From NCBI RefSeq assembly GCF_964355755.1, contig NC_092673.1, forward strand, positions 19,465,648-19,529,647: a stretch of 64,000 nucleotides of DNA, written 5' to 3'. Positions 1 through 64,000 of this stretch are shown one piece after another. Below the pieces are notes generated by a model that saw nothing but the letters and a program-made list of their open reading frames with translations, had not been told where the DNA came from and did not search any database. Each line of letters starts with the position of its first letter. Position 1 is the stretch's first letter. Source of the stretch: Antedon mediterranea. Taxonomy: Eukaryota > Animalia > Echinodermata. The translations under genes and the position numbers were made by a program.

Positions 1-206
1 TGCAGAACAAGGTGATACACCAATTGAGACAAAGAAAGATGTGAGTACAGTACTGTCATTCATAATATATATATAGTAGATTTGTAGGAAGGTAGTAGTA
101 AGTTGAAATTACCAATCATAACTTTAGAAATTATGAGCAAAATAAAAAAAGACAGTCAAAATATTACTTATTGTACTTCATAGTTTTATTTTATTTTATG
201 TGTCAG

Positions 207-3200
207 GTTGGCAAAAAATTTAGTGCAAAAGGTATGTAACATTTCCTCATGTAATTTTCATTCAATAACACTTAATTAGTAGATGATGATGTAGAGTTGA
301 ATGACTGACTTTTTATGTGCAGTTCTGAGAAACAAAAATGAATAGTTCACAAATTTGTTTGCTTATCGAAATTTGTATTGACAATTTCGTATGAATCATT
401 TGTTTATTCAACCAACAAACAATAATGTAATATATAATAATGTCATACATTATAGGCTCATAAGCAAAATATATTGAACAACAGAGGACATGTTATTTAA
501 TATTTTGGCCCATATTGAAGATGCATATACAGTAACTCCAGATTTTAATCAGTTTTTGTGACCAATATATTGATTTCCCTAAAAAACAATAGGCATGTTC
601 TTTCATTTTTAAATGAAAACAAATTTGAGCCAATAACTATTGTACTATTAACAACAAACAACAAGAATGTGAAAGAAATAATAATAAGACTACTAAAAAG
701 AAGATGTCATGTGTTATGTGACAAAAAAACCCACTGTTTTCATTATAGGTACTAAACCTGTACGCTTTGATGCAGATCAGCCATTAGATAAAGAAGTAAT
801 TCATGATTTTGAGCAAAAGAAATTTAAAAGCTTGGAAAATACATTTAACATCTGGGATCATGGAGGACAGTTGATATACCATGGTATACATAGTGTAAGT
901 TCAGATATTCAGCATTATAGTAGAGAGGCCAAATACACAAAAGTCCTCTATAAAAAGTTTGGGGGGCATTTTTTGTTAATAGCAGGCAACCATGTTGAAT
1001 GTATCCTTTGTGGGGTGACAAAAACGATAGGGGTGGATGCCATCTTCAGTTTTGGGTTTTAAGGTCAGTTTATGTGGTCAAGAGGTCAAACAATGTCAAA
1101 ATATAGGATTTTTTTTTATTCACGGAAAATCATCTACATTATCAGATCTATCCAAAAAGGTATATCTGAAGATCAACTGATGCTTCATATTATAGTAATT
1201 ATGAGATAAACATTTAATTTTACACATAAAAACATAGGAAATTAAATATAAAAGTGTCATTTCTCAAAATGTTGTTTTCACATATTTCTGTAAAGTACAC
1301 ACAGTTTTTTAATAGGCTTTTCCCAGTCTGTTGTAAATTTGTCTTTTTCATGTTGTCCACCAGTCGTTTTGATTTTTGTCGGGAAAAAATAGGTCAAGTG
1401 TTATATGTATGAAACGCCATATGTGCCAAAAGATTGGTCTTTTACTATAATATTAATATTACCTATATTAATTAATGTAATACAGTAATATTTAGAATTT
1501 TGTTTTTAGAAAAATTATTAATATTACCTATAATAATGTAATAATACTTAGAAATTTGTTTTTAAAAAAATTTCGAAAACAGAGACCTAATGTCGAGATG
1601 TTTTTGTTTGGGTCAGAGACTCCCTATAATGTAACTATTTAAACATTTTTTCATTATTTCAATGATACAAGTTTTTATTGAAGTTTGTTGTTTCAAGAAA
1701 TCTCGAAAGAGAAACCTGGGTATCGAGTCTTTGCTTTCAAAAACCTAACTATTGGACTTTATCAAGGTTGGAAGGAGTGGTAATTGGGGACTTCTTTTCT
1801 TCTTGAGGCCTTCGCATCTATGCTATCATGGCTGACGGTGATAACAAATATAAAACTCCTTAAGTAATTAAGAAGTCCTTTATACACATGGATAAAGACG
1901 GTTTTAACGTTATTTAGAAACATTACGTTACGTACTGTGTCCAGGTATGAAATCCATCTCTCCAAAAAGACATAAACGCACTTGAAGAGGACAACGTCAT
2001 GCGACAAATCAAATTCCAGCTATCCATTCTTATTCATATGAAGATCGTTTAAAGTTTCTTGGTCTAACAACCCTATATGACAGACAAATTCATGGTGACT
2101 TGATTGAAAATTTTCAAAAGATTTCGAGGGTGTAGCCAAGGAAGACTTCCTTCAAATGAGATGCAATCTAAGCAGAAATACACGAGGACATCAGCTTAGA
2201 CTTTTTAAACCTAAATTTCACAAAGAACTGATAGGAGATCCACTTTTTCACAATTAGTAATTATATATTTTAATAGTTTGCCAACCAAAGTCGTCATTTC
2301 TGAAACCACCAACACATTTAAAAACCGATTGGATTCGTTGTAGAAATGAGGTTAAAAGGGTAAACAAATTTACCTATCTAAACTATCAGAACCAATATTC
2401 TAAACACTGAGTGGATGATTGATCAATTCAAAATAGAATCATTGGTATAACAAGAAACGCTGTAATTCATTGAAAGGTTCTGCATGACATGGTCAGACTG
2501 ATCACGAATCACACATAATACACAATATTCTTTCGAACTGACAAATGATGACAACTTATTGAAAGAAAAAAAACAGTAGAACTTAGAACTTCATGAGCCA
2601 CTGAGAAAGCATCGCTCTAAACCTTTGCGGATTTCTATAGGCCTAAGGCAACTGTTTCGATAAAAAAAAAAAAAGTAGCCTATATAAAAACTGACAGAAA
2701 ATCTGCTGATCAACCATTGGAGTATGATCATAGCTCAATTTTAATATCTTTAACCAAATATGACTTCACATATCTTGATGGATGGCGTTGAAATACCCAC
2801 AGATGTTCCAGAAGAAAACTTACAGTAAAAACATGATGGTCATGCACTATAGGATGCAGTAAACATGGCTGTAAACATTTTGGTGACTATGCAAGTATTT
2901 ATTCAAGTTACCTAGATATTTCGTCATTTTGTTGTATTTGATCATTACATTGTGACAGTGACACGATTGAAAGGATAGTCCCAATGTACTAATCTGTACT
3001 TCCGTATGTGTTTTGGGCCACACTCATCGGTTTGGAGGAGAACAAATATCACAAAGTTATTAGACATTCTTTATGTCAATAACAAAGAGCTTGCAATTAT
3101 ACATGAAAGTTGATGTTAATTTATAATGATATGCACTTTGTAACAGTAGCCTTCAAAAGTATGGACGATGTCTGGTATAGTGAACAATAAAGTGGTTGAA

Positions 3201-6200
3201 AACCTATTAAGAATAATCTAACCAGCTTCCATGCCATTACAGGTTGCAGCACGTCATTATTTGCTGGTTATGGGAAGAGGTCATACTGGAAATCATTTGT
3301 AACGCATCCACTCCTTGTAAATGGAATTGATTAAGATTAAGACTTTCCACGTACAGTGTACACTAAAGTTTAATATTGCCAAATATATGGTACTCTTGAG
3401 CAGAACTGTATAATAACAGACTACTCTTTGGTGCTACCTCCATCTAGACTCAGTGACTATATACCATTAACACTAGTGATATATAGTTTATCTGATTATT
3501 TTGAAACTACTGATCATGCATATAATACAAGAATTAATCATTATTTTAATTTAGCCATTCCTCCTTGTCGTATTAATTGTGGACAATTTAGAATTTCTTT
3601 TTCTGGTGCTGTTATTTGGAATGATTTACCTTTAGAATTACAAACAATTACATCTAGATTTGCTTTCTCTAAACAACTTAAAGAATTACTTTTATCTAAG
3701 TATATAAAAGAATAATCTATAATTTACAATGTTTTTATATATTGTTAATTCATCAGATATTATCTATTGAACTGATATGGTTTTGTTTATTACAGTATAG
3801 TACATACAGCACTTATGTTATGTTATTTTATTTATTTATTATTCAACATTTTTTGTTTTGTTTTTGAAGTTATCAAATTTTTATTTTCTTTTAAGTTCTG
3901 TTATTTATTTGTTAATTTTGTAGCTTAAGTTAGTTAAGATAAAAGGTACCAAGCTTGATTAGCTTCGGCTATACCTTGGCTACCTTTTGTATTAAATTGT
4001 TTTTTGTTTGATACAATAAAGAAGATTATTATTATATTTCCCTTAAATATTAAGTATTTCACTTCACTCAATAAATATTTAAGTACCTGTATTTCTACTT
4101 CGGGAAACACTTAAAATTAAAAAAACTCGCCTATGGTGAATACAGACATCATAGAACCTGAACATACGAGCCAACTATCAGGCAGAGCTATAAGTATGTG
4201 GCCTAAATGAATCGGGTCGTTTGGAAGCCCCTAACCCAGTTGTCAGTTTGGAACTTGTTACATGTGCATGTAAACTAAAGAGCCAGATGAAGTTGTTACA
4301 GAAAGCATGCATATGTGGTTGTGATTCAATCGTTTGCCGTTACCCAGATGGCCAGTAGGCATTATATATCAGTGCTTGAAGAAATACCCACATCAGAGCG
4401 TTACCTCCTTCCATCCCAGAAAAATTTCGAATATTGGCATGTGCCCATGCCGCCCATTACTCCCAACCCACAAACCCTCTGTGACCGTTTTTAAATGAAA
4501 TTTAAGACATTCCAGTAGGCCTCCAATTTCGGTTATTTTGATACTCTAGGACTCATCCTCTCCATTCCTTGAACACCTTCCAGGAGTGACTCAAAAAGTT
4601 TAAAATCTTCCCAGTACAATTCTGGTCTTTTTGACACCACACTATAACCATCAGCCCCAGGCTATCATGAAAATTATATTTATTTCAATTATTAATACCG
4701 ATAATTAACAGGTCTGTGCTCTATTTGACCTTATGACCTTGAAAATGACCTTTAAACTTGTAAGTTGAAAAATTGATGAACTGCACCATCTACAGCAATA
4801 TGTCAATAATGATCCAATAATGGTTACATTTCTTTTAATTAGCTTATATGTTGTTGAAAACAGCTTAAACCTCTATTTTACCATATTTGACCTTATAACC
4901 TTGAAAATGACCTTTGACCTGAAATTTGAGAGCGGCATCCACCCCTATCTTTTTTGTCATCCCATAAGGGATATATTCCACATGGTTGCCTGCTATTAAC
5001 ATAAAATGCCCCCCATGATGAAAAAGCTCACATTGGCCGCCCTACTATTATATAAAACCTAAATAGATTCCTCTCATTTGATTGGACAATTGTGGGTCAC
5101 AATAATAATATAGTAAAATCTAAGTGGCCTAATTTTATGCTCGCCAAAAACGTGGTTATTTCGGATTTTACCGAATGAAGCCTAGACAGCGCGTCCTCCA
5201 TAACAACAATACTTTGCCCATGCTCCAGCGCAAGATAGATAACTGTTGCTAAGCTCCTATCTTATAACACTACGCTCCCTGTAATTCCATAGACGCCTTC
5301 TATTCGATTTAAAATCTAAATGGTTTAAATTTTTGCAGTCCGCCTCAAACTTTCTGTGGTTAACCATCTTGAGGGTTGATTCATGAAAAAGGTAATAAAT
5401 TATGTAAACAAAGTAAAATAATAGTTTCTTTTGGATCTGGACACTTTCCTATTAATTCTGTGTGTTTACATCCGTCTTTGACCGAAACATTGTACAATAT
5501 TGCCTTGACAATGACTTATTCTGCTTCATATTTGTCCTCCTGATTGGTGTCCATGGGATTACGAATATCTCGCACAATCATCTATCTTGCGCGCTATACA
5601 ATCTTTGCTAGAACTACGCTTGACCTCCCATAGACAACAAGCACTGGAGTTAAATGATAATGCAAACCCTCAAAAACACCAAAAAACAAATCAAATATGT
5701 GGTCAGTAGGCTATAGTGGTAAATATCTTCTTTAGATGTTTAAAAAAAAAAAAAATTAGGTATCCTAGGCCTACGTTTCAATCTGAATCAAATGTAGGCT
5801 AGGCCCAGGCCTTTCATTCAATCAATCTGAATGAAATGACAAGAATCTACTTACTGTAGATGTTATATAAAAATAATTATTTTATATTCGTGCTATGGTA
5901 TAATTAATCTCATTCAGTAAATAAATAAGGTCTCACTTGCTTGCTTTTTTTTAGTTTTCATAAGATTGTGGCAAATTTTAACCAACTCTTCAAGTTTAAT
6001 TGCATATGTATACTTTTGCACATATATACACATGTTATACAAAATGTACATACAAGCAAAAATATTTGAATTTATGAAAACTGCCCAGATTAATTCTCAG
6101 CTATTAACAATGATTCTCAACATTCTAATTATAATTTAGTCTATAGTATTAACACAATTATTATTATTGCAGATCTTCATGACCTCAGAAGCACTTTACA

Positions 6201-9200
6201 TTGTAGTGTTCGATCTTAGTAAACCCCTTGATGATCTTGCTAAGGTCATTGATGCTACAAGAGTAAGTATTTCAAGAACATTTAAATTGTTGTGTTTGAA
6301 CAATTCATCTTGATGAGGACTTTATACTTTATATGCGTCACAAGGAGTTTAATTGTTAAATGTAATTTCTTTCAGCTTACATAAGTTCTGTTTTAATCAA
6401 TTTGAAATACCAATTTTGTGTAATTTTTTTGTTTACAGGAAGAGCGTGAACATCATTGGACCAATCTCCAGTTCATATTATCTTACATCCAGACGGTTTA
6501 TTCTCATAGTCGTATTGGGGGAGAAAACACAAAGAAGGGAGTTCAAGAACCAACTATCCTTATTGTGGGTACACATAAGGGTAAGCTTGGTAAGACTGAA
6601 GAAGAACAAAATGTTGAGGTTAGATACTTATTTTAGTTCTACATTATTAAAAATAGCAAGCTGTGTACATGTTGTTTTAAATAATAATGTAAACAGGCTG
6701 ACTTCTGGTGTTTTACATATTCAAGTTAGATTCAAAGAGCTTAAACTGAAATTTTTTTCTTTTCATTATTTATTATAATCAGGCAAAAAAAGTATTTGAG
6801 AAGATTGAAAATACGCTTAAAGAAAAACCATATGAAGAACATGTATATCACCAATATTTTGCCATTGAAAACAGTCGAGAAACTGCAGATAAGAGCTTCA
6901 TTAAACTCAAAAAAGTTATTGACAAGCTTATGACAGATTTAAAAAAGGATGTCCCTTTAAAGTGGATGCGTTTTCGATGTGATCTACATGATCTAAGAAA
7001 GGATGACCTGAGAAGGCAAAAACCTTTTCTTTTGCATCCTTTAAAAGAGGTAACATTTATTTGTCATCTTCTTTATTTTGTATCTACTAACTATAAGAAC
7101 ATCACCATAGCTAATATATATATTTTTTTAATTAATTGAAAATATTATTTCCCCATTCATATTACTGTTGTTAATGCACTCTGGCATATCATGCGCTATA
7201 TACACATATAAATTAGCTCCACAGTGGAATAATATACGAATAATGAATTATTTGTTTTATAACACACCTACTTTTAATAAGAGGCTACAACAAAACTAAC
7301 ACTAACAGAGAAGGTAGCACTTCAATTTTAGACATGGACTAGAACAAAGTGCACGATTCATGACACACACTACAGCCTTGTGTCACGCATAATTGCTCTT
7401 GTGACATAAATACAAATGAATAAAGTTGAAAGAAGATTCCTCCGTGTATTTACTATGCATTAACCACTTTGTCACAGATAGATTATTACATACCGCAATG
7501 AATTTTATTTTGTTACTAAGATGACATCTTTAAACATTTTTAAAAAAATATACGCTGTCAAAGTATATATTTCTTTCCAACGTTAATATACGAAGATTTT
7601 AAAGAAGAAGGAATGTTAAGTTTGTAATTCGGTCCAAGAAAATGTCATAGTGCGCGTGTAAAATGTTTTAAATGCTTAAAATAGACTAAACATACTCTAA
7701 TTTCATCGAAAATACATGTTGACAATTTTGAAAATTTTAAGCGTGCGTTTGCATGCGTTTTATGCGCTACACACATAATTGTATTGCCATAATGATGAAA
7801 TATGACCTGAAGTTTATGAGTATCAAATTTGGTTTAATTATGATTAATGCTTGTGAAGAAAATTGGGCTTTTCATGTATAATGTTACTACTAATCAGGAC
7901 GTGCGTTTTTCATCGCTCTTTATTAAAATGGTTCTTACCATAATTATAATACAAGATCTAAAGACAAAATGAGACTCAGAAAACGTAATCGTACTTCTAC
8001 TAGTTTTACTGTGTCATGTGTGGGACCTAAATTGTGGAATGACTTGAATTATGAACAACAAAATACCAAATCAATATATATATTTAAATCATTGTTTAAA
8101 GAACATTTATTATCATTTTACAAATAATTTTAAAATAATACTTGTTGCAGGATTTAGCTTTTTAGGTGATCATTTAGAATAAAATGATCACCTATTGTTA
8201 TTGTATAAAATATTTATTCTTATGATTCTTCTTTATTTCTCTCTGTACAGATTTTGTGTAACAAATATCTCAAAAAGTTGAATGTTAATGATTACCAAAA
8301 TTTCACAATGTCTTTCAAATACTTTAACTTAGTCCTAATAAGCTTTTCAGCGTGATCACTCATCCGTGACGTCATTTATACGCCATTTTGTGAAATCACA
8401 TTATCAATCATATCTCCATAATTCATTATCACATATTAACGAAATTAACAACACGTAAACTTCAGGTCAAGGGTAAAAATATTATCAAATAAAAACGCAC
8501 GCGCACGTAGGGTCCTGCACGTGAAATCGCGCGTTAAAAATTTAAAAAGCCTACCTCAACCAAGTATGTTACTCATGAGTTGGCAATATTTTCATTTTGA
8601 TGACGTCATCACGTCTTAAAATTTGAATAACAGTGGTTACGTAATTTCACCCACAACGTATATTTGAATACCTTACAGCTCTTCTGAATTAAAGTTGACC
8701 TTGATGTTTATAACTTATTATGAGAGCTGGTGAAATTTAGATATGAATTCATATAAAAATTAAGCTGATCGGATGTTGTTATCATATGGCCAGTTGAAGT
8801 TAAAAATAGTTTTTAAATTTCTTTAGTCAAAGTTATACAAATTTCAAAGAGCGCACATTGCGCTTCTACGTGTCAAATTCTCTTCTAATTCTTATATTTA
8901 TTTGCTCAATTCATTATCCTTCGAAATTATCATCTTCGAGTTTGTTTTGATAATTCCATCATACCAAAAAATTAGAACATGATGTGTGCCCCGTAATTTC
9001 ACCTATGCTACACTGTATATAGATATATACAGTATATACGGTACTGTATAATTATTGTATATGGCATATAATAGGCACAACTCAACACTATAAGCGTATA
9101 ATAGGATGGAATACATCATCATTTTCCGATCGTATGTTAACGTACGTGCATGTTTAAAAAAAAAAATTTCAGTAATTAATTAATATCAATAATTAATTAA

Positions 9201-12200
9201 TTAATGTCAATAAAATGATAAAAATGATCACCTATAATTCGTCAAAGTGACGAATTAAATTCTAGTTTTAATTATTTATGTTTTAGTTTTTAGGCTAGTT
9301 AGGGACGTAGGGGGACACAATTAATCAAGCTCCTTTGAGTTTTTATGTGTTTCCTTTTCATCTTTATTTTATGTTCTCATATATTGTTGTATATTTTCAT
9401 GATTGGTGATGAATAAAGAATATTTGAATTTGAATTTGAATTTGAAGATATGATTACAAACGTGATTTTGTTAAATCGTGCGTAGACCGTGTAATATTTT
9501 TATATTTTTGTGTCTTCATACTGTGTGTGATTAGGCTAATTTCACTACAAGCATGTGTATGCTAAATTTGGTGTAATGGTTATATAACCAGCTTTTCAAC
9601 TAACAATAGTTTCAGTTGACTAACAAATTATAACATCAACGCCAAAGCAAACGGATGAATTTGAAAAGAAATAGGTTTTTTCTGAAACTACTCATATCAA
9701 AAAACCTGTATATTAAATCCAATTATGTTCACAAATTACAAATTATAACTCTTGCCTCTTGTACAAAAAGTTTTTTGAACAAGTACTTCTCGAGAAAATG
9801 CAATTTCAGTTTACTTGTTTACTTTAAGACTGCACGCCAGCTTTTGAAAATTCTGTCCTATCTTTTAACACTAGCAGGTCTGAACAATTTTAAAAAGTGG
9901 TCCATAATTGGGAGGGTGATCCATGATAATGCATATAACATAATAAAACATGACATGCCTTAATTCCTTAGATCAAAACACTGGCTGCTAAGAATGGTAT
10001 TGCCGAAAAGGAACAATCAGTGCTACTTAACTTCTTGTATGATATTGGTGAAATTATCTACATGCCTGACAAGGAATTATTAAAAGATCAGGTGGTGTTA
10101 ATTCCCGATAGCTTGGTTAAAGTTTTAACCAGATTTGTAACTGTGGTTCCATCAAAAGTAAGTAGGCTCATATCAAATTATAAACAAGTGCTCAATATCA
10201 TTTCTTGTTCCTTTTGGAAAAAGTTTTATTTTTCAAAATAAACTGAGGTACTTATTCTTATAGGCAAGATTATTTTAAACAGTTGTAGTGGTATAGTGTA
10301 AGATTATATGTGATCCTTAAAACTTTTCATAGTGTCTATTTGAAGAAATGATGCATATTATTCTCAAAACTAACATTGTTGTTCCCAACATCCCTCTCAT
10401 TCAGTTTCTGAATATTCATCTATCACTAATGTAATAAATACAGAAACACACAATCACATTTATGGCTAATTATTGGTGTTTTCTTTTAGCCGGTCACGTT
10501 TAGAAAGGCTTATCGTCAGCTTGACAAGGGCATACTGGAGGAAGACTTATTGCGAAACTTTTTTGAAGAGTGTAAAGTAGATGTAGATGTATTAAAGAAA
10601 TTTGAGTTACTTGTAGAACTGATGATTCAATTAGGTTTCATTTGTGAGATGAAGACAACCAGCAGCCCAGATGTGGCAAGTACATCTACAGTAGGTTTTG
10701 TTTCTTTTTATTGTTTATGTAAGGGCTAACTGAAACAAGTTTACATTTTTATGCTCTGTATTATTTGTATGGTATTTGATGAAATAAATGTTTGTTGAAC
10801 TTGTAATTTCCAATGTTAGTAGTATGATTTGTCTGCGATTTTACTGAATATAGTATACACAATTTTAGCCTTCAGACATGATTTTGTTAACATTTATACT
10901 GAAAGATATTTTTAACATATATAACTGATCTTTGGTTCTTTTAAATGACATTAAACAAAATTATCAATTTCAGGGTTCCATTACAAAGCGGTCATTTTTT
11001 GTGCCACTACGCCTTGCTTTCAAAACATCAAGTGAAGTAAAACAGGAGCCAGATGATTCACAATCTATCAGTATCTATTATGACTTTGAGGGATATCTGC
11101 CAGATGTACTGTTTCCATATGTCATTGTGGAATGTCTTAACAAATTTCAATTGGAAGGTTTTGAGCCAAAATTGTCATGTAATCATTGTAAACTTTACCT
11201 TGACCAATTTCATCATGTGACCGTATCTCTTGTCCAATTCACAACTAAGGAGGATAAGCAAAAGTTCTTGTTAAAGGTACATACAATCTCTAATAAATGT
11301 TCAATATATATTTGTTTTTATAATATTTATTGTCAACAGTGTCATACATCTGTTGAATAATATAAGTCAGAATTTACTGTACACATGTATAAACATAATA
11401 ACAAAAATAATTTTTTTATCCAGATGACTGTTAAAAGAACAAATTCTTTTAAACAAACAAATGATGAAAAATGTGAACCATCCTCTGAAGCATGTCAAAA
11501 GGTATTTTTTAGATATTTTTCTAGGTTTTTAAATTCTGTAGATAGTTTGGTTTTTTAAACATTCTAAAACCATTTTTGAGATGACACATAACAATTATAC
11601 TGCCCACTACTTGACTTAAAAAGGTGGTCTTATGTCTGGTTGCGTGAGAGCGCTTATGTCGACATTTCGAGGAACTGAAGGGAACCAGTGTCGTGGTTAC
11701 CATAAGACGAGCATCACGCGATTTGTAGTTGTATGAGAATCAGTATCTGCGGTAAATTACCCACTTGATTACCCATGCCACACACATGGTTTTCAGTTTC
11801 CAGGTCCATGGGCAACTGAAAGCAACTAAGCTTATGTCAACATGTTTTGTGTGCCAGTCAGTTGCTTTCAGTTGCTCGGAACGCTTAAGTCGATACAGTT
11901 GAGTTCCATGTCGACATAAGAGCACATTTTAAGTTAAATATTACAGTTAAATTTTATATTTCAATTTTAAATAAACTAGGAATAGAAATTGGATTGAAAT
12001 TGAAAATAACAAAAATGAGAATATTAATTATGATATTAATCATGATATAGTAATGATATATGATGTTAATATTAATTAAAATTAATGAAAATACTAATCT
12101 GGAAAGCACTTCCAGATGACATACTCCTTAACCAACCAAGTTTGAAGTTCATAATGAAGTCTTAAAGTTGACTAATGCCAATTTAAGGTTTTATTTATTT

Positions 12201-15200
12201 TTTTATTTTAACATATAAACTTTCACTAAAATGGATGATGAGCAATTAAATAGTTCATTAAAACCAAATAAACCAAATTATTACAGTAGTACATAAACTT
12301 TATAAACTTCAAATTATTAGAAAAAAATAAATAAATAAATGCTCGTAATAATAGTTACAATAATAGCAAAAACAATATGCATATAATTTATCTGGTATTT
12401 CTTTTTATTTTTAATGTATTGTAAATAATATATAACACAATATTCTAAGAATATGTGCTGCTATTTTAAAGAAGTTTTTATTATTGTGTGAATTAATTTA
12501 AATTTCTGCATGTTTGAAATCATAATCCAATTTATATTTTTAGGTGTTGTCAACAGTTGAGAAGACATTTAAACAATCTAAAGATGGTGGTAGAAGAGGA
12601 ATTCCATTCAAGAGATGCATTCCTTGTGATTGTAGTCTTACATCAGAAAAGAAGCATTTTCAAATTCTTCCTAATTTCCAGTACGAAAGGTTGCCATGTA
12701 ATGAAGATGACAAGATTTTAAACACAAATGTTGAACGTTACAAGCTACTATTTGGAGGTAATAGCAGTGACAAAATTCATTATTGATAATCTATACATTG
12801 TTACAACATGCTGCTATTAGCTGTGATATCTTCATTCCTCTTAGTAGTAGTAGTACTATCAGAATCATTATTGATAATCTATACATTGTTACAACATGCT
12901 GTTATTAGCTGTGATATCTTCATTCCTCTTACCAGTAGTAGTACTATCAGAATCATTATTGATAATCTATACATTGTTACAACATGCTGCTATTAGCTGT
13001 GATATCTTCATTCCTCTTACCAGTAGTAGTACTATCAGAATCATTATTGATAATCTATACATTGTTACAACATGCTGCTATTAGCTGTGATATCTTCATT
13101 CCTCTTACCAGTAGTAGTACTATCAGAATCATTATTGATAATCTATACATTGTTACAACATGCTGCTATTAGCTGTGATATCTTCATTCCTCTTACCAGT
13201 AGTAGTACTATCAGAATCATTATTGATAATCTATACATTGTTACAACACGCTGCTATTAGCTGTGATATCTTTATTCCTCTTATCAGTAGTAGTACTATC
13301 AGAATCATTATTGATAATCTATACTTTGTTATAACATGCTGCTATTAGCTGTGATATCTTCATTCCTCTTACCAGTAGTAGTACTATCAGAATCATTATT
13401 GATAATCTATACATTGTTACAACATGCTGCTATTAGCTGTGATATCTTCATTCCTCTTACCAGTAGTAGTACTATCAGAATCATTATTGATAATCTATAC
13501 ATTGTTACAACATGCTGCTATTAGCTGTGATATCTTCATTCCTCTTACCAGTAGTAGTACTATCATAATCATTATTGATAATCTATACATTGTTACAACA
13601 TGCTGCTATTAGCTGTGATAAAATCATTCCTCTTACCAGTAGTAGTACTATCAGAATCATTATTGATAATCTATACATTGTTACAACATGCTGCTATTAG
13701 CTGTGATATCTTCATTCCTCTTAGCAGTAGTAGTACTATCAGAATCATTATTGATAATCTATACATTGTTACAACATGCTGCTATTAGCTATGATATCTT
13801 CAGTCCTCTAACCAGTAGTAGTACTATTAGAATCATTATTGATAATCTATACATTGTTACAACATGCTGTTATTAGCTGTGATATCTTCATTCCTCTTAC
13901 CATAGTAGTACTATCAGAATCATTATTGATAATCTATACATTGTTACAACATGCTGCTATTAGTTGTGCAACACAAGAATATAGGCACACAAGTAATTTG
14001 ACCAATGACAAGTGAATAAGCTCAGATGAGCTGTGCATTGCATCTTGGTGTGCATCCATGAGATACTTTGCTGGACCCAATGGTGTCCACTTACAGGAGG
14101 TTCAACTAATATTTTTTATTTTATTTGCAGATGAAACAGAAAGAAAAAGAAAATATTCAGATCAAGGTAATTGATTGAAATAAGTAGATAAATTTTGCAA
14201 AATGTTGTACTTTTATGGACTCAATGATATTTAATTATAATAAAGTATTTGTCTTTGTTAATGCTGTGCTGCCCTCAATGACGATTGTTTGAATCTCTAG
14301 GATGCAACACAAGAGCGTAGGCACAACAATAGTAATTTGACCAATGACAAGTGAAGGATTGGATAAGCTCAGATGAGCTGTCGCTTGTTGTAGATTACCC
14401 GCATGGCAATTTCATCTTTGTGTCTCAAGTGATTATAGTTAAACATGGTATGCAGTGCTCCTCCCCTCCCTTAACAAAACACTCAATTGATACTATCAGC
14501 TGAATCTGTCTGTAGGCACTTTTATAAGCAGATACTTTTGTGGACCCAAGGGTGTCCACTTACAGAAGGTTCACCTAGTGTAATTTTTTTCATTTTATTT
14601 GCAGATGAAATTGGGCCAACTGGAAGAAAAAGAAGAAAACCAGACCAAGGTGATTGAAATATTATATATCAGATAAATAGATTATTTAAAAAAAAATGTA
14701 AATTGTACCTATGTTTTACTTTTATGTACTCAATGATAATTAACTAGTATTATAACATGGGTTCAAGGATGTACAGTGGCCAATCAGATGCGCTGAAATG
14801 AGTCACATGTGCGCTCTTATTTTTCACTATCATGCACTGAAGTGGAAAAAGTTCCCAGCAAAAAAGCATAACACCACTGCATGTAAATCATATAGCAGAG
14901 TATTACCGATCGTGCTAGGCATTTTCTAGGCTAGGCGGTAATTTGGTCGGCAAGCAAAGGGGTGATTGCTGCTCCCTAGGCCTTGTCGGTGATTTGGTCG
15001 CCGAGCAGAGTGGTGATAATAATTCATAGACCCATGTTGTAAAACAAATAACGCACAATTCTAAATTTGTGCGCTACTGGAGATGCAACGCACTCTCTGG
15101 TATTAACAATGTTGTGCAACATACACCATTGTAAATACCCTCAAGTTTGCCTTATCTCCTCTAACGCACAAATTTAGACTTGTGCGTTATTTGTATAATA

Positions 15201-18200
15201 AATTATTTGTCTTTGTTAATATCAATGAATGTTATTTTAGCATAAGATGGGCACCATGATTTATTCAGTGCATACATGTTCTAGAAATGGATATGTGTAT
15301 ATTGCATGTCATTGTGAGAGTCTAACAAATACGCAGAGTATTTATATTATAATATCATGGACTTATAAAGCTCTGTATGTTGTGAAACCTCTCAAAGCGC
15401 TGATCATACAGTAGAAAATTGAGGGAAAAAACTAAACCCAAACCTAAGTATGTGATATGCCTTTGCAATGTGTGACTTGGCCCGTCATCCCCGACTCGAG
15501 TGCTTCCTACCCTAGTAAAGACAATATAACTATAACAAGATATCAAATTTATATTCATGAAAGTGTCTCATAAACAAGCTTCTACTATTCTCAACTGCTA
15601 CATTTGTTGCTGAGCCGCTTTCAAAATTGTTTAATTTATCCCTCTCAACTGGTACCATTGCCAATGACTGGGTGAAGGCCAACCTGATTCCTATCCATAA
15701 ATGAAATTGGTATAGACAATTTTAAGTAGCAAATTTATGTTAGTGGCGGTTTTCATCGCTGTTGGTTTTGATCGAATAAAAAATAAAATGATGAAGGAAA
15801 TAACAGAATGTGATGATGATCTAAAAACCTTCAACAGTTTATAAGATACATTGCTGCATTTATTATAACATTTGAACATGTGATAATGTGCTGTTGTGTT
15901 GGCAATATAGAATTTGAATGGCATCCATTGAATTCATTTCATTTCATTTCATTCATTTTATTCATCAAAAAAAAAAAATTATAAAACATGTAAAGATAAA
16001 ATGCATAAAAGATGAAAAGGATCAACAACAAAAAGCTAAAAGCTTGTACAGGGTTGAAGACCTAAAATAACAACTATAAAACAGCTAATAATATAATAGG
16101 AAATATACAATATTAAAATATATATATAAAGTAACATATTATTTCATTATTGTATATTTTATTTGTTACAGATGATGTGGGGACAAGTTCAAATCAAGGT
16201 ATGTTATATTAGGCCAATGTTTCGCTAATGTGATGTGCCCACATATGGACATGATGATGTCATATCACTACCATATTTGGGTATATCACTCATATTTGGG
16301 CACATCACACTTTTTATGTCAAACAAGTTTGATAGTGTATTAGTAATGCACTAGGCTACTTTCCTAATGATCAAATCTCGATTATCCAGTGTAAAAGTGA
16401 CATGTACATAAACAAATCCTAACATACTTTAAACATTATACTTCTCATTTTTATCATTTTCAGGTAGTAGTAGTGATGAGGATGAAAGAGAAGGAACATC
16501 ACTGAGTCACCCACACCAACAAAGTGAAGGTAAGATACTAGTAGATAGAGATAGTGATATTGTGATGATAAGTCCTTAATTTTAATTGTTTAATAAACCA
16601 AAACTTTCCACATATAGCCAAGTCTAGAATGACACACACGTGACTGTCAAATTTTCCAGAATTTACAATATTAAGTATTCCAACGTTGACAGTAGCTTCA
16701 TATTTGTTTTGAACTTGACCCGAACTTGACATTATTCCACAAATATTTTTATTTTGAAATAGTAGAGTGGAGAGAGAAAATAAAACAAATTTAATACTGT
16801 TTACTGTTTTACATTTTGTTGATATTCTATACTGATGATTAAGTACAAATTTATTTTGATTTTTGAGTGGGTACAATAATGATCACTGTCAAATGAATGT
16901 CCTGTCATTTTATTTGCAGACAAGAACACAATTGCAGGATCGAAAACTTGTGACAATTTCCAAGACCTAAAAGCTGGTCTCAGTGGTTGCTTTGATGGCG
17001 AAAGATATCGTTGGCTAAGGTTCCTACTATTTGATAAGTTGGATGTCGGTGAAATTACAAATCAAGATTTCAATGGACATGACTTACTTAATGTACTTGA
17101 AGCTAAAGGTTTAATCTTATCAACCAATGTTAATTTGCTGTTGGAGATTACAAAGTTATCAGATATCAAATATGCCAAAGATCTTGTATCAAAGTATATA
17201 AGAGACAACGTTCAGTTTAGAAATACTGATAAAACCAAGTTGTCGTTTTACAGAAAGCGGCTGTTTAAAGCCCTGAAACAAGTTGACCCACGTGCATTAC
17301 GTAATGTTATATCTTTCTACAAGTTAAGAAGATATAGCTTCTCCAATGTTTGGGATGCAGTTCTCTATCTGGAGATTCAGCAATTATTAGCAGATGATCC
17401 AGACAAAATAAATCGGTTTGCAGATCGTCTCGGCACAATAGCAAGTAACATTCTACTTGGTATGCATTTCTACTTTATATTATATTAAGTTTTTTGTATT
17501 GTTATTGTTATTGAATCATTCATTTTTTTAAACAGTTTACGTAATTGTAATCTGATTAAAATAATATTTGGTTTCATTTTAATCATTAAAATTTTACATT
17601 AACTGATTATTTATAGGCAATAGTGAGAAGAAATGAGACAGCATCATCAAGTCACCAATGTGAACAAAGTGAAGGTAACTTATTCAGTTGGGAGATAAAC
17701 ATAAAAAATGAAGATCATATATGATTATAATATGATTAAGATAATAATGACATAGAAGTTGGTGATATTGAGGATATTACTCACAAATTTAGGATTTATA
17801 AAACAAAGAATATAATAATGTAGATAGGAATAAAATAATTAGAGTGAGTAGTTTTTTTGTTGTTGTTTCTAATAGCTGATTATAGATATAGAAAATCATT
17901 GAATTATAATTATTATATTATATTCAAATAACATCATGAGGTAATTTCCCGATTGATCGTAATCAAAACGGTACTGGGTTTGGTCTACTAGCGTTCCTGC
18001 TCCCAACCAGTACATCCATTCATAGAAGCCTTAATGAAGTAAGCCTACCTGGTGGTGGCTTTAGTCGATAGAAGATTGAATAAATTGTTAGAGATAGAGT
18101 ATACGATGTTATGATTCTGTGTAGATATGTGATTTGTTCTTTTTATTCAAATGATGTTATGTATTTAATAAATTTGTTATATCAATTAATTAAATTATCG

Positions 18201-19021
18201 TAGATTGCATATTATGCGATGAATATTATTTAATAAATTTTTGATATATTATTATTATTATATTAATAAAAAAGATATTTGTTAGTATAAATTAAAAAAT
18301 ATAGATATAAGGAAGAAAAGCAAAGAGATTATGGAGCGGCTGTACCAGAATATACAACACTAAGTATTGTAAAGTTAATATATTAAAAATTTAGGCGATC
18401 TTGTCAAAGGTCAAGCGCCTTCAGCCTGCCACGTTTCGATATTCAATATTGAACTTGACCGTTCTATGGTTACCACCAGGTAGGCTTACTTCATTAAAGC
18501 TTCTATGAATGGATGTACTGGTTGGGAGCAGGAACGCTAGTAGACCAAACCCAGTACCGTTTTGATTACGATCAATCGGGAAATTACCTCACGACGATCA
18601 TTATTCAAACAATGATTATGATTATTAAACAATAATTATAAAAATGCTGAATTTATTACTTGAAATTTGAAATGATTTTGTGGTTTTTCATGAATTTTTA
18701 TTCATAAATCTTAAAACAGTAATTATGATAAGAATGCTCTCTGAATTTACTTCCTGAAATTGGAAATGATTTTGTGGTGTTTCATGAATTATACTGTGAT
18801 CATATTCAAATAATGATTATGATTTCAACAATAACTATGATGCTAATCTACTGAATTTATTACATTGGAAAATATTGTGGTGTTTTTATGAATTTATATT
18901 TATTATTCAAAATCTTAAAAAAACAATTACAATTTCCACAATAATCATGATAACTGTTATACTAAATTGATTGATACTGTTTTTCATTCGTATAGATCTC
19001 TCAGAAGATGAGAAGACTTAG
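207..19021 (+). CDS. Gene A (5'-partial, multi-exon): Roco-family Roc-COR GTPase with C-terminal tandem DED-like domains
   Basis: GT-AG exons with compatible phases: 207-231, 749-894 (FNIWDHGGQLIYHGIH, G3), 6173-6262 (IFMTSEALYIVVFDLS), 6439-6618 (PTILIVGTHKG, G4), 6783-7049 (YFAIEN..VPLKWMRF), 9972-10157 (LNFLYDIGEIIY, COR), 10490-10690, 10974-11276 (FFVPLRL..YYDFEGYLPDVLF), 11424-11501, 12544-12757, 14131-14166, 14605-14649, 16172-16198, 16464-16529, 16920-17459 (DED-DED), 17624-17674, 18996-19021 (TAG; AATAAA near 19046). A further upstream exon probably ends at 40. The last two exons are less certain. Confidence 0.85.
1900..2345 (+). mobile_element. CR1-group LINE 3' fragment (degenerate RT C-terminus)
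   Basis: Remnant translation LKFLGLTTLYDRQIHGDLIE, TRGH, FNSLP, FKNRLD. Confidence 0.6.
3480..4035 (+). mobile_element. L2/CR1-group LINE 3' tail
   Basis: ORF 3428-3715 ends HAYNTR..FSGAVIWNDLP..FSKQLK, followed by a T-rich UTR, AATAAA and ATT repeats. Confidence 0.6.
7900..8130 (+). mobile_element. LINE 3' fragment
   Basis: HNYNTRS..GPKLWNDL..FKSLFK remnant. Confidence 0.5.
8161..9266 (+). mobile_element. Non-autonomous Helitron/Helentron (HINE)-like element
   Basis: 5' TAGGTGATCATTT..AAATGATCACCTA inverted pair in a T-run, 3' AAATGATCACCTA, hairpin TTCGTCAAAGTGACGAA, terminal CTAG-T. Confidence 0.6.
11614..11934. mobile_element. Small MITE-like insertion
   Basis: Imperfect terminal inverted repeats ACTTAAAAAGGTGGTCTTATGTC / GACATAAGAGCACATTTTAAGT; more GC-rich than the flanks; absent from the paralogous gene B intron. 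Confidence 0.45.
12778..13966. repeat. 88-bp minisatellite, about 13.5 copies, intronic
   Basis: Unit CATTATTGATAATCTATACATTGTTACAACATGCTGCTATTAGCTGTG..AGAAT; the ORF track repeats every 88 nt. Confidence 0.95.
16920..17459 (+). CDS. Gene A exon encoding two tandem DED-like (death-fold) domains
   Basis: 540-nt phase 1-1 exon; DLLNVLEAKGLILSTNVNLLLEI and SFYRKRLFKALKQV..VWDAVLYLE resemble DED helix patterns. Confidence 0.7.
17937..18591. mobile_element. MITE with about 120-bp near-perfect terminal inverted repeats
   Basis: 17937-18055 is the reverse complement of 18473-18591 (TGAGGTAATTTCCCGATTGATCG..); AT-rich non-coding interior; no clear TSD. Confidence 0.8.
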
Positions 19022-19454
19022 TCACAGACTTAGCACAATGATGCAATAAACATGGATATTCTATTCATACAAATGTTAGACGGCGTTAAACTGTTAAAAA
19101 CTGGTACCAGTGCAATCTACCTGTGAACTCTTTTACCTGCAAATTGAGTAGTGATAGTGAGATGTAATGTTAGCGTGTCATACCTCAATATACAATAGCG
19201 TAGGTACCTTGGTATCCCAGAATTAAAACACACTAGTTATTGTCTGTGGTGTTTTCTTTCCAAAAAAAATTGCTGTCCCCTTATAATAGGATTAAATCAA
19301 CCATTTGGCACTCTCAAACGTGTCCCTGTCCCTTTAATAGGGTTACATCAACCATTTGGCATTCTCAAACGTGTCCCTGTCCCTTTAAAAGGGGTGTCCC
19401 CTGATTAGGAGTTGGCTGTAGTGTTAAAACATATATTTCCCCTCGTTTTATGAG

Positions 19455-19860
19455 AAAGTGTCCCCTGAATGGGGGTGTACTAAAGAAGGGGTTTACTCCA
19501 GTAGTAAAGAGGAGGGGTGTGTCCCCTGAATAGGGATGTGTCCCCTGAATAGGGGTGTCCTAAAGAAGGGGTTTACTCCAGTAGTAAAGAGGAGGGATGT
19601 GTCCCCTGAATAGGGGTGTCCTAAAGAAGGGGTTTACTCCAGTAGTAAAGAGGAGGGGTGTGTCCCCTGAATAAAGGTGTCCTAAAGAAGGGGTTTACTC
19701 CAGTAGTAAAGAGGAGGGGTGTGTCCCCTGAATAAAGGTGTCTTAAAGAAGGGGTTTACTCCAGTAGTAAAGAGGAGGGGTGTGTCCCCTGAATAGGGGT
19801 GTGTCCCCTGAATGGGTGTGTCCTAAAGAAGGGGTTTACTCCAGTAGTAAAGAGGAGGCG
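19455..19860. repeat. GC-rich minisatellite of about 60 bp, about 6 copies
   Basis: Unit GTGTCCCCTGAATAGGGGTGTCCTAAAGAAGGGGTTTACTCCAGTAGTAAAGAGGAGG, some units with an extra 18-bp subrepeat. Confidence 0.9.
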
Positions 19861-21609
19861 TTCTACTGTTGAAAGATTTATTATAAGACTTCAGCGTACT
19901 AAACGGTACATGAATGTTAGCAACAAAAAAAGATGACAAAACAAAATAACAATACTGGAATATTTACAAAAAATAACAGTAGGCCTACAAATATTTATTA
20001 TAAGATTTCAGTGTACTAAATAGTACATGAATGTTAGTAACAACAGAAAGATGACAAAACAAAATAACGATACTGGAATATTACAAAAAATAACAGTAGG
20101 CCTACAAAACTCAAAAAATCATGCTACCCAAAAATATACATGGATGGGTATAAAACATTGCTACTGTTCCTGCAGGCATTACCTATATTTAGAGATAAGA
20201 CCATTTTAACTGTTTTTATATTTTGTTGTGCATTTATATTAAAATCTCTATGTTGAGATTACAGGCAAAAATCAAACGACAAACATACTTTTTTTTTTAA
20301 ATAAGTAATTGGTTTAAGTAAGAAGAATATGTGCTACCCTCAATGCCATAAACGAAGAATGGATTAATAAATGAATTGTAGATTATAATTAGCATGTCTT
20401 GAGGAACAAAATATCTCAACTGATAAACTGATAAAATACTTTTATTGCAACTTTTGGGTTGAATTAAACAAAAATATATACTTATACTTAAATGAAAATA
20501 TATCCTATCCATCAACAATAACAATCAAAATACACAAACCATCGAAGAACAGACAAAACAGAAGACAGGGGGAGAAACGACTGTGCAGGGATATTTATGC
20601 CTACCACTTGTGAATAATATGCATATTTTTTTTATTACATTTTGTAATAAACTATGAATATTATTTTTCCATGAAAGAAATTGATCAAACAAGCCTATCT
20701 ACTTCATTTATTACATTCTCTCCAATATACCCCGATACAATTTTGTTTAAAATCTTTCTTCTGTTTTGAAAAATAATCCAAAGTTTATTAAAAACAAAAA
20801 TTTTCTCCTGAAGGAATTCAACCTTGCTAGTACAGTACAGTAAATGAACTGAGATTAAATATTAAAAATAAAGAGGCAAAATACCCTGGAACTGAAAGTA
20901 GTTGGAATGTCTTCCAATTTTTTTTTAACTTGTATACTTTGTTAATTTATTATAAAAACAAAATGGGACAAAAACATATGCAAATGAGACCAGGTAAAAG
21001 GAAGTAAATAATTAAATCCTTGCGCCCTCTAATCCTTCCCCTTACCATACTAGACATAGACACAACTTTGTTGAATCCCACTGTGCTACTAAAAACGGCA
21101 CTTTTCTAGCCCTGTTCCATAGTTGATCCGATTATTAAATGTTTGATGAATGAATTGTTTATAGTGTTAAATTTTTTTGTACTAAATTATATATTTTTAT
21201 ATGAATGAATTTTATAATGTCAATTTGGTAAATGAAATGTTTTATATTTTGATGTTTTTTCACTTTGAATTAAATTTTGTAAATTAAACTCAATTCAGTA
21301 TTTATGCTGTTATGTTTTAATGTTATTCATATTTGTTAATAAATATTAATGAATTAAAAAAAAGGGGGTGGATTTTAACATCGAGGAGATCATTATATCA
21401 AAATGTACGTGCTAGCTATTGTTAAAAATGTATTGTATATTATAGGAATAATATCCAATCCACCAATCCAGAGAATAATAAAAGTTCTTCGATATTACAC
21501 TACACAGCGATAATTGTTACGCAGACAAAAATGGTGATTGCGCCCTCTATAAAAATTTAAGTTTAATCACCCCAATAAACCACTCGCATGTTTAATATCC
21601 TAGAAGAAT

Positions 21610-24600
21610 GGAAGGATCTAAATCTCCCTACTCCAATCCAGGATTTCTTCTACGCATGTGTAGATATCTACTACGTCATCATATATATATCGTATTTTAT
21701 TTGCGGTCCGGCCATGTAGTATAATACTCGCACATCGCTATTTTATACCCTATATCGCTTTCTCACACCATCCCACAGCTATATAAGCTATAATACACAT
21801 GAAATGAAAGGGTACCAAACATTTGCAGCAGTTGAAAAAGATAGTATAATCGGGTTATGTTTATGCTGTAGGAAAAAGGAGAATCATCGTAAACGAACTA
21901 ATCATGCCTACTATTCCGGAATCCACTGTATAGCCGTATACCTGCCCTGACGCATGACAAATAATAAATATATTATTTGTCATCCGTCAGGGCAGGATTG
22001 TATGATTCCACTGACTGTAGGCTACATAGCCGTCGTATACCTGCCCTGACGTATGACAAATAATAAATATATTATTTGTCATCCTTCAGGGCAGGTATTG
22101 TATGATGCCACTGTACATAGCCGTATACCTGCCCTGACGGCTGAGACAAATAAGACATTTATTATTTGTCATCCTTCAGGGCAGGTATTGTATGATTCCA
22201 CTGTACATAGCCGTTACCTGCCCTGACGGCTGACAAATAATAAATATATTATTTGTCATCCTTCAGGTCAGGATTGTATGATTCCACTGTACATAGCCGT
22301 ATACCTGCCCTGACGTATGACAAATAATAAATATATTATTTGTCATCCTTCAGGGCAGGATTGTATGATTCCACTGTACATAGCCGTATACCTGCCCTGA
22401 CGTATGACAAATAATAAATATATTATATTTCATCCTTCAGGGCAGGTATTGTATGATTCCACGGTACATAGCCGTATACCTGCCCTGACGTATGACAAAT
22501 AATATATATAGCATTTGTCATCCTTCAGGGCAGGTTGTGATTCCACTGTACATAGCCGTATACCTGCCCTGACGTATGACAAATAATAAATATATTATTT
22601 GTCATCCTTCAGGGCAGGATTGTATGATTCCAATAGCCGTATACCTGCCCTGACGTATGACAAATAATAAATATATTATTTTTCATCCTTTCAGGGGAGG
22701 ATTTTGATTCCACTGTACATAGCCGTATACCTGCCCTGACGGCTGACAAATAATAAATATATTATTTGTCAGCCGTCATGGCAGGTATACGGTACGTACA
22801 GTGGAATCATACAATACCTGCCCTGAAGGATGACAAATAATATATTTATTATTTGTCAGCCGTCAGGGCAGGTATACGGCTATGTACAGTGGAATCATAC
22901 AATACCTGCCCTGAAGGATGAAAAATAATAAATGTCTTATTTGTCATACGTCAGGGCAGGTATACGGCTATGTACAGTGGAATCATACAATACCTGCCCT
23001 GAAGGATGACAAATAATAAATGTCTTATTTGTCAGCCGTCAGGGCAGGTATACGGCTATGTACAGTGGAATCATACAATACCTGCCCTGAAGGATGACAA
23101 ATAATAAATGTCTTATTTGTCATACGTCAGGGCAGGTATACGGCTATGTACAGTGGAATCATACAATGCCTGCCCTGAAGGATGACAAATAATAAATGTC
23201 TTATTTGTCATACGTCAGGGCAGGTATACGGCTATGTACAGTGGAATCATACAATACCTGCCCTGAAGGATGACAAATAATAAATGTCTTATTTGTCAGC
23301 CGTCAGGGCAGGTATACGGCTATGTACAGTAGAATCATACAATACCTGCCCTGAAGGATGACAAATAATATATTTATTATTTGTCATCCGTCAGGGCAGG
23401 TATACGGCTATGTACAGTGGAATCATACAATACCTGCCCTGAAGGATGACAAATAATATGTATTATTTGTCAGCCGTCAGGGCAGGTATACGGCTATGTA
23501 CAGTGGAATCATACAATACCTGCCCTGAAGGATGACAAATAATATATTTATTATTTGTCAGCCGTCAGGGCAGGTATACGGCTATGTACAGTGGAATCAT
23601 ACAATACCTGCCCTGAAGGATGACAAATAATAAATGTCTTATTTGTCATACGTCAGGGCAGGTATACGGCTATGTACAGTGGAATCATACAATACCTGCC
23701 CTGAAGGATGACAAATAAATAATATATTTATTATTTGTCATCCGTCAGGGCAGGTATACGGCTATGTACAGTGGAATCATACAATACCTGCCCTGAAGGA
23801 TGACAAATAATATATTTATTATTTGTCAGCCGTCAGGGCAGGTATACGGCTATGTACAGTGGAATCATACAATACCTGCCCTGAAGGATGACAAATAATA
23901 TATTTATTATTTGTCATCCGTCAGGGCAGGTATACGGCTATGTACAGTGGAATCATACAATACCTGCCCTGAAGGATGACAAATAATATTTATTATTTGT
24001 CAGCCGTCAGGGCAGGTATACGGCTATGTACAGTGGAATCATAAAATACCTGCCCTGAAGGATGACAAATAATATATTTATTATTTGTCATCCGTCAGGG
24101 CAGGTATACGGCTATGTACAGTGGAATCATACAATACCTGCCCTGAAAGATGACAAATAATATATTTATTATTTGTCATACGTCAGGGCAGGTATACGGC
24201 TATAGTGGCATCATACAATCCTGCCCTGAAGGATGACAAATAATATATTTATTATTTGTCATACGTCAGGGCAGGTACGGCTATACAGTGGATTCCGGAA
24301 TAGTTTAGTAGGCATGATTAGTTCGTTTACGATGATTCTCCTTTTTCCTGCAGCATAAACATAACCCGATCATACTATCTTTTTCAACTGCTGCAAATGT
24401 TTGGTACACTTTCATTTCATGTGTATTATAGCATATGTAGCTGTGGGATGGTATGAGAAAGCGATATATATTTAAGTAATACGGTATAAAATAGCGATGT
24501 GCGAGTAATATACTACATGGCCGGACCGCAAATAAAATACGATATATATATGATGACGTAGTAGATATCTACACATGCGTAGAAGAACTCCTGGATTGGA

Positions 24601-24622
24601 GTAGGGAGATTTAGATCCTTCC
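21610..24622. mobile_element. Foldback-type (Mutator-like) non-autonomous element, 3.0 kb, almost fully palindromic
   Basis: Outer TIRs of about 320 bp starting GGAAGGATCTAAATCTCCC; 9-bp TSD TAGAAGAAT (21601-21609, 24623-24631); interior is two opposed arrays of about 60-bp units; paralogous empty site at 61703-61711. Confidence 0.9.
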
Positions 24623-25335
24623 TAGAAGAATGTCAAACATATTAGATTAAGAAGTAAGTTTTTGTTTGTGTCATTATTATCATACCATATCATATACGGA
24701 ATTCGTTATACTATATTGTTTTAATAGCAGGTCTTTCTTCTTTTAATTTTTTGGATCTTATATTCGTATCCTAGACTAGCCTACGCCTAGTAGGCTAGGC
24801 CTAGGCCTCATTCATACTCTCTCTCTCTCTAGCTAGGCTCGGCCTAACTAGCCTGGCCTAGCCTAGGCCCTAGTAGTCTATTGGTATTGCTAGGGATTCC
24901 CATTGCTAGTAGTTTAGTAGGCCTAGCCCTACTAGCTGGGGCAGGCCCTACCTCTAGCCTTGCTCTAGCTAACAAAGGCCTAGTAGTAGAGTAGTAGGCA
25001 TGGAGGGAGTCTCCACAACTTGCTGTTAGTTAGGGAACGGACATCAACCCCGCAACCCCTGTCTCTGGGGCTATATACCCTTATCAATACACCAAGCCAT
25101 CCATCTCGTTGGTCGAATCAGCTTTTACTTTGTATATGAATGGAGAAAAAATATATTATACGTAAGCTTTTTAACCACCCAATCAGAAGTGAGTTGACGT
25201 TGTTTCTATACTTGTGTCACCACATAACAAACAGGCCTTCCTGGGGTCTCACTGATCTCATAACATGCATTCAAACACCGTGTTGTGGTCTTTCATTTAA
25301 AAGAAACACAGTGTGGTGGTCTTTTGTTTTCATGA

Positions 25336-26552
25336 CAGTGGCGTATCCAGTAGGGGGGCAGGGGGGCCTGGGCCCCCCTGATTTCGTTTCCGTCGGCACA
25401 TCATCGCGGCCGTCGGCAAACAAAGGTGCCGGGGAAAAAAATAAACTATTTATTCTGACAATAATTGAACTGTAAACATAATTCTTTTGAGTGTTTGTTT
25501 ATTTACATATCATATCATCATTGATCCCTTCAGATCAACTATTTTTTATTTTCATTACATCTAACGAAACACGTAAAAAATGTGTAGCACGTACGTACGG
25601 CCGTACGCGGTAGATTGTTTACTCAAAAGTCTTTGACCTTGTTTTTGCATGCAGTTGAGCCTCTCATGACCTGGGATTTGTATGTCTTCCTACGCTAAGA
25701 GATTATATAGTTCCACATGCCATGTGCTTTTTTGTCTAAGATATATTTATTATAAGTGCAAAAAACCCGTTTTTTTTTCTCGATATGAGGCCTTTATTAT
25801 TCAAAATTTTTAAAGAAAAAGCACATATACCATAAAAAATATCCATGTATTTCATTTTTGGAACAGAATATTCCGTGAGGCTCAACTACAAAACCACCAT
25901 TTTGTGATATGATGTCATCGTAAGCCAATCAAAGCTGAGCTTTTTCGCGATTGGCATTGCTCACGGTTGAATGATTTAGGATTCTAGCTGATTTGATTGG
26001 TGGATGCGAATCACCCGCAGCGGAATGTTTTCTCTCGCACGTGTACCATGAATCTCTCTGATCGTTACTACACAAAGTTAGAGCAATGAATTTGTCCGAA
26101 TTCCGTTAAGTAAACAACTTTATATATTTTATAAGCATTTAATAACATGTTTTATTGATATTTCCAATGGTGATATATAAAATAAATTACTAAAAAACGT
26201 AATTATATGTAATTATTTTAACCAAAAATGGCGTAGTTAATAGAATTGTCGACTGAGGCCGCAAATTGTTTTACTTCTTTCTTGGCTAAAAACGATCATT
26301 TTCGGCGATGTTTTAGACCCTATATTTCGAAAACTACAAATCAGATTTTCCTAATTCTTTCTTTATTGTAATATGAATACAACATACTAACAGATAATGT
26401 TGGTTTGGTTTTAATTTTGCATCGTTATCCCCGGATATAAGACAATATGACTATGTAATCCTTGATCAGAGACGTCGTGTATGTACACCAATTTTGTTGG
26501 CAAATTGGCAATTCCCGGCCCCCCCAACTTCAAAATCCTGGATACGCCACTG
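25336..26552. mobile_element. Non-autonomous hAT-type DNA transposon
   Basis: TIR CAGTGGCGTATCCAG / CTGGATACGCCACTG, 8-bp TSD TTTCATGA, empty paralogous site near 63414-63421. Confidence 0.88.
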
Positions 26553-26760
26553 TTTCATGATGCATCGAAACGACGAATAACTGTTGCATAGTTTGACGTA
26601 ATGCGTAAAAAACTACTGAACTTTTCTATTTAATACTGAAATTTATTTTAACAATTTGAGAACTTGCAATGCACATAGAATATGATCATGGACCTATCTA
26701 ATTTATAGGTCCATGGTATGATAAAGAAATTGGTACACTATTTAAAAAGTGTAATAAGGG

Positions 26761-27660
26761 ATCATCTCACAGTGTGTTGATTGACTTGGTACTGTAGACC
26801 ATTCACTGTGACTGCTGTGTACAATCTCACAGTGTGTTGATTGACTTGGTACTGTACACCATGCACTGTGGCTGCTGTGTACAATCTCACAGTGTGTTGA
26901 TTGACTTGGTACTGTACACCATTCACTGTGGCTGCTGTGTACAATCTCACAGTGTGTTGATTGACTTGGTACTGTACACCATGCACTGTGGCTGCTGTGT
27001 ACAATCTCACAGTGTGTTGATTGACTTGGTACTGTAGACCATTCACTGTGGCTGCTGTGTACAATCTCACAGTGTGTTGATTGACTTGGTACTGTACACC
27101 ATGCACTATGGCTGCTGTGTACAATCTCACAATGTGTTGATTGACTTGGTACTGTAGACCATGCACTGTGGCTGCTGTGTACCATCTCACAGTGTGTTGA
27201 TTGAATTGGTACTGTAGACCATTCACTGTGACTGCTGTGTACAATCTCACAGTGTGTTGATTGACTTGGTACTGTACACCATGCACTGTGGCTGCTGTGT
27301 ACAATCTCACAGTGTGTTGATTGACTTGGTACTGTACACCATGCACTGTGGCTGCTGTGTACAATCTCACAGTGTGTTGATTGACTTGGTACTGTACACC
27401 ATGCACTGTGGCTGCTGTGTACAATCTCACAGTGTGTTGATTGACTTGGTACTGTACACCATGCACTGTGGCTGCTGTGTACAATCTCACAGTGTGTTGA
27501 TTGACTTGGTACTGTACACCATGCACTGTGGCTGCTGTGTACAATCTCACAGTGTGTTGATTGACTTGGTACTGTACACCATGCACTGTTGCTGCTGTGT
27601 ACAACCTCACAGTGTGTTGATTGACTTGGTACTGTACACCATGCACTGTGGCTGCTGTGA
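26761..27660. repeat. 60-bp minisatellite, 15 copies
   Basis: Unit ACAATCTCACAGTGTGTTGATTGACTTGGTACTGTACACCATGCACTGTGGCTGCTGTGT repeats on every 60-nt line. Confidence 0.97.
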
Positions 27661-28769
27661 GTACAGTACATGCCATATCTGAATTTCCTCAACTCAGGAT
27701 GAATGCCACTATACATTTATGATACAGTTTTGTCACAATTGTGTGCATTAACTATTAATACGTTATCAGATTTGTGATTTGTGATACATTATTTGTACTG
27801 ACAAGTATCTGTCATCTATTATCAGATATCAATTGTCTGGTAAAATTGTCAACTAGATGTTGTCTTATGATTACCTCATCCTTTGGAAGGAACATAAAGT
27901 TGTGAACAACCTAAATACACATTTTATGTGTCAAGTAGGATAATTGTAGGTGCTGTACTATGGCTACTGTAAATCTGAATTCAGTTTCCAGTTACACCAT
28001 CAAAAATACTTTTTATTTTTTGTTTTATTGACATTAATTTATTGTGACTTAAAAGTTTAATTTGTTTAAAAGAGTATTAGTATTTCTAATGTACAGTATA
28101 CTACAAAGGATTGTGTTGTTGTTTTGTGTGTTAGATTGTGCACATAAGACATGTGTATTGTTACAGCACAAAATAAAACTGATAGGAAATTTAATTTCAT
28201 TATGCAATTATTTTATCTTAATTAGTCAGTTTAACATTTTTTCATGTCTTAGACTTAGAGCACTCTTCATACTAATGGAGATTTGGTAACATGCATTGAC
28301 AGTTGACAAACATTTTGTGGTTTTAATAAATTAAATAATTTATTATAATATAGGGTAAGTTACACAGAAAAAGTCATGTGATGATGTGTGTTTGCCTAGC
28401 CCTTGTTTAAGGTGCACTTTCACATTGACCGTGTTCGTACGGCGATTGAAATACACGTTTATTTGGTTTTTACCCTTGGGGTAAAACCCATACGACGTTC
28501 GTACGAATAAACAAAGTACCGGTAAGCTGACACGAAACCAATTAAGATCGGAATTCTTAGGTCAAAAAGCGCCCTCTGTGCGTCGACCCATATCAATTGA
28601 CATGGCGTGTTGACAAATTCAACTGGATATTGCATGTCGTTTCGCGCGCGAATCGTTCAATTATTATTTTTCAATCGACAACCAGACCTATATATTTATA
28701 ATACATCGAATACAATTTACTTTTTAAATAAATAATGATCGAAAATCCTGCTAACGTATGTTGTTTGTT

Positions 28770-29112
28770 GACCACGTGTGTTTATCGTGCGAGCCGAACT
28801 ATTGTTGTGGAAATTCCATTTAATGTACAAGCACTGTACCCCTCTTGTAAAAATCACCACATGTATTTATCGTGCGAGCCGAACTATTGTTGTGGAAATT
28901 CCATTTAATGTACACGCACTGTACCCCTCTTGTAAAAATCACCACGTGTATTTATCGTGCGAGCCGAACTATTGTTGTGAAAATTCCATTTAATGTACAC
29001 GCACTGTACCCCTCTTGTAAAAATCACCACGTGTATTCATCGTGCGAGCCGAACTATTGTTGTAAAAATTCCATTTAACACGCACTGTACCCCTCTTATC
29101 GTGCGAGCCGAA
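28770..29112. repeat. Tandem repeat of about 86 bp, 3-4 copies
   Basis: ATCGTGCGAGCCGAACTATTGTTGTGGAAATTCCATTTAATGTAC.. recurs near 28784, 28869, 28954 and 29039. Confidence 0.85.
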
Positions 29113-30590
29113 CGGTTGATGTGGTAATTCACAGACACCAGGCTACCACAATACAGAACTCCCTGACGTTACATGTACATTATAAGCCACCGATTCGCAA
29201 GTTCAGGTCACCGGAAAAAAACCAACGAGTTGATTATTTATATATAATTTTACAAAACAATAGATATACATTCGCATTAACGAAAAAGAACATTTTAAAC
29301 AATAATTGTTAAACAATCAGAAAGCTTATTTGAGGTCGCGATTTGACATAATCCCGTTAACGCTTGATTAATTATACCCCGAGGCAGCGTGTAATTGGAA
29401 TGGGATTGAAATAACCAGTAAAGTTGGTGGATTTTTCGTCCAGATGGTTTTCTAATTTTTTATAGCCAGAGGCGTAAGTTAATTGCCACACGCGACCTCA
29501 CAGTTGGAAGTACACGGTAGTTTCAGTCCCGTCCGAACAGGCCCATTGACTGGAAAACCCCAGGGCAGTTTTCAGTCATTGTTGTCTTTCAGGTTTAGAC
29601 ACGCAAGTGATTATTAATTTCAATAGACCATATCATAAAAACCCATCAAAAACTGCGTTTGTGAGTTTGTTCTCTGTTGATATAAAATCTTTTATTTTCC
29701 ATTAAATAGGCTGACATGCAAGACTGATTAAGAAGTCATGTGACATACAGAAGGCGGCAAAGAGGGTGTTGGCATTTTGCATAACAATAAACACCTTGTA
29801 GGCTGGTAGCGTCCATTGATGTACAGTAGGGCTGTACAATCCCATTGCTGGACTAGTGGATGGTGGATTCTTTTACAGACAAATGACATCATTTTATGGT
29901 TACCTACAATTATTTATGAATTCATTAGTGTGATGTGAGTTATATATACTGTATTTTTAAATTTCATTATAGTAATTTGGCTTTTAAGCTAGTAGAGCTT
30001 GTTGTATGAAGGTTTAAACATGGAGCTGTAATAATAGCTGCATGGTTTAAAGCTAGTCAGTAATAATACAATACAATGGTTCATACAACAAACAGTAACC
30101 AAAACATATTTTGGTTTATAATCCAACAGAAATATGTTGTGTGAGAATAAATGCTGTTTTAAATGTCTTTTTAATTCTTTTTAATTGTGGTTTGCTGTCT
30201 TTAAATTAGCTTTTTTGTTTATACTGAGACTATCTTACCTATTGATCAAACAATAGTATTTATGTAATTATCAGGGACGTTTCGGATCAGTCATGGTTTT
30301 TCCTCCATAGACCAAGATGTTTAATTTAATTAGGAACAAAAATGGTTGGTAGTTTGCAATAGTTATACAATTTTAAAAGAATGATTTTGAAACTTAATAA
30401 TCAAATATTTCATTATATGGTTTATATATGATATATATGTGTAAGATTGCAACTGTGTTTGTTGGAAATTTATTATTCATTTAATTGTGCGTTGTTTTTT
30501 ATGCTTATTATGGAATGACATTTAATGCGTGCATGTTAATAATTTTATAAAATAAATCATCTTCATTAAATCAGCCATCATAAATAGTCT

Positions 30591-30782
30591 AATTATATTA
30601 CAAAACTAGATATTTCATTAAAATAGATTTTTCAAATAATAGATTTAAACACTATTTGATGAAATGTAAATGAAACTACTGTACATTTGTACAGTAGTTT
30701 CATTTACATTTCATCAAATAGTGTTTAAATCTATTATTTGAAAAATCTATTTTAATGAAATATCTAGTTTTGTAATATAATT
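30591..30782. repeat. Perfect palindrome, 95-bp arms with a 2-nt spacer
   Basis: 30591-30685 is the reverse complement of 30688-30782. Confidence 0.92.
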
Positions 30783-30883
30783 TTTCGATATTTACAAAAT
30801 ATCCTATAATTTTTTGCAATGAGTTACAAATTATATTCATCATTAGAATAAAATGATCACCTATTGTTATTGTATTAAATCTT

Positions 30884-31215
30884 TATTAGTTATCCGCTTA
30901 GTAGCGGATAACTCCTTTTTATTGTATTGGATCAATATTTTTTTTTTTTTTCTGTATTATTAGTTATCCGCTTAGTAGCGGATAACTCCTTTTTATTGTA
31001 TTGGATCAATATTTTTTTTTTTTTTCTGTATTATTAGTTATCCGCTTAGTAGCGGATAACTCCTTTTTATTGTATTGGATCAATATTTTTTTTTTTTTTC
31101 TGTATTATTAGTTATCCGCTTAGTAGCGAATAACTCCTTTTTATTGTATTGGATCAATATTTTTTTTTTTTTCTGTATTATTAGTTATCCGCTTAGTAGC
31201 GGACAACTCCTTGTA
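30884..31215 (+). repeat. Five tandem copies (about 74 bp) of a HINE/Helitron-like 5' end
   Basis: Unit TTAGTTATCCGCTTAGTAGCGGATAACTCC..(T)n matches the 5' end of the element at 43269. Confidence 0.8.
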
Positions 31216-31749
31216 TTAAATGTCCTGTTTCATCATTTTTTTCTGTATTATGCTTCTTTCCTATCGTAACTTTGTCGGCGCTACTGCAGTTTCGCACCAC
31301 ACTGTTACTGTATATTTTCTAACTAAATTTTTTCTCACACCCACATCATACAATTTTTGGCCATTATGTAACATGTTCCCATGATTTAGCCACTGTTAAA
31401 TTACCTTTATCACAATAAAAAATGCCTTTCAAAACAGCTCCTCGAATATTTTTATAATGTTGTTGCTTGTACCAAGGTCATGGGTCAACACAATGTAAAA
31501 CATTTTTCAAATACTGACGTTGAAATGTGATTTCCTTGTTATATGATACGTTTTTTAGGTGAAAATTTGTGTTATTACTTTTAAAATATTATTAACATAA
31601 TTATCATGTACAGTTTATTTAGTCTATTGCGACTGGAACGGGATTGAACGATAGGATTTTCACCAGATGGCCTAAATGTTTCAGCAAATTTCAAAATAAA
31701 AAACGTAACCATAAGAAATTGAGTGTGGTACCAAGCCTAGTTGTGATTG

Positions 31750-32070
31750 AAGTAGAAGCCAATTATATGCATCGTTCAGGCCCAGTTGTGATTTGTGTGG
31801 TGGGAACAATAGAACTGATTACGTGCAGTCTTACAGACAAATTGGTGCATTTGGCCTTCTCGTTGTCCAATCAGAAGGAACTGTAAAGAATTGTAAAGCA
31901 AAGCTGGGAACCGAGTTAAGAAAACTGTTCACTTTACCAGATAGCAGATGACGTCACCGTTGAAAACCGTGAGTTACATATAAAAATTGAAATAATAGTT
32001 CTTATAGTTAAAGCGCATTAGTTGATAGATGCGATTAAGGCGTAGACTGCAGGAGCACAATGTAAAACAG
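31750..32070 (+). promoter_or_regulatory. Putative gene B promoter and non-coding first exon
   Basis: CCAAT motifs near 31759 and 31867, TGACGTCA near 31950, donor-like CAG/GTATAT at 32070-32071 upstream of the ATG exon acceptor at 32881-32882. Confidence 0.3.
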
Positions 32071-32343
32071 GTATATTTTACCTGATTGTGAAATGTTGTT
32101 AACAAGATCTAGTAGCCCATCCAGCAGCTGGATACAAGATTGTCAGTAGTTCATGTTCAGGGTCTTTTAAAATTCTATTAAAAATATTACAAATAAAAAT
32201 AATAAATGAATGAAAAACATTTAACTTCAATGATTTGATTATCCTGAGAGCATATTTTTTATGTTGTATTCTATTAAATAAAGAGTGTAGCCTCCCAGGT
32301 TCTCTCGCTCTTTCATATCTTTTAAATTAGGCTTTGGTACACT

Positions 32344-32778
32344 ATGACGTCACCCGATAAAATTCCGATTAGCAATACATGTTATAATGCCTGATTGTAA
32401 TGACTAGAGCCTTAAGTTATGTACTGTATGTAGCATGACGTCACCCGATGACATTCCGATTAGCAATACATGTTACAATGCTTGATTGTAATGACTAGAG
32501 CCTTAAGTTATGTACTGTATGTAGCATGACGTCACCCGATGACATTCCGATTAGCAATACATGTTACAATGCTTGATTGTAATGACTAGAGCCTTAAGTT
32601 ATGTACTGTATGTAGCATGACGTCACCCGATGACATTCCGATTAGCAATACATGTTACAATGCTTGATTGTAATGACTAGAGCCTTAAGTTATGTACTGT
32701 ATGTAGCATGACGTCACCCGATGACATTCCGATTAGCAATACATGTTACAATGCTTGATTGTAATAAATAGAGCCTAA
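32344..32778. repeat. 91-bp tandem repeat (about 4.8 copies), each unit with a TGACGTCA (CRE) palindrome
   Basis: TGACGTCA starts at 32345, 32436, 32527, 32618 and 32709. Confidence 0.9.
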
Positions 32779-32906
32779 TTTAAATTGAAAAGTCATATTT
32801 GACTTTGGATTCCACGCTGGATTGTTCATTACACACCGCGGCGTCATTTTATATTATCCTATTTTAAATTTATATTTTTCAGAAATGAAAACAGAAAATC
32901 GACAAC

Positions 32907-35900
32907 ATGGCAGCAGGTACAACAAAATAAACACGTTTTTTTAGTAATGGCAAGTTATTCAAATCGTTGTCTTATTTGTTTTCTGTTACCATTTTTTTTT
33001 ATAGATTTTGATCTGGATTTAGTATATGTTTCAACTTGGTATGATGAACACGACCTCTTGAGACAGCTGAAAGTTTTGTACCAAGATTTGATTGCAGCAT
33101 CGAAAATAGACAGCGCCACCAAAACGATACACTTACTACAGGAATTAAGGGCAAATGGACGTTTAAGTTCAGACAATCGTATATTGCTATACGACACAAT
33201 AAAAGTAACTGAACAGTTTGGTGTCATAGATCGTCTCAAACATTCTTTTCTTGAAGTTCAAGAAATTACTAAGTTCACTCGATATCGACTACAAATTGTA
33301 GCTTTCGGAAATGGACTTAGACAGGCTGATGTGGACAGAATCGATGCATTGTACAATGGTAGTGCGTTAAAGAATTATAAAGATGCCTGGAGCATGATTC
33401 TGGATTTTGAACAGAGAAAAATAATCTGTGAAGAAAAAATTGAAGAATTCATTAACAATTTAAGACAAGTTGGACTGGGAGCAAGAGTAACACCTCTGAC
33501 TAAAGGTATGTTAGTGCGAAAAGCCTAAAAACATTAATTTGGTAAAAAAAAAAAAAAAACAGTCTTGACAACATTAAATCCATGTCCGCCGACTGAAGGT
33601 GCATGTTAATACATTGCTGCTGTTTTGTTATTATTATTTCGTATAAATAATGAAAAATATTTGTGTTGAATTAATGCAATAATTAATAGATATTTTTATT
33701 AGCGGTATAGAATATCATTGTAGCATTTTTTGTCCGTTTACAGTAATTGTTTCTCCATTACTAAATAATGTACCGTATAATTTTGGTGAAAGTAAATACT
33801 TGGCCTCGTACTACATTTCTGTAACAATCAAACATTCTTAATGCATTAACAACATGAGATGAGTAGTAGTAATTAGTACGGTCTTTATTTAAATTTATAT
33901 TTAATTTTACTTTCTATGGTCCAGAGATTCAGACATAAAAGATTGAATGAATAATAAAATCACATCGTCTTACTTTAATCGTAATTAATTTGAAAATAAA
34001 ATGTCTTCATAATAATAATAAAAACAATTGATGAGATTTTTGTAATCAAATTGAAAAATAGTAATTCACCGTAATAATTCATGTACTGTAGTTACAACCA
34101 TCTTGGTTCAAACAACATTGTTATAATTTCGTTCTGATTAATGCTATATTCTGTTTGTCGCCCTCTATAATACCTTTTATTTTCATGGATACAGCATTAA
34201 TTATTAAGGCCTATAAATGCACAATTGTATCATGTCATTTGGCATCAAATTGTGGATAATCATAAATAAATGTGATTATGACGTAGATAATTGTGAATTC
34301 AGTTTCAATTGTAAACATATTACGCAACAAATAGCCTTTTAACCTAATAACATACATGCATGGTATTAAAAAAACAAAACAATATGTCGTGTATCCTTTC
34401 ACCAAAGAATAGAATATGTAATATCAATGATATAATTGCAAACGTGTGTTTACAACAGCAGCTCCACGATAATTACCAGTTATTTTTAATTTAGGATAAA
34501 TGGTAGGTTTTTAATTAAATTAATTCGTATACGCGTGCAATAATATTTCAATTTTGAATAAAAGCAAATTCATTTACAATTTTAACTTTTCCTATTAAAA
34601 TTAATTGTCAAAACTATCACTTTGAACGCAATTTCTATTATTTCTGTTATTTGGTATTGCTTTCGTATTAAGAAAAAAAGTTGGTTTTTTTTTGTGGTTT
34701 TTTTTGGACTTTATTTACTCCAGATGTTTTAAAAATCTATTAAAATCTTGATTCAATTTTCAGATATTGCTGCTCGTGAATTATATTTTCAAAATTAATT
34801 TAGGTGTACTAAATAACTGATCCAGTATAAGTCTGTTTGTGTTCTACAGTATGTATAGATAATAAAATGGTTTAATTTCTACTTTTAAAAATTAAACAGC
34901 ACTCATTATTTATGAAGGAAACTGAAACTTTTTTACAGTATTCTCATGAAACTATAAATTGCAATTTACGTTTTAAAATCTTATTCAAGGTTCAGAACTT
35001 ACTTTCGAAATTGCTGCTCGTGAATTAGATTTTCAGGAAGCCTACAATGAAGCCTTGAAAGAGGGTAAAGTGAAAGTCAATCTTGGAATGCTTAAGGTAA
35101 TTGGACAGGAAGGAGTTGGTAAAACATGCCTCATAAATGCATGTCTTGGAAAAGAGTAAGTAGTAGATTGATGATAATGGTTTACTTGTTATCTTTGGGA
35201 AGTGAGGAGGGCAGAGGGAGGGGAGTGAATGGGTTTTATTAAATGTTATGTAGATTAAGTAAGATTACTTATGTATTTGTCTATTTTGTGTTATATACTT
35301 TGTTGGACGCACCTTCAAAATGTGAAGTGTGCCACTGTTACAAAAGTGAAATGAACATTACAAAATATTTGTGAGTCAACTAAGAATTACAAACCAGCCA
35401 ACTTCTTGATATGTTTTTGATACCTACCACTTTCTAAATATTGCAGTGATAAATCTAACAACAGTTGAATTATAACAACTTTTAGAAATAATTAAATCAG
35501 TTACTACCTAATTATAACACCATCACATTTTCTATAGATTATAGAATTTAATTTTAATCTTGTCTTCTAAAAAAAAATCATACGAATTGTTGGATAACTT
35601 GACTTCCTAAATATATAATAATTGAATATATTAAAATGGTTTTGAATTAAAAGGAGAAAATTGAAAATTTTAGAGTACTTAAAATGACTGAAAATCATTG
35701 TTGGTTACAAATTATTATATTTCTGTCAGATTTGAGAAAGACCATAACATTACAGATGGCATAGCAGTGATTAGAACAGCAAGCACAACGTGGACAGAAG
35801 ATACTGCTGATAGTGGTAAACAATTAGCATTATTACTTTTACCACCATCCATGTAAAATTATTATCTTTAATCTCATCATAATAAACACAAACAAACCCA

Positions 35901-38900
35901 CAATAAAATGAAAGTATAGATGGAATGTGTTACATTATTGTACTAAATAATTAATATGATCTTCTAGAAGATATAGAGGGCGCATGATGAGAGACACGAA
36001 GTTGTCATGGACACGACTTCTTGAGCTGAATAAAATAACAGTCTATTTGTATTTACATCTGTCTCTAGTTTCAGTATCTATAACATAGTGAAACATAACA
36101 TAACATGGTGACCCCGACCAAAGGACAGGAGAATTAATCAAGATTCCTTTGCGTAAAATAACGAGAAAGTCAGCTAGGCTAGCTAACCCCTGCACCGCCG
36201 ACAGAGCGCCGAGAGAACGTCGCAGTGAGGCGTCCAACAAGTTAAAACGTGAAACCGTGAGTAGCGTTGTACAACGACGTACACCATATCATGGCTTACG
36301 CAATCCCACCGCCAAAGGCAATGACCTTTGCGGGAAGCGGTAACCTAGAGAAGGCTTGGATAACTTTCAAGGAGGCCTGGGTAGATTACAGAATTGCTGT
36401 AGGCCTTGACAAAAAGAACACTAACATTCAAATTGCTACACTAAAATCAATCATGGGAGATGACTGCCGTAAGAGACTAAAAACATTAGGGCTCACAGAC
36501 GCAGAAATGACAGACCATGACACAATATTAGCAAAGTTACAGGAACATTTTAAGCCCACACGGAATGTTCTATACGAACGGCACAGATTTTACACTGCAA
36601 AACAAGAAACTGGCGAGACCATCGACCAATATTTTGTCCGTCTAAGACAATTGGCAGAAGAATGTAAGTTTGATACGAAAGAAGACGAGATGCTAAGAGA
36701 CAAACTAGTAATAGGATGCTCTGACGCGGCTGCGAAAGCCAGAATCTTTCGTCTAAAAGACAAAAACACTGATCTGAAAACAACACTAGAAAGTTTGAGA
36801 ATCAGCGAGGCAGCAGACAAGCAATTAAAAGCGTTGGATCACGAGACTAACAGCAATGTAGAGGCAGTAAACTACAACAAGCCTAACTACAACAAACACA
36901 AAAAGCTGTGGAACGGTACACAAACCGAGACAGTGTCCAGCGTATGGCCAGTCATGCAGAAAATGCGGAAAACGAAACCACTGGGCCAAGAAATGCTTGT
37001 CTGGGCAAAAGAACCCCAGACATGCGCATGAAATACAGACGACCGCAGATGACCTCGATGACCCAGCAAACTACGGGTTTGACCTTGACGTGATTAACAT
37101 TGATACATGCGAAAGCAGATCAACCAGAGGTGAAAAATACGCTGTCATAATAGTTAGAACCGACCACCAACAGAGCATACGCCTTAAAGCGAAAGTTGAC
37201 ACAGGTGCCGCGAAAAATATACTAAATCACAGCACATACAGAGCTCTATTTGGTCCCCGTCATCAAACTGAGAAATCGCCAGTAACCCTCACAGGCTATG
37301 GAAACATACCAATCAAAAACCTTGGCAAAGCTTCAGCACGTAGTGTTGAACACAATCGGATGAAATTGAACAATGTGGAGTTTATCATAACCGAGAAAGG
37401 TAACAACTTGATCAGCCATGACCTATGCTGCAAGCTAAACATTGTCCGATACCCATGTGAGAAAGAGCAAAACTGTTGCACAAACTTTGATATTGAAGAG
37501 TGTGAAAACATCACAACAAAAGAGCAACTCATTAAAGAAAATCACGAGACATTCAAAGGAGTAGGAAAAATCCAGAATGAATACGATATCGAACTAACAC
37601 AAGATGCGGAACCAACAATAAAGCCAGCCCGAAGAACGCCAGAGGCACTGAAGATTCCGCTACGCAATGAACTAAACAGATTAACTGACCTAGGAATCAT
37701 AAAGGAAGTGCGTGAACCAACGGACTGGGTCAGTAACATCGTACTCGTAACAAAACCGAACGGAACACTCCGTATTTGTTTGGATCCTCATGACCTCAAC
37801 AAGGCTGTGAAAAGACCACACTACTACGCGAAAACCTTAGATGACATACTCCCAGATCTGCGCGAGGCGAAATACTTTTCAACGCTAGACCTCCGAAGCG
37901 GGTATTGGAATATACCACTTACCAACAGATCACAACTATTGACAACATTCAGTACAATTTACGGGAGATTTTGTTTCACAAGACTACCGTTCGGACTGAT
38001 ATCTGCACAAGACGTTTTCCAAGTGGACCTAGATGGCATATTTGGCAATATTCCTAATGTCTTCTGCATCAAAGATGATATCTTAATAGCAGCCAAAACC
38101 AGTAATGAACATGAGAAGGCCATACAAGATGTCATGAAAGCATGTAGAAAGGAAAACATCAAACTAAACCCTGATAAGTGCCAAATTAACAAGCGAAACG
38201 TCAAGCTCTTCGGACATGTACTCAGCAAAGAAGGAATTGCACCCGACCCAGCAAAGGTAACAGCAATACAGAACCTAAAAGCACCTGCCAACAAACAGGA
38301 ATTGCAATCGCTCTTGGGACTAGTACAATATCTGTCCAAGTTTGCGAAGCTGAGCCATCTAACAGAGCCTATAAGGAAGCTCCTACAGAAGGATGCAGTA
38401 TATGAATGGACACCGAGCCATGACAAAGCGCTCGACAACATAAAAGACGCCATCATAAACACTCCAGTCCTCGCTTATTTTGATGCCAGGAAAGAGATCA
38501 CAATCCAGTGTGATGCAAGCATGAAAGGCCTTGGAGCAGTGCTCATGCAACAAGATAAACCAATACATTACGCATCAAAATCGCTAACTCCTGCAGAGAA
38601 AAATTACAGTAACATTGAGAGAGAAGCACTAGCTGTCGTATGGGCCATAAAACACTTCAGATATTATGTGTTTGGACGCGAATTCACAATCTGCTCTGAT
38701 CACAAACCATTAGAAGACATCGCCAAGAAGGACATCTCAAAAATGCCAAGCAGACTCCAACGACTGATGCTGCAAATGCAGGATTACAAAGGCACAATTA
38801 AATATGTACCAGGCAAAGAAGTCCCGATAGCAGACTGCCTCTCGCGCTGCATAGACACTAATCAGAGAACATTTCAAATTCCTGATCTTGATGTCCAGAT

Positions 38901-41900
38901 TAACGAACTGACTGATACGAAATTATTCGTCTTAGATAAAATAAAAGAAGCAACCGCAGCAGACAACATGCTACAAGAACTCAGCAAAATTATACTGAAT
39001 GGCTGGCCAAACGAAAAAAACCAGTGTAACGAAACTACACATGCGTATTGGCAACATAGATACGAACTAGCGATACACGATGGTATAATTCTCAAAGGCT
39101 CCAGAATCATCATACCAAAAGAGATGAGACCAAGAATCCTAAACATACTCCACAAACAACACCAAGGAACTGAGAAGACCAGACTGAGAGCCAGACAATC
39201 AGTATACTGGCCAGGAATTAACGCAGACATAGAACGTATCATAAACAATTGTGATGCATGTCAAACCCACCAAAGAAGCCAATCAAAACTACCAGTAAAA
39301 CCCATTCATACATCTGAAGCTATGGAAATTATTGCAATCGACCTGTTTGAATTTGAAGGAAAGCAATACCTATTAACAGTTGACTACTTCACAGGATACA
39401 TATGGGCAGACCAAATGATAAACACGACGAGCAATACAGTCATCAACAAGCTCGAAACAATATTTTCACTGTTTGGAAATCCCACTACAATCATTTCAGA
39501 CAATGGATCGCAGCTTACAAGTGAAACACTGCAAGCATTCTGCAACAACCACGAAATCATCCACAGAACAAGCGCACCACACCACCAACAAGCAAATGGG
39601 AGAGCTGAACGAAGCATACAAACACTCAAAAGCATGCTAAAGAAATCAGAGAAAGGGGAAAAGAGTTTATATGAAATTCTTGTCGCATTGAGAGATACCC
39701 CCATATCATCAGACATTCCATCACCATATACATTAATGTTCAACAGGAAAGTCAAGAACTCTGTACCAAGCATAAACTTCCCAACTCAGAGAAACAACAA
39801 TCATATCCAAGCTAAAGCACATCGCACAGAAGCATACGCTCAATATCATGCTGAACCACCACCACTTGAAGTCGGCAAGGAATGCAGGTTCCAGAAAGCA
39901 CCAAAAAGTATGTGGCAACCAGCCAAAGTTGTTCAATGCACCTCCGACCGCAACTACACAGTAATAACACCAGAAGGTGTACAATACCAGCGAGATCGAA
40001 TAAACATACGACCTACACCAACTAGCACCCTGAGCAAACAACCTAGTGAAAAACAAGCGATCACACCACAAATAACTGGGAAACAAAAGATAAACATCAT
40101 ACCAGCCCAGCAAACGAGACCTAAACGAACCCACACTATGCCAGAGAAATTCAAGGACCACATCATGGAATAAACTACAAGATAAGCACCCATGATACTT
40201 CACGTTTGTAAATAGTTGTGTTACAGAACTGTTTAGAGAGAAAGTTAATTTTTATAGTGAACTGTTTGAAAACGTTTAATGAACAATGACTGTTCGTGAG
40301 TTATTATCGTTTTGAGACTTTAGTGTTGATAACCATACTCTACATGGACATACAGTTATGTTGGACAATAATCATTTATGTAATTTGAGCAGTGATTGTT
40401 TTTATGAATATTAATGTTAACTATAACAAGAGAATAACAATAATGACCACAGACAACATAATAATATTAAACTCTTTATTATTATAATATCCACTTATGC
40501 ATAACCGCAACTTTTCCTTAAGAAGAGGGATGTTACATTATTGTACTAAATAATTAATATGATCTTCTAGAAGATATAGAGGGCGCATGATGAGAGACAC
40601 GAAGTTGTCATGGACACGACTTCTTGAGCTGAATAAAATAACAGTCTATTTGTATTTACATCTGTCTCTAGTTTCAGTATCTATAACATAGTGAAACATA
40701 ACATAACAGAATGTAATTCAATAAATTACTACAGTACAACTGTGTCATGGTGTCAACATGCATATTTTTATTGCATTTTGGAATAGTGTAAACAAACATA
40801 TTTGTACACTATGTTACATTGTTTAGTGTAAATGTATGTTTCATTAAATAGAATTGCATTAATAATGAGGTTGAAAGCGGTAAAGTTATGTATCAATATA
40901 TTCACTTAAATCAAACCTAGGACCTACACAAATTTACATTGTTTTTTGTTTTTTTTCTTCAGGTAATCCTTTGAAACTGTATACAAAGGTGGTTGCAGAC
41001 AAACTAAAAGCAATGGAAAGGTCAACTAAAAATGTATGTCAACAATGTAACCATGTAATAAAAAAAATTTAATATTACAAAAACTTTCTACAAGACTTTT
41101 CTATTATGGTATACTAACCACAACTGTTGGGTCTAAGGTCAAGATTACAATCAGCAAAACACTATTATATTTCATTGTCTGCAGGCCACAGTTTTCATCA
41201 GAAGACAATCATAAGGTTCAGAATCACGTCACAAACAAATATATTGTTGAAAAAAAATTTCAAAAATCCAGGGTCTCGGGAGGCTGGATGTATAAACATT
41301 AGAGAAGAGTGAAATTCACTTTTACAGAGTGAAATTAAACCTAAACTAGAGGGTACTCCGAGAGTACAAACCTCCGGCTACTGTAAAATTCCCCTACATA
41401 AAATGCCCCCTGAATATTTTTTTTTTAAACATTTTTTTTTATTAGTGTAAATATGTTAACTGCACACTACAAAGTTGTGGATGACAGTGTGGTGTAATGG
41501 TTATGTATCCAGCCTCTCACAGTTGAGATCGCTGGTTCAAGCCCCACTGAGGGTTTTTTTTTTTTTTATTATTTTTTTATTTTATTTGTTTTTGTTTTTT
41601 GTGGACCTTGATATTTGACCCCAACCCTTCAAAATTTAACCACAATTATATGATGTGTCATTGATCATTGTGGCTAAGTTTGGTGAGAATCGGATCAAAA
41701 CTGTGGTCTCTAGGCAGTAAAATAGTTTTTTGTTAGTTGTGACCTTGACCTATGACCTTCCCCCTCAAATTCGAACTCGAGCTTTTTGGGCATAGATCAT
41801 TGTGTCCAAATTTGGTTAGAATCGGATAAAAACTGTGGCCTCCAGGCTGTTCACAGACACACACACAAACACACACACAAACATACAGGGGTGAAAACAT

Positions 41901-44900
41901 AACCTCCTTGGCGGAGGTAATAACTTACTAATGCACAAAATTACAGAGTCAAATCTCACACCACAAACGTCAAAAACATTTTTACAAAAATAACATTTAA
42001 TATTTTTGAAAAAAAAAACATTTTAAAATCAACTTTTGACTTATTGCAAGTTAAATGCATACCCATTACACCTAACGCCTGCAGTATTTATTAGTGCACA
42101 CAGTGGTAAGACAGAACAATGGAGAAAAAAAATTCTGAATGAGATTTTCATGGTAGGAAAATTATACAGTAGATAGTAGTACTAGTATGCACTCTAGTTA
42201 GCCAAATATTTTGATTGGAAATTTTAATATATTTAAAACAAAAAAAAATTACTATTCGCAAAACTATTTTACTTTTAGTTCTTTTACTCTATTAAAGGGA
42301 TTTTTTTGTATGTGTCAGGTTGTTCAGGAACCAGCAGATGACTATAATATTGTTAATGACAATAATAGTGATGGCAACCTCAACAACAAAGATGATGATG
42401 ACACCCACAACAAAGATGATGATGGTTTGTAACTTTGCTAATTACTGATAATAACTAAATCAACAATGATAATGACAACTTCAATAATGATATTGACAAC
42501 TAAATGTTATTGACAACCACGGCAATAATAATACATAATGAGAACTAAATTTGTAAAAGCACAAGTTAACGGAGTACTTACTCGAACGTTTCGATCTCTA
42601 TCAGAGATCCTTCTCAACTGACTGCGGAGTGTTAATGCAGCTTGGTCATTCTTGACGTCATCTGTTGATGACGTCGTACGCCTCCGGTTGTATGTTGGAG
42701 GTTGTGCGGGGCTCGGCCAGGTGATGTGTCTATCAAATCATTGTACAAATGCGAGAGTTCGTGGGCTCCAGTGTCCCGGTTCATGGTCTTCTCTTTATTT
42801 CTCCTTATATGTAATGATTCTCTAATCTGTCTGTCTTTGCGTTTAGGCTCTTTGGTTAAGATGGTAGCCTCCCAGTTTGATAGACACATCACTCCGTTAA
42901 CTTGTGCTTTTACAAAAACGAAATTTGTCATCTATACAAAATCGAAGCTAAATGAAATTCTTTCAAGAGAACTAAATTGTAGTAAGAAATGATGAAAATT
43001 ATGATAATATTGATAATAATTATAATTACATTAATCTTTGCATTCTATTTTATCTACAGAGACTGAAACTATTCCATTTGATACAGAACAGCAGTTAGAT
43101 AAAAAAACACTTGAGGAATTTGAGAAAAATAAGGAGAAAACCTTAGAAAAAACATTCAACATCTGGGATCATGGAGGACAGTTGATATACCATGGTATAC
43201 ATCGGGTTAGTTGTGATATGTACTGTATGTATTGCCTTTGATTGATAGTCCACTACACATGTTTTATTTTTAGTTATCCGCTTGGTATACCAAGCGGATA
43301 ACTCCTTGTTATTGTATGAGATCAACATTTTTTTTCTGTATTATTCTTCTTTCCATCCTTCCTTTTTGTGGATCGCGTTTCTCTAAAATGTGTAAACATA
43401 ACATTTCATAACTTTGACAACATATGGGCATTTACGTGAAGTTGTGCACCTCCTATTTTTGAATGACGTCATAGTTGCGCAACGTGACTTACGCGCAATT
43501 TTATGAATTTCAATGATTGATCATAGATTAAAAACCAAAAGTCATTTAGTATTGACACTTTGACAAAATTTAAGTCATATCAGGGGCAAACTTTCTACGG
43601 ATTAGAAATGGCATGTTTCACAAGAAGTTACGCACGCACGCGCATTTAAAATTTCAAAATGCGCAAAATTAATTTCTAATCAACTTTTTATGCGTTTCTT
43701 GTCATTTTGAGCATGTCAAAAATTCCCACGGGCGCGCAATTTTTTACGCACGCGGTGCGCACGTAGCGTTAAAAACATTTTTTTTTTCTTGAATTATATT
43801 TTTCAAGTCTTTCCTAGTAATTTTGAAAACAATTTAGACCTTTTCCAATTTAAATAACGCCACACGAACACGTTGAATTAAACATTTCATGCGCGTTTTT
43901 TATGAAAAAGCTTAAAAAATCGTCAAAATTTTGTCTTTTTTTAAACAGTCATAGTTTCTAAAGTAAACCGTGAACCGTTTATTTTTATTACAAAATCTAG
44001 AAGTTGATGAGTTGTAGATATCGGATCATGCATCGATAAGGCTAAAAAAACATTGTGACGTCATCGTATGGCCACACGAATGTAAAATATAGGATTTTTG
44101 TCTCTTTCGTTATTGCTCATCACATTCAATGGAGCGCATCACGCTTATCTGTTTTCCTTTTTCTCCTACATTTATACATTGTGTAGGTCAATCAACTTTC
44201 TTTAGCATGAGATAAAAATATTTTAATTTTTATGACGTCATCATGCCTAAAAATTTTAATTACGTGGGTCATTAATTTCATCTTTACAGTAAATTTTATT
44301 CTGTAATAGCTCGTAAGAATAAAATGTGATAATCACGATTAAAACGTTTTCTGGAAGCAATTGGATTGTAGATACGAATTCATGTAAACATTTTGCCAAT
44401 CGGATGTTGTGACGTCATCATATGGCCAGTTGAATAAAAAAAGTTGTATTTTTATATTTTGCGTAATAGTTCATCACATTTAAAAGGGTGCGCATCTATA
44501 TTTTACGTATTCAAATTTCTTCTACACGTTAATATGTTGTTCCTAAGATAATTTCCTTCTGAAATTGCTATCTAAGTGTTTCATTTTGATACCGTCGCCA
44601 TGTTAAAAATTGGAATAAATGGCGGGTCCCGTAATTTCACCTATTCTACACTGTATGTAATATGTATACAGATTATACTGTTTGCATGTATATACTATAT
44701 GACACAAAATTGACAGAATTCAGCACTAACAGCATATCATATTCTTCAGTTCTTGTCATAATGCCATAATCTTTATCTGTGTGCAATATTCCAACGTATG
44801 ACGTGCACGTGGCGTTTGTCGTGGTGCGGATAACTAACTCGTCAAAGTGACGAGTTTCATGTCTAGTTTATATTATCGTTTCTTATTTAATGTCGTTCCC

Positions 44901-47900
44901 TGAAATAAAAGAAGAATTTATGAAAATGAATTAGTTTTTTACTCATAAGGGGTGTTTCTGCAGAGAAGAATTAATTTGATAAAAATTGTATGAACAGTAA
45001 TCAAGTTGTTATTTGTTCAAAAGTTGTTTATTAATTAAACTCTTTCTTACAAAGTAAAATAATTTACATTTGTTTATATATCAAAAATCCTTCCAGTACA
45101 GTATAGTCAATCAAAATTATATTTTTCAGATTTTTATGACATTAGAAGCACTTTACATTGTGGTGTTTGATCTCAGTAAAGACCTTGATGATCCTGCTAT
45201 TGTCATTGATTCAAATGGAGTAAGTATTTCAAGACCATTTAGGCATTGTCCTTGTTGTAGTAAAAAGAGTCCTGAGTAGGACTATGTTTTATCAATTGCA
45301 AAAAGGCTGACTATTAAAGATGGTATTTCATACCTATGGGATGACCTGCGAGAATTTATATTTAAAATACTAAACAAATAAAATTTAATTGACTATTTAA
45401 AAAAATAATGACATAAGGATTGTGTATTTTTTTAACAGAGAGAATATCGGCATCATTGGACAAATCTTCAGTTCATATTATCTTACATCCTGTCAGTTTA
45501 TTCTCATAGCCGTGATCTAAGAAAGAACATGCAGAAGGACGTTCACCAACCAACTATCCTTATTGTGGGTACACATAAGGGTAAGCTTGGTGAGACTGAA
45601 GAACAACAAAATGTTGAGGTTAATAATACTTTTAATTTTTGCATCATTAAACATAGCTGCAGCCATGAATACATTGATAGAGTGAAGAAAGTAGATAAAG
45701 AATCTACTGGAGTACTGTATCAATTACTTAATACTATAGTCATATAAGAAGTTTTAAAATATTTATTTAAACAAAAATTACATTATGATATAAACATTTT
45801 TTGTTTATAACCAGGCAAAGAAGAGGTTTAAAAAGATTCGAAATGTGCTTAAAGATAAACTGTATGAAGCACATGTATATCACCGATATTTTGCAATTGA
45901 AAACAGCCAAGAAACAACAGATGAGAGCTTCAGCATTCTAAAAAAAGTTGTTGATGAGTTCATGTCAGATTTAGAAAAGCCTATTCCTTTAAAATGGATG
46001 CGTTTTCGATGTGAACTAGATGATCTAAGAGGAAAAAAACACTTTTCTTTGTGTCCTTTCAAAGAGGTAAACTTTATATTTTATAAAATTATTATTATAG
46101 TATACAACGTATTGAATTAAGAATTAAATGAGAAATAATGTTTGTCAACAGAAATATTATTGTTATATTTTATCTTTTATATTTACAGCCATTAAACATT
46201 TTGAATAAATTTACTTAATACTCACCTAATAAAAAGAACATTTTGTTGATTAATTTTTGCTTTCTACTGCCAAACACATGATTTGTTTTGTTTTATTTAT
46301 TTTTTAATAAATAAATGGTAATGAACATACCCTTAGTTTGTGGGAATGTTTTTGTTTTATTTCTTGTTATGTTGAGTGAGACATTTGTAGGTCAATCGTG
46401 AAATAAAGTATTTGTACATCTGATGACAAAATGGTCTAACACCCATAATGCTATCCTATGCAGTTCTTGTACCACACTTCTTTATATCTTCTAAACTAAG
46501 ATACCAAAGTGATTTTACACTTGAATGTTTTATTTACATCTGAATATAACTTATTATTTCTTTAGCTTAAATTACTGGCTGGCAAGAATGGTATTGCTGA
46601 AGATAATCAATCAATCCTTCTTAACTTCCTGTATGATCTTGGTGAAATTGTTTACATGCCTGACAACAAATTATTGAAAGATAAAGCGGTGTTAGATCCG
46701 ATGCAGCTGGTTGAAATTGTTACTGCTTTTGTAACAGTCATTACACCTGAAATTCCAGTAAGTGGGTCATATGGTATTCAAAATTGTAAGCAAGTGTTGG
46801 TGTTTTCTTGTTCCATGGGGAAATAATTGTTTCTAATATCAAAAAATAGAGGAACATAAAAATATATAGCCATTAAATTTTTATTGTTGAATGGTATGTT
46901 TATTTATTATGAACATGGTCATTGTGTCTATAAAGCAATGATCTATATTCTGAAATTTTAGTGTGTTTTAATTTCTCAACATTCCACTAGCCTCACTCAA
47001 TAACTAACTTTTTAATCATTCAATAAACAAAAATCATAAGTATGGCTAATATGTAGTGTTTTTTTTATTAGGCGGCTATAAATAGAGATGCCTTTGATAA
47101 ACTTGACAGAGGCATACTGGAAGAAAGATTGTTGCGAAAATTATGGAGCGAGAGTAAAGTTGACAAAGGAAAGAATTTTGAATTCCTTGTAGCACTGATG
47201 ATTCAATTAGGTTTCATTTGTAAGAGGAAGACAACCAGCAGCCAAGACATAAAGAGTAAATCTAAGGTAGGTTTTTATTCTTTAATTTTTCCCATATGGT
47301 TTTCATGTAAAATTACATGTTTATTTCCAACTATATTTTTTTGTTAAACTTTTTACCTAAAACAGTTTTTAACATATACATGATGTGATGTTTCTTTACA
47401 AGAATCTAAATCAATTATATAGAAATTTTCAATTTCAGAAATCGGTTGTGAAGCGATCATTTTATGTGCCACTACGCCTTGCTTTTAAGACATCAACTGA
47501 AGTGAAACCAGTACCTGATGAATTTCCAGCTATCAGTATCTATTACGACTTTGAGGGATATCTGCCAGATGTATTGTTTCCATACATGATTATTGATTTC
47601 CTTAACAAATTTCAAATGGAAGAAGTTGACCCAATACTCTTGTATAATCATGCTCAACTTTACTTCGACCAAGACCATCATGTGACTTTATCTCTCGTCA
47701 AATTCATAACTAAGGAGGATAATCGAAAGTTCTTGTTAAAGGTACTGTATCATGTTTGATATCAGTGCTTGATAAATAATCTGAATTGCTAGTTTGTTAA
47801 TAGTCAGAAGCAAAACAATGCCATTAACAGCTGCAAATTATCATGTAGGTTCATATTTGAACATATTTCTTATCTCAATCTTTTCACTGTACTATGTGTC

Positions 47901-50900
47901 ACAACTATTTCCTTTTCTTTCCAGGTGACTATTAAAAGAACAAATACTCTTGCTGAAAAAAGTAATGAAGAACCCTCTTCTGAAGCATGTAAAGAGGTAT
48001 GTTATCATCGTCTTTTTAGACGTTTTTGTTATATATTTAATTAAAAATCTATAATAAAAAAATAACAATTAGAGCCGATTTTTTTTTAGCTGAGCTAGAA
48101 AACCCAATGGAATGAAAAAATTATTTGGGAAAATTTAACCAGGAAGCAGGAAAAAAACAGCCAATCAAAAATACCTTAATAAAACTTGACCTTGATTCTC
48201 TACCACTTCATTAAAAAGTATATTACACAAGGTAGAAATTAAAGGATTTAAAGAACAATAAATAAATTCATCTTATCTTTTTGCAATGTTCTATAAATGT
48301 GGGATGCTAGCCAAAAGCCTATGTTTAATAAAGTTATTGTGTGGAGTTAATAATTGTTAATTGCATGTTATTGAAAATCATTAAAAAATATATCTTCAGG
48401 TTTTATCAACAGTTGAGATGTCATTTAAACAATCTAAAGATGGCGGTAGAAGAGGAATTCCATTCAAGAGATGTATTCCTTGTGATTGTAGTCTTACATC
48501 AAAAAAGAAGCATTTCCAATTTGTTAAAGATTTTCAGCGCAAGTCGTTGACATGCAGCAAAGATGGCATATTCATAAAGATGGACGTTACACGTTACCAT
48601 CTGTTGTTTGGAAGTAAGAATAAAAACTGTATGCAATAGAGAGTTAATTTTAGGAAATTTAAAATGTTTCACTGTATTGTATATCCTCTATATAAGCATT
48701 GAATCAATATCTTTTGCTGTATGTCTTATATAATTACACATAGTTTTTACTTTTGTGGTAATGGCGTAAACAATCCAAACCTGCCAGATGATGATATATG
48801 TTGCCAAAATAAACTCATTGTTTAGTAGCCCTCTAATTCATCATGTTGTTTACTCGATTTGCTAAACATTTGAACCCACTTGTACTTGTACACATTAAAA
48901 TGGATTTCATATATATATTATAGTAATAATTAGTAATAGTAATTTAAATTCTGTTAAATAGAAAAAAATAGATTCATATTATTTCTAACTTTATTATTTT
49001 TATAGGAGGTAAAGAAGGGCCTAACAAAGAGCAATCAAAACAAGGTATGACAAGTAGACATCAATTTTCTTATGCTAAACTAATCTCTAGTACTGGTTCG
49101 CGAATATATAAAGCGTACATAACTTGAAATTGTCAAAAGCGCAATTAAGGCACTCCACACATAATACCGACATGATAGAATGTACCGTATGTAGTTGAAT
49201 ATAATTGTGTCCATACATGAAACAAGAAAACAAAACAAATTTGGAAAATAAATATTTACACATTGAAATACAGAATCTAATTCACGCTCACCAAAAATGC
49301 ATAAAATATTTATAAATCTTAGCCAAAATAAAATTGGGTATGGAAAGAAATGGGATCAAAAATCTAATTTAACATACTATTAATTATTTATAATGTAAAA
49401 CAGTTGGTGAAAAATACCTATTCGGGGCAAATCGTTTAACCTAAATTTGCTTTAATCATTATTAAATAATTATCTAACTTAATTAGTAGGCCTAATGGAT
49501 TTCAATTTCTGGTACAATTTAGTACAGAAATTATACATACGAATAAAACTTTACGTCCTATAAAAACCTACTTTGTTACGTAAATGTATACATACCCTTA
49601 TACGTACGCTCGTGCAATTTCCCATATGGACCAACTTTATATACCATCGAGTAAAAATTCTAGAAGTAATGCACGATTTACCGAATTGTACCCTTGCATA
49701 AATTTACTTATAGATGAACAACATTTAAATATTGACTGGATTAGCTCCCTGGTTTAAGTTAATAGTAGAGTGTGAACTGGACAAATATAGGCCTACTCAC
49801 AAGCCATTAACATGCACATACTTTTACATTGATGGGTAGAAACCTGTAGGTAAATTTGTTACTACAAATAAAACCAGTTAAACATTTATACTTTAATATG
49901 CTTAACTCCAAATTTCCACATGATGATCATTAGTTCACATCATCAAGTTTGTGACTCTATTAAAGGCCCATTTACACTAGGATGATACAGTAAATATATA
50001 GACAAACACACATTTTTCATACATAAAACAAAAGAAATCTAAAGAGTTGTTATCATAGAACTATTTAGGATAACCATGTATGCTTTTTTTGATGAAAATA
50101 ATATATTTTCCCACCTCCAATCAAATGATGTCCTGATTTAATAAAAGCAATAATATTGTTTTTAGTGATCATGATTATTACATTTTTATTATAATTTCTT
50201 TTGTAATTGAGCCTTAAAGCTGATAATAATTTGTGTAAATTTAAAATATTTATATTACTTTTATTTTGTGTCTATAATTGTAGTTAAAAAAAAAAATGTG
50301 TTGAGCTGTAACTCTACCTACCATAATAAAAAAAATGACTATGAAAGAAGGAAAATATATAAACATTAAACTTTCTATAAGTATCTAGTGAATGATCAGT
50401 TTTCAATTGGGATACAGATGCATCGCATCTAGAACAATATAAATTAGTTTTGCTGCTTATTTTTGTCTAGACTAAATTATAATAATGCAAGGTGTCTTGG
50501 ATTACAGAAATCTCAGAGGATGATTTCCTGCAACTGTTGACTGATACAGCAGAGTGGTTTGATGGACTTGGATATCTCAAAATATTGAAAGTCTTATATA
50601 AAGACCATCTGAATATTAATGTGGAGATGGAGAGAGCTGGAAGTGTTTGGGATCTACTGCAGTATTTAAGAGCCTCAGGAAATTTGAAGCCATCAAATCT
50701 CACTATTCTGTATGACACAGTAAAGATAACCCAGCAGTGTGGCTTTAAATCAAACGTTGAGAATCAACCTCCAGAAGATATTAAGGATCATGTGGTATCG
50801 ACGCTGTCACCTTTCAGACAGAAGGTTTATCAGCTGGGAGTGAAACTGAGAAAGAATGAAGTATCAAAACTTGCTAGGTTATTTAACAGCAGACCTACAG

Positions 50901-53634
50901 TAGTGGTAAATGAATACCAAGACAGCTGGAGTTTGATTATGGACTTTGAACATAGAGGGATCATTGATAAGGATTTCACAAAGATGGTTACATTTCTCAA
51001 AGTTTTAGAAAGAAATGGAATGAAATGGGCAAAGAAGATTTTCCTTGATGGTTAGTTTATTAGTATTTCAGATTTAAATCTGTTTTCCACTTGGAAATTT
51101 TAAAGTACAGCATATATGCTTCTTGGATATCCATATTTCCATCTTCCAAATTCCTTTTTGTGACAAGTTCTTTGCTTCATTGAAATTAGTAGCTTGAATA
51201 GCATAAGCAACCAGAGCTCTAGAAATAAGTTATCGTTGTCATTAGCACTCATGTAAAATGTAGGGGGCAGGTGATACGCAATCAAAACGAAATTATAAAG
51301 TCCCAGTGATAGTTGTATTATTAATCAATTTTACATTTATTTGCATGAATGTTAATGTACTGACATGGTATCTATATATAAATTTACGTAAGGGCAAAAT
51401 TCGATAAATCTCGGTTTATTTCTAGAATGTTTACTCGATGGTATATAAAGTTGGTTCGTACTTTCGGTACTGATTTTAACCGCCTGATGTAACCCAGTTT
51501 ACTAATTAAATTGAGTTCGATAATTAGTTATTGACGATTAAAACGAATTTAGGTTCAACGATTTGCCCCAAATAGGGGTGTTTTTCGATCGTGGTATACA
51601 CTGTCTAATGGATGTCCGTCTTGAAAAATACCCGCAGACGATAATACGAGGATGCTTCACATTTTCCTATCTCCTCCTACGATAATTGTTTTTAATGGCT
51701 GAAAACCGGTTGAACAGCTCGAGTACAGCATCATAATGTTGAAGACAGGCCGATTTTCTTTAAAAAATACTATTTTTGATAGATTTAATATACGTTTATA
51801 CAAATGTATTGATTTGCGATGAATGGAACATTCCAATCTCTGTTCCACAATTGTCTATTAAACGGATAAAGAGCTAGCGTTTTCACTCGCCGTATATTAT
51901 GTATAAATCTTTATTATTGCAGTTAAACCACCCACATCATCACCCTTCCCTCACTGGCATGAGTAGCGTTGTAAAACCAGTAGAGGATAGGCCTACGGTA
52001 CATCACATGCCCTAAACGCAGAACAACTTTGGTGGGTAGGGTAGGAACCAACTTAAGTATGAAACAATTGAAAACCATTAGGCCTACTAATTAAGTTGAG
52101 TTAAATAATTTAATATTTTTTGACGATTAAATCGAATTTATGATTTTCCCCGAATAGAGGTGGTTTTCACAAATTGTTTTACATTATATAAACATTATAC
52201 ACGTCGTAGTGATGTATCGTTACATGTACTGTACTATTTCAATCGACTAGGACGGTGATAGTTTCAACAAATTATTACATCGCAATGTTTTACTGTGTTT
52301 AGTGGTATATTATTTGTAAAACATGAAAACAATAATAATAATAATAACTGCAGGTACTTGACAATTTAGAAATTTACAAATTAAAAAGTGGGTTTTGAGA
52401 AGAGATTTGAAGACACTGATGGAAGTAGCCTGACGGATTTCAATAGGCAACGCATTCCATAGAGAAACGGATGCCAAAGAAAACTTAGTGGAAGGATGAA
52501 ATATATGGGCAAGAAGAGACTCAGATCTAGATCTCAGAGACCGCTTATGAACATAAGGTTGAATAAGTTCAATTAATATTTCGTTACTAAATGGATAAAG
52601 AATATATTTAAAAATTGTTCCTGTTTGCACCCATTCTTTTCCCCATCCCTCAACCCTAATGTTACATACAAAACACAAATTAAGTTTGTTCAAATTTGAC
52701 AATTGGTCTCATTTTGTGACAAGTTTCTCTTTCGGAAGTAATTCCCATGGTGCTAATTTTAGTTGAGTACATAAATCACAGTGTCTATTTATTTGTTCCT
52801 GCAGGCTGTAAACGACATGTATTATTGTCCTGCGGTACGTACATTTGAAATCGCCAGTTTTTTAACGCTGAAATTATTATGTATTCGAGAACCATCTGTG
52901 GGCACGACCTAGATGGTACGCGAGCGAAGCGAGCGTACCATCTAGTTAATATAATTTTGCAAAAACTTGTGTTTTCACAGATGAAAAAGATGATACAGAG
53001 ACATTACTGCAGTCTGTCATCCGAGGTAGTCAACAAGGTACGATCCATTAGAGGTCATAGGAATACAGTTGTGTGTGTATAAATACTACTAAATGAACCA
53101 ATTACGGTATTTTTGTATCCAATTAAAGGTGAAAGCAGCGAGTTTTACATTTTAACAAAATTAATTTAGAACAGTAGCTGTGGTATGAAACAAATAATGA
53201 ATTAATTTTTGTTGCGAACCATAAAAGATTGAATTCAATTTTAAATTGAAGTTCAATATTACTTGTACTGAAATACTAAATGCTATGTATAAGGAATATC
53301 TTTACCAATAATTAAAAAGTGCTTTTTGTCATCCCCTAAAATGATGCATTGATAAAAGTTTAGCTAATTTTGATAAACAGAAACAAATCATAATGAAAAC
53401 ACTTTGATAATCAAAAATCAAAAAAATTTAGTCTTTATCAAAACATTTTTCTTTTTAATTTCAGATATCTGGTTGATAGTTGCAGTATTTTGTATTGCTT
53501 TAATCGCAGTCTTAGCAGTTTTCGTTCCATTTTACGATCTAATAATAATATTTTTAAGTACTATGGGTTTGTTTGTAACTCTGGTTGAATTGGTGTGGTG
53601 TGTACATAAAAAAATGACTGCATCTGGTACTTAG
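32907..53634 (+). CDS. Gene B (complete model, 20 coding exons, 1140 aa): DED-DED / Roc GTPase / COR / DED-DED / 2 TM helices
   Basis: Exons 32907-32916 (ATG), 33005-33505, 34990-35155 (P-loop GQEGVGKT), 35730-35815 (ITDGI, G2), 40963-41033, 42319-42424, 43060-43205 (WDHGGQ), 45130-45219, 45439-45618 (VGTHKG), 45815-46066, 46566-46757, 47072-47266, 47439-47741, 47925-47996, 48400-48613, 49006-49044, 50508-51050, 52805-52834, 52981-53037, 53465-53634 sum to 3423 nt in one open frame with GT-AG junctions. The 50508 acceptor is weak. Confidence 0.82.
33005..33505 (+). CDS. Gene B N-terminal tandem DED-like exon
   Basis: 501-nt phase 1-1 exon inside ORF 32947-33528; LKVLYQD, LLQELRANGRLSSDNRILLYDTI, TRYRLQI, WSMILDFEQRKII. 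Confidence 0.7.
34990..35155 (+). CDS. Gene B Roc P-loop (G1) exon
   Basis: Reads AYNEALKEGKVKVNLGMLKVIGQEGVGKTCLINACLGK; GxxxxGKT preceded by the ALxxG..V segment commonly seen before Roc domains. Confidence 0.88.
36291..37031 (+). CDS. gag: Gypsy gag (frameshifted before the zinc knuckles)
   Basis: MAYAIPPP..YERHRFYTAKQETGETIDQY..LAEECKF..MLRDKLVIG capsid-like motifs; the CCHC knuckle lies in the +1 (pol) frame. Confidence 0.85.
   Translation: MAYAIPPPKAMTFAGSGNLEKAWITFKEAWVDYRIAVGLDKKNTNIQIATLKSIMGDDCRKRLKTLGLTDAEMTDHDTILAKLQEHFKPTRNVLYERHRFYTAKQETGETIDQYFVRLRQLAEECKFDTKEDEMLRDKLVIGCSDAAAKARIFRLKDKNTDLKTTLESLRISEAADKQLKALDHETNSNVEAVNYNKPNYNKHKKLWNGTQTETVSSVWPVMQKMRKTKPLGQEMLVWAKEPQTCA
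36871..40173 (+). CDS. pol: Gypsy pol polyprotein (nucleocapsid knuckle, protease, RT, RNase H, integrase)
   Basis: CRKCGKRNHWAKKC, VDTGA, LRICLDPHDLN, RLPFG, IKDD, CDAS, DHKPL, HHCC (HKQHQG..CDAC), IISDNG, NGRAER; frame open from 36871. Confidence 0.95.
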   Translation, partial: TTTSLTTTNTKSCGTVHKPRQCPAYGQSCRKCGKRNHWAKKCLSGQKNPRHAHEIQTTADDLDDPANYGFDLDVINIDTCESRSTRGEKYAVIIVRTDHQQSIRLKAKVDTGAAKNILNHSTYRALFGPRHQTEKSPVTLTGYGNIPIKNLGKASARSVEHNRMKLNNVEFIITEKGNNLISHDLCCKLNIVRYPCEKEQNCCTNFDIEECENITTKEQLIKENHETFKGVGKIQNEYDIELTQDAEPTIKPARRTPEALKIPLRNELNRLTDLGIIKEVREPTDWVSNIVLVTKPNGTLRICLDPHDLNKAVKRPHYYAKTLDDILPDLREAKYFSTLDLRSGYWNIPLTNRSQLLTTFSTIYGRFCFTRLPFGLISAQDVFQVDLDGIFGNIPNVFCIKDDILIAAKTSNEHEKAIQDVMKACRKENIKLNPDKCQINKRNVKLFGHVLSKEGIAPDPAKVTAIQNLKAPANKQELQSLLGLVQYLSKFAKLSHLTEPIRKLLQKDAVYEWTPSHDKALDNIKDAIINTPVLAYFDARKEITIQCDASMKGLGAVLMQQDKPIHYASKSLTPAEKNYSNIEREALAVVWAIKHFRYYVFGREFTICSDHKPLEDIAKKDISKMPSRLQRLMLQMQDYKGTIKYVPGKEVPIADCLSRCIDTNQRTFQIPDLDVQINELTDTKLFVLDKIKEATAADNMLQELSKIILNGWPNEKNQCNETTHAYWQHRYELAIHDGIILKGSRIIIPKEMRPRILNILHKQHQGTEKTRLRARQSVYWPGINADIERIINNCDACQTHQRSQSKLPVKPIHTSEAMEIIAIDLFEFEGKQYLLTVDYFTGYIWADQMINTTSNTVINKLETIFSLFGNPTTIISDNGSQLTSETLQAFCNNHEIIHRTSAPHHQQANGRAERSIQTLKSMLKKSEKGEKSLYEILVALRDTPISSDIPSPYTLMFNRKVKNSVPSINFPTQRNNNHIQAKAHRTEAYAQYHAEPPPLEVGKECRFQKAPKSMWQPAKVVQCTSDRNYTVITPEGVQYQRDRINIRPTPTSTLSKQPSEKQAITPQITGKQKINIIPAQQTRPKRTHTMPEKFKDHIME
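41344..41921 (-). mobile_element. HINE/Helitron-like element carrying a tRNA-derived segment
   Basis: Minus strand begins ATTACCTCCGCCAAGGAGGTTATG, has a GT microsatellite and ends GCCGGAGGT..GTACTCTCGGAGTAC (hairpin)..CTAGTT. Confidence 0.6.
41482..41555 (+). pseudogene. Degenerate tRNA-derived (SINE-head-like) sequence
   Basis: A-box TGGTGTAATGG and B-box GGTTCAAGCC at tRNA-like spacing followed by a T-run; acceptor stem does not pair well. Confidence 0.5.
42548..42919 (-). mobile_element. Penelope-like element 3' fragment (GIY-YIG tail)
   Basis: ORF 42632-42931: ATILTKEP..RQIRESLHIR..MNRDTG..LSHLY; bracketed by inverted copies of TTTGTAAAAGCACAAGTTAACGGAGT. Confidence 0.7.
43269..44867 (+). 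mobile_element. Non-autonomous Helitron/Helentron (HINE)-like element
   Basis: 5' AGTTATCCGCTTGGTATACCAAGCGGATAACT hairpin, 3' GCGGATAACT, hairpin ACTCGTCAAAGTGACGAGT, CTAG-T; 3' half homologous to 8560-9020. Confidence 0.62.
50508..51050 (+). CDS. Gene B second tandem DED-like exon (paralog of the N-terminal exon)
   Basis: ORF 50492-51055 shares W[YF]D, LKVLY.D, G.L...N..ILYDT.K.T.Q.G and Y.D.WS.I.DFE.R.II with the 33005-33505 exon; phase-1 donor at 51051. Confidence 0.72.
52380..52585 (-). mobile_element. L2-like LINE 3' fragment
   Basis: YVHKRSLRS..LWNALPIEIRQATSISVFKSLLKTH in ORF 52310-52702. Confidence 0.65.
53465..53634 (+). CDS. Terminal exon encoding a double hydrophobic (transmembrane) hairpin with a short basic tail
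   Basis: Strong acceptor (ttttaatttcag), phase 1; IWLIVAVFCIALIAVLAVFVPF / LIIIFLSTMGLFVTLVELVWCV / HKKMTASGT-stop. Confidence 0.65.
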
Positions 53635-55638
53635 TCACAAAACACAGAAGATGACTAATCAATGTTTGTAAAAATATGGAATATTTTATTTATTTGTGTT
53701 TCATTTTATGCTTCATTTTTGTTCAATTCAAGAAACATTTATTGACCAAAAATATTATATCATAACAATGGTTTGCATATAATATATATAGTCGAGAGAC
53801 TACAAAGGCCCAATGGGCCTGTCGCTGTAGTCCCTCTTTACATTATACAAATAATAATAATACAACACTTAATCTTAATTAGCCATTACGTACATTATAT
53901 AAATGGAAAAAAAAAAGAATACAGTATCTTAATTAATTAGGTTAAAAATTGGTATATATATATATATTATGCCAGTATTGTGTTTAATAATAAATAATTT
54001 AAATAAATGGAAACATCTAGTTAGTTTATTTTGTTGTTACTATTACAGTCAACTCTCCCAATACTAATATTATTTTACTATGAATTAAAGTATTTATTAA
54101 CAAATGAATTTATGAATAATTTACATAAGGCTCAGAAGAAATGGACGAATAACCTAAAAGATAAATTATTAAAACTATCTAAAGACTTGATGTTAATAAT
54201 TTAATTATTTTATCGATTCCTTTTTCTTTCTTACCTTATCATAATGGACACAAATCCTGCATATCAACGTAAAATCTGTTTATAAGCATCACATACAGTT
54301 TAAGATTTTTAAGATGACAATAGTTCAAATACATGTAGCATGTCAATATAATCTGTATGTATTGGTATTTGTTTAACATATATATCTTTCTATATTTGCA
54401 TTATTTTATATCGTATACATGTCAATTTAATCTATAGGTATGTGTATTTGTTCAATATATATACTTCTATACTACTATAATATGTTATACCGTAAATACA
54501 AATTGTAAGTAGTAGTTGTACTAAGATGACATCGGGTATGAAGCGTCTCACATACACACAGAGCCAAAATTGCATCTTGGACTTGCACCGTGTATGGACT
54601 CTAACCTTACGGTTTCCATTAAATATACCATTTCATGCTATCATTCTAAATAACTAACTTTCAACCTACTGCATTCCTCTTTTTTTCATACCATCCATCT
54701 TATCTTGGTGAAAAGGGAGGATACTACATTTTCCTCCCCTGAGTTTATAGCCTCTCTACTCGAACACAAACTCGAACACAAATAAGATCACAAATAAGAT
54801 AGTTTAACAAGACAATTTTAATCATGTATTTTACCGCCATTTTTCATTTCTACATTTTAATTAACATCGTATCTAAAATTTTAAATGAGAAAATATATGG
54901 TTAATATAATGAATTCTGGCATCTTATTATGTAAATATACCGGTATTTTAACTACTCTAAACACTTACTTTTAATTGTCACAAATGTACTTATATGTATA
55001 TAATATATTCATCAATGAGAATTTAAATAAACGTGAGAAGAACTCACACAAGACAAAAAAAAACTCTCCCAATACTGGACACCTTTGGGCTGGCATAATA
55101 TTTCTAGTTTTCTGGAAAGTCTGGTATTCAGAATGTGTTTCTAATGGTAAATAAATATGGGACCTTTTGGAACTCAAGAAGTGTCTGTTTTTAGGAAAGA
55201 GTTTCTGGTTTTTGTGGCCAGTATTGGGGGAGTTTTTTGTTATATTAGTTCTAATTTAATTCAAATTATGCATCTTTACACATGTGGGTTTGTTGCTGTC
55301 AATTATAATTTGTTAAATTTGAATGGGCAATAGGGATGTCCAAAAAAAAATGTGAAAATTGATGTTTTCAAAATTATATTATCATCTATAATTATGAACA
55401 AGTAATTGAGAGAAGCAATCCAATTTTATTATTTTTGAGTGCATATAAAAAAAACTAAAGTAGAATGTTCAAATTTTAACAAAATGAAATTAAAACAATC
55501 TATTGTCAAAATTGTTGAGGTCTGACAATGGTGATGATGAGAATGGTGCTGAAAATGTTGATGATAATGATTGTTAATATAATGAATGGTGCTAAATGTG
55601 TTTGACACAATTTATGTCAAACGCAGAGCAGGACCAAT

Positions 55639-56571
55639 ATGTTTATATATATATATTTAAACCAAACCAAACCAAACGCCACGTTACAGTATATCCATCA
55701 ACAAAGTAACCACCCACCGACCATCCTAAAGAATATACCCGCCGGAATAAACAGGCGACTCTCGTCCTTGTCATCCGACAAGAATTCATTCGACCAAGCC
55801 GCCCCTGTATACCAGAAAACTCTCAACAACAGTGGATACCAGTACACACTAAAATATGAGCCGGTAACCCAGACAAGACGAAAAAACAGACAACGAAAAG
55901 ACATTCTGTGGTACAACCCACCGTTCAGCAAAAACGTCAGCACAAACATTGGACAGAAATTCCTATCCCTAGTAGACAAACATTTTCCAAAAGATAACAA
56001 ACTAAGAAAAATCTTCAACCGAAACACTATCAAGATTAGCTACAGTTGTATGAACAATATGAAACAGATAATAGACAGTCACAACCAGAGAATACTCAAC
56101 CAGCCCGAAACAACATCCATGGAAAACACGCAAGAAAACAAAACATGCAACTGCCGACAGAAAAACACATGCCCGCTAAACGGAAATTGCTTACAATCAT
56201 CTGTAATATACCAAGCCACAGTTACACGCAAAGACAAATCCACCTCGGAAACTTATATCAGACTTACTGAAAATTATTTTAAAACACGATACAGAAATCA
56301 CACCTCATCATTCCGTAATTCACGTTCTAGAAACTCAACTGAACTCAGTAAACATATTTGGACACTCAAGGACAATAACACAGACTATACAATCTCATGG
56401 CGCATCTTGACATCTACTAAAGCATATAGTAGCGCAAACAAAAAATGCAATCTCTGCCTTAAAGAGAAATTATTTATCATCCGCCACCCTGAATTATCGA
56501 CATTAAACAAACGTAACGAACTTGTGTCCGCCTGCCGGCACAGAAAGAAAGCATTGTTACATAACAGCTGA
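55639..56571 (+). pseudogene. Penelope RT C-terminus plus GIY-YIG endonuclease (truncated)
   Basis: Lacks the RT core; YIG motif reads YIR. Confidence 0.85.
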
Positions 56572-56780
56572 CATTCCAAAACATATCACCTGTAAATGCT
56601 AATTCTACAAGTAAATGTGCTTATAAGCAGCGTTGTAATTGATTCTTCTCATTATAGTCTCCTGATGAGTGAGTTGCACGACTCACGAAACAAGCCTGTA
56701 GAGACCAAACTGTAGTTTTTACTTCTTTTCCAGACTTAACGTATATATTTATTATATATATATATATTCTTTCCTTAGCA
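55660..56780 (+). mobile_element. 5'-truncated Penelope-like retroelement
   Basis: ORF 55639-56571 with RT C-terminus (YIHQQSNHPP, WYNPPFS), CNC..CPL..C, VIYQATV..TYIRLTE..FKTRYRNH, CNLCLKEK; 3' UTR with hammerhead; (TA)n at both ends. Confidence 0.9.
56657..56705 (+). ncRNA. Type I hammerhead ribozyme (Penelope-associated)
   Basis: GTCTC-CTGATGA-GTGAGT tgcacg ACTCAC-GAAA-CA agcc TG-TA-GAGAC: core boxes with stems I and II paired and a minimal stem III. Confidence 0.85.
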
Positions 56781-57344
56781 TTATTTTGTCCGTAAATAAA
56801 TCCAGAGATTAAGTTCATCTTGCTATGTCAATTTTTCAGAGTATATTCCTTATGGCCAGGAATTGATGTGATTAGCTTTTCACACTGCACAATCAAATAT
56901 TACGCGGCTACGTGCAATTTATCGAAATCACGTTTGTAATCATATCTTCACAACCATGTATCATAATTAAACAAAATTTAGTACTCTCAAATTTTAGCTC
57001 ATATTTCATCATATTCGGCCTTAACATGTCAAAAAAATTGTCCAAATTTTTTTTCTATGAAATTAGTATACGTTTCATGCAATTTTTTAAACGCTTAAAA
57101 AAATACACGGAGGAATCTTCAACTTTTATTCAGGTGTGTGCTTGGTGGTCTGTGATCGCATCTATGGCATTCAAGGTACTGAGATCGAGTCTCACCTTGG
57201 GAAATGAAATAAGATTTTTTTTAAATATCCATATTGTTTGTTTATATTCATGATTTATAATGAAATCTAGAGAAAAATTTTTTTTTATTATTATGTAACA
57301 AGGGTGGTTTTGACAAATACGCAGCAAGAGCATTGATCAGATTG

Positions 57345-57580
57345 TTTTATTTGATGTGCAGTGATACTGGCTATTGTATTTGATGTGCAGTGATACTGGC
57401 TATTGTATTTGATGTGCAGTGATACTGGCTATTGTATTTGATGTGCAGTGATACTGGCTATTGTATTTGATGTGCAGTGATACTGGCTATTGTATTTGAT
57501 GTGCAGTGATACTGGCTATTGTATTTGATGTGCAGTGATACTGGCTATTGTATTTGATGTGCAGTGACTATTGTATTTGC
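57345..57580. repeat. 29-bp minisatellite (7 full units plus a partial)
   Basis: Unit TGTGCAGTGATACTGGCTATTGTATTTGA. Confidence 0.92.
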
Positions 57581-58966
57581 GTTACCAAGATCCTATCTTT
57601 CATTATATTATAACTACCGTAATTAAAGATTCTGACAATATCAATCAACCAATATATCTTTTAAAAATCAATTATCTTAATTTAAATCAATGCATATAAC
57701 CTATAATTTGTGATAGTGACGAATTAAATCTAGTAATTGAATATACTGTATTACTATATATTTACAATTTGTTCTTGTGTATATTTCAACAATAACATGT
57801 AAAGTAATGTCAGGTATCGAAAGTTTGTCATTTGTTGTGTCGGTTGGTGGATTATAATATTCACATTAATAATTTTATGATAATTATCGTACCATGCTAT
57901 GTAATTTTGATGCGTAAATGTACTGATATCTTATATTACCGTAATTTGTACTCTCAGGGTTTTCCTTATGTTTATAGATAAGCCAATATGTATGTATACA
58001 CATATTTTACAGAGAACGTAGAAAGTGAATAAAGTTATTTATGTGGCAACCAAAAACACAGTTTGGATGTTTTATTCTGTGATTTCCGTATGACTACATC
58101 GAGGAGAGCCTCACACGCTCATATCTATGAAGCAAACACAAATTAATACAGATTGTTGAATATACCACAACAGTAATAAAGATTTCTTAAATAAAAATTG
58201 GTGGGAGAACAGAGCAGCAGACTAAGTTTTTATTGTGATCAGAAATGATACCATTATTGAAAAAAATGTTATTGAACTGAAATACTAAAGTAACAATTTT
58301 TCGACAATTTATTTTTGTTGTTGTCGTTTATGGACAACAAGACAATTTATTGTGGATAATATTAATATTCACAATCTGTAGTTGTTGACAGGTGATAATG
58401 ATAACTATTAATTTATCAATCTGTGTGAACTGTCATCTTAAAATGTCTGTTTAATTCATATTTTGCAATTTCAATGTTTTCATTCTTAATGCTGCAAGTT
58501 TGACCTACTGTAATTAATATAATAATTCAATTCACAATAACATATTTGTCTTTCTTTTCTAAATACAGTAAATGAACAGAGTTTGAATAGTAAAAATAAA
58601 GAGGCAAAATACCCTGGAACTGGAAGTACTTTGGAAAGTCTTCCAATTTTATTTTACTTGAGAGAACCAGTTAATTATATAGTTTGTTAATTAATTTATG
58701 ATTTTGATGTGCAGAATTACAAAACTAAACACATGGAAATGAGACCAGGTAAACGGAAGTAAATAATTAAATCCTTGCGCCCTCTAATCCTTACCATACT
58801 AGACATAGACACAACTTTTGTTGAATCCCACTGTGCTACTAAACACCACTTCTCTAGCCCTGTTCCATATTTGAAACAAACAATGCTTAAATCTAAATTA
58901 ATGTTTGATGAATTCTACAAGTAAATGTGCTTATAAGCAGCGTTGTAATTGATTCTTCTCATTATA

Positions 58967-59015
58967 GTCTCCTGATGAGTGAGTTGCACGACTCACGAAA
59001 CAAGCCTGTAGAGAC
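58967..59015 (+). ncRNA. Type I hammerhead ribozyme, duplicate copy
   Basis: Same sequence as 56657-56705, offset 2310. Confidence 0.85.
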
Positions 59016-59654
59016 CAAACTGTAGTTTTTACTTCTTTTCCAGACTTAACGTATATATTTATTATATATATATATATTCTTTCCTTAGCATTATTTTGTC
59101 CGTAAATAAATCCAGAGATTAAGTTCATCTTGCTATGTCAATTTTTCAGAGTATATTCCTTATGGCCAGGAATTGATGTGATTAGCTTTTCACACTGCAC
59201 AATCAAATATTACGCGGCTACGTGCAATTTATCGAAATCACGTTTGTAATCATATCTTCACAACCATGTATCATAATTAAACAAAATTTAGTACTCTTAA
59301 ATTTTAGCTCATATTTCATCATATTCGGCCTTAACATGTCAAAAAAATTGTCCAAATTTTTTTTCTATGAAATTAGTATACGTTTCATGCAATTTTTTAA
59401 ACGCTTAAAAAAATACACGGAGGAATCTTCAACTTTTATTCAGGTGTGTGCTTGGTGGTCTGTGATCGCATCTATGGCATTCAAGGTACTGAGATCGAGT
59501 CTCACCTTGGGAAATGAAATAAGATTTTTTTTAAATATCCATATTGTTTGTTTATATTCATGATTTATAATGAAATCTAGAGAAAATTTTTTTTTTATTA
59601 TTATGTAACAAGGGTGGTTTTGACAAATACGCAGCAAGAGCATTGATCAGATTG

Positions 59655-59919
59655 TTTTATTTGATGTGCAGTGATACTGGCTATTGTATTTGATGTGCAG
59701 TGATACTGGCTATTGTATTTGATGTGCAGTGATACTGGCTATTGTATTTGATGTGCAGTGATACTGGCTATTGTATTTGATGTGCAGTGATACTGGCTAT
59801 TGTATTTGATGTGCAGTGATACTGGCTATTGTATTTGATGTGCAGTGATACTGGCTATTTTATTTGATGTGCAGTGATACTGGCTATTGTATTTGATGTG
59901 CAGTGACTATTGTATTTGC
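59655..59919. repeat. 29-bp minisatellite (8 full units plus a partial)
   Basis: Same unit, one more copy than at 57345. Confidence 0.92.
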
Positions 59920-60929
59920 GTTACCAAGATCCTATCTTTCATTATATTATAACTACCGTAATTAAAGATTCTGACAATATCAATCAACCAATATATCTTT
60001 TAAAAATCAATTATCTTAATTTAAATCAATGCATATAACCTATAATTTGTGATAGTGACGAATTAAATCTAGTAATTGAATATACTGTATTACTATATAT
60101 TTACAATTTGTTCTTGTGTATATTTCAACAATAACATGTAAAGTAATGTCAGGTATCGAAAGTTTGTCATTTGTTGTGTCGGTTGGTGGATTATAATATT
60201 CACATTAATAATTTTATGATAATTATCGTACCATGCTATGTAATTTTGATGTGTAAATGTACTGATATCTTATATTACTGTAATTGGTACTGTACTCTCA
60301 GGGTTTTCCTTATGTTTATAGATAAGCCAATATGTATGCATACACATATTTTACAGAGAACGTAGAAAGTGAATAAAGTTATTTATGTGGCAACCAAAAA
60401 CACAGTTTGGATCTTTTATTCTGTGATTTCCGTATGACTACATCGAGGAGAGCCTCACACGCTCATATATATGAGTTGAAGCAAACCCAAATAAATACAG
60501 ATTGTTGAATATACCACGACAGTAATAAAGATTTCTTAAATAAAAATTGGTGGGAGAACAGAGCAGCCGACTAAGTTTTTATTGTGATCAGAAATGATAC
60601 CATTATTGAAAAAAATGTTATTGAACTGAAATACTATAGTAACAATTTTTCGACAATTTATTTTTGTTGTTGTCGTTTATGGACAACAAGACAATTTATT
60701 GTGGATAATATTAATATTCACAATCTGTAGTTGTTGACAGGTGATAATGATAACTATTAATTTATCAATCTGTGTGAACTGTCATCTTAAAATGTCTGTT
60801 TAATTCATATTTTGCAATTTCAATGTTTTCATTCTTAATGCTGCAAGTTTGACCTACTGTAATTAATATAATAATTCAATTCACAATAACATATTTGTCT
60901 TTCTTTTCTAAATACAGTAAATGAACAGA

Positions 60930-63900
60930 GTTTGAATAGTAAAAATAAAGAGGCAAAATACCCTGGAACTGGAAGTACTTTGGAAAGTCTTCCAATTTTA
61001 TTTTACTTGAGAGAACCAGTTAATTATATAGTTTGTTAATTAATTTATGATTTTGATGTGCAGAATTACAAAACTAAACACATGGAAATGAGACCAGGTA
61101 AACGGAAGTAAATAATTAAATCCTTGCACCCTCTAATCCTTACCATACTAGACATAGACACAACTTTTGTTGAATCCCACTGTGCTACTAAACACCACTT
61201 CTCTAGCCCTGTTCCATATTTGAAACAAACAATGCTTAAATCTAAATTAATGTTTGATGAATTGTTTATACAGTACTCAATTATATTTTTTATGAATACA
61301 TTTTATGATGTCTGTTTGTTGAAATGATTTGAAATGTTTTTTTCACTTTTACTAACAATTTTGTAAATTAAAACTCAATTCAGTGTTTATGCTGCTATTT
61401 AATGTTTATATATTTTTAATAAATACTAATGAATGAAAAACTTATTTGTTTATTTTTAAGGATAGTGTTTTTTGAAGGTGTAGATTTTAACATCGAGGAG
61501 AGCTTTATATCAAAATGTACGTGCTTAGCTATTGTTAAAAATTCATTGTATATTATAGGAATAATATCCATTTCACCAATGTTCGATTTTACACAGCTAT
61601 AATGTGTTACGTACACAAATGGTGATTGCGCCCTCTATAAAAAATAAAGTTTATTCACTCCAACAAACCACTGTACTCTCGCATCGCAACATGTTATCCT
61701 CCTAAAAGAATGTCAACACACAAGAAGTAAGTTTTTGTTTCATTTTTGGCATACCATATCATATACGGAATTCTTTATACTGCATTATTTTAATGGCAGA
61801 TCTTTCTTCTTTTATTTTTTTTGGATCTTATATTCGTATCCTAGGCTAGGCCTAGCCTAATACTACTCTAGCCTATATTATTAGGCTAGGCCTAGGCCTA
61901 GGCCTACTACCTCTAGCCATGCTCTAGCTAACAAAGGCCTACTACTACTAGCCTAGGCTTTTAACCCTAGCTAGGCCTACTACTTGATAGTACTATAGTA
62001 GGCCTAGTAGAGTAGTAGGCATGGAGGAAGTCTCCGCAACTTGTTGTTAGTTAAGAGATAACAGACGTCAACTGCATTGGATTGGATTGGTCCTCAGACG
62101 AAGCAGGTCAAGTCGGCCCTAAACCGTCTCGGCCAAAGTCAAGTCGGCCCCACGTCAAGTCGGCCCCAAGTCAACTCGGCCTCACGTCAACTCGGCCTCA
62201 CGTCAACTCGGCCTCACGTCAACTCGGCCTCACGTCAACTCGGCCTCACGTCAACTCGGCCAAAAACTAATCGGTCAACTCGGCCACAATAAAGTATGGA
62301 ACGCAAAAAGTGCTTAATATTATTATAATTCTTACTAGCCTATCCACGCTTTAAAAAAAATTAGAAAAAAAAATTAAATAATATATAAAAAAATGAACTC
62401 ATTGCCGATATGAATATAAGTACCCGCGTGTTACAAAAACACGTGCAGGTACCGCATTTTAGTAAATCGAACACGGAGGCCTACGTTCCACCATTTGGCC
62501 ATAGAAAAAATGATCGTACATATCGTTTTTGTCCATGATTTGCTTTTTAAAAAAAGGGGAATCCCCCGGTCAGTGAAAACACGTAACAGTTGTAGATATC
62601 GAAAAAGCTGCCAAAGGCGCAGGGAGGCGCAGCTACGAATTGTTTTCAATTGTGCAATTTGAAATTTTATTAAACGTAAATAAAGAAAAGTTGGTGAAAT
62701 CATTCCTACTTTTTTTGCTAAATATATTATTGTCTAAATATTAATATTCATTAAAAGTCAGAATTATTTATAGTTAAAAAATTGTGAAGAAATATTATTT
62801 TATCAATCCCCTTCATTTGCACTTTTTGCGTTCCATATTTTAACGGGGCCGAGTTGACCGATTATTTTTTGGCCGAGTTGACGTGAGGCCGAGTTGACTT
62901 GAGGCCGAGTTGACTTGGGGCCGACTTGACTTTGGCCGAGACGGTTTAGGGCCGACTTGGATCGAAATCACGATGAGGAAGCTTTAACGTTCATGCTCGA
63001 CTCATTGAGGAGATCAGGGTTAACATTTTTTTTAAAAGCCACAAAAAAAGTAGAACAAAAGCAGAGAGTCGACCCTGCAACCCCTGCCTCTGGGGCTATA
63101 CCCTTATCAATACACCAAGCCATCCATCTCGTTGGTCGAATCGGGTTTTACTTTGTATATGAATGGAGAAAAAATATATTATATGTAAGCTTTTTAACCA
63201 ACCAATCAGAACTTAGTTGACGTCGTTTCTATACTTGTGTAACCACATAACAAACAGGCCTTCCATTGGGTTTCCCTGATCTCACAACAAGCATTCAAAC
63301 ATGGTGTTGTGGTCTTTCATTTTCAAAAAACACAGTGTGGTGGTCTTTCATTTTCAGAAAACACATTGTGGTGGTCTTTCATTTTCAGAAAACACATTGT
63401 GGTGGTCTGTTGTTTTCATGATACATCAAATAACTACAATGCACTGTAAAGTTTGACGAGATGCGTAAAAAACTACTGAACTTTTCTGTTTAATACTGAA
63501 ATTTATTTTAACAATTTCAGAACTTGCAATGCACATAGAGTATGATGATGGACCTATCTAATTATAGTCCATGGTATGATAAAGAAATTGGTACACTATT
63601 TAAAAAGTGTAATAAGGGATCATCTCACAGTGTGTTGATTGACTTGGTGCTGTGTAAACCATGCACTGTGGCTGCTGTGAGTACAGTATAATGCCATATC
63701 TGAATTTCCTCAACTCAGAGGATGAATGCCACTATACATTTATGATGCAGTATTTGTCACAATTGTGTGCATTAACTATTATTACATTATCAGATTTGTG
63801 ATTTGTGATAGTATGTGTACTGACAAGTATCTGCCATTTAATAGTATTAATTGTGTGGTAAAATTGTCAACTAGATGCTGTCCTACAATTACCTCATCCT

Positions 63901-64000
63901 TTGGAAGGAACATAAAGTTGTGAACAACATAAATACACATTTTATATGTGAAGTCGGCTATATTGTTTGAAGGTTTTCATGGTGAAATCAAATGTTGATA
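60930..64000 (+). repeat. Segmental paralog of the gene A-gene B intergenic region (20860-27940)
   Basis: Colinear matches, e.g. 20863/60941 AAAAATAAAGAGGCAAAATACCCTGGAAC, 25065/63088 CTCTGGGGCTATA, 27880/63900 TTTGGAAGGAACATAAAGTTGTGAACAAC. Confidence 0.92.
62109..62959. mobile_element. MITE with TIRs built from 16-bp subrepeats
   Basis: CAAGTCGGCCCTAAACCGTCTCGGCCAAAG.. at 62109 is inverted at 62845-62959; GTCAACTCGGCCTCAC repeats; absent from the paralogous site near 25045. Confidence 0.8.

Follow-up and report, generated by a model that had tools for sequence, protein, structure and literature searches.

The window, a 64,000-nt stretch of the genome of the feather star Antedon mediterranea, contains two Roco genes in tandem, the downstream part of one (gene A) and a second running from its start-codon exon to its terminal exon (gene B); all features below are on the forward strand unless stated. 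Gene A starts upstream and enters the window with two exons (2-40 and 207-231) belonging to the Roc insertion, a sequence included in a RefSeq-type model (P0061) with the P-loop GQEGVGKT ahead of it and no death fold. Nine Roc-COR exons follow (749-894, 6173-6262, 6439-6618, 6783-7049, 9972-10157, 10490-10690, 10974-11276, 11424-11501 and 12544-12757), with an open frame, AG/GT ends and partial Pfam matches to Roc and COR-A; their COR part is model P0015 (XP_071947403.1), and RefSeq annotates the gene as at least two short models (P0061 and P0015). An 88-nt tandem repeat (12777-13968, unstranded, from self-alignment) adjoins the last COR exon and occupies the intron in which core ancestry gives way to tail ancestry, the best matches of individual exons being 54-80% before it and 100% (P0010) after it. 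Downstream are four short phase-1/phase-1 linker exons (14131-14166, 14605-14649, 16172-16198 and 16464-16529), all 100% identical to P0010, and a 540-nt phase-1/phase-1 exon (16920-17459) encoding a C-terminal tandem DED (tDED) of type a, which is 100% identical to P0010 and 97% to P0011. Its Pfam DED match is weak (E = 0.0026), and the domain, placed in the tDED profile and tree, is assigned by homology only. The gene ends in exon 17617-17676, which reads GNSEKK-stop, or, if this is skipped, in exon 18996-19022, which would read DLSEDEKT-stop; the former ending is common to P0010, P0011 and P0021, the latter is found in P0030. A frameshift suspected in the 17617 exon was rejected, as GNSEKK-stop is common to paralogs. 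Read from its in-frame exons, gene A encodes Roc-COR-tDED.

Gene B begins with a start-codon exon (coding 32907-32916) and a single 501-nt phase-1/phase-1 exon (33005-33505, Pfam DED) encoding an N-terminal tDED, both of which look imported. This tDED shares 58-61% identity with modules in P0084, in the NLR P0094 and in P0077, which has a fibrinogen domain, and is assigned by homology only, with low confidence in the whole-protein model. The first Roc exons are 34990-35155 (P-loop GQEGVGKT), 35730-35815 (switch I), 40963-41033 and 42319-42424 (acidic insertion), and an intron upstream of the nine exons shared with gene A holds an LTR retrotransposon (35928-40708) with gag and the gypsy-type order protease-RT-RNase H-integrase (Pfam), identical 178-nt LTRs and a 5-nt target duplication (GAATG). 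Part of this element is without cover in the runs of a second organism, a pattern from which absence cannot be read. The nine Roc-COR exons (43060-43205, 45130-45219, 45439-45618, 45815-46066, 46566-46757, 47072-47266, 47439-47741, 47925-47996 and 48400-48613) are followed by a linker exon (49006-49044), a 543-nt phase-1/phase-1 exon encoding a C-terminal tDED of type b (50508-51050), a last linker exon (52981-53037) and a terminal exon (53465-53634) predicted to encode two membrane helices, at residues 1076-1094 and 1100-1118, seen in hydropathy and as helices in the model. The product matches RefSeq XP_071948801.1 (P0001) except for two residues at one acceptor, and gene B thus reads tDED-Roc-COR-tDED-two hydrophobic helices, with each of the three tDEDs of the two genes on a single phase-1/phase-1 exon. 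The C-terminal tDED is predicted to fold like the caspase-8 prodomain: its model (pLDDT 91.8) has the caspase-8 tDED 4zbw as best fold match (TM 0.78), with cFLIP and viral FLIP chains also among the matches. A complex prediction of this domain with the second tDED of a caspase (P0092) scored 0.00, which is uninformative. A sequencing run presumed to be RNA behaved like DNA, with no exon-exon joint among the rows listed.

Roco identity, proposed earlier from the sequence alone, holds on both profile and fold: P0001 exceeds the curated Pfam cut-offs for Roc (55 bits against 27) and COR-A (42.2 against 35.3), and the top Foldseek matches are LRRK1, LRRK2 and CtRoco (E = 1e-14). Motifs G1 (GQEGVGKT), G2 (ITDGI) and G3 (WDHGGQ) are intact in gene B, the G1 of gene A lying upstream of the window in P0061. 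G4 reads THKG in both genes and has no guanine-binding Asp, so GTP specificity is uncertain. The same THKG is present in 20 of 23 family motifs, Asp in one of 23; among wider relatives, Asp is present in 28 of 70 motifs, and because the remaining 42 lack it too, the idea that its family-specific loss is the chief new feature was discarded. G4-G5 is variable in Roco proteins (PMC6337361), thus the missing Asp is compatible with Roco membership. Pfam detected no NACHT or NB-ARC STAND ATPase in P0001; genes A and B are not NLRs, and share the tDED alone with them. We found no protease or kinase in gene B and no ankyrin or LRR sensor exon within the window, so the label of receptor that had been attached to the two genes is not established for either.

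The duplication of the Roc-COR core is real. The nine exons correspond one to one between genes A and B with AG/GT ends throughout, equal phases and five equal lengths (146/146, 90/90, 180/180, 267/252, 186/192, 201/195, 303/303, 78/72 and 214/214 nt), as the sequence-only reading had stated, and so too do the intron contents differ: shared intron 1 measures 5278 nt in A and 1924 nt in B, shared intron 4 2922 and 499 nt, and the LTR element is in B. The cores share 365 of 545 aligned residues (67%) and 78.6% DNA identity. A dN/dS of 0.45 (bootstrap 0.36-0.58; 0.31-0.65 in all eight sub-windows) at a dS of 0.46, from a two-sequence test blind to single sites, shows the cores to be under purifying, not detectable positive, selection. 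The earlier description of the copies as diversifying is therefore not borne out for the core by selection; no sub-window exceeds 0.65 and the window encodes no sensor domain, so there is no sign of a ligand-binding surface under positive selection.

Non-coding DNA between the two genes recurs after gene B, as had been claimed: seven collinear, same-strand blocks with 74-91% identity (E down to 1e-147) connect 20836-27947 with 60913-63966, covering 1896 of 3088 bases. The spacer holds no stop-free tblastx block of at least 35 residues, and its few NF-kB-like and ISRE-like motifs, counted without a chance control, include none at matching places in both copies. Rfam gave eight weak matches, all under gathering scores. 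A local 2.3-kb head-to-tail duplication (56601-61263, 97.8% identity by self-alignment) also doubles the start of the spacer blocks (58564-58874). The array had been given a period of about 40 kb; the offset from A to B does fall within 36-42 kb, but it is one variable interval (42,311 nt falling to 35,856 nt between paired exons), so about 40 kb is not a measured period. When 181 proteins were compared with the window, none had a match beyond the exons already modelled for the two genes. The accession of gene B (XP_071948801) lies between those of two further family members, XP_071948800 and XP_071948805, and such numbers usually follow genome position. With the second spacer copy as predicted lead-in, a third Roco unit likely begins 5-7 kb beyond the end of the window, although the start and N-terminal tDED exons of gene B look imported, so that the spacer is not necessarily the sign of a Roco promoter. 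Summed contig depth in run X1, a hint only and not a copy number, was 49-248 over the repeated spacer blocks and 16-170 over B exon bins 45169 to 49074, with locus-unique contigs at ~5-7 and dispersed repeats in the thousands.

The family extends well beyond two copies, as 24 of 29 proteins matching one COR exon are encoded on one 36,192,472-nt contig, a linkage at contig level with direct adjacency for A and B only. Since many of these 24 are fragmentary models, there are fewer genes than proteins. The family is also present in Anneissia japonica, and its tails are varied, with membrane tails in 8 of 34 sequences screened. Linked paralogs, mixed architectures and fragments are together the pattern of a birth-and-death family.

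The real diversification of A and B lies in the tails, not the cores. Both genes do carry a C-terminal tDED, but they are not simple copies around one death fold: the two tDEDs are different modules, ~19% identical against 67% in the cores, with no DNA match between the tail regions at E < 0.05. The C-terminal tDED of gene B is 65-67% identical to modules in two Antedon NLRs, P0037 (encoded on the same contig) and P0048, with which it groups at 99% local support (FastTree, 104 modules), whilst it shares only 32% with the N-terminal tDED of its own gene and ~36% with the type-b tails of Roco paralogs P0019 and P0029. Related modules are also found on B-box/NHL proteins, on a protein with a fibrinogen domain and on caspase P0092 (42%). 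Across the family, the kinship of the cores disagrees with that of the tails: the COR cores of P0018 and P0019 are identical, yet their tails are of type a and type b respectively; P0017 and P0018 share 98.6% of the core and 71.6% of the tail; gene A shares 63.9% of the core and 97.6% of the tail with P0011, and 63.7% and 89.3% with P0021; and P0010 matches the window at 100% in its tail but not in its COR. Such family-level swaps are drawn from RefSeq models, which may mis-join exons across tandem copies, whereas the difference between the A and B tails is read directly from the window DNA. It is conceivable, though we think it unlikely, that death signalling in crinoids is combinatorial, with the tDED exons of Roco, NLR and caspase genes coming from one mobile pool and with core-tail combinations arising at the RNA level in addition to recombination: at gene A, one set of tDED tail exons would be spliced both to the gene's own Roc-COR core and to a different one, which lies upstream and belongs to XP_071948800.1.

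By analogy with published systems, Roco expansions and changes of module have precedents in Trichoplax, brown algae and bacteria; among the papers searched, mostly open-access, none on crinoid Roco clusters was found. The Roc-COR tandem is alike in LRRK1, LRRK2, DAPK1, MFHAS1 and Chlorobium tepidum Roco by Pfam, profile search and fold, and DAPK1 also ends in a C-terminal death fold (PMC6337361). Gene B differs from these in several respects: LRR, kinase and WD40 are missing, each end carries a tandem DED, there is a membrane tail, switch I and switch II are separated by a long acidic insertion, G3 is DHGG and G4 THKG, and the crinoid family has many copies. In Trichoplax adhaerens, CARD and death domains surround Roc-COR in a set of Roco genes numbering at least 17 (PMC4104024), for which the passages concerned report no tail swapping or clustering; in the feather star, the modules are instead tDEDs of the caspase-8 kind, each on one symmetric exon and with close counterparts on NLRs. 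LRR-ROCO genes of Ectocarpus and Saccharina are clustered, expanded and exon-shuffled, with a proposed immune role (PMC4104024, PMC11378527, PMC3341825), and some brown-algal ROCO proteins have transmembrane-like C-termini (PMC4104024, PMC11378527), but there the shuffled unit is an LRR sensor exon under diversifying selection, whereas this window has a death-fold output module and no sensor exon. Bacterial AP-GTPases (LRR-Roc-COR-variable effector) also combine a constant GTPase-COR core with interchangeable C-terminal modules, and death-fold expansions are described in sessile marine animals, echinoderms included (PMC8195603). Here, in contrast, the genes are those of an animal, intron-rich and with swaps at exon level, and the output is a tDED or membrane tail, not an enzyme effector. 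Invertebrate DED-NACHT-LRR NLRs and caspase-8/cFLIP use the same tDED module, with the fold of the caspase-8 prodomain, but the switch in A and B is a Ras-like Roc-COR and not a STAND ATPase.

We favour, at a probability of roughly 60%, a reading in which A and B are members of a large crinoid Roco birth-and-death cluster whose Roc-COR core, copied in tandem, is refitted with tDED and membrane modules from a pool shared with NLR genes, giving nucleotide-gated scaffolds for immune cell death. Refitting would proceed by recombination in phase-1 introns with single-exon tDEDs and membrane tails. A function in immune cell death is what known Roco and DED biology would suggest: the Roc-COR unit would change dimer state with nucleotide, clustering the tDEDs, on a membrane for gene B, and the clustered tDEDs would either nucleate DED filaments with tDED-caspases or tDED-NLRs or cap them. 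Gene B lacks sensor repeats and would thus not be the receptor itself but a helper, an adaptor or a tuner.

A decoy or brake, in which a sensor-less gene B copies NLR tDEDs and caps DED filaments in the manner of cFLIP or soaks up pathogen inhibitors without triggering death, is less probable, with perhaps one chance in six. Such a role would suit a protein with neither sensor, protease nor kinase, a C-terminal tDED closest to NLR modules, cFLIP and viral FLIP chains among its fold matches and a G4 without Asp, yet a pure decoy would need neither the intact G1, G2 and G3 nor a core under purifying selection. Neutral churn, whereby an unstable, repeat-rich region multiplies and scrambles genes, many copies including A are decaying and tail mixing is partly annotation error, is improbable. 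RefSeq does split gene A, many models of the family are fragmentary, the region has recent transposon insertions as well as local duplications, and dN/dS lies well above the level typical of strongly conserved genes; against this, the ratio is clearly below 1, the in-window exons of gene A from 2 to 17459 and all exons of gene B have kept open frames and AG/GT ends despite a dS of 0.46, contigs of the second organism match the exons and introns of gene B with few differences (e.g. 19 in 674 nt), the family also occurs in Anneissia japonica, and the A/B tail difference does not depend on annotation. A non-immune role in cell death or membrane traffic (arm autotomy, regeneration or development, DAPK1- or LRRK2-like) is marginally less probable still, for although Roco proteins of vertebrates have roles in cell death and traffic (PMC6337361, PMC4104024) and membrane tails recur in the family, the many copies, their turnover and the modules shared with NLRs typify conflict systems (PMC8195603), not developmental regulators.

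Tandem duplication alone is ordinary. If the favoured reading is true, crinoids would have in their Roco GTPases, proteins known mostly through LRRK2, a second intracellular arm of immunity that resembles the NLRs and is connected to a caspase-8-type pathway through the exon cassettes that NLRs also use. Natural paralogs that share a core but differ in the tail, or share a tail but differ in the core, open a direct way to ask how a Roc-COR switch drives death-fold output and whether a G4 without Asp still selects GTP.

Diversification of the neighbouring + strand genes A and B lies in their tails and not in their Roc-COR cores. Self-alignment of the window gave two series of matching blocks, and hand-built gene models bear out the one-to-one match of nine Roc-COR exons proposed by the sequence-only reading (A/B lengths 146/146, 90/90, 180/180, 267/252, 186/192, 201/195, 303/303, 78/72 and 214/214 nt), with equal phases in all nine pairs, AG/GT ends and offsets of 35.9-42.3 kb. 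The cores share 67% protein identity (365/545) and are under purifying selection (Nei-Gojobori dS 0.46, dN 0.21, dN/dS 0.45, bootstrap 0.36-0.58), with dN/dS ≤0.65 in each of 8 windows. The earlier description of the genes as diversifying holds for the tandem death-effector domain (tDED) tails, which are only 19% identical between A and B (BLASTP 28% over 71 residues), but not for the cores. No DNA match at E < 0.05 was found between the two tail regions.

A tandem array is by itself ordinary for such families. The A-B spacer (20836-27947) recurs behind B at 60913-63966, as had been noticed, as seven collinear blocks that are 74-91% identical, climbing to ~90% at the end nearest B's start. A predicted third copy past the window end is likely, since the spacer is collinear and family accessions flank that of B (XP_071948800 and XP_071948805 vs. 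801), which puts members on both sides of B if, as we assume, accession numbering follows position. Extrapolation from B's spacing would place its start near 68,900. B's first two exons look imported, however, so the spacer need not signal where a Roco gene begins, and none of 181 fetched proteins matched the window outside A and B. Minisatellites with units of ~88, 60 and 88 nt occupy 21919-24295 (palindromic units), 26763-27659 and 12777-13968, respectively, the 60-nt array having arisen by expansion of a unit of which the second spacer copy has just one (63622-63679). That copy alone carries a MITE-like, high-copy insertion with long inverted ends (62106-63057), where 1043 nt are missing from contigs of other copies. 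On the + strand, a 321-codon frame and hammerhead-like sequence occur at 55606-56712 and 58960-59022; the frame, which had no real Pfam match, looks like the terminal part of a Penelope-type retroelement. The sequence behind it, doubled by a 2.3-kb duplication, agrees on visual inspection with the consensus of the hammerhead ribozyme (CUGAUGA, 6-bp stem II, GAAA, stem III, 5-bp stem I); an Rfam search did not report it and its minimum-energy fold is not the hammerhead.

Of 57 candidate proteins, 29 matched one COR exon of B; all carry the name Antedon mediterranea, and 24 of the 29 lie on one 36,192,472-nt contig. Genes are fewer than proteins, as many matched models are fragments. Gene B is P0001 (XP_071948801.1), from which the hand-built model differs by two residues at one acceptor. 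Anneissia japonica also has relatives, at 33-49% identity. Gene B encodes, in order, a tDED (exon 33005-33505), Roc with an acidic insertion, COR, a second tDED (exon 50508-51050) and two hydrophobic helices. In fold comparison the full-length model resembles LRRK1, LRRK2 and CtRoco, and the confidently predicted C-terminal module (pLDDT 91.8) best matches the caspase-8 tandem DED (TM 0.78). The beginning of B's first Roc exon recurs as a partial, degenerate copy at 34736-34805, ~240 nt upstream of the real exon. An intact-looking gypsy-type LTR element lies inside the Roc-coding region at 35928-40708. Its LTRs are the same in sequence and the target site is duplicated over 5 nt, which indicates very recent insertion; if spliced out, it leaves the frame of B unaffected. 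Gene A starts upstream of the window, and the RefSeq piece for its front part, P0061, contains a P-loop but lacks a death fold. Across A's in-window exons the frame stays open through Roc, COR and the four linker exons up to the tDED exon, closing with GNSEKK and a stop, an ending common to A and its paralogs. The 36-nt and 45-nt linker exons, both rich in basic residues, sit inside an internal duplication (13967-14657), suggesting that the linker grows by exon doubling. Asp is missing from G4 in 22 of the 23 motifs of the family, but also in 42 of 70 wider motifs. A conserved Cys cluster (RCIPCDC...C) at the COR end (A 12544-12757, B 48400-48613) may bind zinc; Pfam gave only a faint RING-like signal there (E 0.047). 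Other relatives (P0024, P0025, P0041, P0068, P0066) carry an OGFOD2-like domain, kinase and death domains, CBP-type TAZ/KIX domains, or a Macro domain before the core.

All three in-window tDEDs are single exons in phase 1 on both sides, and by the established logic of exon shuffling such exons can move without breaking frame. In an alignment of 31 cores, from which the duplicates P0015 and P0031 were removed, relationships among cores conflict with those among tails: P0018 and P0019 have identical cores and different tail types, A is 63.9% identical to P0011 in the core and 97.6% in the tail (63.7% and 89.3% to P0021), and P0017 and P0018 are 98.6% and 71.6% identical, respectively, values subject to possible mis-joining of the RefSeq models, P0010 included. 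The A/B tail contrast is independent of those models and so unaffected. Exon by exon, the best match to A is 54-80% through the core, then 100% past the intron with the 88-nt repeat. This last match is P0010 (XP_071948800.1), whose tail equals that of A residue for residue and whose COR core is absent from the window; the RefSeq model of A's COR (P0015) stops in the same intron, at 12786. Three explanations stand: P0010 may be a model joined wrongly, a gene elsewhere whose tail was recently converted, or the product of a genuine long-range splice that links an upstream core to A's tail. Core (91%) and tail (97.6%) alike place P0011, whose sequence is distinct, as sister to P0010. By descent, then, this tail goes with the core type of those two, and whichever of the three explanations holds, it is A's core that is foreign.

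The likely exchange of tails with NLRs is the new part. Two NLRs of Antedon, one of them encoded on the same contig, contain modules that share 65-67% identity with B's C-terminal tDED, against only 32% between that tDED and B's own N-terminal one. The N-terminal tDED in turn reaches 58-61% identity with modules from an NLR and from a fibrinogen-domain protein. By motif-based labels, 104 modules from the fetched proteins divide into 43 Roco, 16 NLR, 2 caspase, 4 fibrinogen/B-box/NHL and 39 unclassified; as the module tree (FastTree) carried long-branch warnings, conclusions were drawn from short, well-supported groups only. The literature searched contained no account of a crinoid Roco cluster, nor of tDED exons common to Roco and NLR genes. 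The cited parts of earlier work describe an expansion of death-fold-bearing Roco genes in Trichoplax (PMC4104024), which the A/B family resembles, clustered, exon-shuffling Roco genes in brown algae (PMC11378527) and bacterial AP-GTPases with variable effectors (PMC8195603); that of PMC6321704 makes no mention of Roco.

By analogy with the nucleotide-dependent dimer state of Roc-COR proteins (reviewed in the cited part of PMC6337361), a switch in dimer state would cluster the tDEDs, in B at the membrane, and the clustered tDEDs, together with tDED-caspases or NLRs, would nucleate or cap DED filaments. The window holds no sensor repeats, and B would therefore be a helper or tuner. Ankyrins occur in the relatives P0003, which has two Roc-COR units, P0049 and P0040, and these ankyrin-bearing Roco proteins could be the sensors.

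Follow-up and report, generated by a model that had tools for sequence, protein, structure and literature searches.

The aspartate of the G4 motif is the guanine filter of Ras-like GTPases. A stretch of 64,000 nucleotides from the feather star Antedon mediterranea, referred to here as the window, carries two genes (A and B) of the Roco type, relatives of the Parkinson's protein LRRK2, in which a glycine occupies the place of this aspartate. The locus raises the question of whether such Roc domains still bind a nucleotide and, if so, which residue reads the base. Both genes encode ILIVGTHKGKLG in 60-codon exons at 6439-6618 (gene A) and 45439-45618 (gene B), and the translated peptides of these exons are 73% identical over 60 residues. 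The motif reads VGTHKG in either gene, with GGT as glycine codon at 6580-6582 and 45580-45582, respectively; in the NCBI model of gene B (P0003) it corresponds to T437-H438-K439-G440. The exons are bounded by AG and GT ends. The initial annotation reported VGTHKG and WDHGGQ in both genes and an intact P-loop and switch-I threonine in gene B, all of which is confirmed by translation: WDHGGQ is found at 853 (gene A) and 43164 (gene B), and GQEGVGKT and ITDGI at 35103 and 35749, both in gene B.

P0003 is an A. mediterranea model of 1130 aa that has 100% identity to the G4 exon of gene B and maps to 18 coding blocks from 33004 to 53631; like all exons and coding stretches described here, these are located on the plus strand. 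An N-terminal DED-bearing exon (33004-33507, aa 4-171) is followed by the P-loop exon (34992-35156), the switch I exon with the conserved threonine (35731-35817), two exons of a long insert that separates switch I from switch II (40965-41036 and 42322-42423) and the G3/switch II exon (43060-43205). The Roc domain continues in an exon between G3 and G4 (45130-45219), the G4 exon and an exon comprising G5 (E481-N482-S483, Glu codon 45899-45901) and the start of COR (45815-46066). Further COR-region exons (46566-49043, aa 537-874) lead to a second DED-bearing exon (50507-51049, aa 875-1055) and to the last two exons (52980-53631), where a hydropathy scan identifies a hydrophobic C-terminal stretch (aa 1073-1121) that is a predicted membrane anchor. 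Pfam recognizes DED, Roc (PF08477, 55 bits versus a cut-off of 27) and COR-A (PF16095, residues 510-646, 42.2 bits versus 35.3) in P0003. COR directly follows Roc, and the profile alignment runs through the COR of LRRK2 and of the Chlorobium tepidum Roco. Judged by these matches, gene B is a feather-star Roco gene with the architecture DED-Roc-COR-DED-membrane helix.

Gene A is its paralog. The P-loop and switch-I exons of gene A are situated upstream of the window, which covers its G3/switch II exon (749-894), the Roc exon between G3 and G4 (6173-6262), the G4 exon, an exon with G5 (FAIENS, Glu codon 6867-6869, assigned by LRRK2 alignment) and the COR start (6783-7049), and five stop-free COR-region exons (9972-10157, 10490-10690, 10974-11276, 11424-11501 and 12544-12757). 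No retrieved protein matches gene A at ≥ 97%, apart from motif-sized matches to the P-loop exon of gene B. Downstream of gene A, a DED-like coding stretch (16883-17461; weak Pfam DED match with E 0.0027, below cut-off) can be either the end of gene A or the start of the next gene. This stretch and the exon at 33004-33507 are the DED-type exons between the two Roc domains; related sequence stands at the C-terminus of P0018 but at the N-terminus of P0019, so it is uncertain where the genes of the array begin and end.

The alignment to the LRRK2 Roc domain that was asked for in the initial annotation, made here with a profile of 52 relatives, matches VGTHk to VGTHLD and places Gly440 on D1455. 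The same profile pairs yFavdns with LRRK2 YHFVNAT (G5), and counting from the LRRK2 start at 1440 gives Gly440 = D1455, Glu481 = N1489 and Asn482 = A1490. In an AlphaFold model of the paralog P0014 (pLDDT 81), the G4 motif ends strand E217-223 of a Ras-like fold. Alignment and model both place VGTHKG as the true G4 motif. Compared with a canonical GTP-specific TRAFAC G domain, gene B has a regular G1 (GQEGVGKT for GxxxxGK[ST]; the gene A counterpart lies beyond the window edge), a switch-I threonine at G2 (ITDGI, paired with LRRK2 ATVGI) and the DxxG of G3 (D350-H-G-G353-Q354), and Gly440 takes the position of the aspartate in the [NT]xxD of G4. A displacement of the aspartate by one position was considered and rejected, as 24 of the 26 rows of the Antedon clade have no acid at G4+1 to +3. 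The glycine codon is not an assembly error. Contigs of four runs (10, 43, 38 and 33 contigs at ≥ 80% likeness) list no change in its first two bases and only a synonymous change at the third; three of these four runs represent one sample, which may be the assembly's own source.

How unusual a G4 motif lacking its aspartate is was assessed among the best 150 of 1347 representatives at 50% identity, from which 144 proteins provided 146 domains with an aligned G4 and six proteins provided none. The residue at this position is D in 88, N in 22, E in 13, G in 12, K in 4, R in 3, A in 2, and H and Q in one domain each. The initial annotation had reckoned with THKG being common in Roc families, which applies to the absence of aspartate, frequent in invertebrates (58 of 146 domains among the best 150 of 1347), but not to glycine itself, seen in only 12. 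Crinoids, sea stars, a brittle star, a sea urchin, a nemertean and clams are among the organisms with Asp-less domains. Of 105 domains in a wider set, which includes LRRK-like, amoebozoan and bacterial Rocos and has a few poorly aligned distant rows, 92 keep the aspartate and 13 lack it. On a tree of 275 domains its state changes at least 20 times, and the substitutes include G (36), N (25), E (16), A (8), K (4) and R (3). Variation of G4 and G5 among Roc domains is also reported in a Roco review (PMC6337361). The glycine by itself is an ordinary substitution for this Roco branch and less exceptional than initially supposed.

The histidine of WDHGGQ is no defect either, since it occupies the variable x of DxxG and leaves the D, the G and the following Gln intact; the first x after the aspartate is F in 116, Y in 20, H in 9 and L in 4 of 149 domains (best 150 of 1347 representatives). 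A compensating role for this histidine was rejected, as most Asp-less Rocs lack it and the Asp-bearing P0152 has it. One protein of the sea star Acanthaster (P0069) combines G3 His, G4 Gly and G5 Glu; it sits on a long branch elsewhere in the tree. At G5, 208 of the 275 Roc domains have Asn, whatever the state of G4, at the position of the LRRK2 alanine A1490 (the gene B G5 is at 45899-45907); this constitutes a second departure of the base pocket that is common to this branch.

The loss of the G4 aspartate is associated with glutamate at the first position of G5. The set of 275 domains is what remained of 314 aligned segments after the removal of 39 that were fragments or had no G4 or G5. Glutamate occupies the first G5 position in 74 of 96 Asp-less versus 12 of 179 Asp-bearing domains; 22 Antedon-clade rows and the use of a crinoid query inflate these counts. 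The remaining 22 Asp-less domains have Asp there, hence an acid is found in 96/96 Asp-less versus 97/179 Asp-bearing domains (85 Asp, 12 Glu; none in the other 82). Because kin share states, the tests were done on trees. A Pagel-type likelihood ratio amounts to 33.7 when G5 is left out of the tree and 33.3 when it is included (FastTree). The G5 Glu column ranks first of 242 columns on both trees, ahead of a runner-up (21.4-21.7) that is also located in G5; the 95th percentile of column scores is 13-14, and the G4/G5 neighbours 483, 441 and 484 score high as well. This likelihood test is our own unvalidated code and is liberal, with 37 of 242 columns above the nominal 5% level, so the rank counts and not the nominal significance. 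The fitted rate of Asp loss is 2.0-2.4 with Glu versus 0.07 without; the order that this suggests is one in which Glu arises first and frees the Asp to change.

An independent-pairs test on the 275 rows gives 3.4-4.6 pairs in the same direction versus 0.5 in the opposite direction and does not reach significance (median p 0.125-0.25, and 0.5 with the small-residue split). The same test on the first set points in the same direction, again not significantly (median p 0.22-0.63). These non-significant tests fit the reading that there is no compensation at all and that the domain binds GTP weakly and exchanges it fast, the G5 Glu being a lineage marker or a loop-stabilizing change. Mutations in G4 and G5 of KRAS are reported to raise exchange (PMC11526993), many of 298 surveyed guanine-binding complexes, albeit of mixed folds, have no G4 acid (PMC11594714), and the variability of G4-G5 in Roc domains noted in the Roco review (PMC6337361) agrees with it too. 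The rank of the G5 Glu above all columns on two trees and its invariance in the Antedon clade (22/22, with a median column conservation of 0.86) speak against this reading, which we regard as unlikely.

Nested joint changes are seen within the tree. P0047 (G4 D, G5 D) lies within a clade with Gly/Asn and Glu, and P0172 and P0168 (both G4 G, G5 E; the latter on a long branch) lie within Asp clades. The nearest sister group, from Anneissia, has THRD with DIEN or DIEH, i.e. Asp and Glu together. As this group is among the 12 domains that carry both residues, the G4 Asp and the G5 Glu can coexist. A strict one-for-one swap of Asp for Glu on the Antedon branch was rejected, since the Asp-bearing Anneissia sister already has Glu. 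On this unrooted tree, where neighbouring crinoid clades have Asn or Gly, the Asp of Anneissia may be an ancestral residue or one that was regained. The statistical link between G4 Asp loss and G5 Glu is the new element of this work; the sources searched, general reviews and LRRK papers from mostly non-subscription literature, gave no description of an Asp-less or ATP-binding Roco or of G4-G5 coupling; supplementary alignments may still show Asp-less Rocs.

Structural data on other GTPases bear on this link. The G4 Asp binds guanine N1 and N2 (PMC11594714; PMC2213587), and H1453, D1455 and A1490 are reported as guanine contacts in LRRK2 (PMC8467336). In Ras, S145, the first G5 residue, is hydrogen-bonded to the G4 aspartate D119 (PMC2213587), which makes the covarying G4/G5 pair known structural neighbours; LRRK2 N1489 is equated with Ras S145 since both precede the G5 Ala. 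The initial annotation allowed for another acidic residue that fills the role of the aspartate, and this holds in part, with the G5 Glu as a candidate replacement. We tentatively favour, at a little under an even chance, an active switch with a rebuilt base pocket, in which the G5 Glu would replace the Asp and GTP would be kept with looser selectivity. The phosphate-binding and switch motifs of the A/B family would be retained, and Gly or Ala at G4 would leave a gap into which the longer Glu side chain could reach. There, the Glu may contact guanine N1/N2 and take over base reading, so that the Roc domain stays a GTP switch of relaxed selectivity. As the architecture suggests, such a switch may govern how the DED modules assemble for death or innate-immune signalling at a membrane. 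From the DED modules and the expansion of the family, we infer a role in death or immune signalling; Roc-COR proteins are tied to such roles in other organisms (PMC8195603, PMC11378527).

The covariation also fits with a Roc domain that prefers ATP, its G5 Glu reading adenine, which is the main rival and, in our estimate, possible but rather improbable. In SpoIVA and Era, a G5 Glu together with loss of the G4 Asp sufficed for a preference for ATP, and the weak constraint on the G4 position was read as relaxed selection (PMC7952092); G4 varies widely across the 275 domains too. When ADP is docked to Miro, its adenine amino group comes to lie on the side chains equivalent to S145 and D119 (PMC6321465). 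The SpoIVA Glu is, however, the third G5 residue, whereas in Antedon Glu is first and Ser third. The aspartate is regained or kept beside Glu in 12 domains and G4 is Glu in 16, which fits continued guanine reading, and 85 of 179 Asp-bearing Rocs already have an acid (Asp) as first G5 residue, which argues against an ATP preference. A bolder version, to which we give little credence, is that a whole branch of invertebrate Rocos has repeatedly moved its base-reading acid from G4 to G5 and that the feather-star Roc domain is an ATP-using switch. It would then be the first Roco ATPase found in nature and would drive immune or death signalling through DED modules.

The likeness to SpoIVA, a TRAFAC GTPase turned ATPase, consists of a degenerate G4 Asp and an acidic G5 residue (PMC7952092). 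SpoIVA belongs to an unrelated family, in which the G4 Lys is replaced by Ser/Thr (PMC7952092). Its G5 reads SxE with Glu third (PMC7952092), a pattern that the Antedon E-N-S does not follow. Its ATP preference was measured (PMC7952092).

The A/B family is under purifying selection. Over nine aligned exon pairs, genes A and B have no stops, with dS 0.44, dN 0.21 and dN/dS 0.47 by a simple counting method; dN/dS over the four Roc exons is 0.44. Across 28 models of the Antedon clade, G4 is HKG in 22 and HKA in 4, the region being absent from two, and G5 is A[IV]ENS in 22 of the 22 models that include it. The P-loop GKT is intact in every model that includes the P-loop (15 by pattern, plus P0037), and the switch-I Thr, DxxG-Gln and T-H-K are retained wherever modelled. 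The initial claim that the change does not reflect decay stands, given the nine stop-free exon pairs, their dN/dS and the conservation of G1, G2, G3 and G5 across the clade. Its use of two divergent copies as separate evidence does not, as A and B share one inherited state of a 26-row clade (SH-aLRT 100 on a quick tree with the motif columns left out). WDHGG, THK[GA] and A[IV]ENS mark a single clade whose named members all belong to A. mediterranea, as do all 22 models matched in a G4-exon search. The Gly/Ala state of G4 is old within this clade and maintained. As 19 of these 22 models share a longest contig of 36,192,472 bases, the clade looks like a tandem gene family, its size being judged from protein models only; over the G4 exon, contig depths add up to tens of times the value of the flanks, and such depth is no copy number.

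That the clade comprises pseudo-GTPase scaffolds or decaying duplicates without nucleotide binding is very improbable on this record. In favour of it are the dN/dS of 0.47, a high value for an enzyme, the partial nature of many NCBI models (the P-loop pattern is missing from 13 of 28) and a young LTR element within a gene B intron. The conserved P-loop Lys-Thr, switch-I Thr, DxxG-Gln and T-H-K nevertheless argue against a dead domain, and the stop-free exons argue against decay, as does a spliced paralog junction in run X1, which we guess to be RNA. Coverage in this run ends at the exon end, and the loose end, read by eye, continues as the beginning of the next exon; this suggests a spliced transcript of a paralog, other than A or B themselves, across the G4-to-G5 exon junction. 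Among the runs that matched the G4 exon in the run search, none is on record as RNA.

The Antedon proteins resemble the Roco family (LRRK2, LRRK1, DAPK1, C. tepidum Roco and Methanosarcina barkeri Roco2) in the order of Roc and COR and in the aligned G1, G2 and G3. Structural comparison places the P0014 model closest to LRRK2 Roc-COR (Z 20.9, rmsd 3.7, 208 aligned) with LRRK1 second and non-Roco GTPases at ≤ 17.9, whereas Foldseek alone placed Rab proteins first. The Roc-COR tandem and the modelled fold together identify them as Rocos. They differ from LRRK2 at G4 (THKG versus THLD) and G5 (Glu-Asn versus Asn1489-Ala1490), and from known Rocos by about 90 extra residues between the switches, an insert of low confidence in the P0014 model (residues 85-106), and by DED modules and a C-terminal hydrophobic helix in place of LRR and kinase domains. 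Expanded invertebrate death-fold Rocos of echinoderms, molluscs, corals and amphioxus share the Roc-COR core, with varied death-fold partners and a frequently Asp-less G4. The nearest Anneissia proteins keep the G4 Asp, in contrast to the Antedon clade.

The natural series of Asp, Glu, Asn, Gly, Ala, Lys and Arg at G4, coupled to one G5 residue, offers a resource for the study of base reading. Natural pairs such as Antedon THKG/AIEN and Anneissia THRD/DIEN, THLD/AIDN and THLG/AIEN bear on base reading and on possible ATP use by Rocos, and the Antedon family points to an unstudied crinoid expansion of DED-bearing Rocos. Outside the window, the A. mediterranea protein P0010 has two Roc-COR units, the first canonical (WDFAGQ, THMD, VDN) and the second Asp-less (WDHGGQ, THKG, IEN); this may reflect a genuine tandem arrangement or the merging of two neighbours. 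In P0020, also from A. mediterranea, an Asp-less Roc-COR is fused to a protein kinase on its N-terminal side and to Death domains on its C-terminal side, and the Antedon clade thus shuffles its partner domains.

Several repeats were observed in the window. A Ty3/Gypsy-type LTR retrotransposon (35928-40708) within a gene B intron has 178-nt LTRs that are 100% identical. Its ORF at 36261-37028 is gag-like, and its open pol frame of 1100 aa (36871-40170) gives matches to protease, RT, RNase H and integrase; the element is a very recent insertion. The gene B intron after the G3 exon contains a very high-copy repeat (43300-44900), where contigs reach a depth thousands of times greater than in the flanks; part of this repeat matches 8556-9103 in gene A. 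An open frame of 321 codons (55606-56568), for which no matching Pfam family was found, presumably resembles the endonuclease end of a Penelope-type retroelement. Near-identical segments at 56876-57567 and 59186-59906, about 2.3 kb apart and each with a 29-bp tandem array, represent a recent duplication or assembly redundancy. Minisatellite arrays are located at 12777-13968 (88 bp units), 22037-24292 (88 bp), 26764-27659 (60 bp) and 32344-32776 (91 bp).

Follow-up and report, generated by a model that had tools for sequence, protein, structure and literature searches.

Variable death-effector tails behind a Roc-COR core in tandem ROCO genes of a feather star, probably recombined exon by exon

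Exon shuffling in the LRR-ROCO genes of brown algae was reportedly a subject of Zambounis et al. in 2012. Among the described systems that come closest to the genes presented here, the bacterial conflict systems built on AP-GTPase (Roc)-COR proteins carry variable C-terminal effectors (Kaur et al., 2021; PMC8195603), and exon shuffling has been documented in brown algal LRR-ROCO genes (Teng et al., 2024; PMC11378527). In the animals, death-fold domains have been shuffled in invertebrate NLRs and RLRs (Zhang et al., 2010, PMC2858798; Yao et al., 2022, PMC8998645), and shuffling of 1-1 phase exons, with a 1-1 bias of the shuffled domain exons, has been reported in lancelets (Huang et al., 2014; PMC4284660). 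Our comparisons with these systems refer to the sections of the papers that were drawn on.

We analyzed a window of 64,000 nucleotides from contig NC_092673.1 of the feather star Antedon mediterranea, which consists of intron-rich animal DNA with a GC content of about 30%. A comparison of the window with itself identified two colinear genes on the + strand, here called A and B, which are tandem Roc-COR (ROCO) genes located about 36 kb apart. Their exon models were built from coordinates and the AG/GT borders were checked; splicing is predicted. Gene A is represented by 11 predicted core exons (6..12757, + strand), with the P-loop upstream of the window, and its model is open over 838 aa, the 5' part being outside the window; from 9972 onward its core exons match the annotated protein P0028. 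Gene B is present as a whole (32907-53634, + strand), is open over 1130 aa and corresponds letter-for-letter to P0013, an annotated Antedon mediterranea protein. Its core comprises 13 exons (34990..48613, + strand), in which Roc (E 1e-14) is directly followed by COR-A (E 1e-10), both above the Pfam cut-off, as is a DED in the same protein, and the exons of A are colinear with those of B. No LRR or other sensor domain was found in B in the Pfam search.

The short introns of the two cores align in part (68-78%), and DNA identity over the nine core exons common to A and B is 72-83%. A preliminary description of this DNA had spoken of a constant GTPase chassis; the Roc-COR cores are indeed colinear, with constancy to be understood as a protein identity of 50-77% over the nine exons. 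The exons encoding COR have the phase 0-0; the final exon of the core, at 12544-12757 in A and 48400-48613 in B (both + strand), ends in phase 1 with a GT donor in both genes. The P-loop, which is intact, and the DxxG motif are present in B. The G4 position of Roc is occupied by Gly in A and B, where Asp is frequent; Gly or Ala was also observed in 26 of 32 alignments with at least 50% identity, and Asp in 38 of 86 more distant alignments. Since A, B and many of their relatives have no Asp at this position, the core may, judging by these motifs, not be a normal GTPase.

Three homolog searches, which reach close relatives only, retrieved 12, 12 and 35 proteins, which came exclusively from Antedon and Anneissia. 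Of the 35 core matches, 24 are probably located on one chromosome, and a second A-like core was not found among the 35 (the next best match being 76%). The paralogs are annotation models that were compared as proteins; 33 cores were kept after isoforms and duplicates had been dropped (P0013, P0026, P0028, P0050, P0051), and P0021-P0024, P0054 and P0055 were also dropped from the DED tree. All 33 cores stop at the same position, and what follows differs widely. By eye, 11 were labeled as carrying A-type DED pairs and 7 as carrying other DED pairs from Antedon; 4 have death domains, 4 have a membrane end and no other tail domain, 4 have nothing after the core, 2 bear pairs from Anneissia and 1 is a probably fused mixed model. 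Two DED-pair types in tandem are found in P0006 and P0011, and P0005 shows the same order of DED pair, linker and membrane end as B, while more distant relatives bear death, DED, HEPN, ZU5 and other domains. The 20 label changes on the core tree were left out of the evidence, the labels being numerous and assigned by eye.

The phase-1 donor at 12757 in gene A scores well (96th percentile), and the acceptor that comes next, 1.4 kb downstream, is strong and in phase. The tail that begins there is located on the + strand and contains four micro-exons of phase 1-1. The first is basic, with a length of 36 nt (14131..14166) and a peptide that is identical in P0001 and related in P0002, P0007 and P0038; the second, of 45 nt (14605..14649), is also basic and is a local duplicate of the region of the first (77%). 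These are followed by a micro-exon of 27 nt (16172..16198), an acidic linker exon of 66 nt (16464..16529) and a tandem-DED exon of 540 nt (16920..17459, phase 1-1). The next linker exon (17617..17674) is 58 nt long and frameshifted relative to the paralogs when spliced at the strong acceptor 17617 (score 7.7), and then runs into a stop at 17634-17636, as in annotated paralogs; it is a symmetric 1-1 exon of 51 nt only from the weak acceptor 17624 (score -2.4). This stop is probably the end of A. An alternative terminal coding exon with a weak acceptor (18996..19021) encodes the same peptide that ends P0004 and P0025. By eye, the basic micro-exons resemble nuclear signals.

The tail of gene B, likewise on the + strand, starts with a micro-exon of 39 nt (49006..49044), for which there was no convincing match in 30 family tails (one match, within a DED). 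It continues with a tandem-DED exon of 543 nt (50508..51050), which has a weakly scoring acceptor that is nevertheless used by the annotated model, and a linker exon of 57 nt (52981..53037) that is weakly similar to the post-DED linker of the ROCO protein P0005; all three are phase 1-1. The terminal exon (53465..53634) likely encodes two membrane helices, as suggested by its hydropathy. The linker resembles 1 of 30 ROCO tails and the last exon the ends of 4 of 30 (p <0.01). The preliminary description had contrasted an A tail of basic micro-exons, one DED pair and a soluble end with a B tail of a different DED-pair type and a membrane anchor. This picture is upheld, with two of the four A micro-exons being basic, a top 19-residue hydropathy of 1.2 in the A tail, which has no hydrophobic stretch, and values of up to 3.2 in the last exon of B. 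That all internal exons of the two tails are phase 1-1 is predicted for eight of nine, the exception being the A linker as spliced from its strong acceptor. Gene B also has an N-terminal tandem-DED-like exon of 501 nt (33005..33505, + strand), absent from the earlier account; all three DED-pair exons, those of the A tail, the B tail and the B head, are predicted to be phase 1-1.

An AlphaFold model of the A DED exon, based on an 18-row alignment, has a pLDDT of 89.6 and best matches the tandem DEDs of caspase-8 and cFLIP (Foldseek TM 0.72, E 9e-4). According to this model the exon folds as a caspase-8-like tandem DED; its Pfam DED match is weak (E 0.0026), and a sequence search against solved structures gave no match for it. 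For the B tail exon, the first half matches the Pfam DED at E 2e-7, which is below the curated cut-off, the single-sequence model is poor (pLDDT 48.5), and the solved-structure search gave five viperin-like matches with E >0.3 that were taken as chance. Its assignment as a putative tandem DED rests on the sub-cut-off Pfam match and on homology to the A pair. This homology is weak, with 36 of 167 aligned residues identical (22%) and an alignment score of 69 versus a maximum of 61 in 500 shuffles. Related DED pairs occur in annotation models of ROCO, NACHT, caspase-8-like and fibrinogen-domain proteins, and among these the crinoid caspase-8-like protein P0018 bears such pairs.

The cores and the tails of the family give conflicting trees, in agreement with what the preliminary description expected of shuffling. 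Incongruence was tested with 12 genes whose pairs are of the A type or related to it; P0001 was excluded because it may share A's own exons. Under LG+G4 without a mixture model, where false AU rejections are more frequent according to the tool, and with groups taken from the tree of the other data set and named after the larger trees had been seen, the core data rejected the grouping of A with P0002 (AU p 0.004) and of A with P0002 and P0003 (AU p 2e-56), and the DED data rejected two core clades (AU p 0.008 and 0.001). The pairwise comparisons point in the same direction. A and P0002 are 64% identical in the core and 96% in the DED pair, whereas P0007 and P0038 are 99% identical over 741 core residues and 24% in their DED pairs; the values for core and DED pair are 99% and 71% for P0007 and P0008, and 95% and 77% for P0004 and P0005. 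For A and P0002, the protein identity switches at the phase-1 intron: 44/67, 73/101, 12/26 and, just before the intron, 40/71 residues are identical in core exons, and 9/12, directly after it, 12/15, 9/9, 18/22 and 174/180 in the exons of the tail.

The DED pair in the tail of B has relatives outside the ROCO family. It belongs to a clade (100/99) with P0068 (76% identity) and the pairs of the NACHT proteins P0014 and P0016 and of P0017, and its grouping with other ROCO-tail pairs was rejected (AU p 0.0003). It is 63-76% similar to non-ROCO proteins versus 22% to the A pair, and by eye the repeats in P0014 start and stop at the same residues as the B exon. Since the B DED exon groups with NLRs while the linker and membrane exons resemble those of ROCO tails, the unit of exchange appears to be the single phase-1 exon and not one cassette. 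A transfer in the direction from NLR to ROCO is likely for the B DED exon, on the basis of one tree. In the tree, the head pair of B stands together with those of an NLR, a protein with a fibrinogen domain and what is probably a fragment of an NLR (100/97). That the tail pair of B could be a copy of this head pair was also considered and is ruled out (31% identity between the two pairs, AU p 3e-9).

The DNA itself supports the placement of the border at the end of the last core exon, as originally described, with the similarity of A and B extending through this exon and ending 4 nt into the intron. A minisatellite with an 88-bp unit and 13.6 copies (12777..13968) begins 20 nt past the phase-1 donor of A, and in a sensitive comparison no DNA homology above background was detected between the A and B tails, the best match (48 bits) being located in sequence of about 19% GC and its score equaled by 1 of 60 local shuffles. 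Because the minisatellite lies directly behind the donor and the tails have no DNA homology, the 5' breakpoint cannot be placed. An 11-base match around the stop codons of A and B is marginal, its score being equaled in 18 of 500 shuffles, and was not used.

On the 3' side, the alignment had been thought to restart at 20860, whereas in our comparison A and B become similar again from about 20608-20836, in non-coding DNA that has two copies near B. This proximal flank (20608..21584) corresponds to 60699-61672, and its first part has a second B copy at 58564-58874, in a 2.3-kb tandem duplication. It is outside both coding sequences, at least 1.6 kb past the last possible stop of A and at least 4.9 kb past the stop of B. 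Distal non-coding segments (25044..27947) are shared with 63069-63966 at 92-93% identity. Given this value, as compared to 72-83% for the core DNA, we consider the 3' flank to be a younger segment of the array and not the matching arm of a single exchange. The concept of one swappable cassette between conserved flanks is therefore too simple: the exons mix individually, and the 3' flank is non-coding and, by its identity, younger than the core.

It has been documented that errors in gene prediction can create false domain shuffling and inflate its counts (PMC4967905), and the public annotation deserves attention in this respect. We predict that the A core is spliced to the tail at 14131-17674, but the annotation splits A. 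In P0028 the A core runs past the 12757 donor into the intron, and in P0001 another core, which is not in the window, precedes a tail that is identical to that of A over 238 residues. Either the tail was copied very recently and P0001 is a gene of its own, or one of the models is mis-joined, or two cores share one tail, and the split implies that there may be mis-joined models in this family. The tail could accordingly belong to an upstream P0001 core, with A being a tail-less paralog inside its intron or both cores sharing the tail, and with some of the variety due to model error. This is exactly the split shown by the annotation; furthermore, P0001 and P0002 are alike both in the core (91%) and in the tail (95%), as expected of an intact gene pair, 4 of the 33 models have no real tail, and the adjacent accession numbers of P0001 and B provide a hint, if only that. 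The good donor at 12757 and its strong in-phase acceptor are difficult to reconcile with this arrangement, and a foreign core between a core and its tail would itself require a rearrangement at this intron. Moreover, B, the independent model of which agrees with the annotation, has a DED exon of the NLR clade regardless of A. We consider this explanation unlikely. A related and slightly more doubtful possibility is a combinatorial splicing locus, in which several cores share one set of tails, the A core and the P0001 core would be alternatively joined to the same tail, and germ-line exchange would restock the DED modules from NLR genes. If true, the locus would represent an animal counterpart of the bacterial Roc-COR variable-effector systems and would rewire which death-signaling complexes a GTPase scaffold joins.

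Differential loss offers another account, according to which an ancestral long tail contained serial DED pairs, linkers and a membrane exon, different ones of which have been lost or are skipped in the paralogs, none having come from outside. Two pair types in series can make the loss of one mimic a swap, and P0006 and P0011 do have an A-type pair, a linker like the 17617 exon of A and a second pair. The frameshifted linker of A has the appearance of such a tail cut short, P0005 shares the exon order of B, and the similarity of the A and B stop regions, marginal as it is, fits as well. Loss probably accounts for some of the tail differences, including the truncated end of A. As a full explanation it seems improbable to us: the B pair differs from the second-pair type of P0006 and P0011, as seen in the AU test of its grouping, the conflicting trees within the A-type pairs are not explained by loss alone, and a tblastn search with P0001, P0002 and P0013 detected no trace of the DED exon of one gene in the tail of the other. 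More improbable still is that the two tails are colinear homologs that evolve much faster than the core. Both do consist of micro-exon, DED pair, linker and end, and their DED pairs are detectably homologous; yet fast evolution cannot give A and P0002 near-identical pairs on much less similar cores, nor can it make the B pair so much more like non-ROCO proteins than like the A pair. The 3' regions thus do not behave as colinear homologs with congruent phylogenies, the outcome that the preliminary description had held to speak against shuffling.

We therefore favor, with a probability of about 0.7, the hypothesis of a ROCO array in which tails have been recombined exon by exon among the members, the DED exon of B likely having been exchanged with an NLR-type gene. 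A and B would be members of an expanded, tandemly arranged feather-star family, built of a conserved Roc-COR core that closes at a phase-1 intron and, behind it, a variable series of exons predicted to be 1-1. Such exons could be moved by unequal crossover or conversion within the array's introns, and the reading frame would be preserved by their phase symmetry.

Tandem DEDs are familiar from the biology of caspase-8. With this in mind, and with ROCO proteins being probable dimers (PMC4104024, in the sections drawn on), it can be hypothesized that Roc-COR dimers would cluster the tandem DEDs. The clustered DEDs would then recruit partners of the matching type, such as the caspase-8-like P0018 or NLRs, and the outcome would be immune or cell-death signaling, at a location set by the membrane exon in B or by the basic micro-exons in A.

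The family extends the "constant Roc-COR, variable effector" design of the bacteria to an animal, and it suggests a connection of the crinoid ROCO proteins to signaling of the NLR and caspase-8 type. Exon shuffling of death folds is a known phenomenon; near-identical paralogs that differ at one defined intron are rarer, as is a moved exon that can be traced to another receptor family, and both are directly testable. The family provides a natural set of variants for learning how a Roc-COR scaffold that lacks a kinase and LRRs functions, and whether the type of DED sets the choice of partner. Crinoid ROCO-DED genes did not turn up in the literature searched, which covered subscription journals thinly and main texts rather than supplements. 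The source data of Kaur et al. (PMC8195603), which lie beyond the sections drawn on, may list architectures of this kind.

As in the bacterial Roc-COR systems, in the sections of Kaur et al. (2021) drawn on, a constant Roc-COR part is followed by a C-terminal domain that differs between the paralogs within a genome. The bacterial systems are intron-free, with LRR sensors at the N-terminus and 24 or more effectors that are enzymes or adaptors. In the feather-star ROCO genes, the variable part consists of phase-1 exons that encode death-fold adaptors, linkers and a membrane end, and the front end of B is a DED pair in place of LRRs. Unlike in the bacterial and algal LRR-Roc-COR proteins, no LRR family is seen in B, and the N-terminus of A is outside the window, so that the likeness is one of working principle only. 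The feather-star genes share with the algal ROCO genes an expanded, clustered family, shuffling at the level of exons and a proposed immune role, as presented in the sections drawn on (PMC11378527, PMC4104024). The units shuffled in the algae are, in the same sections, exons of one LRR each on the N-terminal, sensor side, as compared to C-terminal DED, death, linker and membrane exons in the feather star, one type of which is shared with NLRs.

The published parts of the NLR, RLR and lancelet cases that we draw on resemble ours in the lineage-specific expansion, in death-fold domains that are gained or changed at exon boundaries with a 1-1 bias, and in sibling paralogs that are nearly identical except for one domain exon. 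What sets our case apart is the Roc-COR scaffold, the C-terminal position of the variable end and the moved unit, an entire tandem DED encoded by a single exon. The modeled fold of the A pair is like that of the tandem DEDs of caspase-8 and cFLIP over its whole length (PDB 8ym5, 5jqe, 4zbw), but the A pair is 15-20% identical to these and is attached to Roc-COR, not to a caspase. The process is thus a known one, while the scaffold, the menu of C-terminal exons and the link to the DED exons of NLRs appear to be new.

At the Roc G4 position (within 6439-6618 in A and 45439-45618 in B), where Asp is typical of the GTPase motif, all members of the Antedon clade in the homolog alignment carry either Gly or Ala. 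The nearest relatives outside this clade have Asp at the same position, and more distant ones often have Asn or Glu.

A Ty3/Gypsy-type LTR retrotransposon (35928-40708) is located within an intron of the Roc region in B, flanked by a 5-bp target duplication. Its LTRs, 178 bp each with TG...CA termini, are identical, and its gag-like and pol frames are both long and open; it is a very recent insertion. In gene A, a MITE-like element (17934-18594), consisting of 123-bp inverted repeats of 98% identity around an AT-rich core, sits between the last two possible exons. The probable stop codon of A is followed, 38 nt further on, by a strong donor site (both within 17634-17674), a distance within the usual limit of 50-55 nt for escaping nonsense-mediated decay.

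The interval between A and B harbors an 88-bp satellite of about 26 copies (22037-24292), the orientation of which appears to be reversed from near 22770, along with several further arrays of 60-91-bp units. Downstream of B, an open frame of 321 amino acids (55606-56571) gave no good match in a Pfam search; judged by eye, it may resemble the terminal, endonuclease-encoding part of a Penelope-type retroelement. A 2.3-kb head-to-tail duplication of 97.8% identity, also downstream of B (56601-61263), which may be either real or an assembly artefact, accounts for the presence of two copies of the start of the shared proximal flank in B.

Splice-like sites were identified in the shared proximal flank at 20843-20993 in A and 60918-61097 in B: each copy has a donor-like site, and the B copy also begins in an acceptor-like manner. 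The reading frame is not conserved between these segments, which may possibly represent a non-coding exon.

Related modules also occur in unusual combinations in other proteins. P0092 joins a DED pair to a membrane segment and a fibrinogen domain, whereas P0017 lacks Roc but has DED pairs of two types. In P0060, Roc-COR-DED is preceded by TAZ and KIX; P0029, a possibly fused model, contains two Roc-COR units; and in P0041 a kinase precedes Roc-COR-death.

Follow-up and report, generated by a model that had tools for sequence, protein, structure and literature searches.

A gene on the forward strand of an Antedon mediterranea contig (positions 32907 to 53634 of the 64,000-nucleotide stretch of DNA analyzed here, which we call the window) is predicted to encode a kinase-less Roco GTPase whose Roc-COR switch is flanked on both sides by tandem DED (tDED) modules and followed by a hairpin of two hydrophobic helices. 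Both tDED pairs probably came from other immune genes by exon swapping, and by sequence the gene is a member of a large tandem Roco family of crinoids, most members of which end in a tDED and some in a hairpin. We propose that the protein acts as a membrane-bound, nucleotide-gated docking hub of a crinoid immune or cell-death network, a reading whose chances we regard as evenly balanced.

The gene model was rebuilt by coordinate as 20 exons. All 19 introns have GT-AG boundaries, and the exons join into the one frame of 1140 aa that the earlier note had described, with a single terminal stop. The 19-exon frame, which lacks 52805-52834, is identical letter for letter to RefSeq XP_071948801.1 (P0001; 1130 aa), itself a RefSeq prediction; a search with exon 17 as the query also recovered this 100% identical protein, annotated as an "uncharacterized protein" of Antedon mediterranea. 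The features of the gene and of its upstream neighbor are as follows:

751-17461, + strand: 3' part of an upstream tandem paralogue of the majority Roco type, with exons for Roc-COR and a single exon for a tDED (16938-17461; exon and motif comparison).
32907-32916, + strand: coding exon 1, start codon and MAA, matching the N terminus of P0001.
33005-33505, + strand: exon 2, phase 1-1, N-terminal tDED module, aa 4-170 (Pfam DED; homology to exon 17).
34764-34803, + strand: candidate competing acceptor of ancestral type, with a 34-bp duplicate of the start of exon 3 (splice scoring).
34990-35155, + strand: exon 3, start of Roc, with the P-loop GQEGVGKT at 35103-35126 (motif alignment).
35730-35815, + strand: exon 4, switch I with the G2 threonine T234 (alignment with Methanosarcina and Chlorobium Roco).
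40963-42424, + strand: exons 5 (40963-41033) and 6 (42319-42424), acidic insertion of variable length between G2 and G3 (paralogue comparison).
43060-46066, + strand: exons 7 to 10 (43060-43205, 45130-45219, 45439-45618, and 45815-46066), G3 WDHGGQ, G4 GTHKG, G5 region, and start of COR-A.
46566-48613, + strand: exons 11 to 15 (46566-46757, 47072-47266, 47439-47741, 47925-47996, and 48400-48613), COR-A and the COR-B-like half with conserved Cys/His.
49006-49044, + strand: exon 16, linker (gene model).
50508-51050, + strand: exon 17, phase 1-1, C-terminal tDED module, aa 875-1055 (fold model and fold search).
52805-52834, + strand: exon 18, a 30-nt frame-preserving candidate that lies in a repeat and is omitted by RefSeq (splice scores).
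52981-53037, + strand: exon 19, linker (gene model).
53465-53634, + strand: last coding exon, encoding a pair of hydrophobic helices and a short basic tail, with the stop (hydropathy and model).

AATAAA occurs at 53989 and 54002, beyond the last coding exon. Exon 18 scores well at its splice sites (9.8 and 10.1), yet its location inside a high-copy repeat and its omission by RefSeq suggest that it is at most a cassette exon. A candidate exon at 51923 was ruled out by an in-frame stop, as was 41185 as the exon following exon 5. The public runs contain one exon junction, 43205 to 45130 (exons 7 and 8), in a single contig of depth 4.3 with 29 letters on its short side; this contig may derive from a close paralogue, and no full-length transcript was seen. 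None of the 15 joints listed, out of 230, is an exon junction, and run X4 and most of run X1 behave as DNA or as repeat-dominated contigs.

The exon 2-exon 3 junction comes solely from the RefSeq prediction and has a stronger predicted competitor: the acceptor at 34990 scores -0.5, versus 7.6 for the one at 34764, which corresponds to the site in the paralogues and whose use would lead to an in-frame stop at 34796-34798 and a predicted tDED-only product of 181 aa. The score matrix, built from 24 local training sites, is crude, and the real acceptor at 50508 scores -1.6 when left out. One DNA contig has a joint from 34768 to 35010 and is missing the 241 bases between the two copies of the exon 3 start; it therefore represents another allele, or a paralogue, without the duplication.

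Intron 4 holds a Ty3/gypsy-type LTR retrotransposon on the gene's strand (window 35928-40708) with 178-bp LTRs that are 100% identical, a GAATG target duplication, and gag-like and pol open reading frames (ORFs) with RT, RNase H, and integrase; its depth in run X4 is about 10 times that of single-copy sequence, and by sequence the insertion looks very recent. Elsewhere, window 21610-24622 contains about 26 copies of an 88-bp unit in an array that is also a long imperfect palindrome, and further arrays lie at 12777-13968, 26764-27659, and 32344-32776, the last just upstream of the gene. Downstream, window 55606-56571 carries a 321-aa ORF fragment with no Pfam match above cut-off, which we take, by eye, to resemble the C-terminal part of a Penelope-like retroelement.

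Pfam matches to P0001, all above cut-off, comprise Roc (55 bits), DED (45.5 bits, in two stretches), and COR-A (42.2 bits). No LRR, ankyrin, or kinase family was found at E <= 0.1, in agreement with the earlier note, which had claimed that such exons are absent, and Pfam likewise returned no NACHT or NB-ARC domain and no sensor repeats (LRR, WD, TPR). Roc and COR directly adjoin each other as the Roco domain tandem (Pfam, PDB profile, and Foldseek). The G1 to G3 motifs are intact (GQEGVGKT, T234, and WDHGGQ) and can be aligned with those of Methanosarcina and Chlorobium Roco proteins; by the domain tandem and G1 to G3 we assign the protein to the Roco family. Pfam, fold search, and hydropathy together uphold the order tDED, Roc, COR, tDED, and two hydrophobic helices.

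The canonical G4 aspartate has a role in guanine specificity. In P0001 the G4 motif reads GTHKG, without the aspartate, so that guanine specificity or affinity may be altered; across 43 rows, the site is G in 17 of 36 readable rows and D in 13, with 7 unreadable. G4 and G5 motifs are known to vary among Roco proteins (PMC6337361). The best Foldseek matches of the full-length model are LRRK2, LRRK1, and the C. tepidum Roc-COR, and the model is of low confidence (pLDDT 52.6 and pTM 0.31, with the P-loop half of Roc below 50) and too weak for domain packing. Profile matches for the Roc-COR region are to 3dpu/6hlu; Pfam COR-B has no match in P0001, and the PDB profile alignment extends into that region. 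A Pfam IL8 match on exon 15 was rejected, being below cut-off and inside COR.

Two further features of this region stand out in the paralogue comparison. In the COR-B-like half (window 47439-48613, aa 745-842), residues H745, C788, C818, and C842 are invariant in 32 of 32 COR sequences, with C820 conserved in 30 and H828 in 28, and these Cys/His residues are a candidate metal site. The acidic insert that separates switch I from switch II (window 40963-43205, aa 255-340) differs strongly in length from paralogue to paralogue, that of P0021 containing a long repeat array, and is a candidate decoy or sensor surface.

The modules encoded by exons 2 and 17 are 32% identical (E 4e-22). Pfam detects only the first DED of each pair, and for exon 2 alone the DED match (E 3.6e-6) is below cut-off; we infer the second DED of the N-terminal pair from homology, and that of the C-terminal pair is shown by the model and the fold search. 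The C-terminal tDED, folded with 42 sequences, gave a confident model (pLDDT 91.3, pTM 0.87) that aligns with the caspase-8 tDED over 168 residues (Z 17.2, rmsd 2.7), and the N-terminal module was compared with it by homology. The top 9 rows of the fold search are all tDEDs (Z 13.3 to 17.2), single death folds reaching Z <= 11.2. All 7 structure-search matches at E <= 0.001 are caspase-8 or cFLIP DED entries, and a profile match covers both DEDs of cFLIP (E 0.002), the best sequence match among solved structures. The proposal that these helical exons encode death folds therefore holds by model and structural match for the C-terminal module and by homology for the N-terminal one.

The DED2 FL motif is required for caspase-8 oligomerization (PMC7156525). 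It is absent here, where the N-terminal pair has A-L and the C-terminal pair R998-L999. The commonest residues at the F site of 198 modules are G (61), A (27), and Q (17), and RxDL is present in only 3 of the 198. The tDEDs of an Anneissia caspase-8-like protein (P0006) also have no FL, so its absence shows a different surface and not necessarily lost assembly. The earlier description of these modules as tandem DEDs of the caspase-8/cFLIP type is accordingly right about the fold but not about the DED2 FL motif, which is replaced.

These properties might also be those of a cFLIP-like brake or decoy, in which NLR-type tDEDs would cap or sequester NLR or caspase assemblies at the membrane, possibly together with the 181-aa tDED-only form. 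In favor of this, P0001 has no protease or sensor domain in Pfam, no FL motif, no G4 aspartate, cFLIP as its closest solved sequence, and a competing acceptor (34764) leading to a tDED-only product. However, the caspase-8-like crinoid tDEDs are equally without FL, whose absence is therefore no mark of an inhibitor; moreover, the fold search ranks caspase-8 above cFLIP, and G1 to G3 are intact. We consider a brake quite improbable and prefer a nucleotide-gated docking hub.

Hydropathy peaks twice near the C terminus of P0001, at residues 1076 (Kyte-Doolittle 3.19) and 1100 (2.45), and the low-confidence full-length model shows two helices there. The tail encoded by the last exon is 36% identical to that of the paralogue P0021 (E 1.7e-6), and the predicted hairpin is common to 5 of the 16 paralogous matches. 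Classical tail-anchored proteins have a single C-terminal transmembrane helix; of the anchoring by two such helices proposed in the earlier note, the two hydrophobic helices are borne out, but the arrangement is that of a hairpin and not of a single-pass tail anchor.

The hairpin could itself be the effector, with Roc-COR and tDED clustering causing it to oligomerize and disturb a membrane, as has been proposed for the domains in the effector position of prokaryotic Roco systems. The LRR-AP-GTPase-COR-TM-TM architecture recurs in prokaryotes, with at least 85 "COR+TM" occurrences in supplement file 4 of PMC8195603, where the same position holds variable effectors. The Antedon family shows a similar interchange, hairpin and tDED alternating after COR, with the hairpin alone in P0016, P0021, and P0026. 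Judged by eye, however, the helices are clearly hydrophobic and show no polar face, and we regard a membrane-disturbing effector as distinctly unlikely, and in the docking hub that we favor the hairpin would be an anchor.

The Roc-COR search returned 16 non-self matches, 14 from Antedon and 2 from Anneissia, of which 12 are 62 to 73% identical and lie on a contig that matches P0001's in length. A profile search for distant Rocos gave 52 matches, 43 of them crinoid and 9 weak others, and named no non-crinoid animal in what was a word-limited search; besides P0001, it placed 27 records, many of them partial, on a contig of that same length. A tDED follows COR, terminally or contained, in 11 of the 16 matches, and P0022 has both a tDED and a hairpin after COR, in the same order as P0001. 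An N-terminal tDED precedes Roc in 7 other records (P0035, P0038, and P0147 of Anneissia; P0125, P0163, P0171, and P0203 of Antedon), none of which includes a COR in the record. This family membership, together with tDED swapping that appears to be recent, had been overlooked in the earlier reading. A low-score TM call at aa 344 of P0147 was rejected as a Roc strand. Other crinoid Roco layouts are found in P0016, P0028, P0168, and P0119, some of which may be fused predictions: ankyrin with two Roc-COR and a TM tail, kinase-Roc-COR-Death-Death, TAZ/KIX-Roc-COR-tDED, and Roc-COR-tDED-ZU5-tDED.

Both tDED exons are phase 1-1, and exons of this phase allow swapping without a frameshift. The C-terminal tDED is 76% identical to that of P0033 and 65% identical to those of the NLRs P0002 and P0004, versus <= 38.5% to other Roco C-terminal tDEDs, and the N-terminal tDED is 60 to 62% identical to modules of P0108, P0123, and the NLR P0124, whose carriers are of fibrinogen-domain and NLR types. 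In an unrooted tree built from 47 modules, hand-chosen among the 198, the C-terminal tDED groups with the NLR copies (100/100), and 10 of 13 close-Roco modules form one distant clade, with the modules of P0001, P0017, and P0018 elsewhere. Holding all 13 close-Roco modules in a single clade is rejected (p-AU 2.8e-37), in a test that confirms but does not discover because the constrained group was defined after the identities were known; the tree, being unrooted, does not give the direction of transfer. It is because both tDEDs sit with NLR-type copies, and not with the copies of the Roco paralogues, that we favor exon swapping. Close similarity among these sequences is evidence of shared origin and not of binding.

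We also weighed whether the double-flanked layout arose only recently as a by-product of birth-and-death shuffling, or is in part a prediction artefact, exons 1 and 2 being a separate tDED product and the Roco starting elsewhere. The exact architecture of P0001 occurs in 1 of 205 annotated proteins (171 + 34), exons 1 and 2 are similar to the 5' ends of other genes at the 60 to 62% noted above, the annotated exon 3 acceptor is weak, a fresh LTR element lies within intron 4, and many family records are fragmentary. Nevertheless, the frame is open across 19 to 20 exons, the fusion is also what RefSeq predicts, the crude acceptor score undervalues the real site at 50508, and both crinoid species have further cases of a tDED ahead of Roc, though in records without COR. 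An accidental or artefactual layout is unlikely in our judgment, and we retain the docking hub as the preferred reading.

The tDED exon is widely shared. A search with it matched 148 representatives; among 171 annotated proteins it is fused to NACHT in 26 and to a caspase domain in 3, each count including one isoform duplicate, and the tDED-caspases include the caspase-8-like P0006 and P0157, which is cFLIP-like by name. The 48 proteins scanned revealed fusions to RIG-I, Rel, TIR (6 of 48), USP, kinase, TPR-NTPase, HEPN, ZU5, fibrinogen, and B-box/NHL domains. All 26 distinct proteins looked up, a minority of the 148 to which P0108, P0123, and P0124 do not belong, are from A. mediterranea or Anneissia japonica. 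In the Atlas, the tDED module falls in an 87-member DED cluster whose commonest phylum is Echinodermata, and the whole protein matches invertebrate Roc-COR-Death/CARD clusters (mollusc and sponge); among the clusters listed none combines Roc with DED, small clusters lying outside the search. Because the same module is joined to crinoid NLRs, caspases, RIG-I, Rel, and TIR proteins, the immune or cell-death context suggested by the earlier note is supported by domain association.

Several individual carriers of the module merit mention. An N-terminal tDED is found on a RIG-I-type helicase (P0065; XP_033103796.1), with no CARD match at E <= 1 in Pfam, and on a Rel-domain protein (P0057; XP_071955940.1). 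P0005 (XP_071947213.1) has an N-terminal tDED of the majority Roco type and a C-terminal one of the NLR type, making it a candidate for linking the two tDED clades; its middle region has no Pfam match and is, we presume by eye, TRADD-N-like. The tDEDs of the NLRs P0047, P0049, and P0053 group with the second tDED module of P0006 (100/99), a candidate receptor-caspase match.

The hub that we propose extrapolates from the observed domain order, C-terminal tDED fold, family expansion, and module sharing. The predicted hairpin would insert in an internal membrane with both ends of the protein cytosolic, and Roc-COR would pass from monomer to dimer and back with nucleotide, the behavior measured in the C. 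tepidum Roco; both this cycle and the role of C-COR have been described (PMC6337361). Dimerization would gather four tDEDs at the membrane, where they would form homotypic assemblies with proteins carrying the closest tDED types, the candidate partners being NLRs such as XP_071948965.1 and XP_071954806.1 and the two-tDED protein XP_071947213.1, and then a tDED caspase. As the protein carries neither an LRR nor an ankyrin sensor, its trigger would most likely be supplied by those NLR partners or by the acidic Roc insert of variable length, and swapping of the phase 1-1 tDED exon would rewire partner choice in each Roco paralogue. Roco proteins have been predicted to be counter-invader switches (PMC8195603), and the Antedon protein may work like an NLR-type switch, though it is not an NLR. 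The earlier idea of an NLR-analogous platform survives for the switch and adaptor (Roc-COR and tDED), to which the analogy is limited by the absence of sensor repeats; NACHT and NB-ARC are absent as well (Pfam).

In a broader reading, which is possible but which we hold as rather doubtful, crinoid innate immunity would have been rebuilt on one mobile tDED exon serving as an address code and standing where other animals have CARD, PYD, or Death domains on NLRs, RIG-I, Rel, TIR, and caspase proteins, with the expanded Rocos forming a second, membrane-bound class of NLR-like switch. This gene would then be a fresh recombinant, both of its tDEDs derived from NLR-type lineages, that connects two NLR pathways at the membrane of an organelle, making it an animal counterpart to bacterial effector-associated-domain systems. 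Near-identical Roc-COR switches bearing different tDEDs, whose closest kin belong to named NLRs and caspases in these same animals, constitute a natural test, through which partner specificity, nucleotide gating, and membrane dependence are directly assayable. They also point to a crinoid-wide tDED adaptor network.

Most of animal Roco biology has come from LRRK2, LRRK1, DAPK1, and MFHAS1, and the idea of Roc-COR as a NACHT-like immune switch is based largely on domain architectures. The LRRK, DAPK1, and MFHAS1 subfamilies have a kinase and/or LRR plus ankyrin repeats, none of which Pfam finds in P0001. Our comparison with published systems draws on PMC8195603, PMC5094078, PMC6337361, PMC4104024, PMC7156525, PMC9334734, PMC11874512, PMC2575513, PMC11378527, and PMC12909245; a description of the crinoid Roco or tDED expansion did not turn up in the literature searched, and subscription papers and supplements may cover it. 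DAPK1 is, like the Antedon protein, an animal Roc-COR protein that carries a C-terminal death fold and lacks LRRs (PMC6337361); it differs in having a kinase, in having just one Death domain, and in the absence of a TM hairpin. The tandem DEDs found in caspase-8, cFLIP, and vFLIP have the same two-domain fold and packing as the Antedon C-terminal tDED, which is 16 to 21% identical to them and has no DED2 FL, RxDL, or caspase domain. In invertebrate DED-NACHT NLRs a DED is joined straight to a nucleotide switch (PMC2575513), and crinoid NLRs bear the same module as P0001; in the Antedon protein, however, Roc-COR replaces NACHT, there is no LRR sensor, and a tDED stands on both sides.

Lineage-specific expansion has a parallel in Trichoplax, whose ROCO genes number at least 17 and include CARD and death domains (Civiero et al. 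2014, PMC4104024), although these have CARD/Death and TPR/LRR rather than tDEDs, and the term "DED" is absent from the text of that paper. The prokaryotic LRR-AP-GTPase-COR systems (PMC8195603) are likened to P0001 by architecture: they too combine Roc-COR with interchangeable C-terminal modules, including two TM helices, and carry matching adaptor domains on switch and effector proteins, but they have LRR sensors, whereas the Antedon protein has none and uses tDED exons. Among animals, an Acropora protein (XP_015757179.1; TRADD-N, Death, Roc, COR, Death, Death) is likewise kinase-less with death folds on both sides, and two kinase-less Amphimedon proteins (XP_019855546.1 and XP_019861208.1) have a DED after COR, the order Roc-COR-DED-TRADD-N-caspase being listed for Amphimedon (Kaur et al. 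2021, PMC8195603). The Antedon protein differs from these in its caspase-8-type tandem DEDs on both flanks and its terminal hairpin, and in having no TRADD-N, ankyrin, or caspase; "DED+APGTPase" has 0 occurrences in the part of the Kaur supplement file searched. The novelty of the architecture is lower than the earlier note rated it, and each of its elements has precedent, since that supplement lists death-fold-flanked (Acropora), COR-DED (Amphimedon), and prokaryotic COR-TM-TM forms. What is new here, and more interesting than the architecture, is the tDED exon as a promiscuous crinoid module and the likely exon swapping between NLRs and Rocos.
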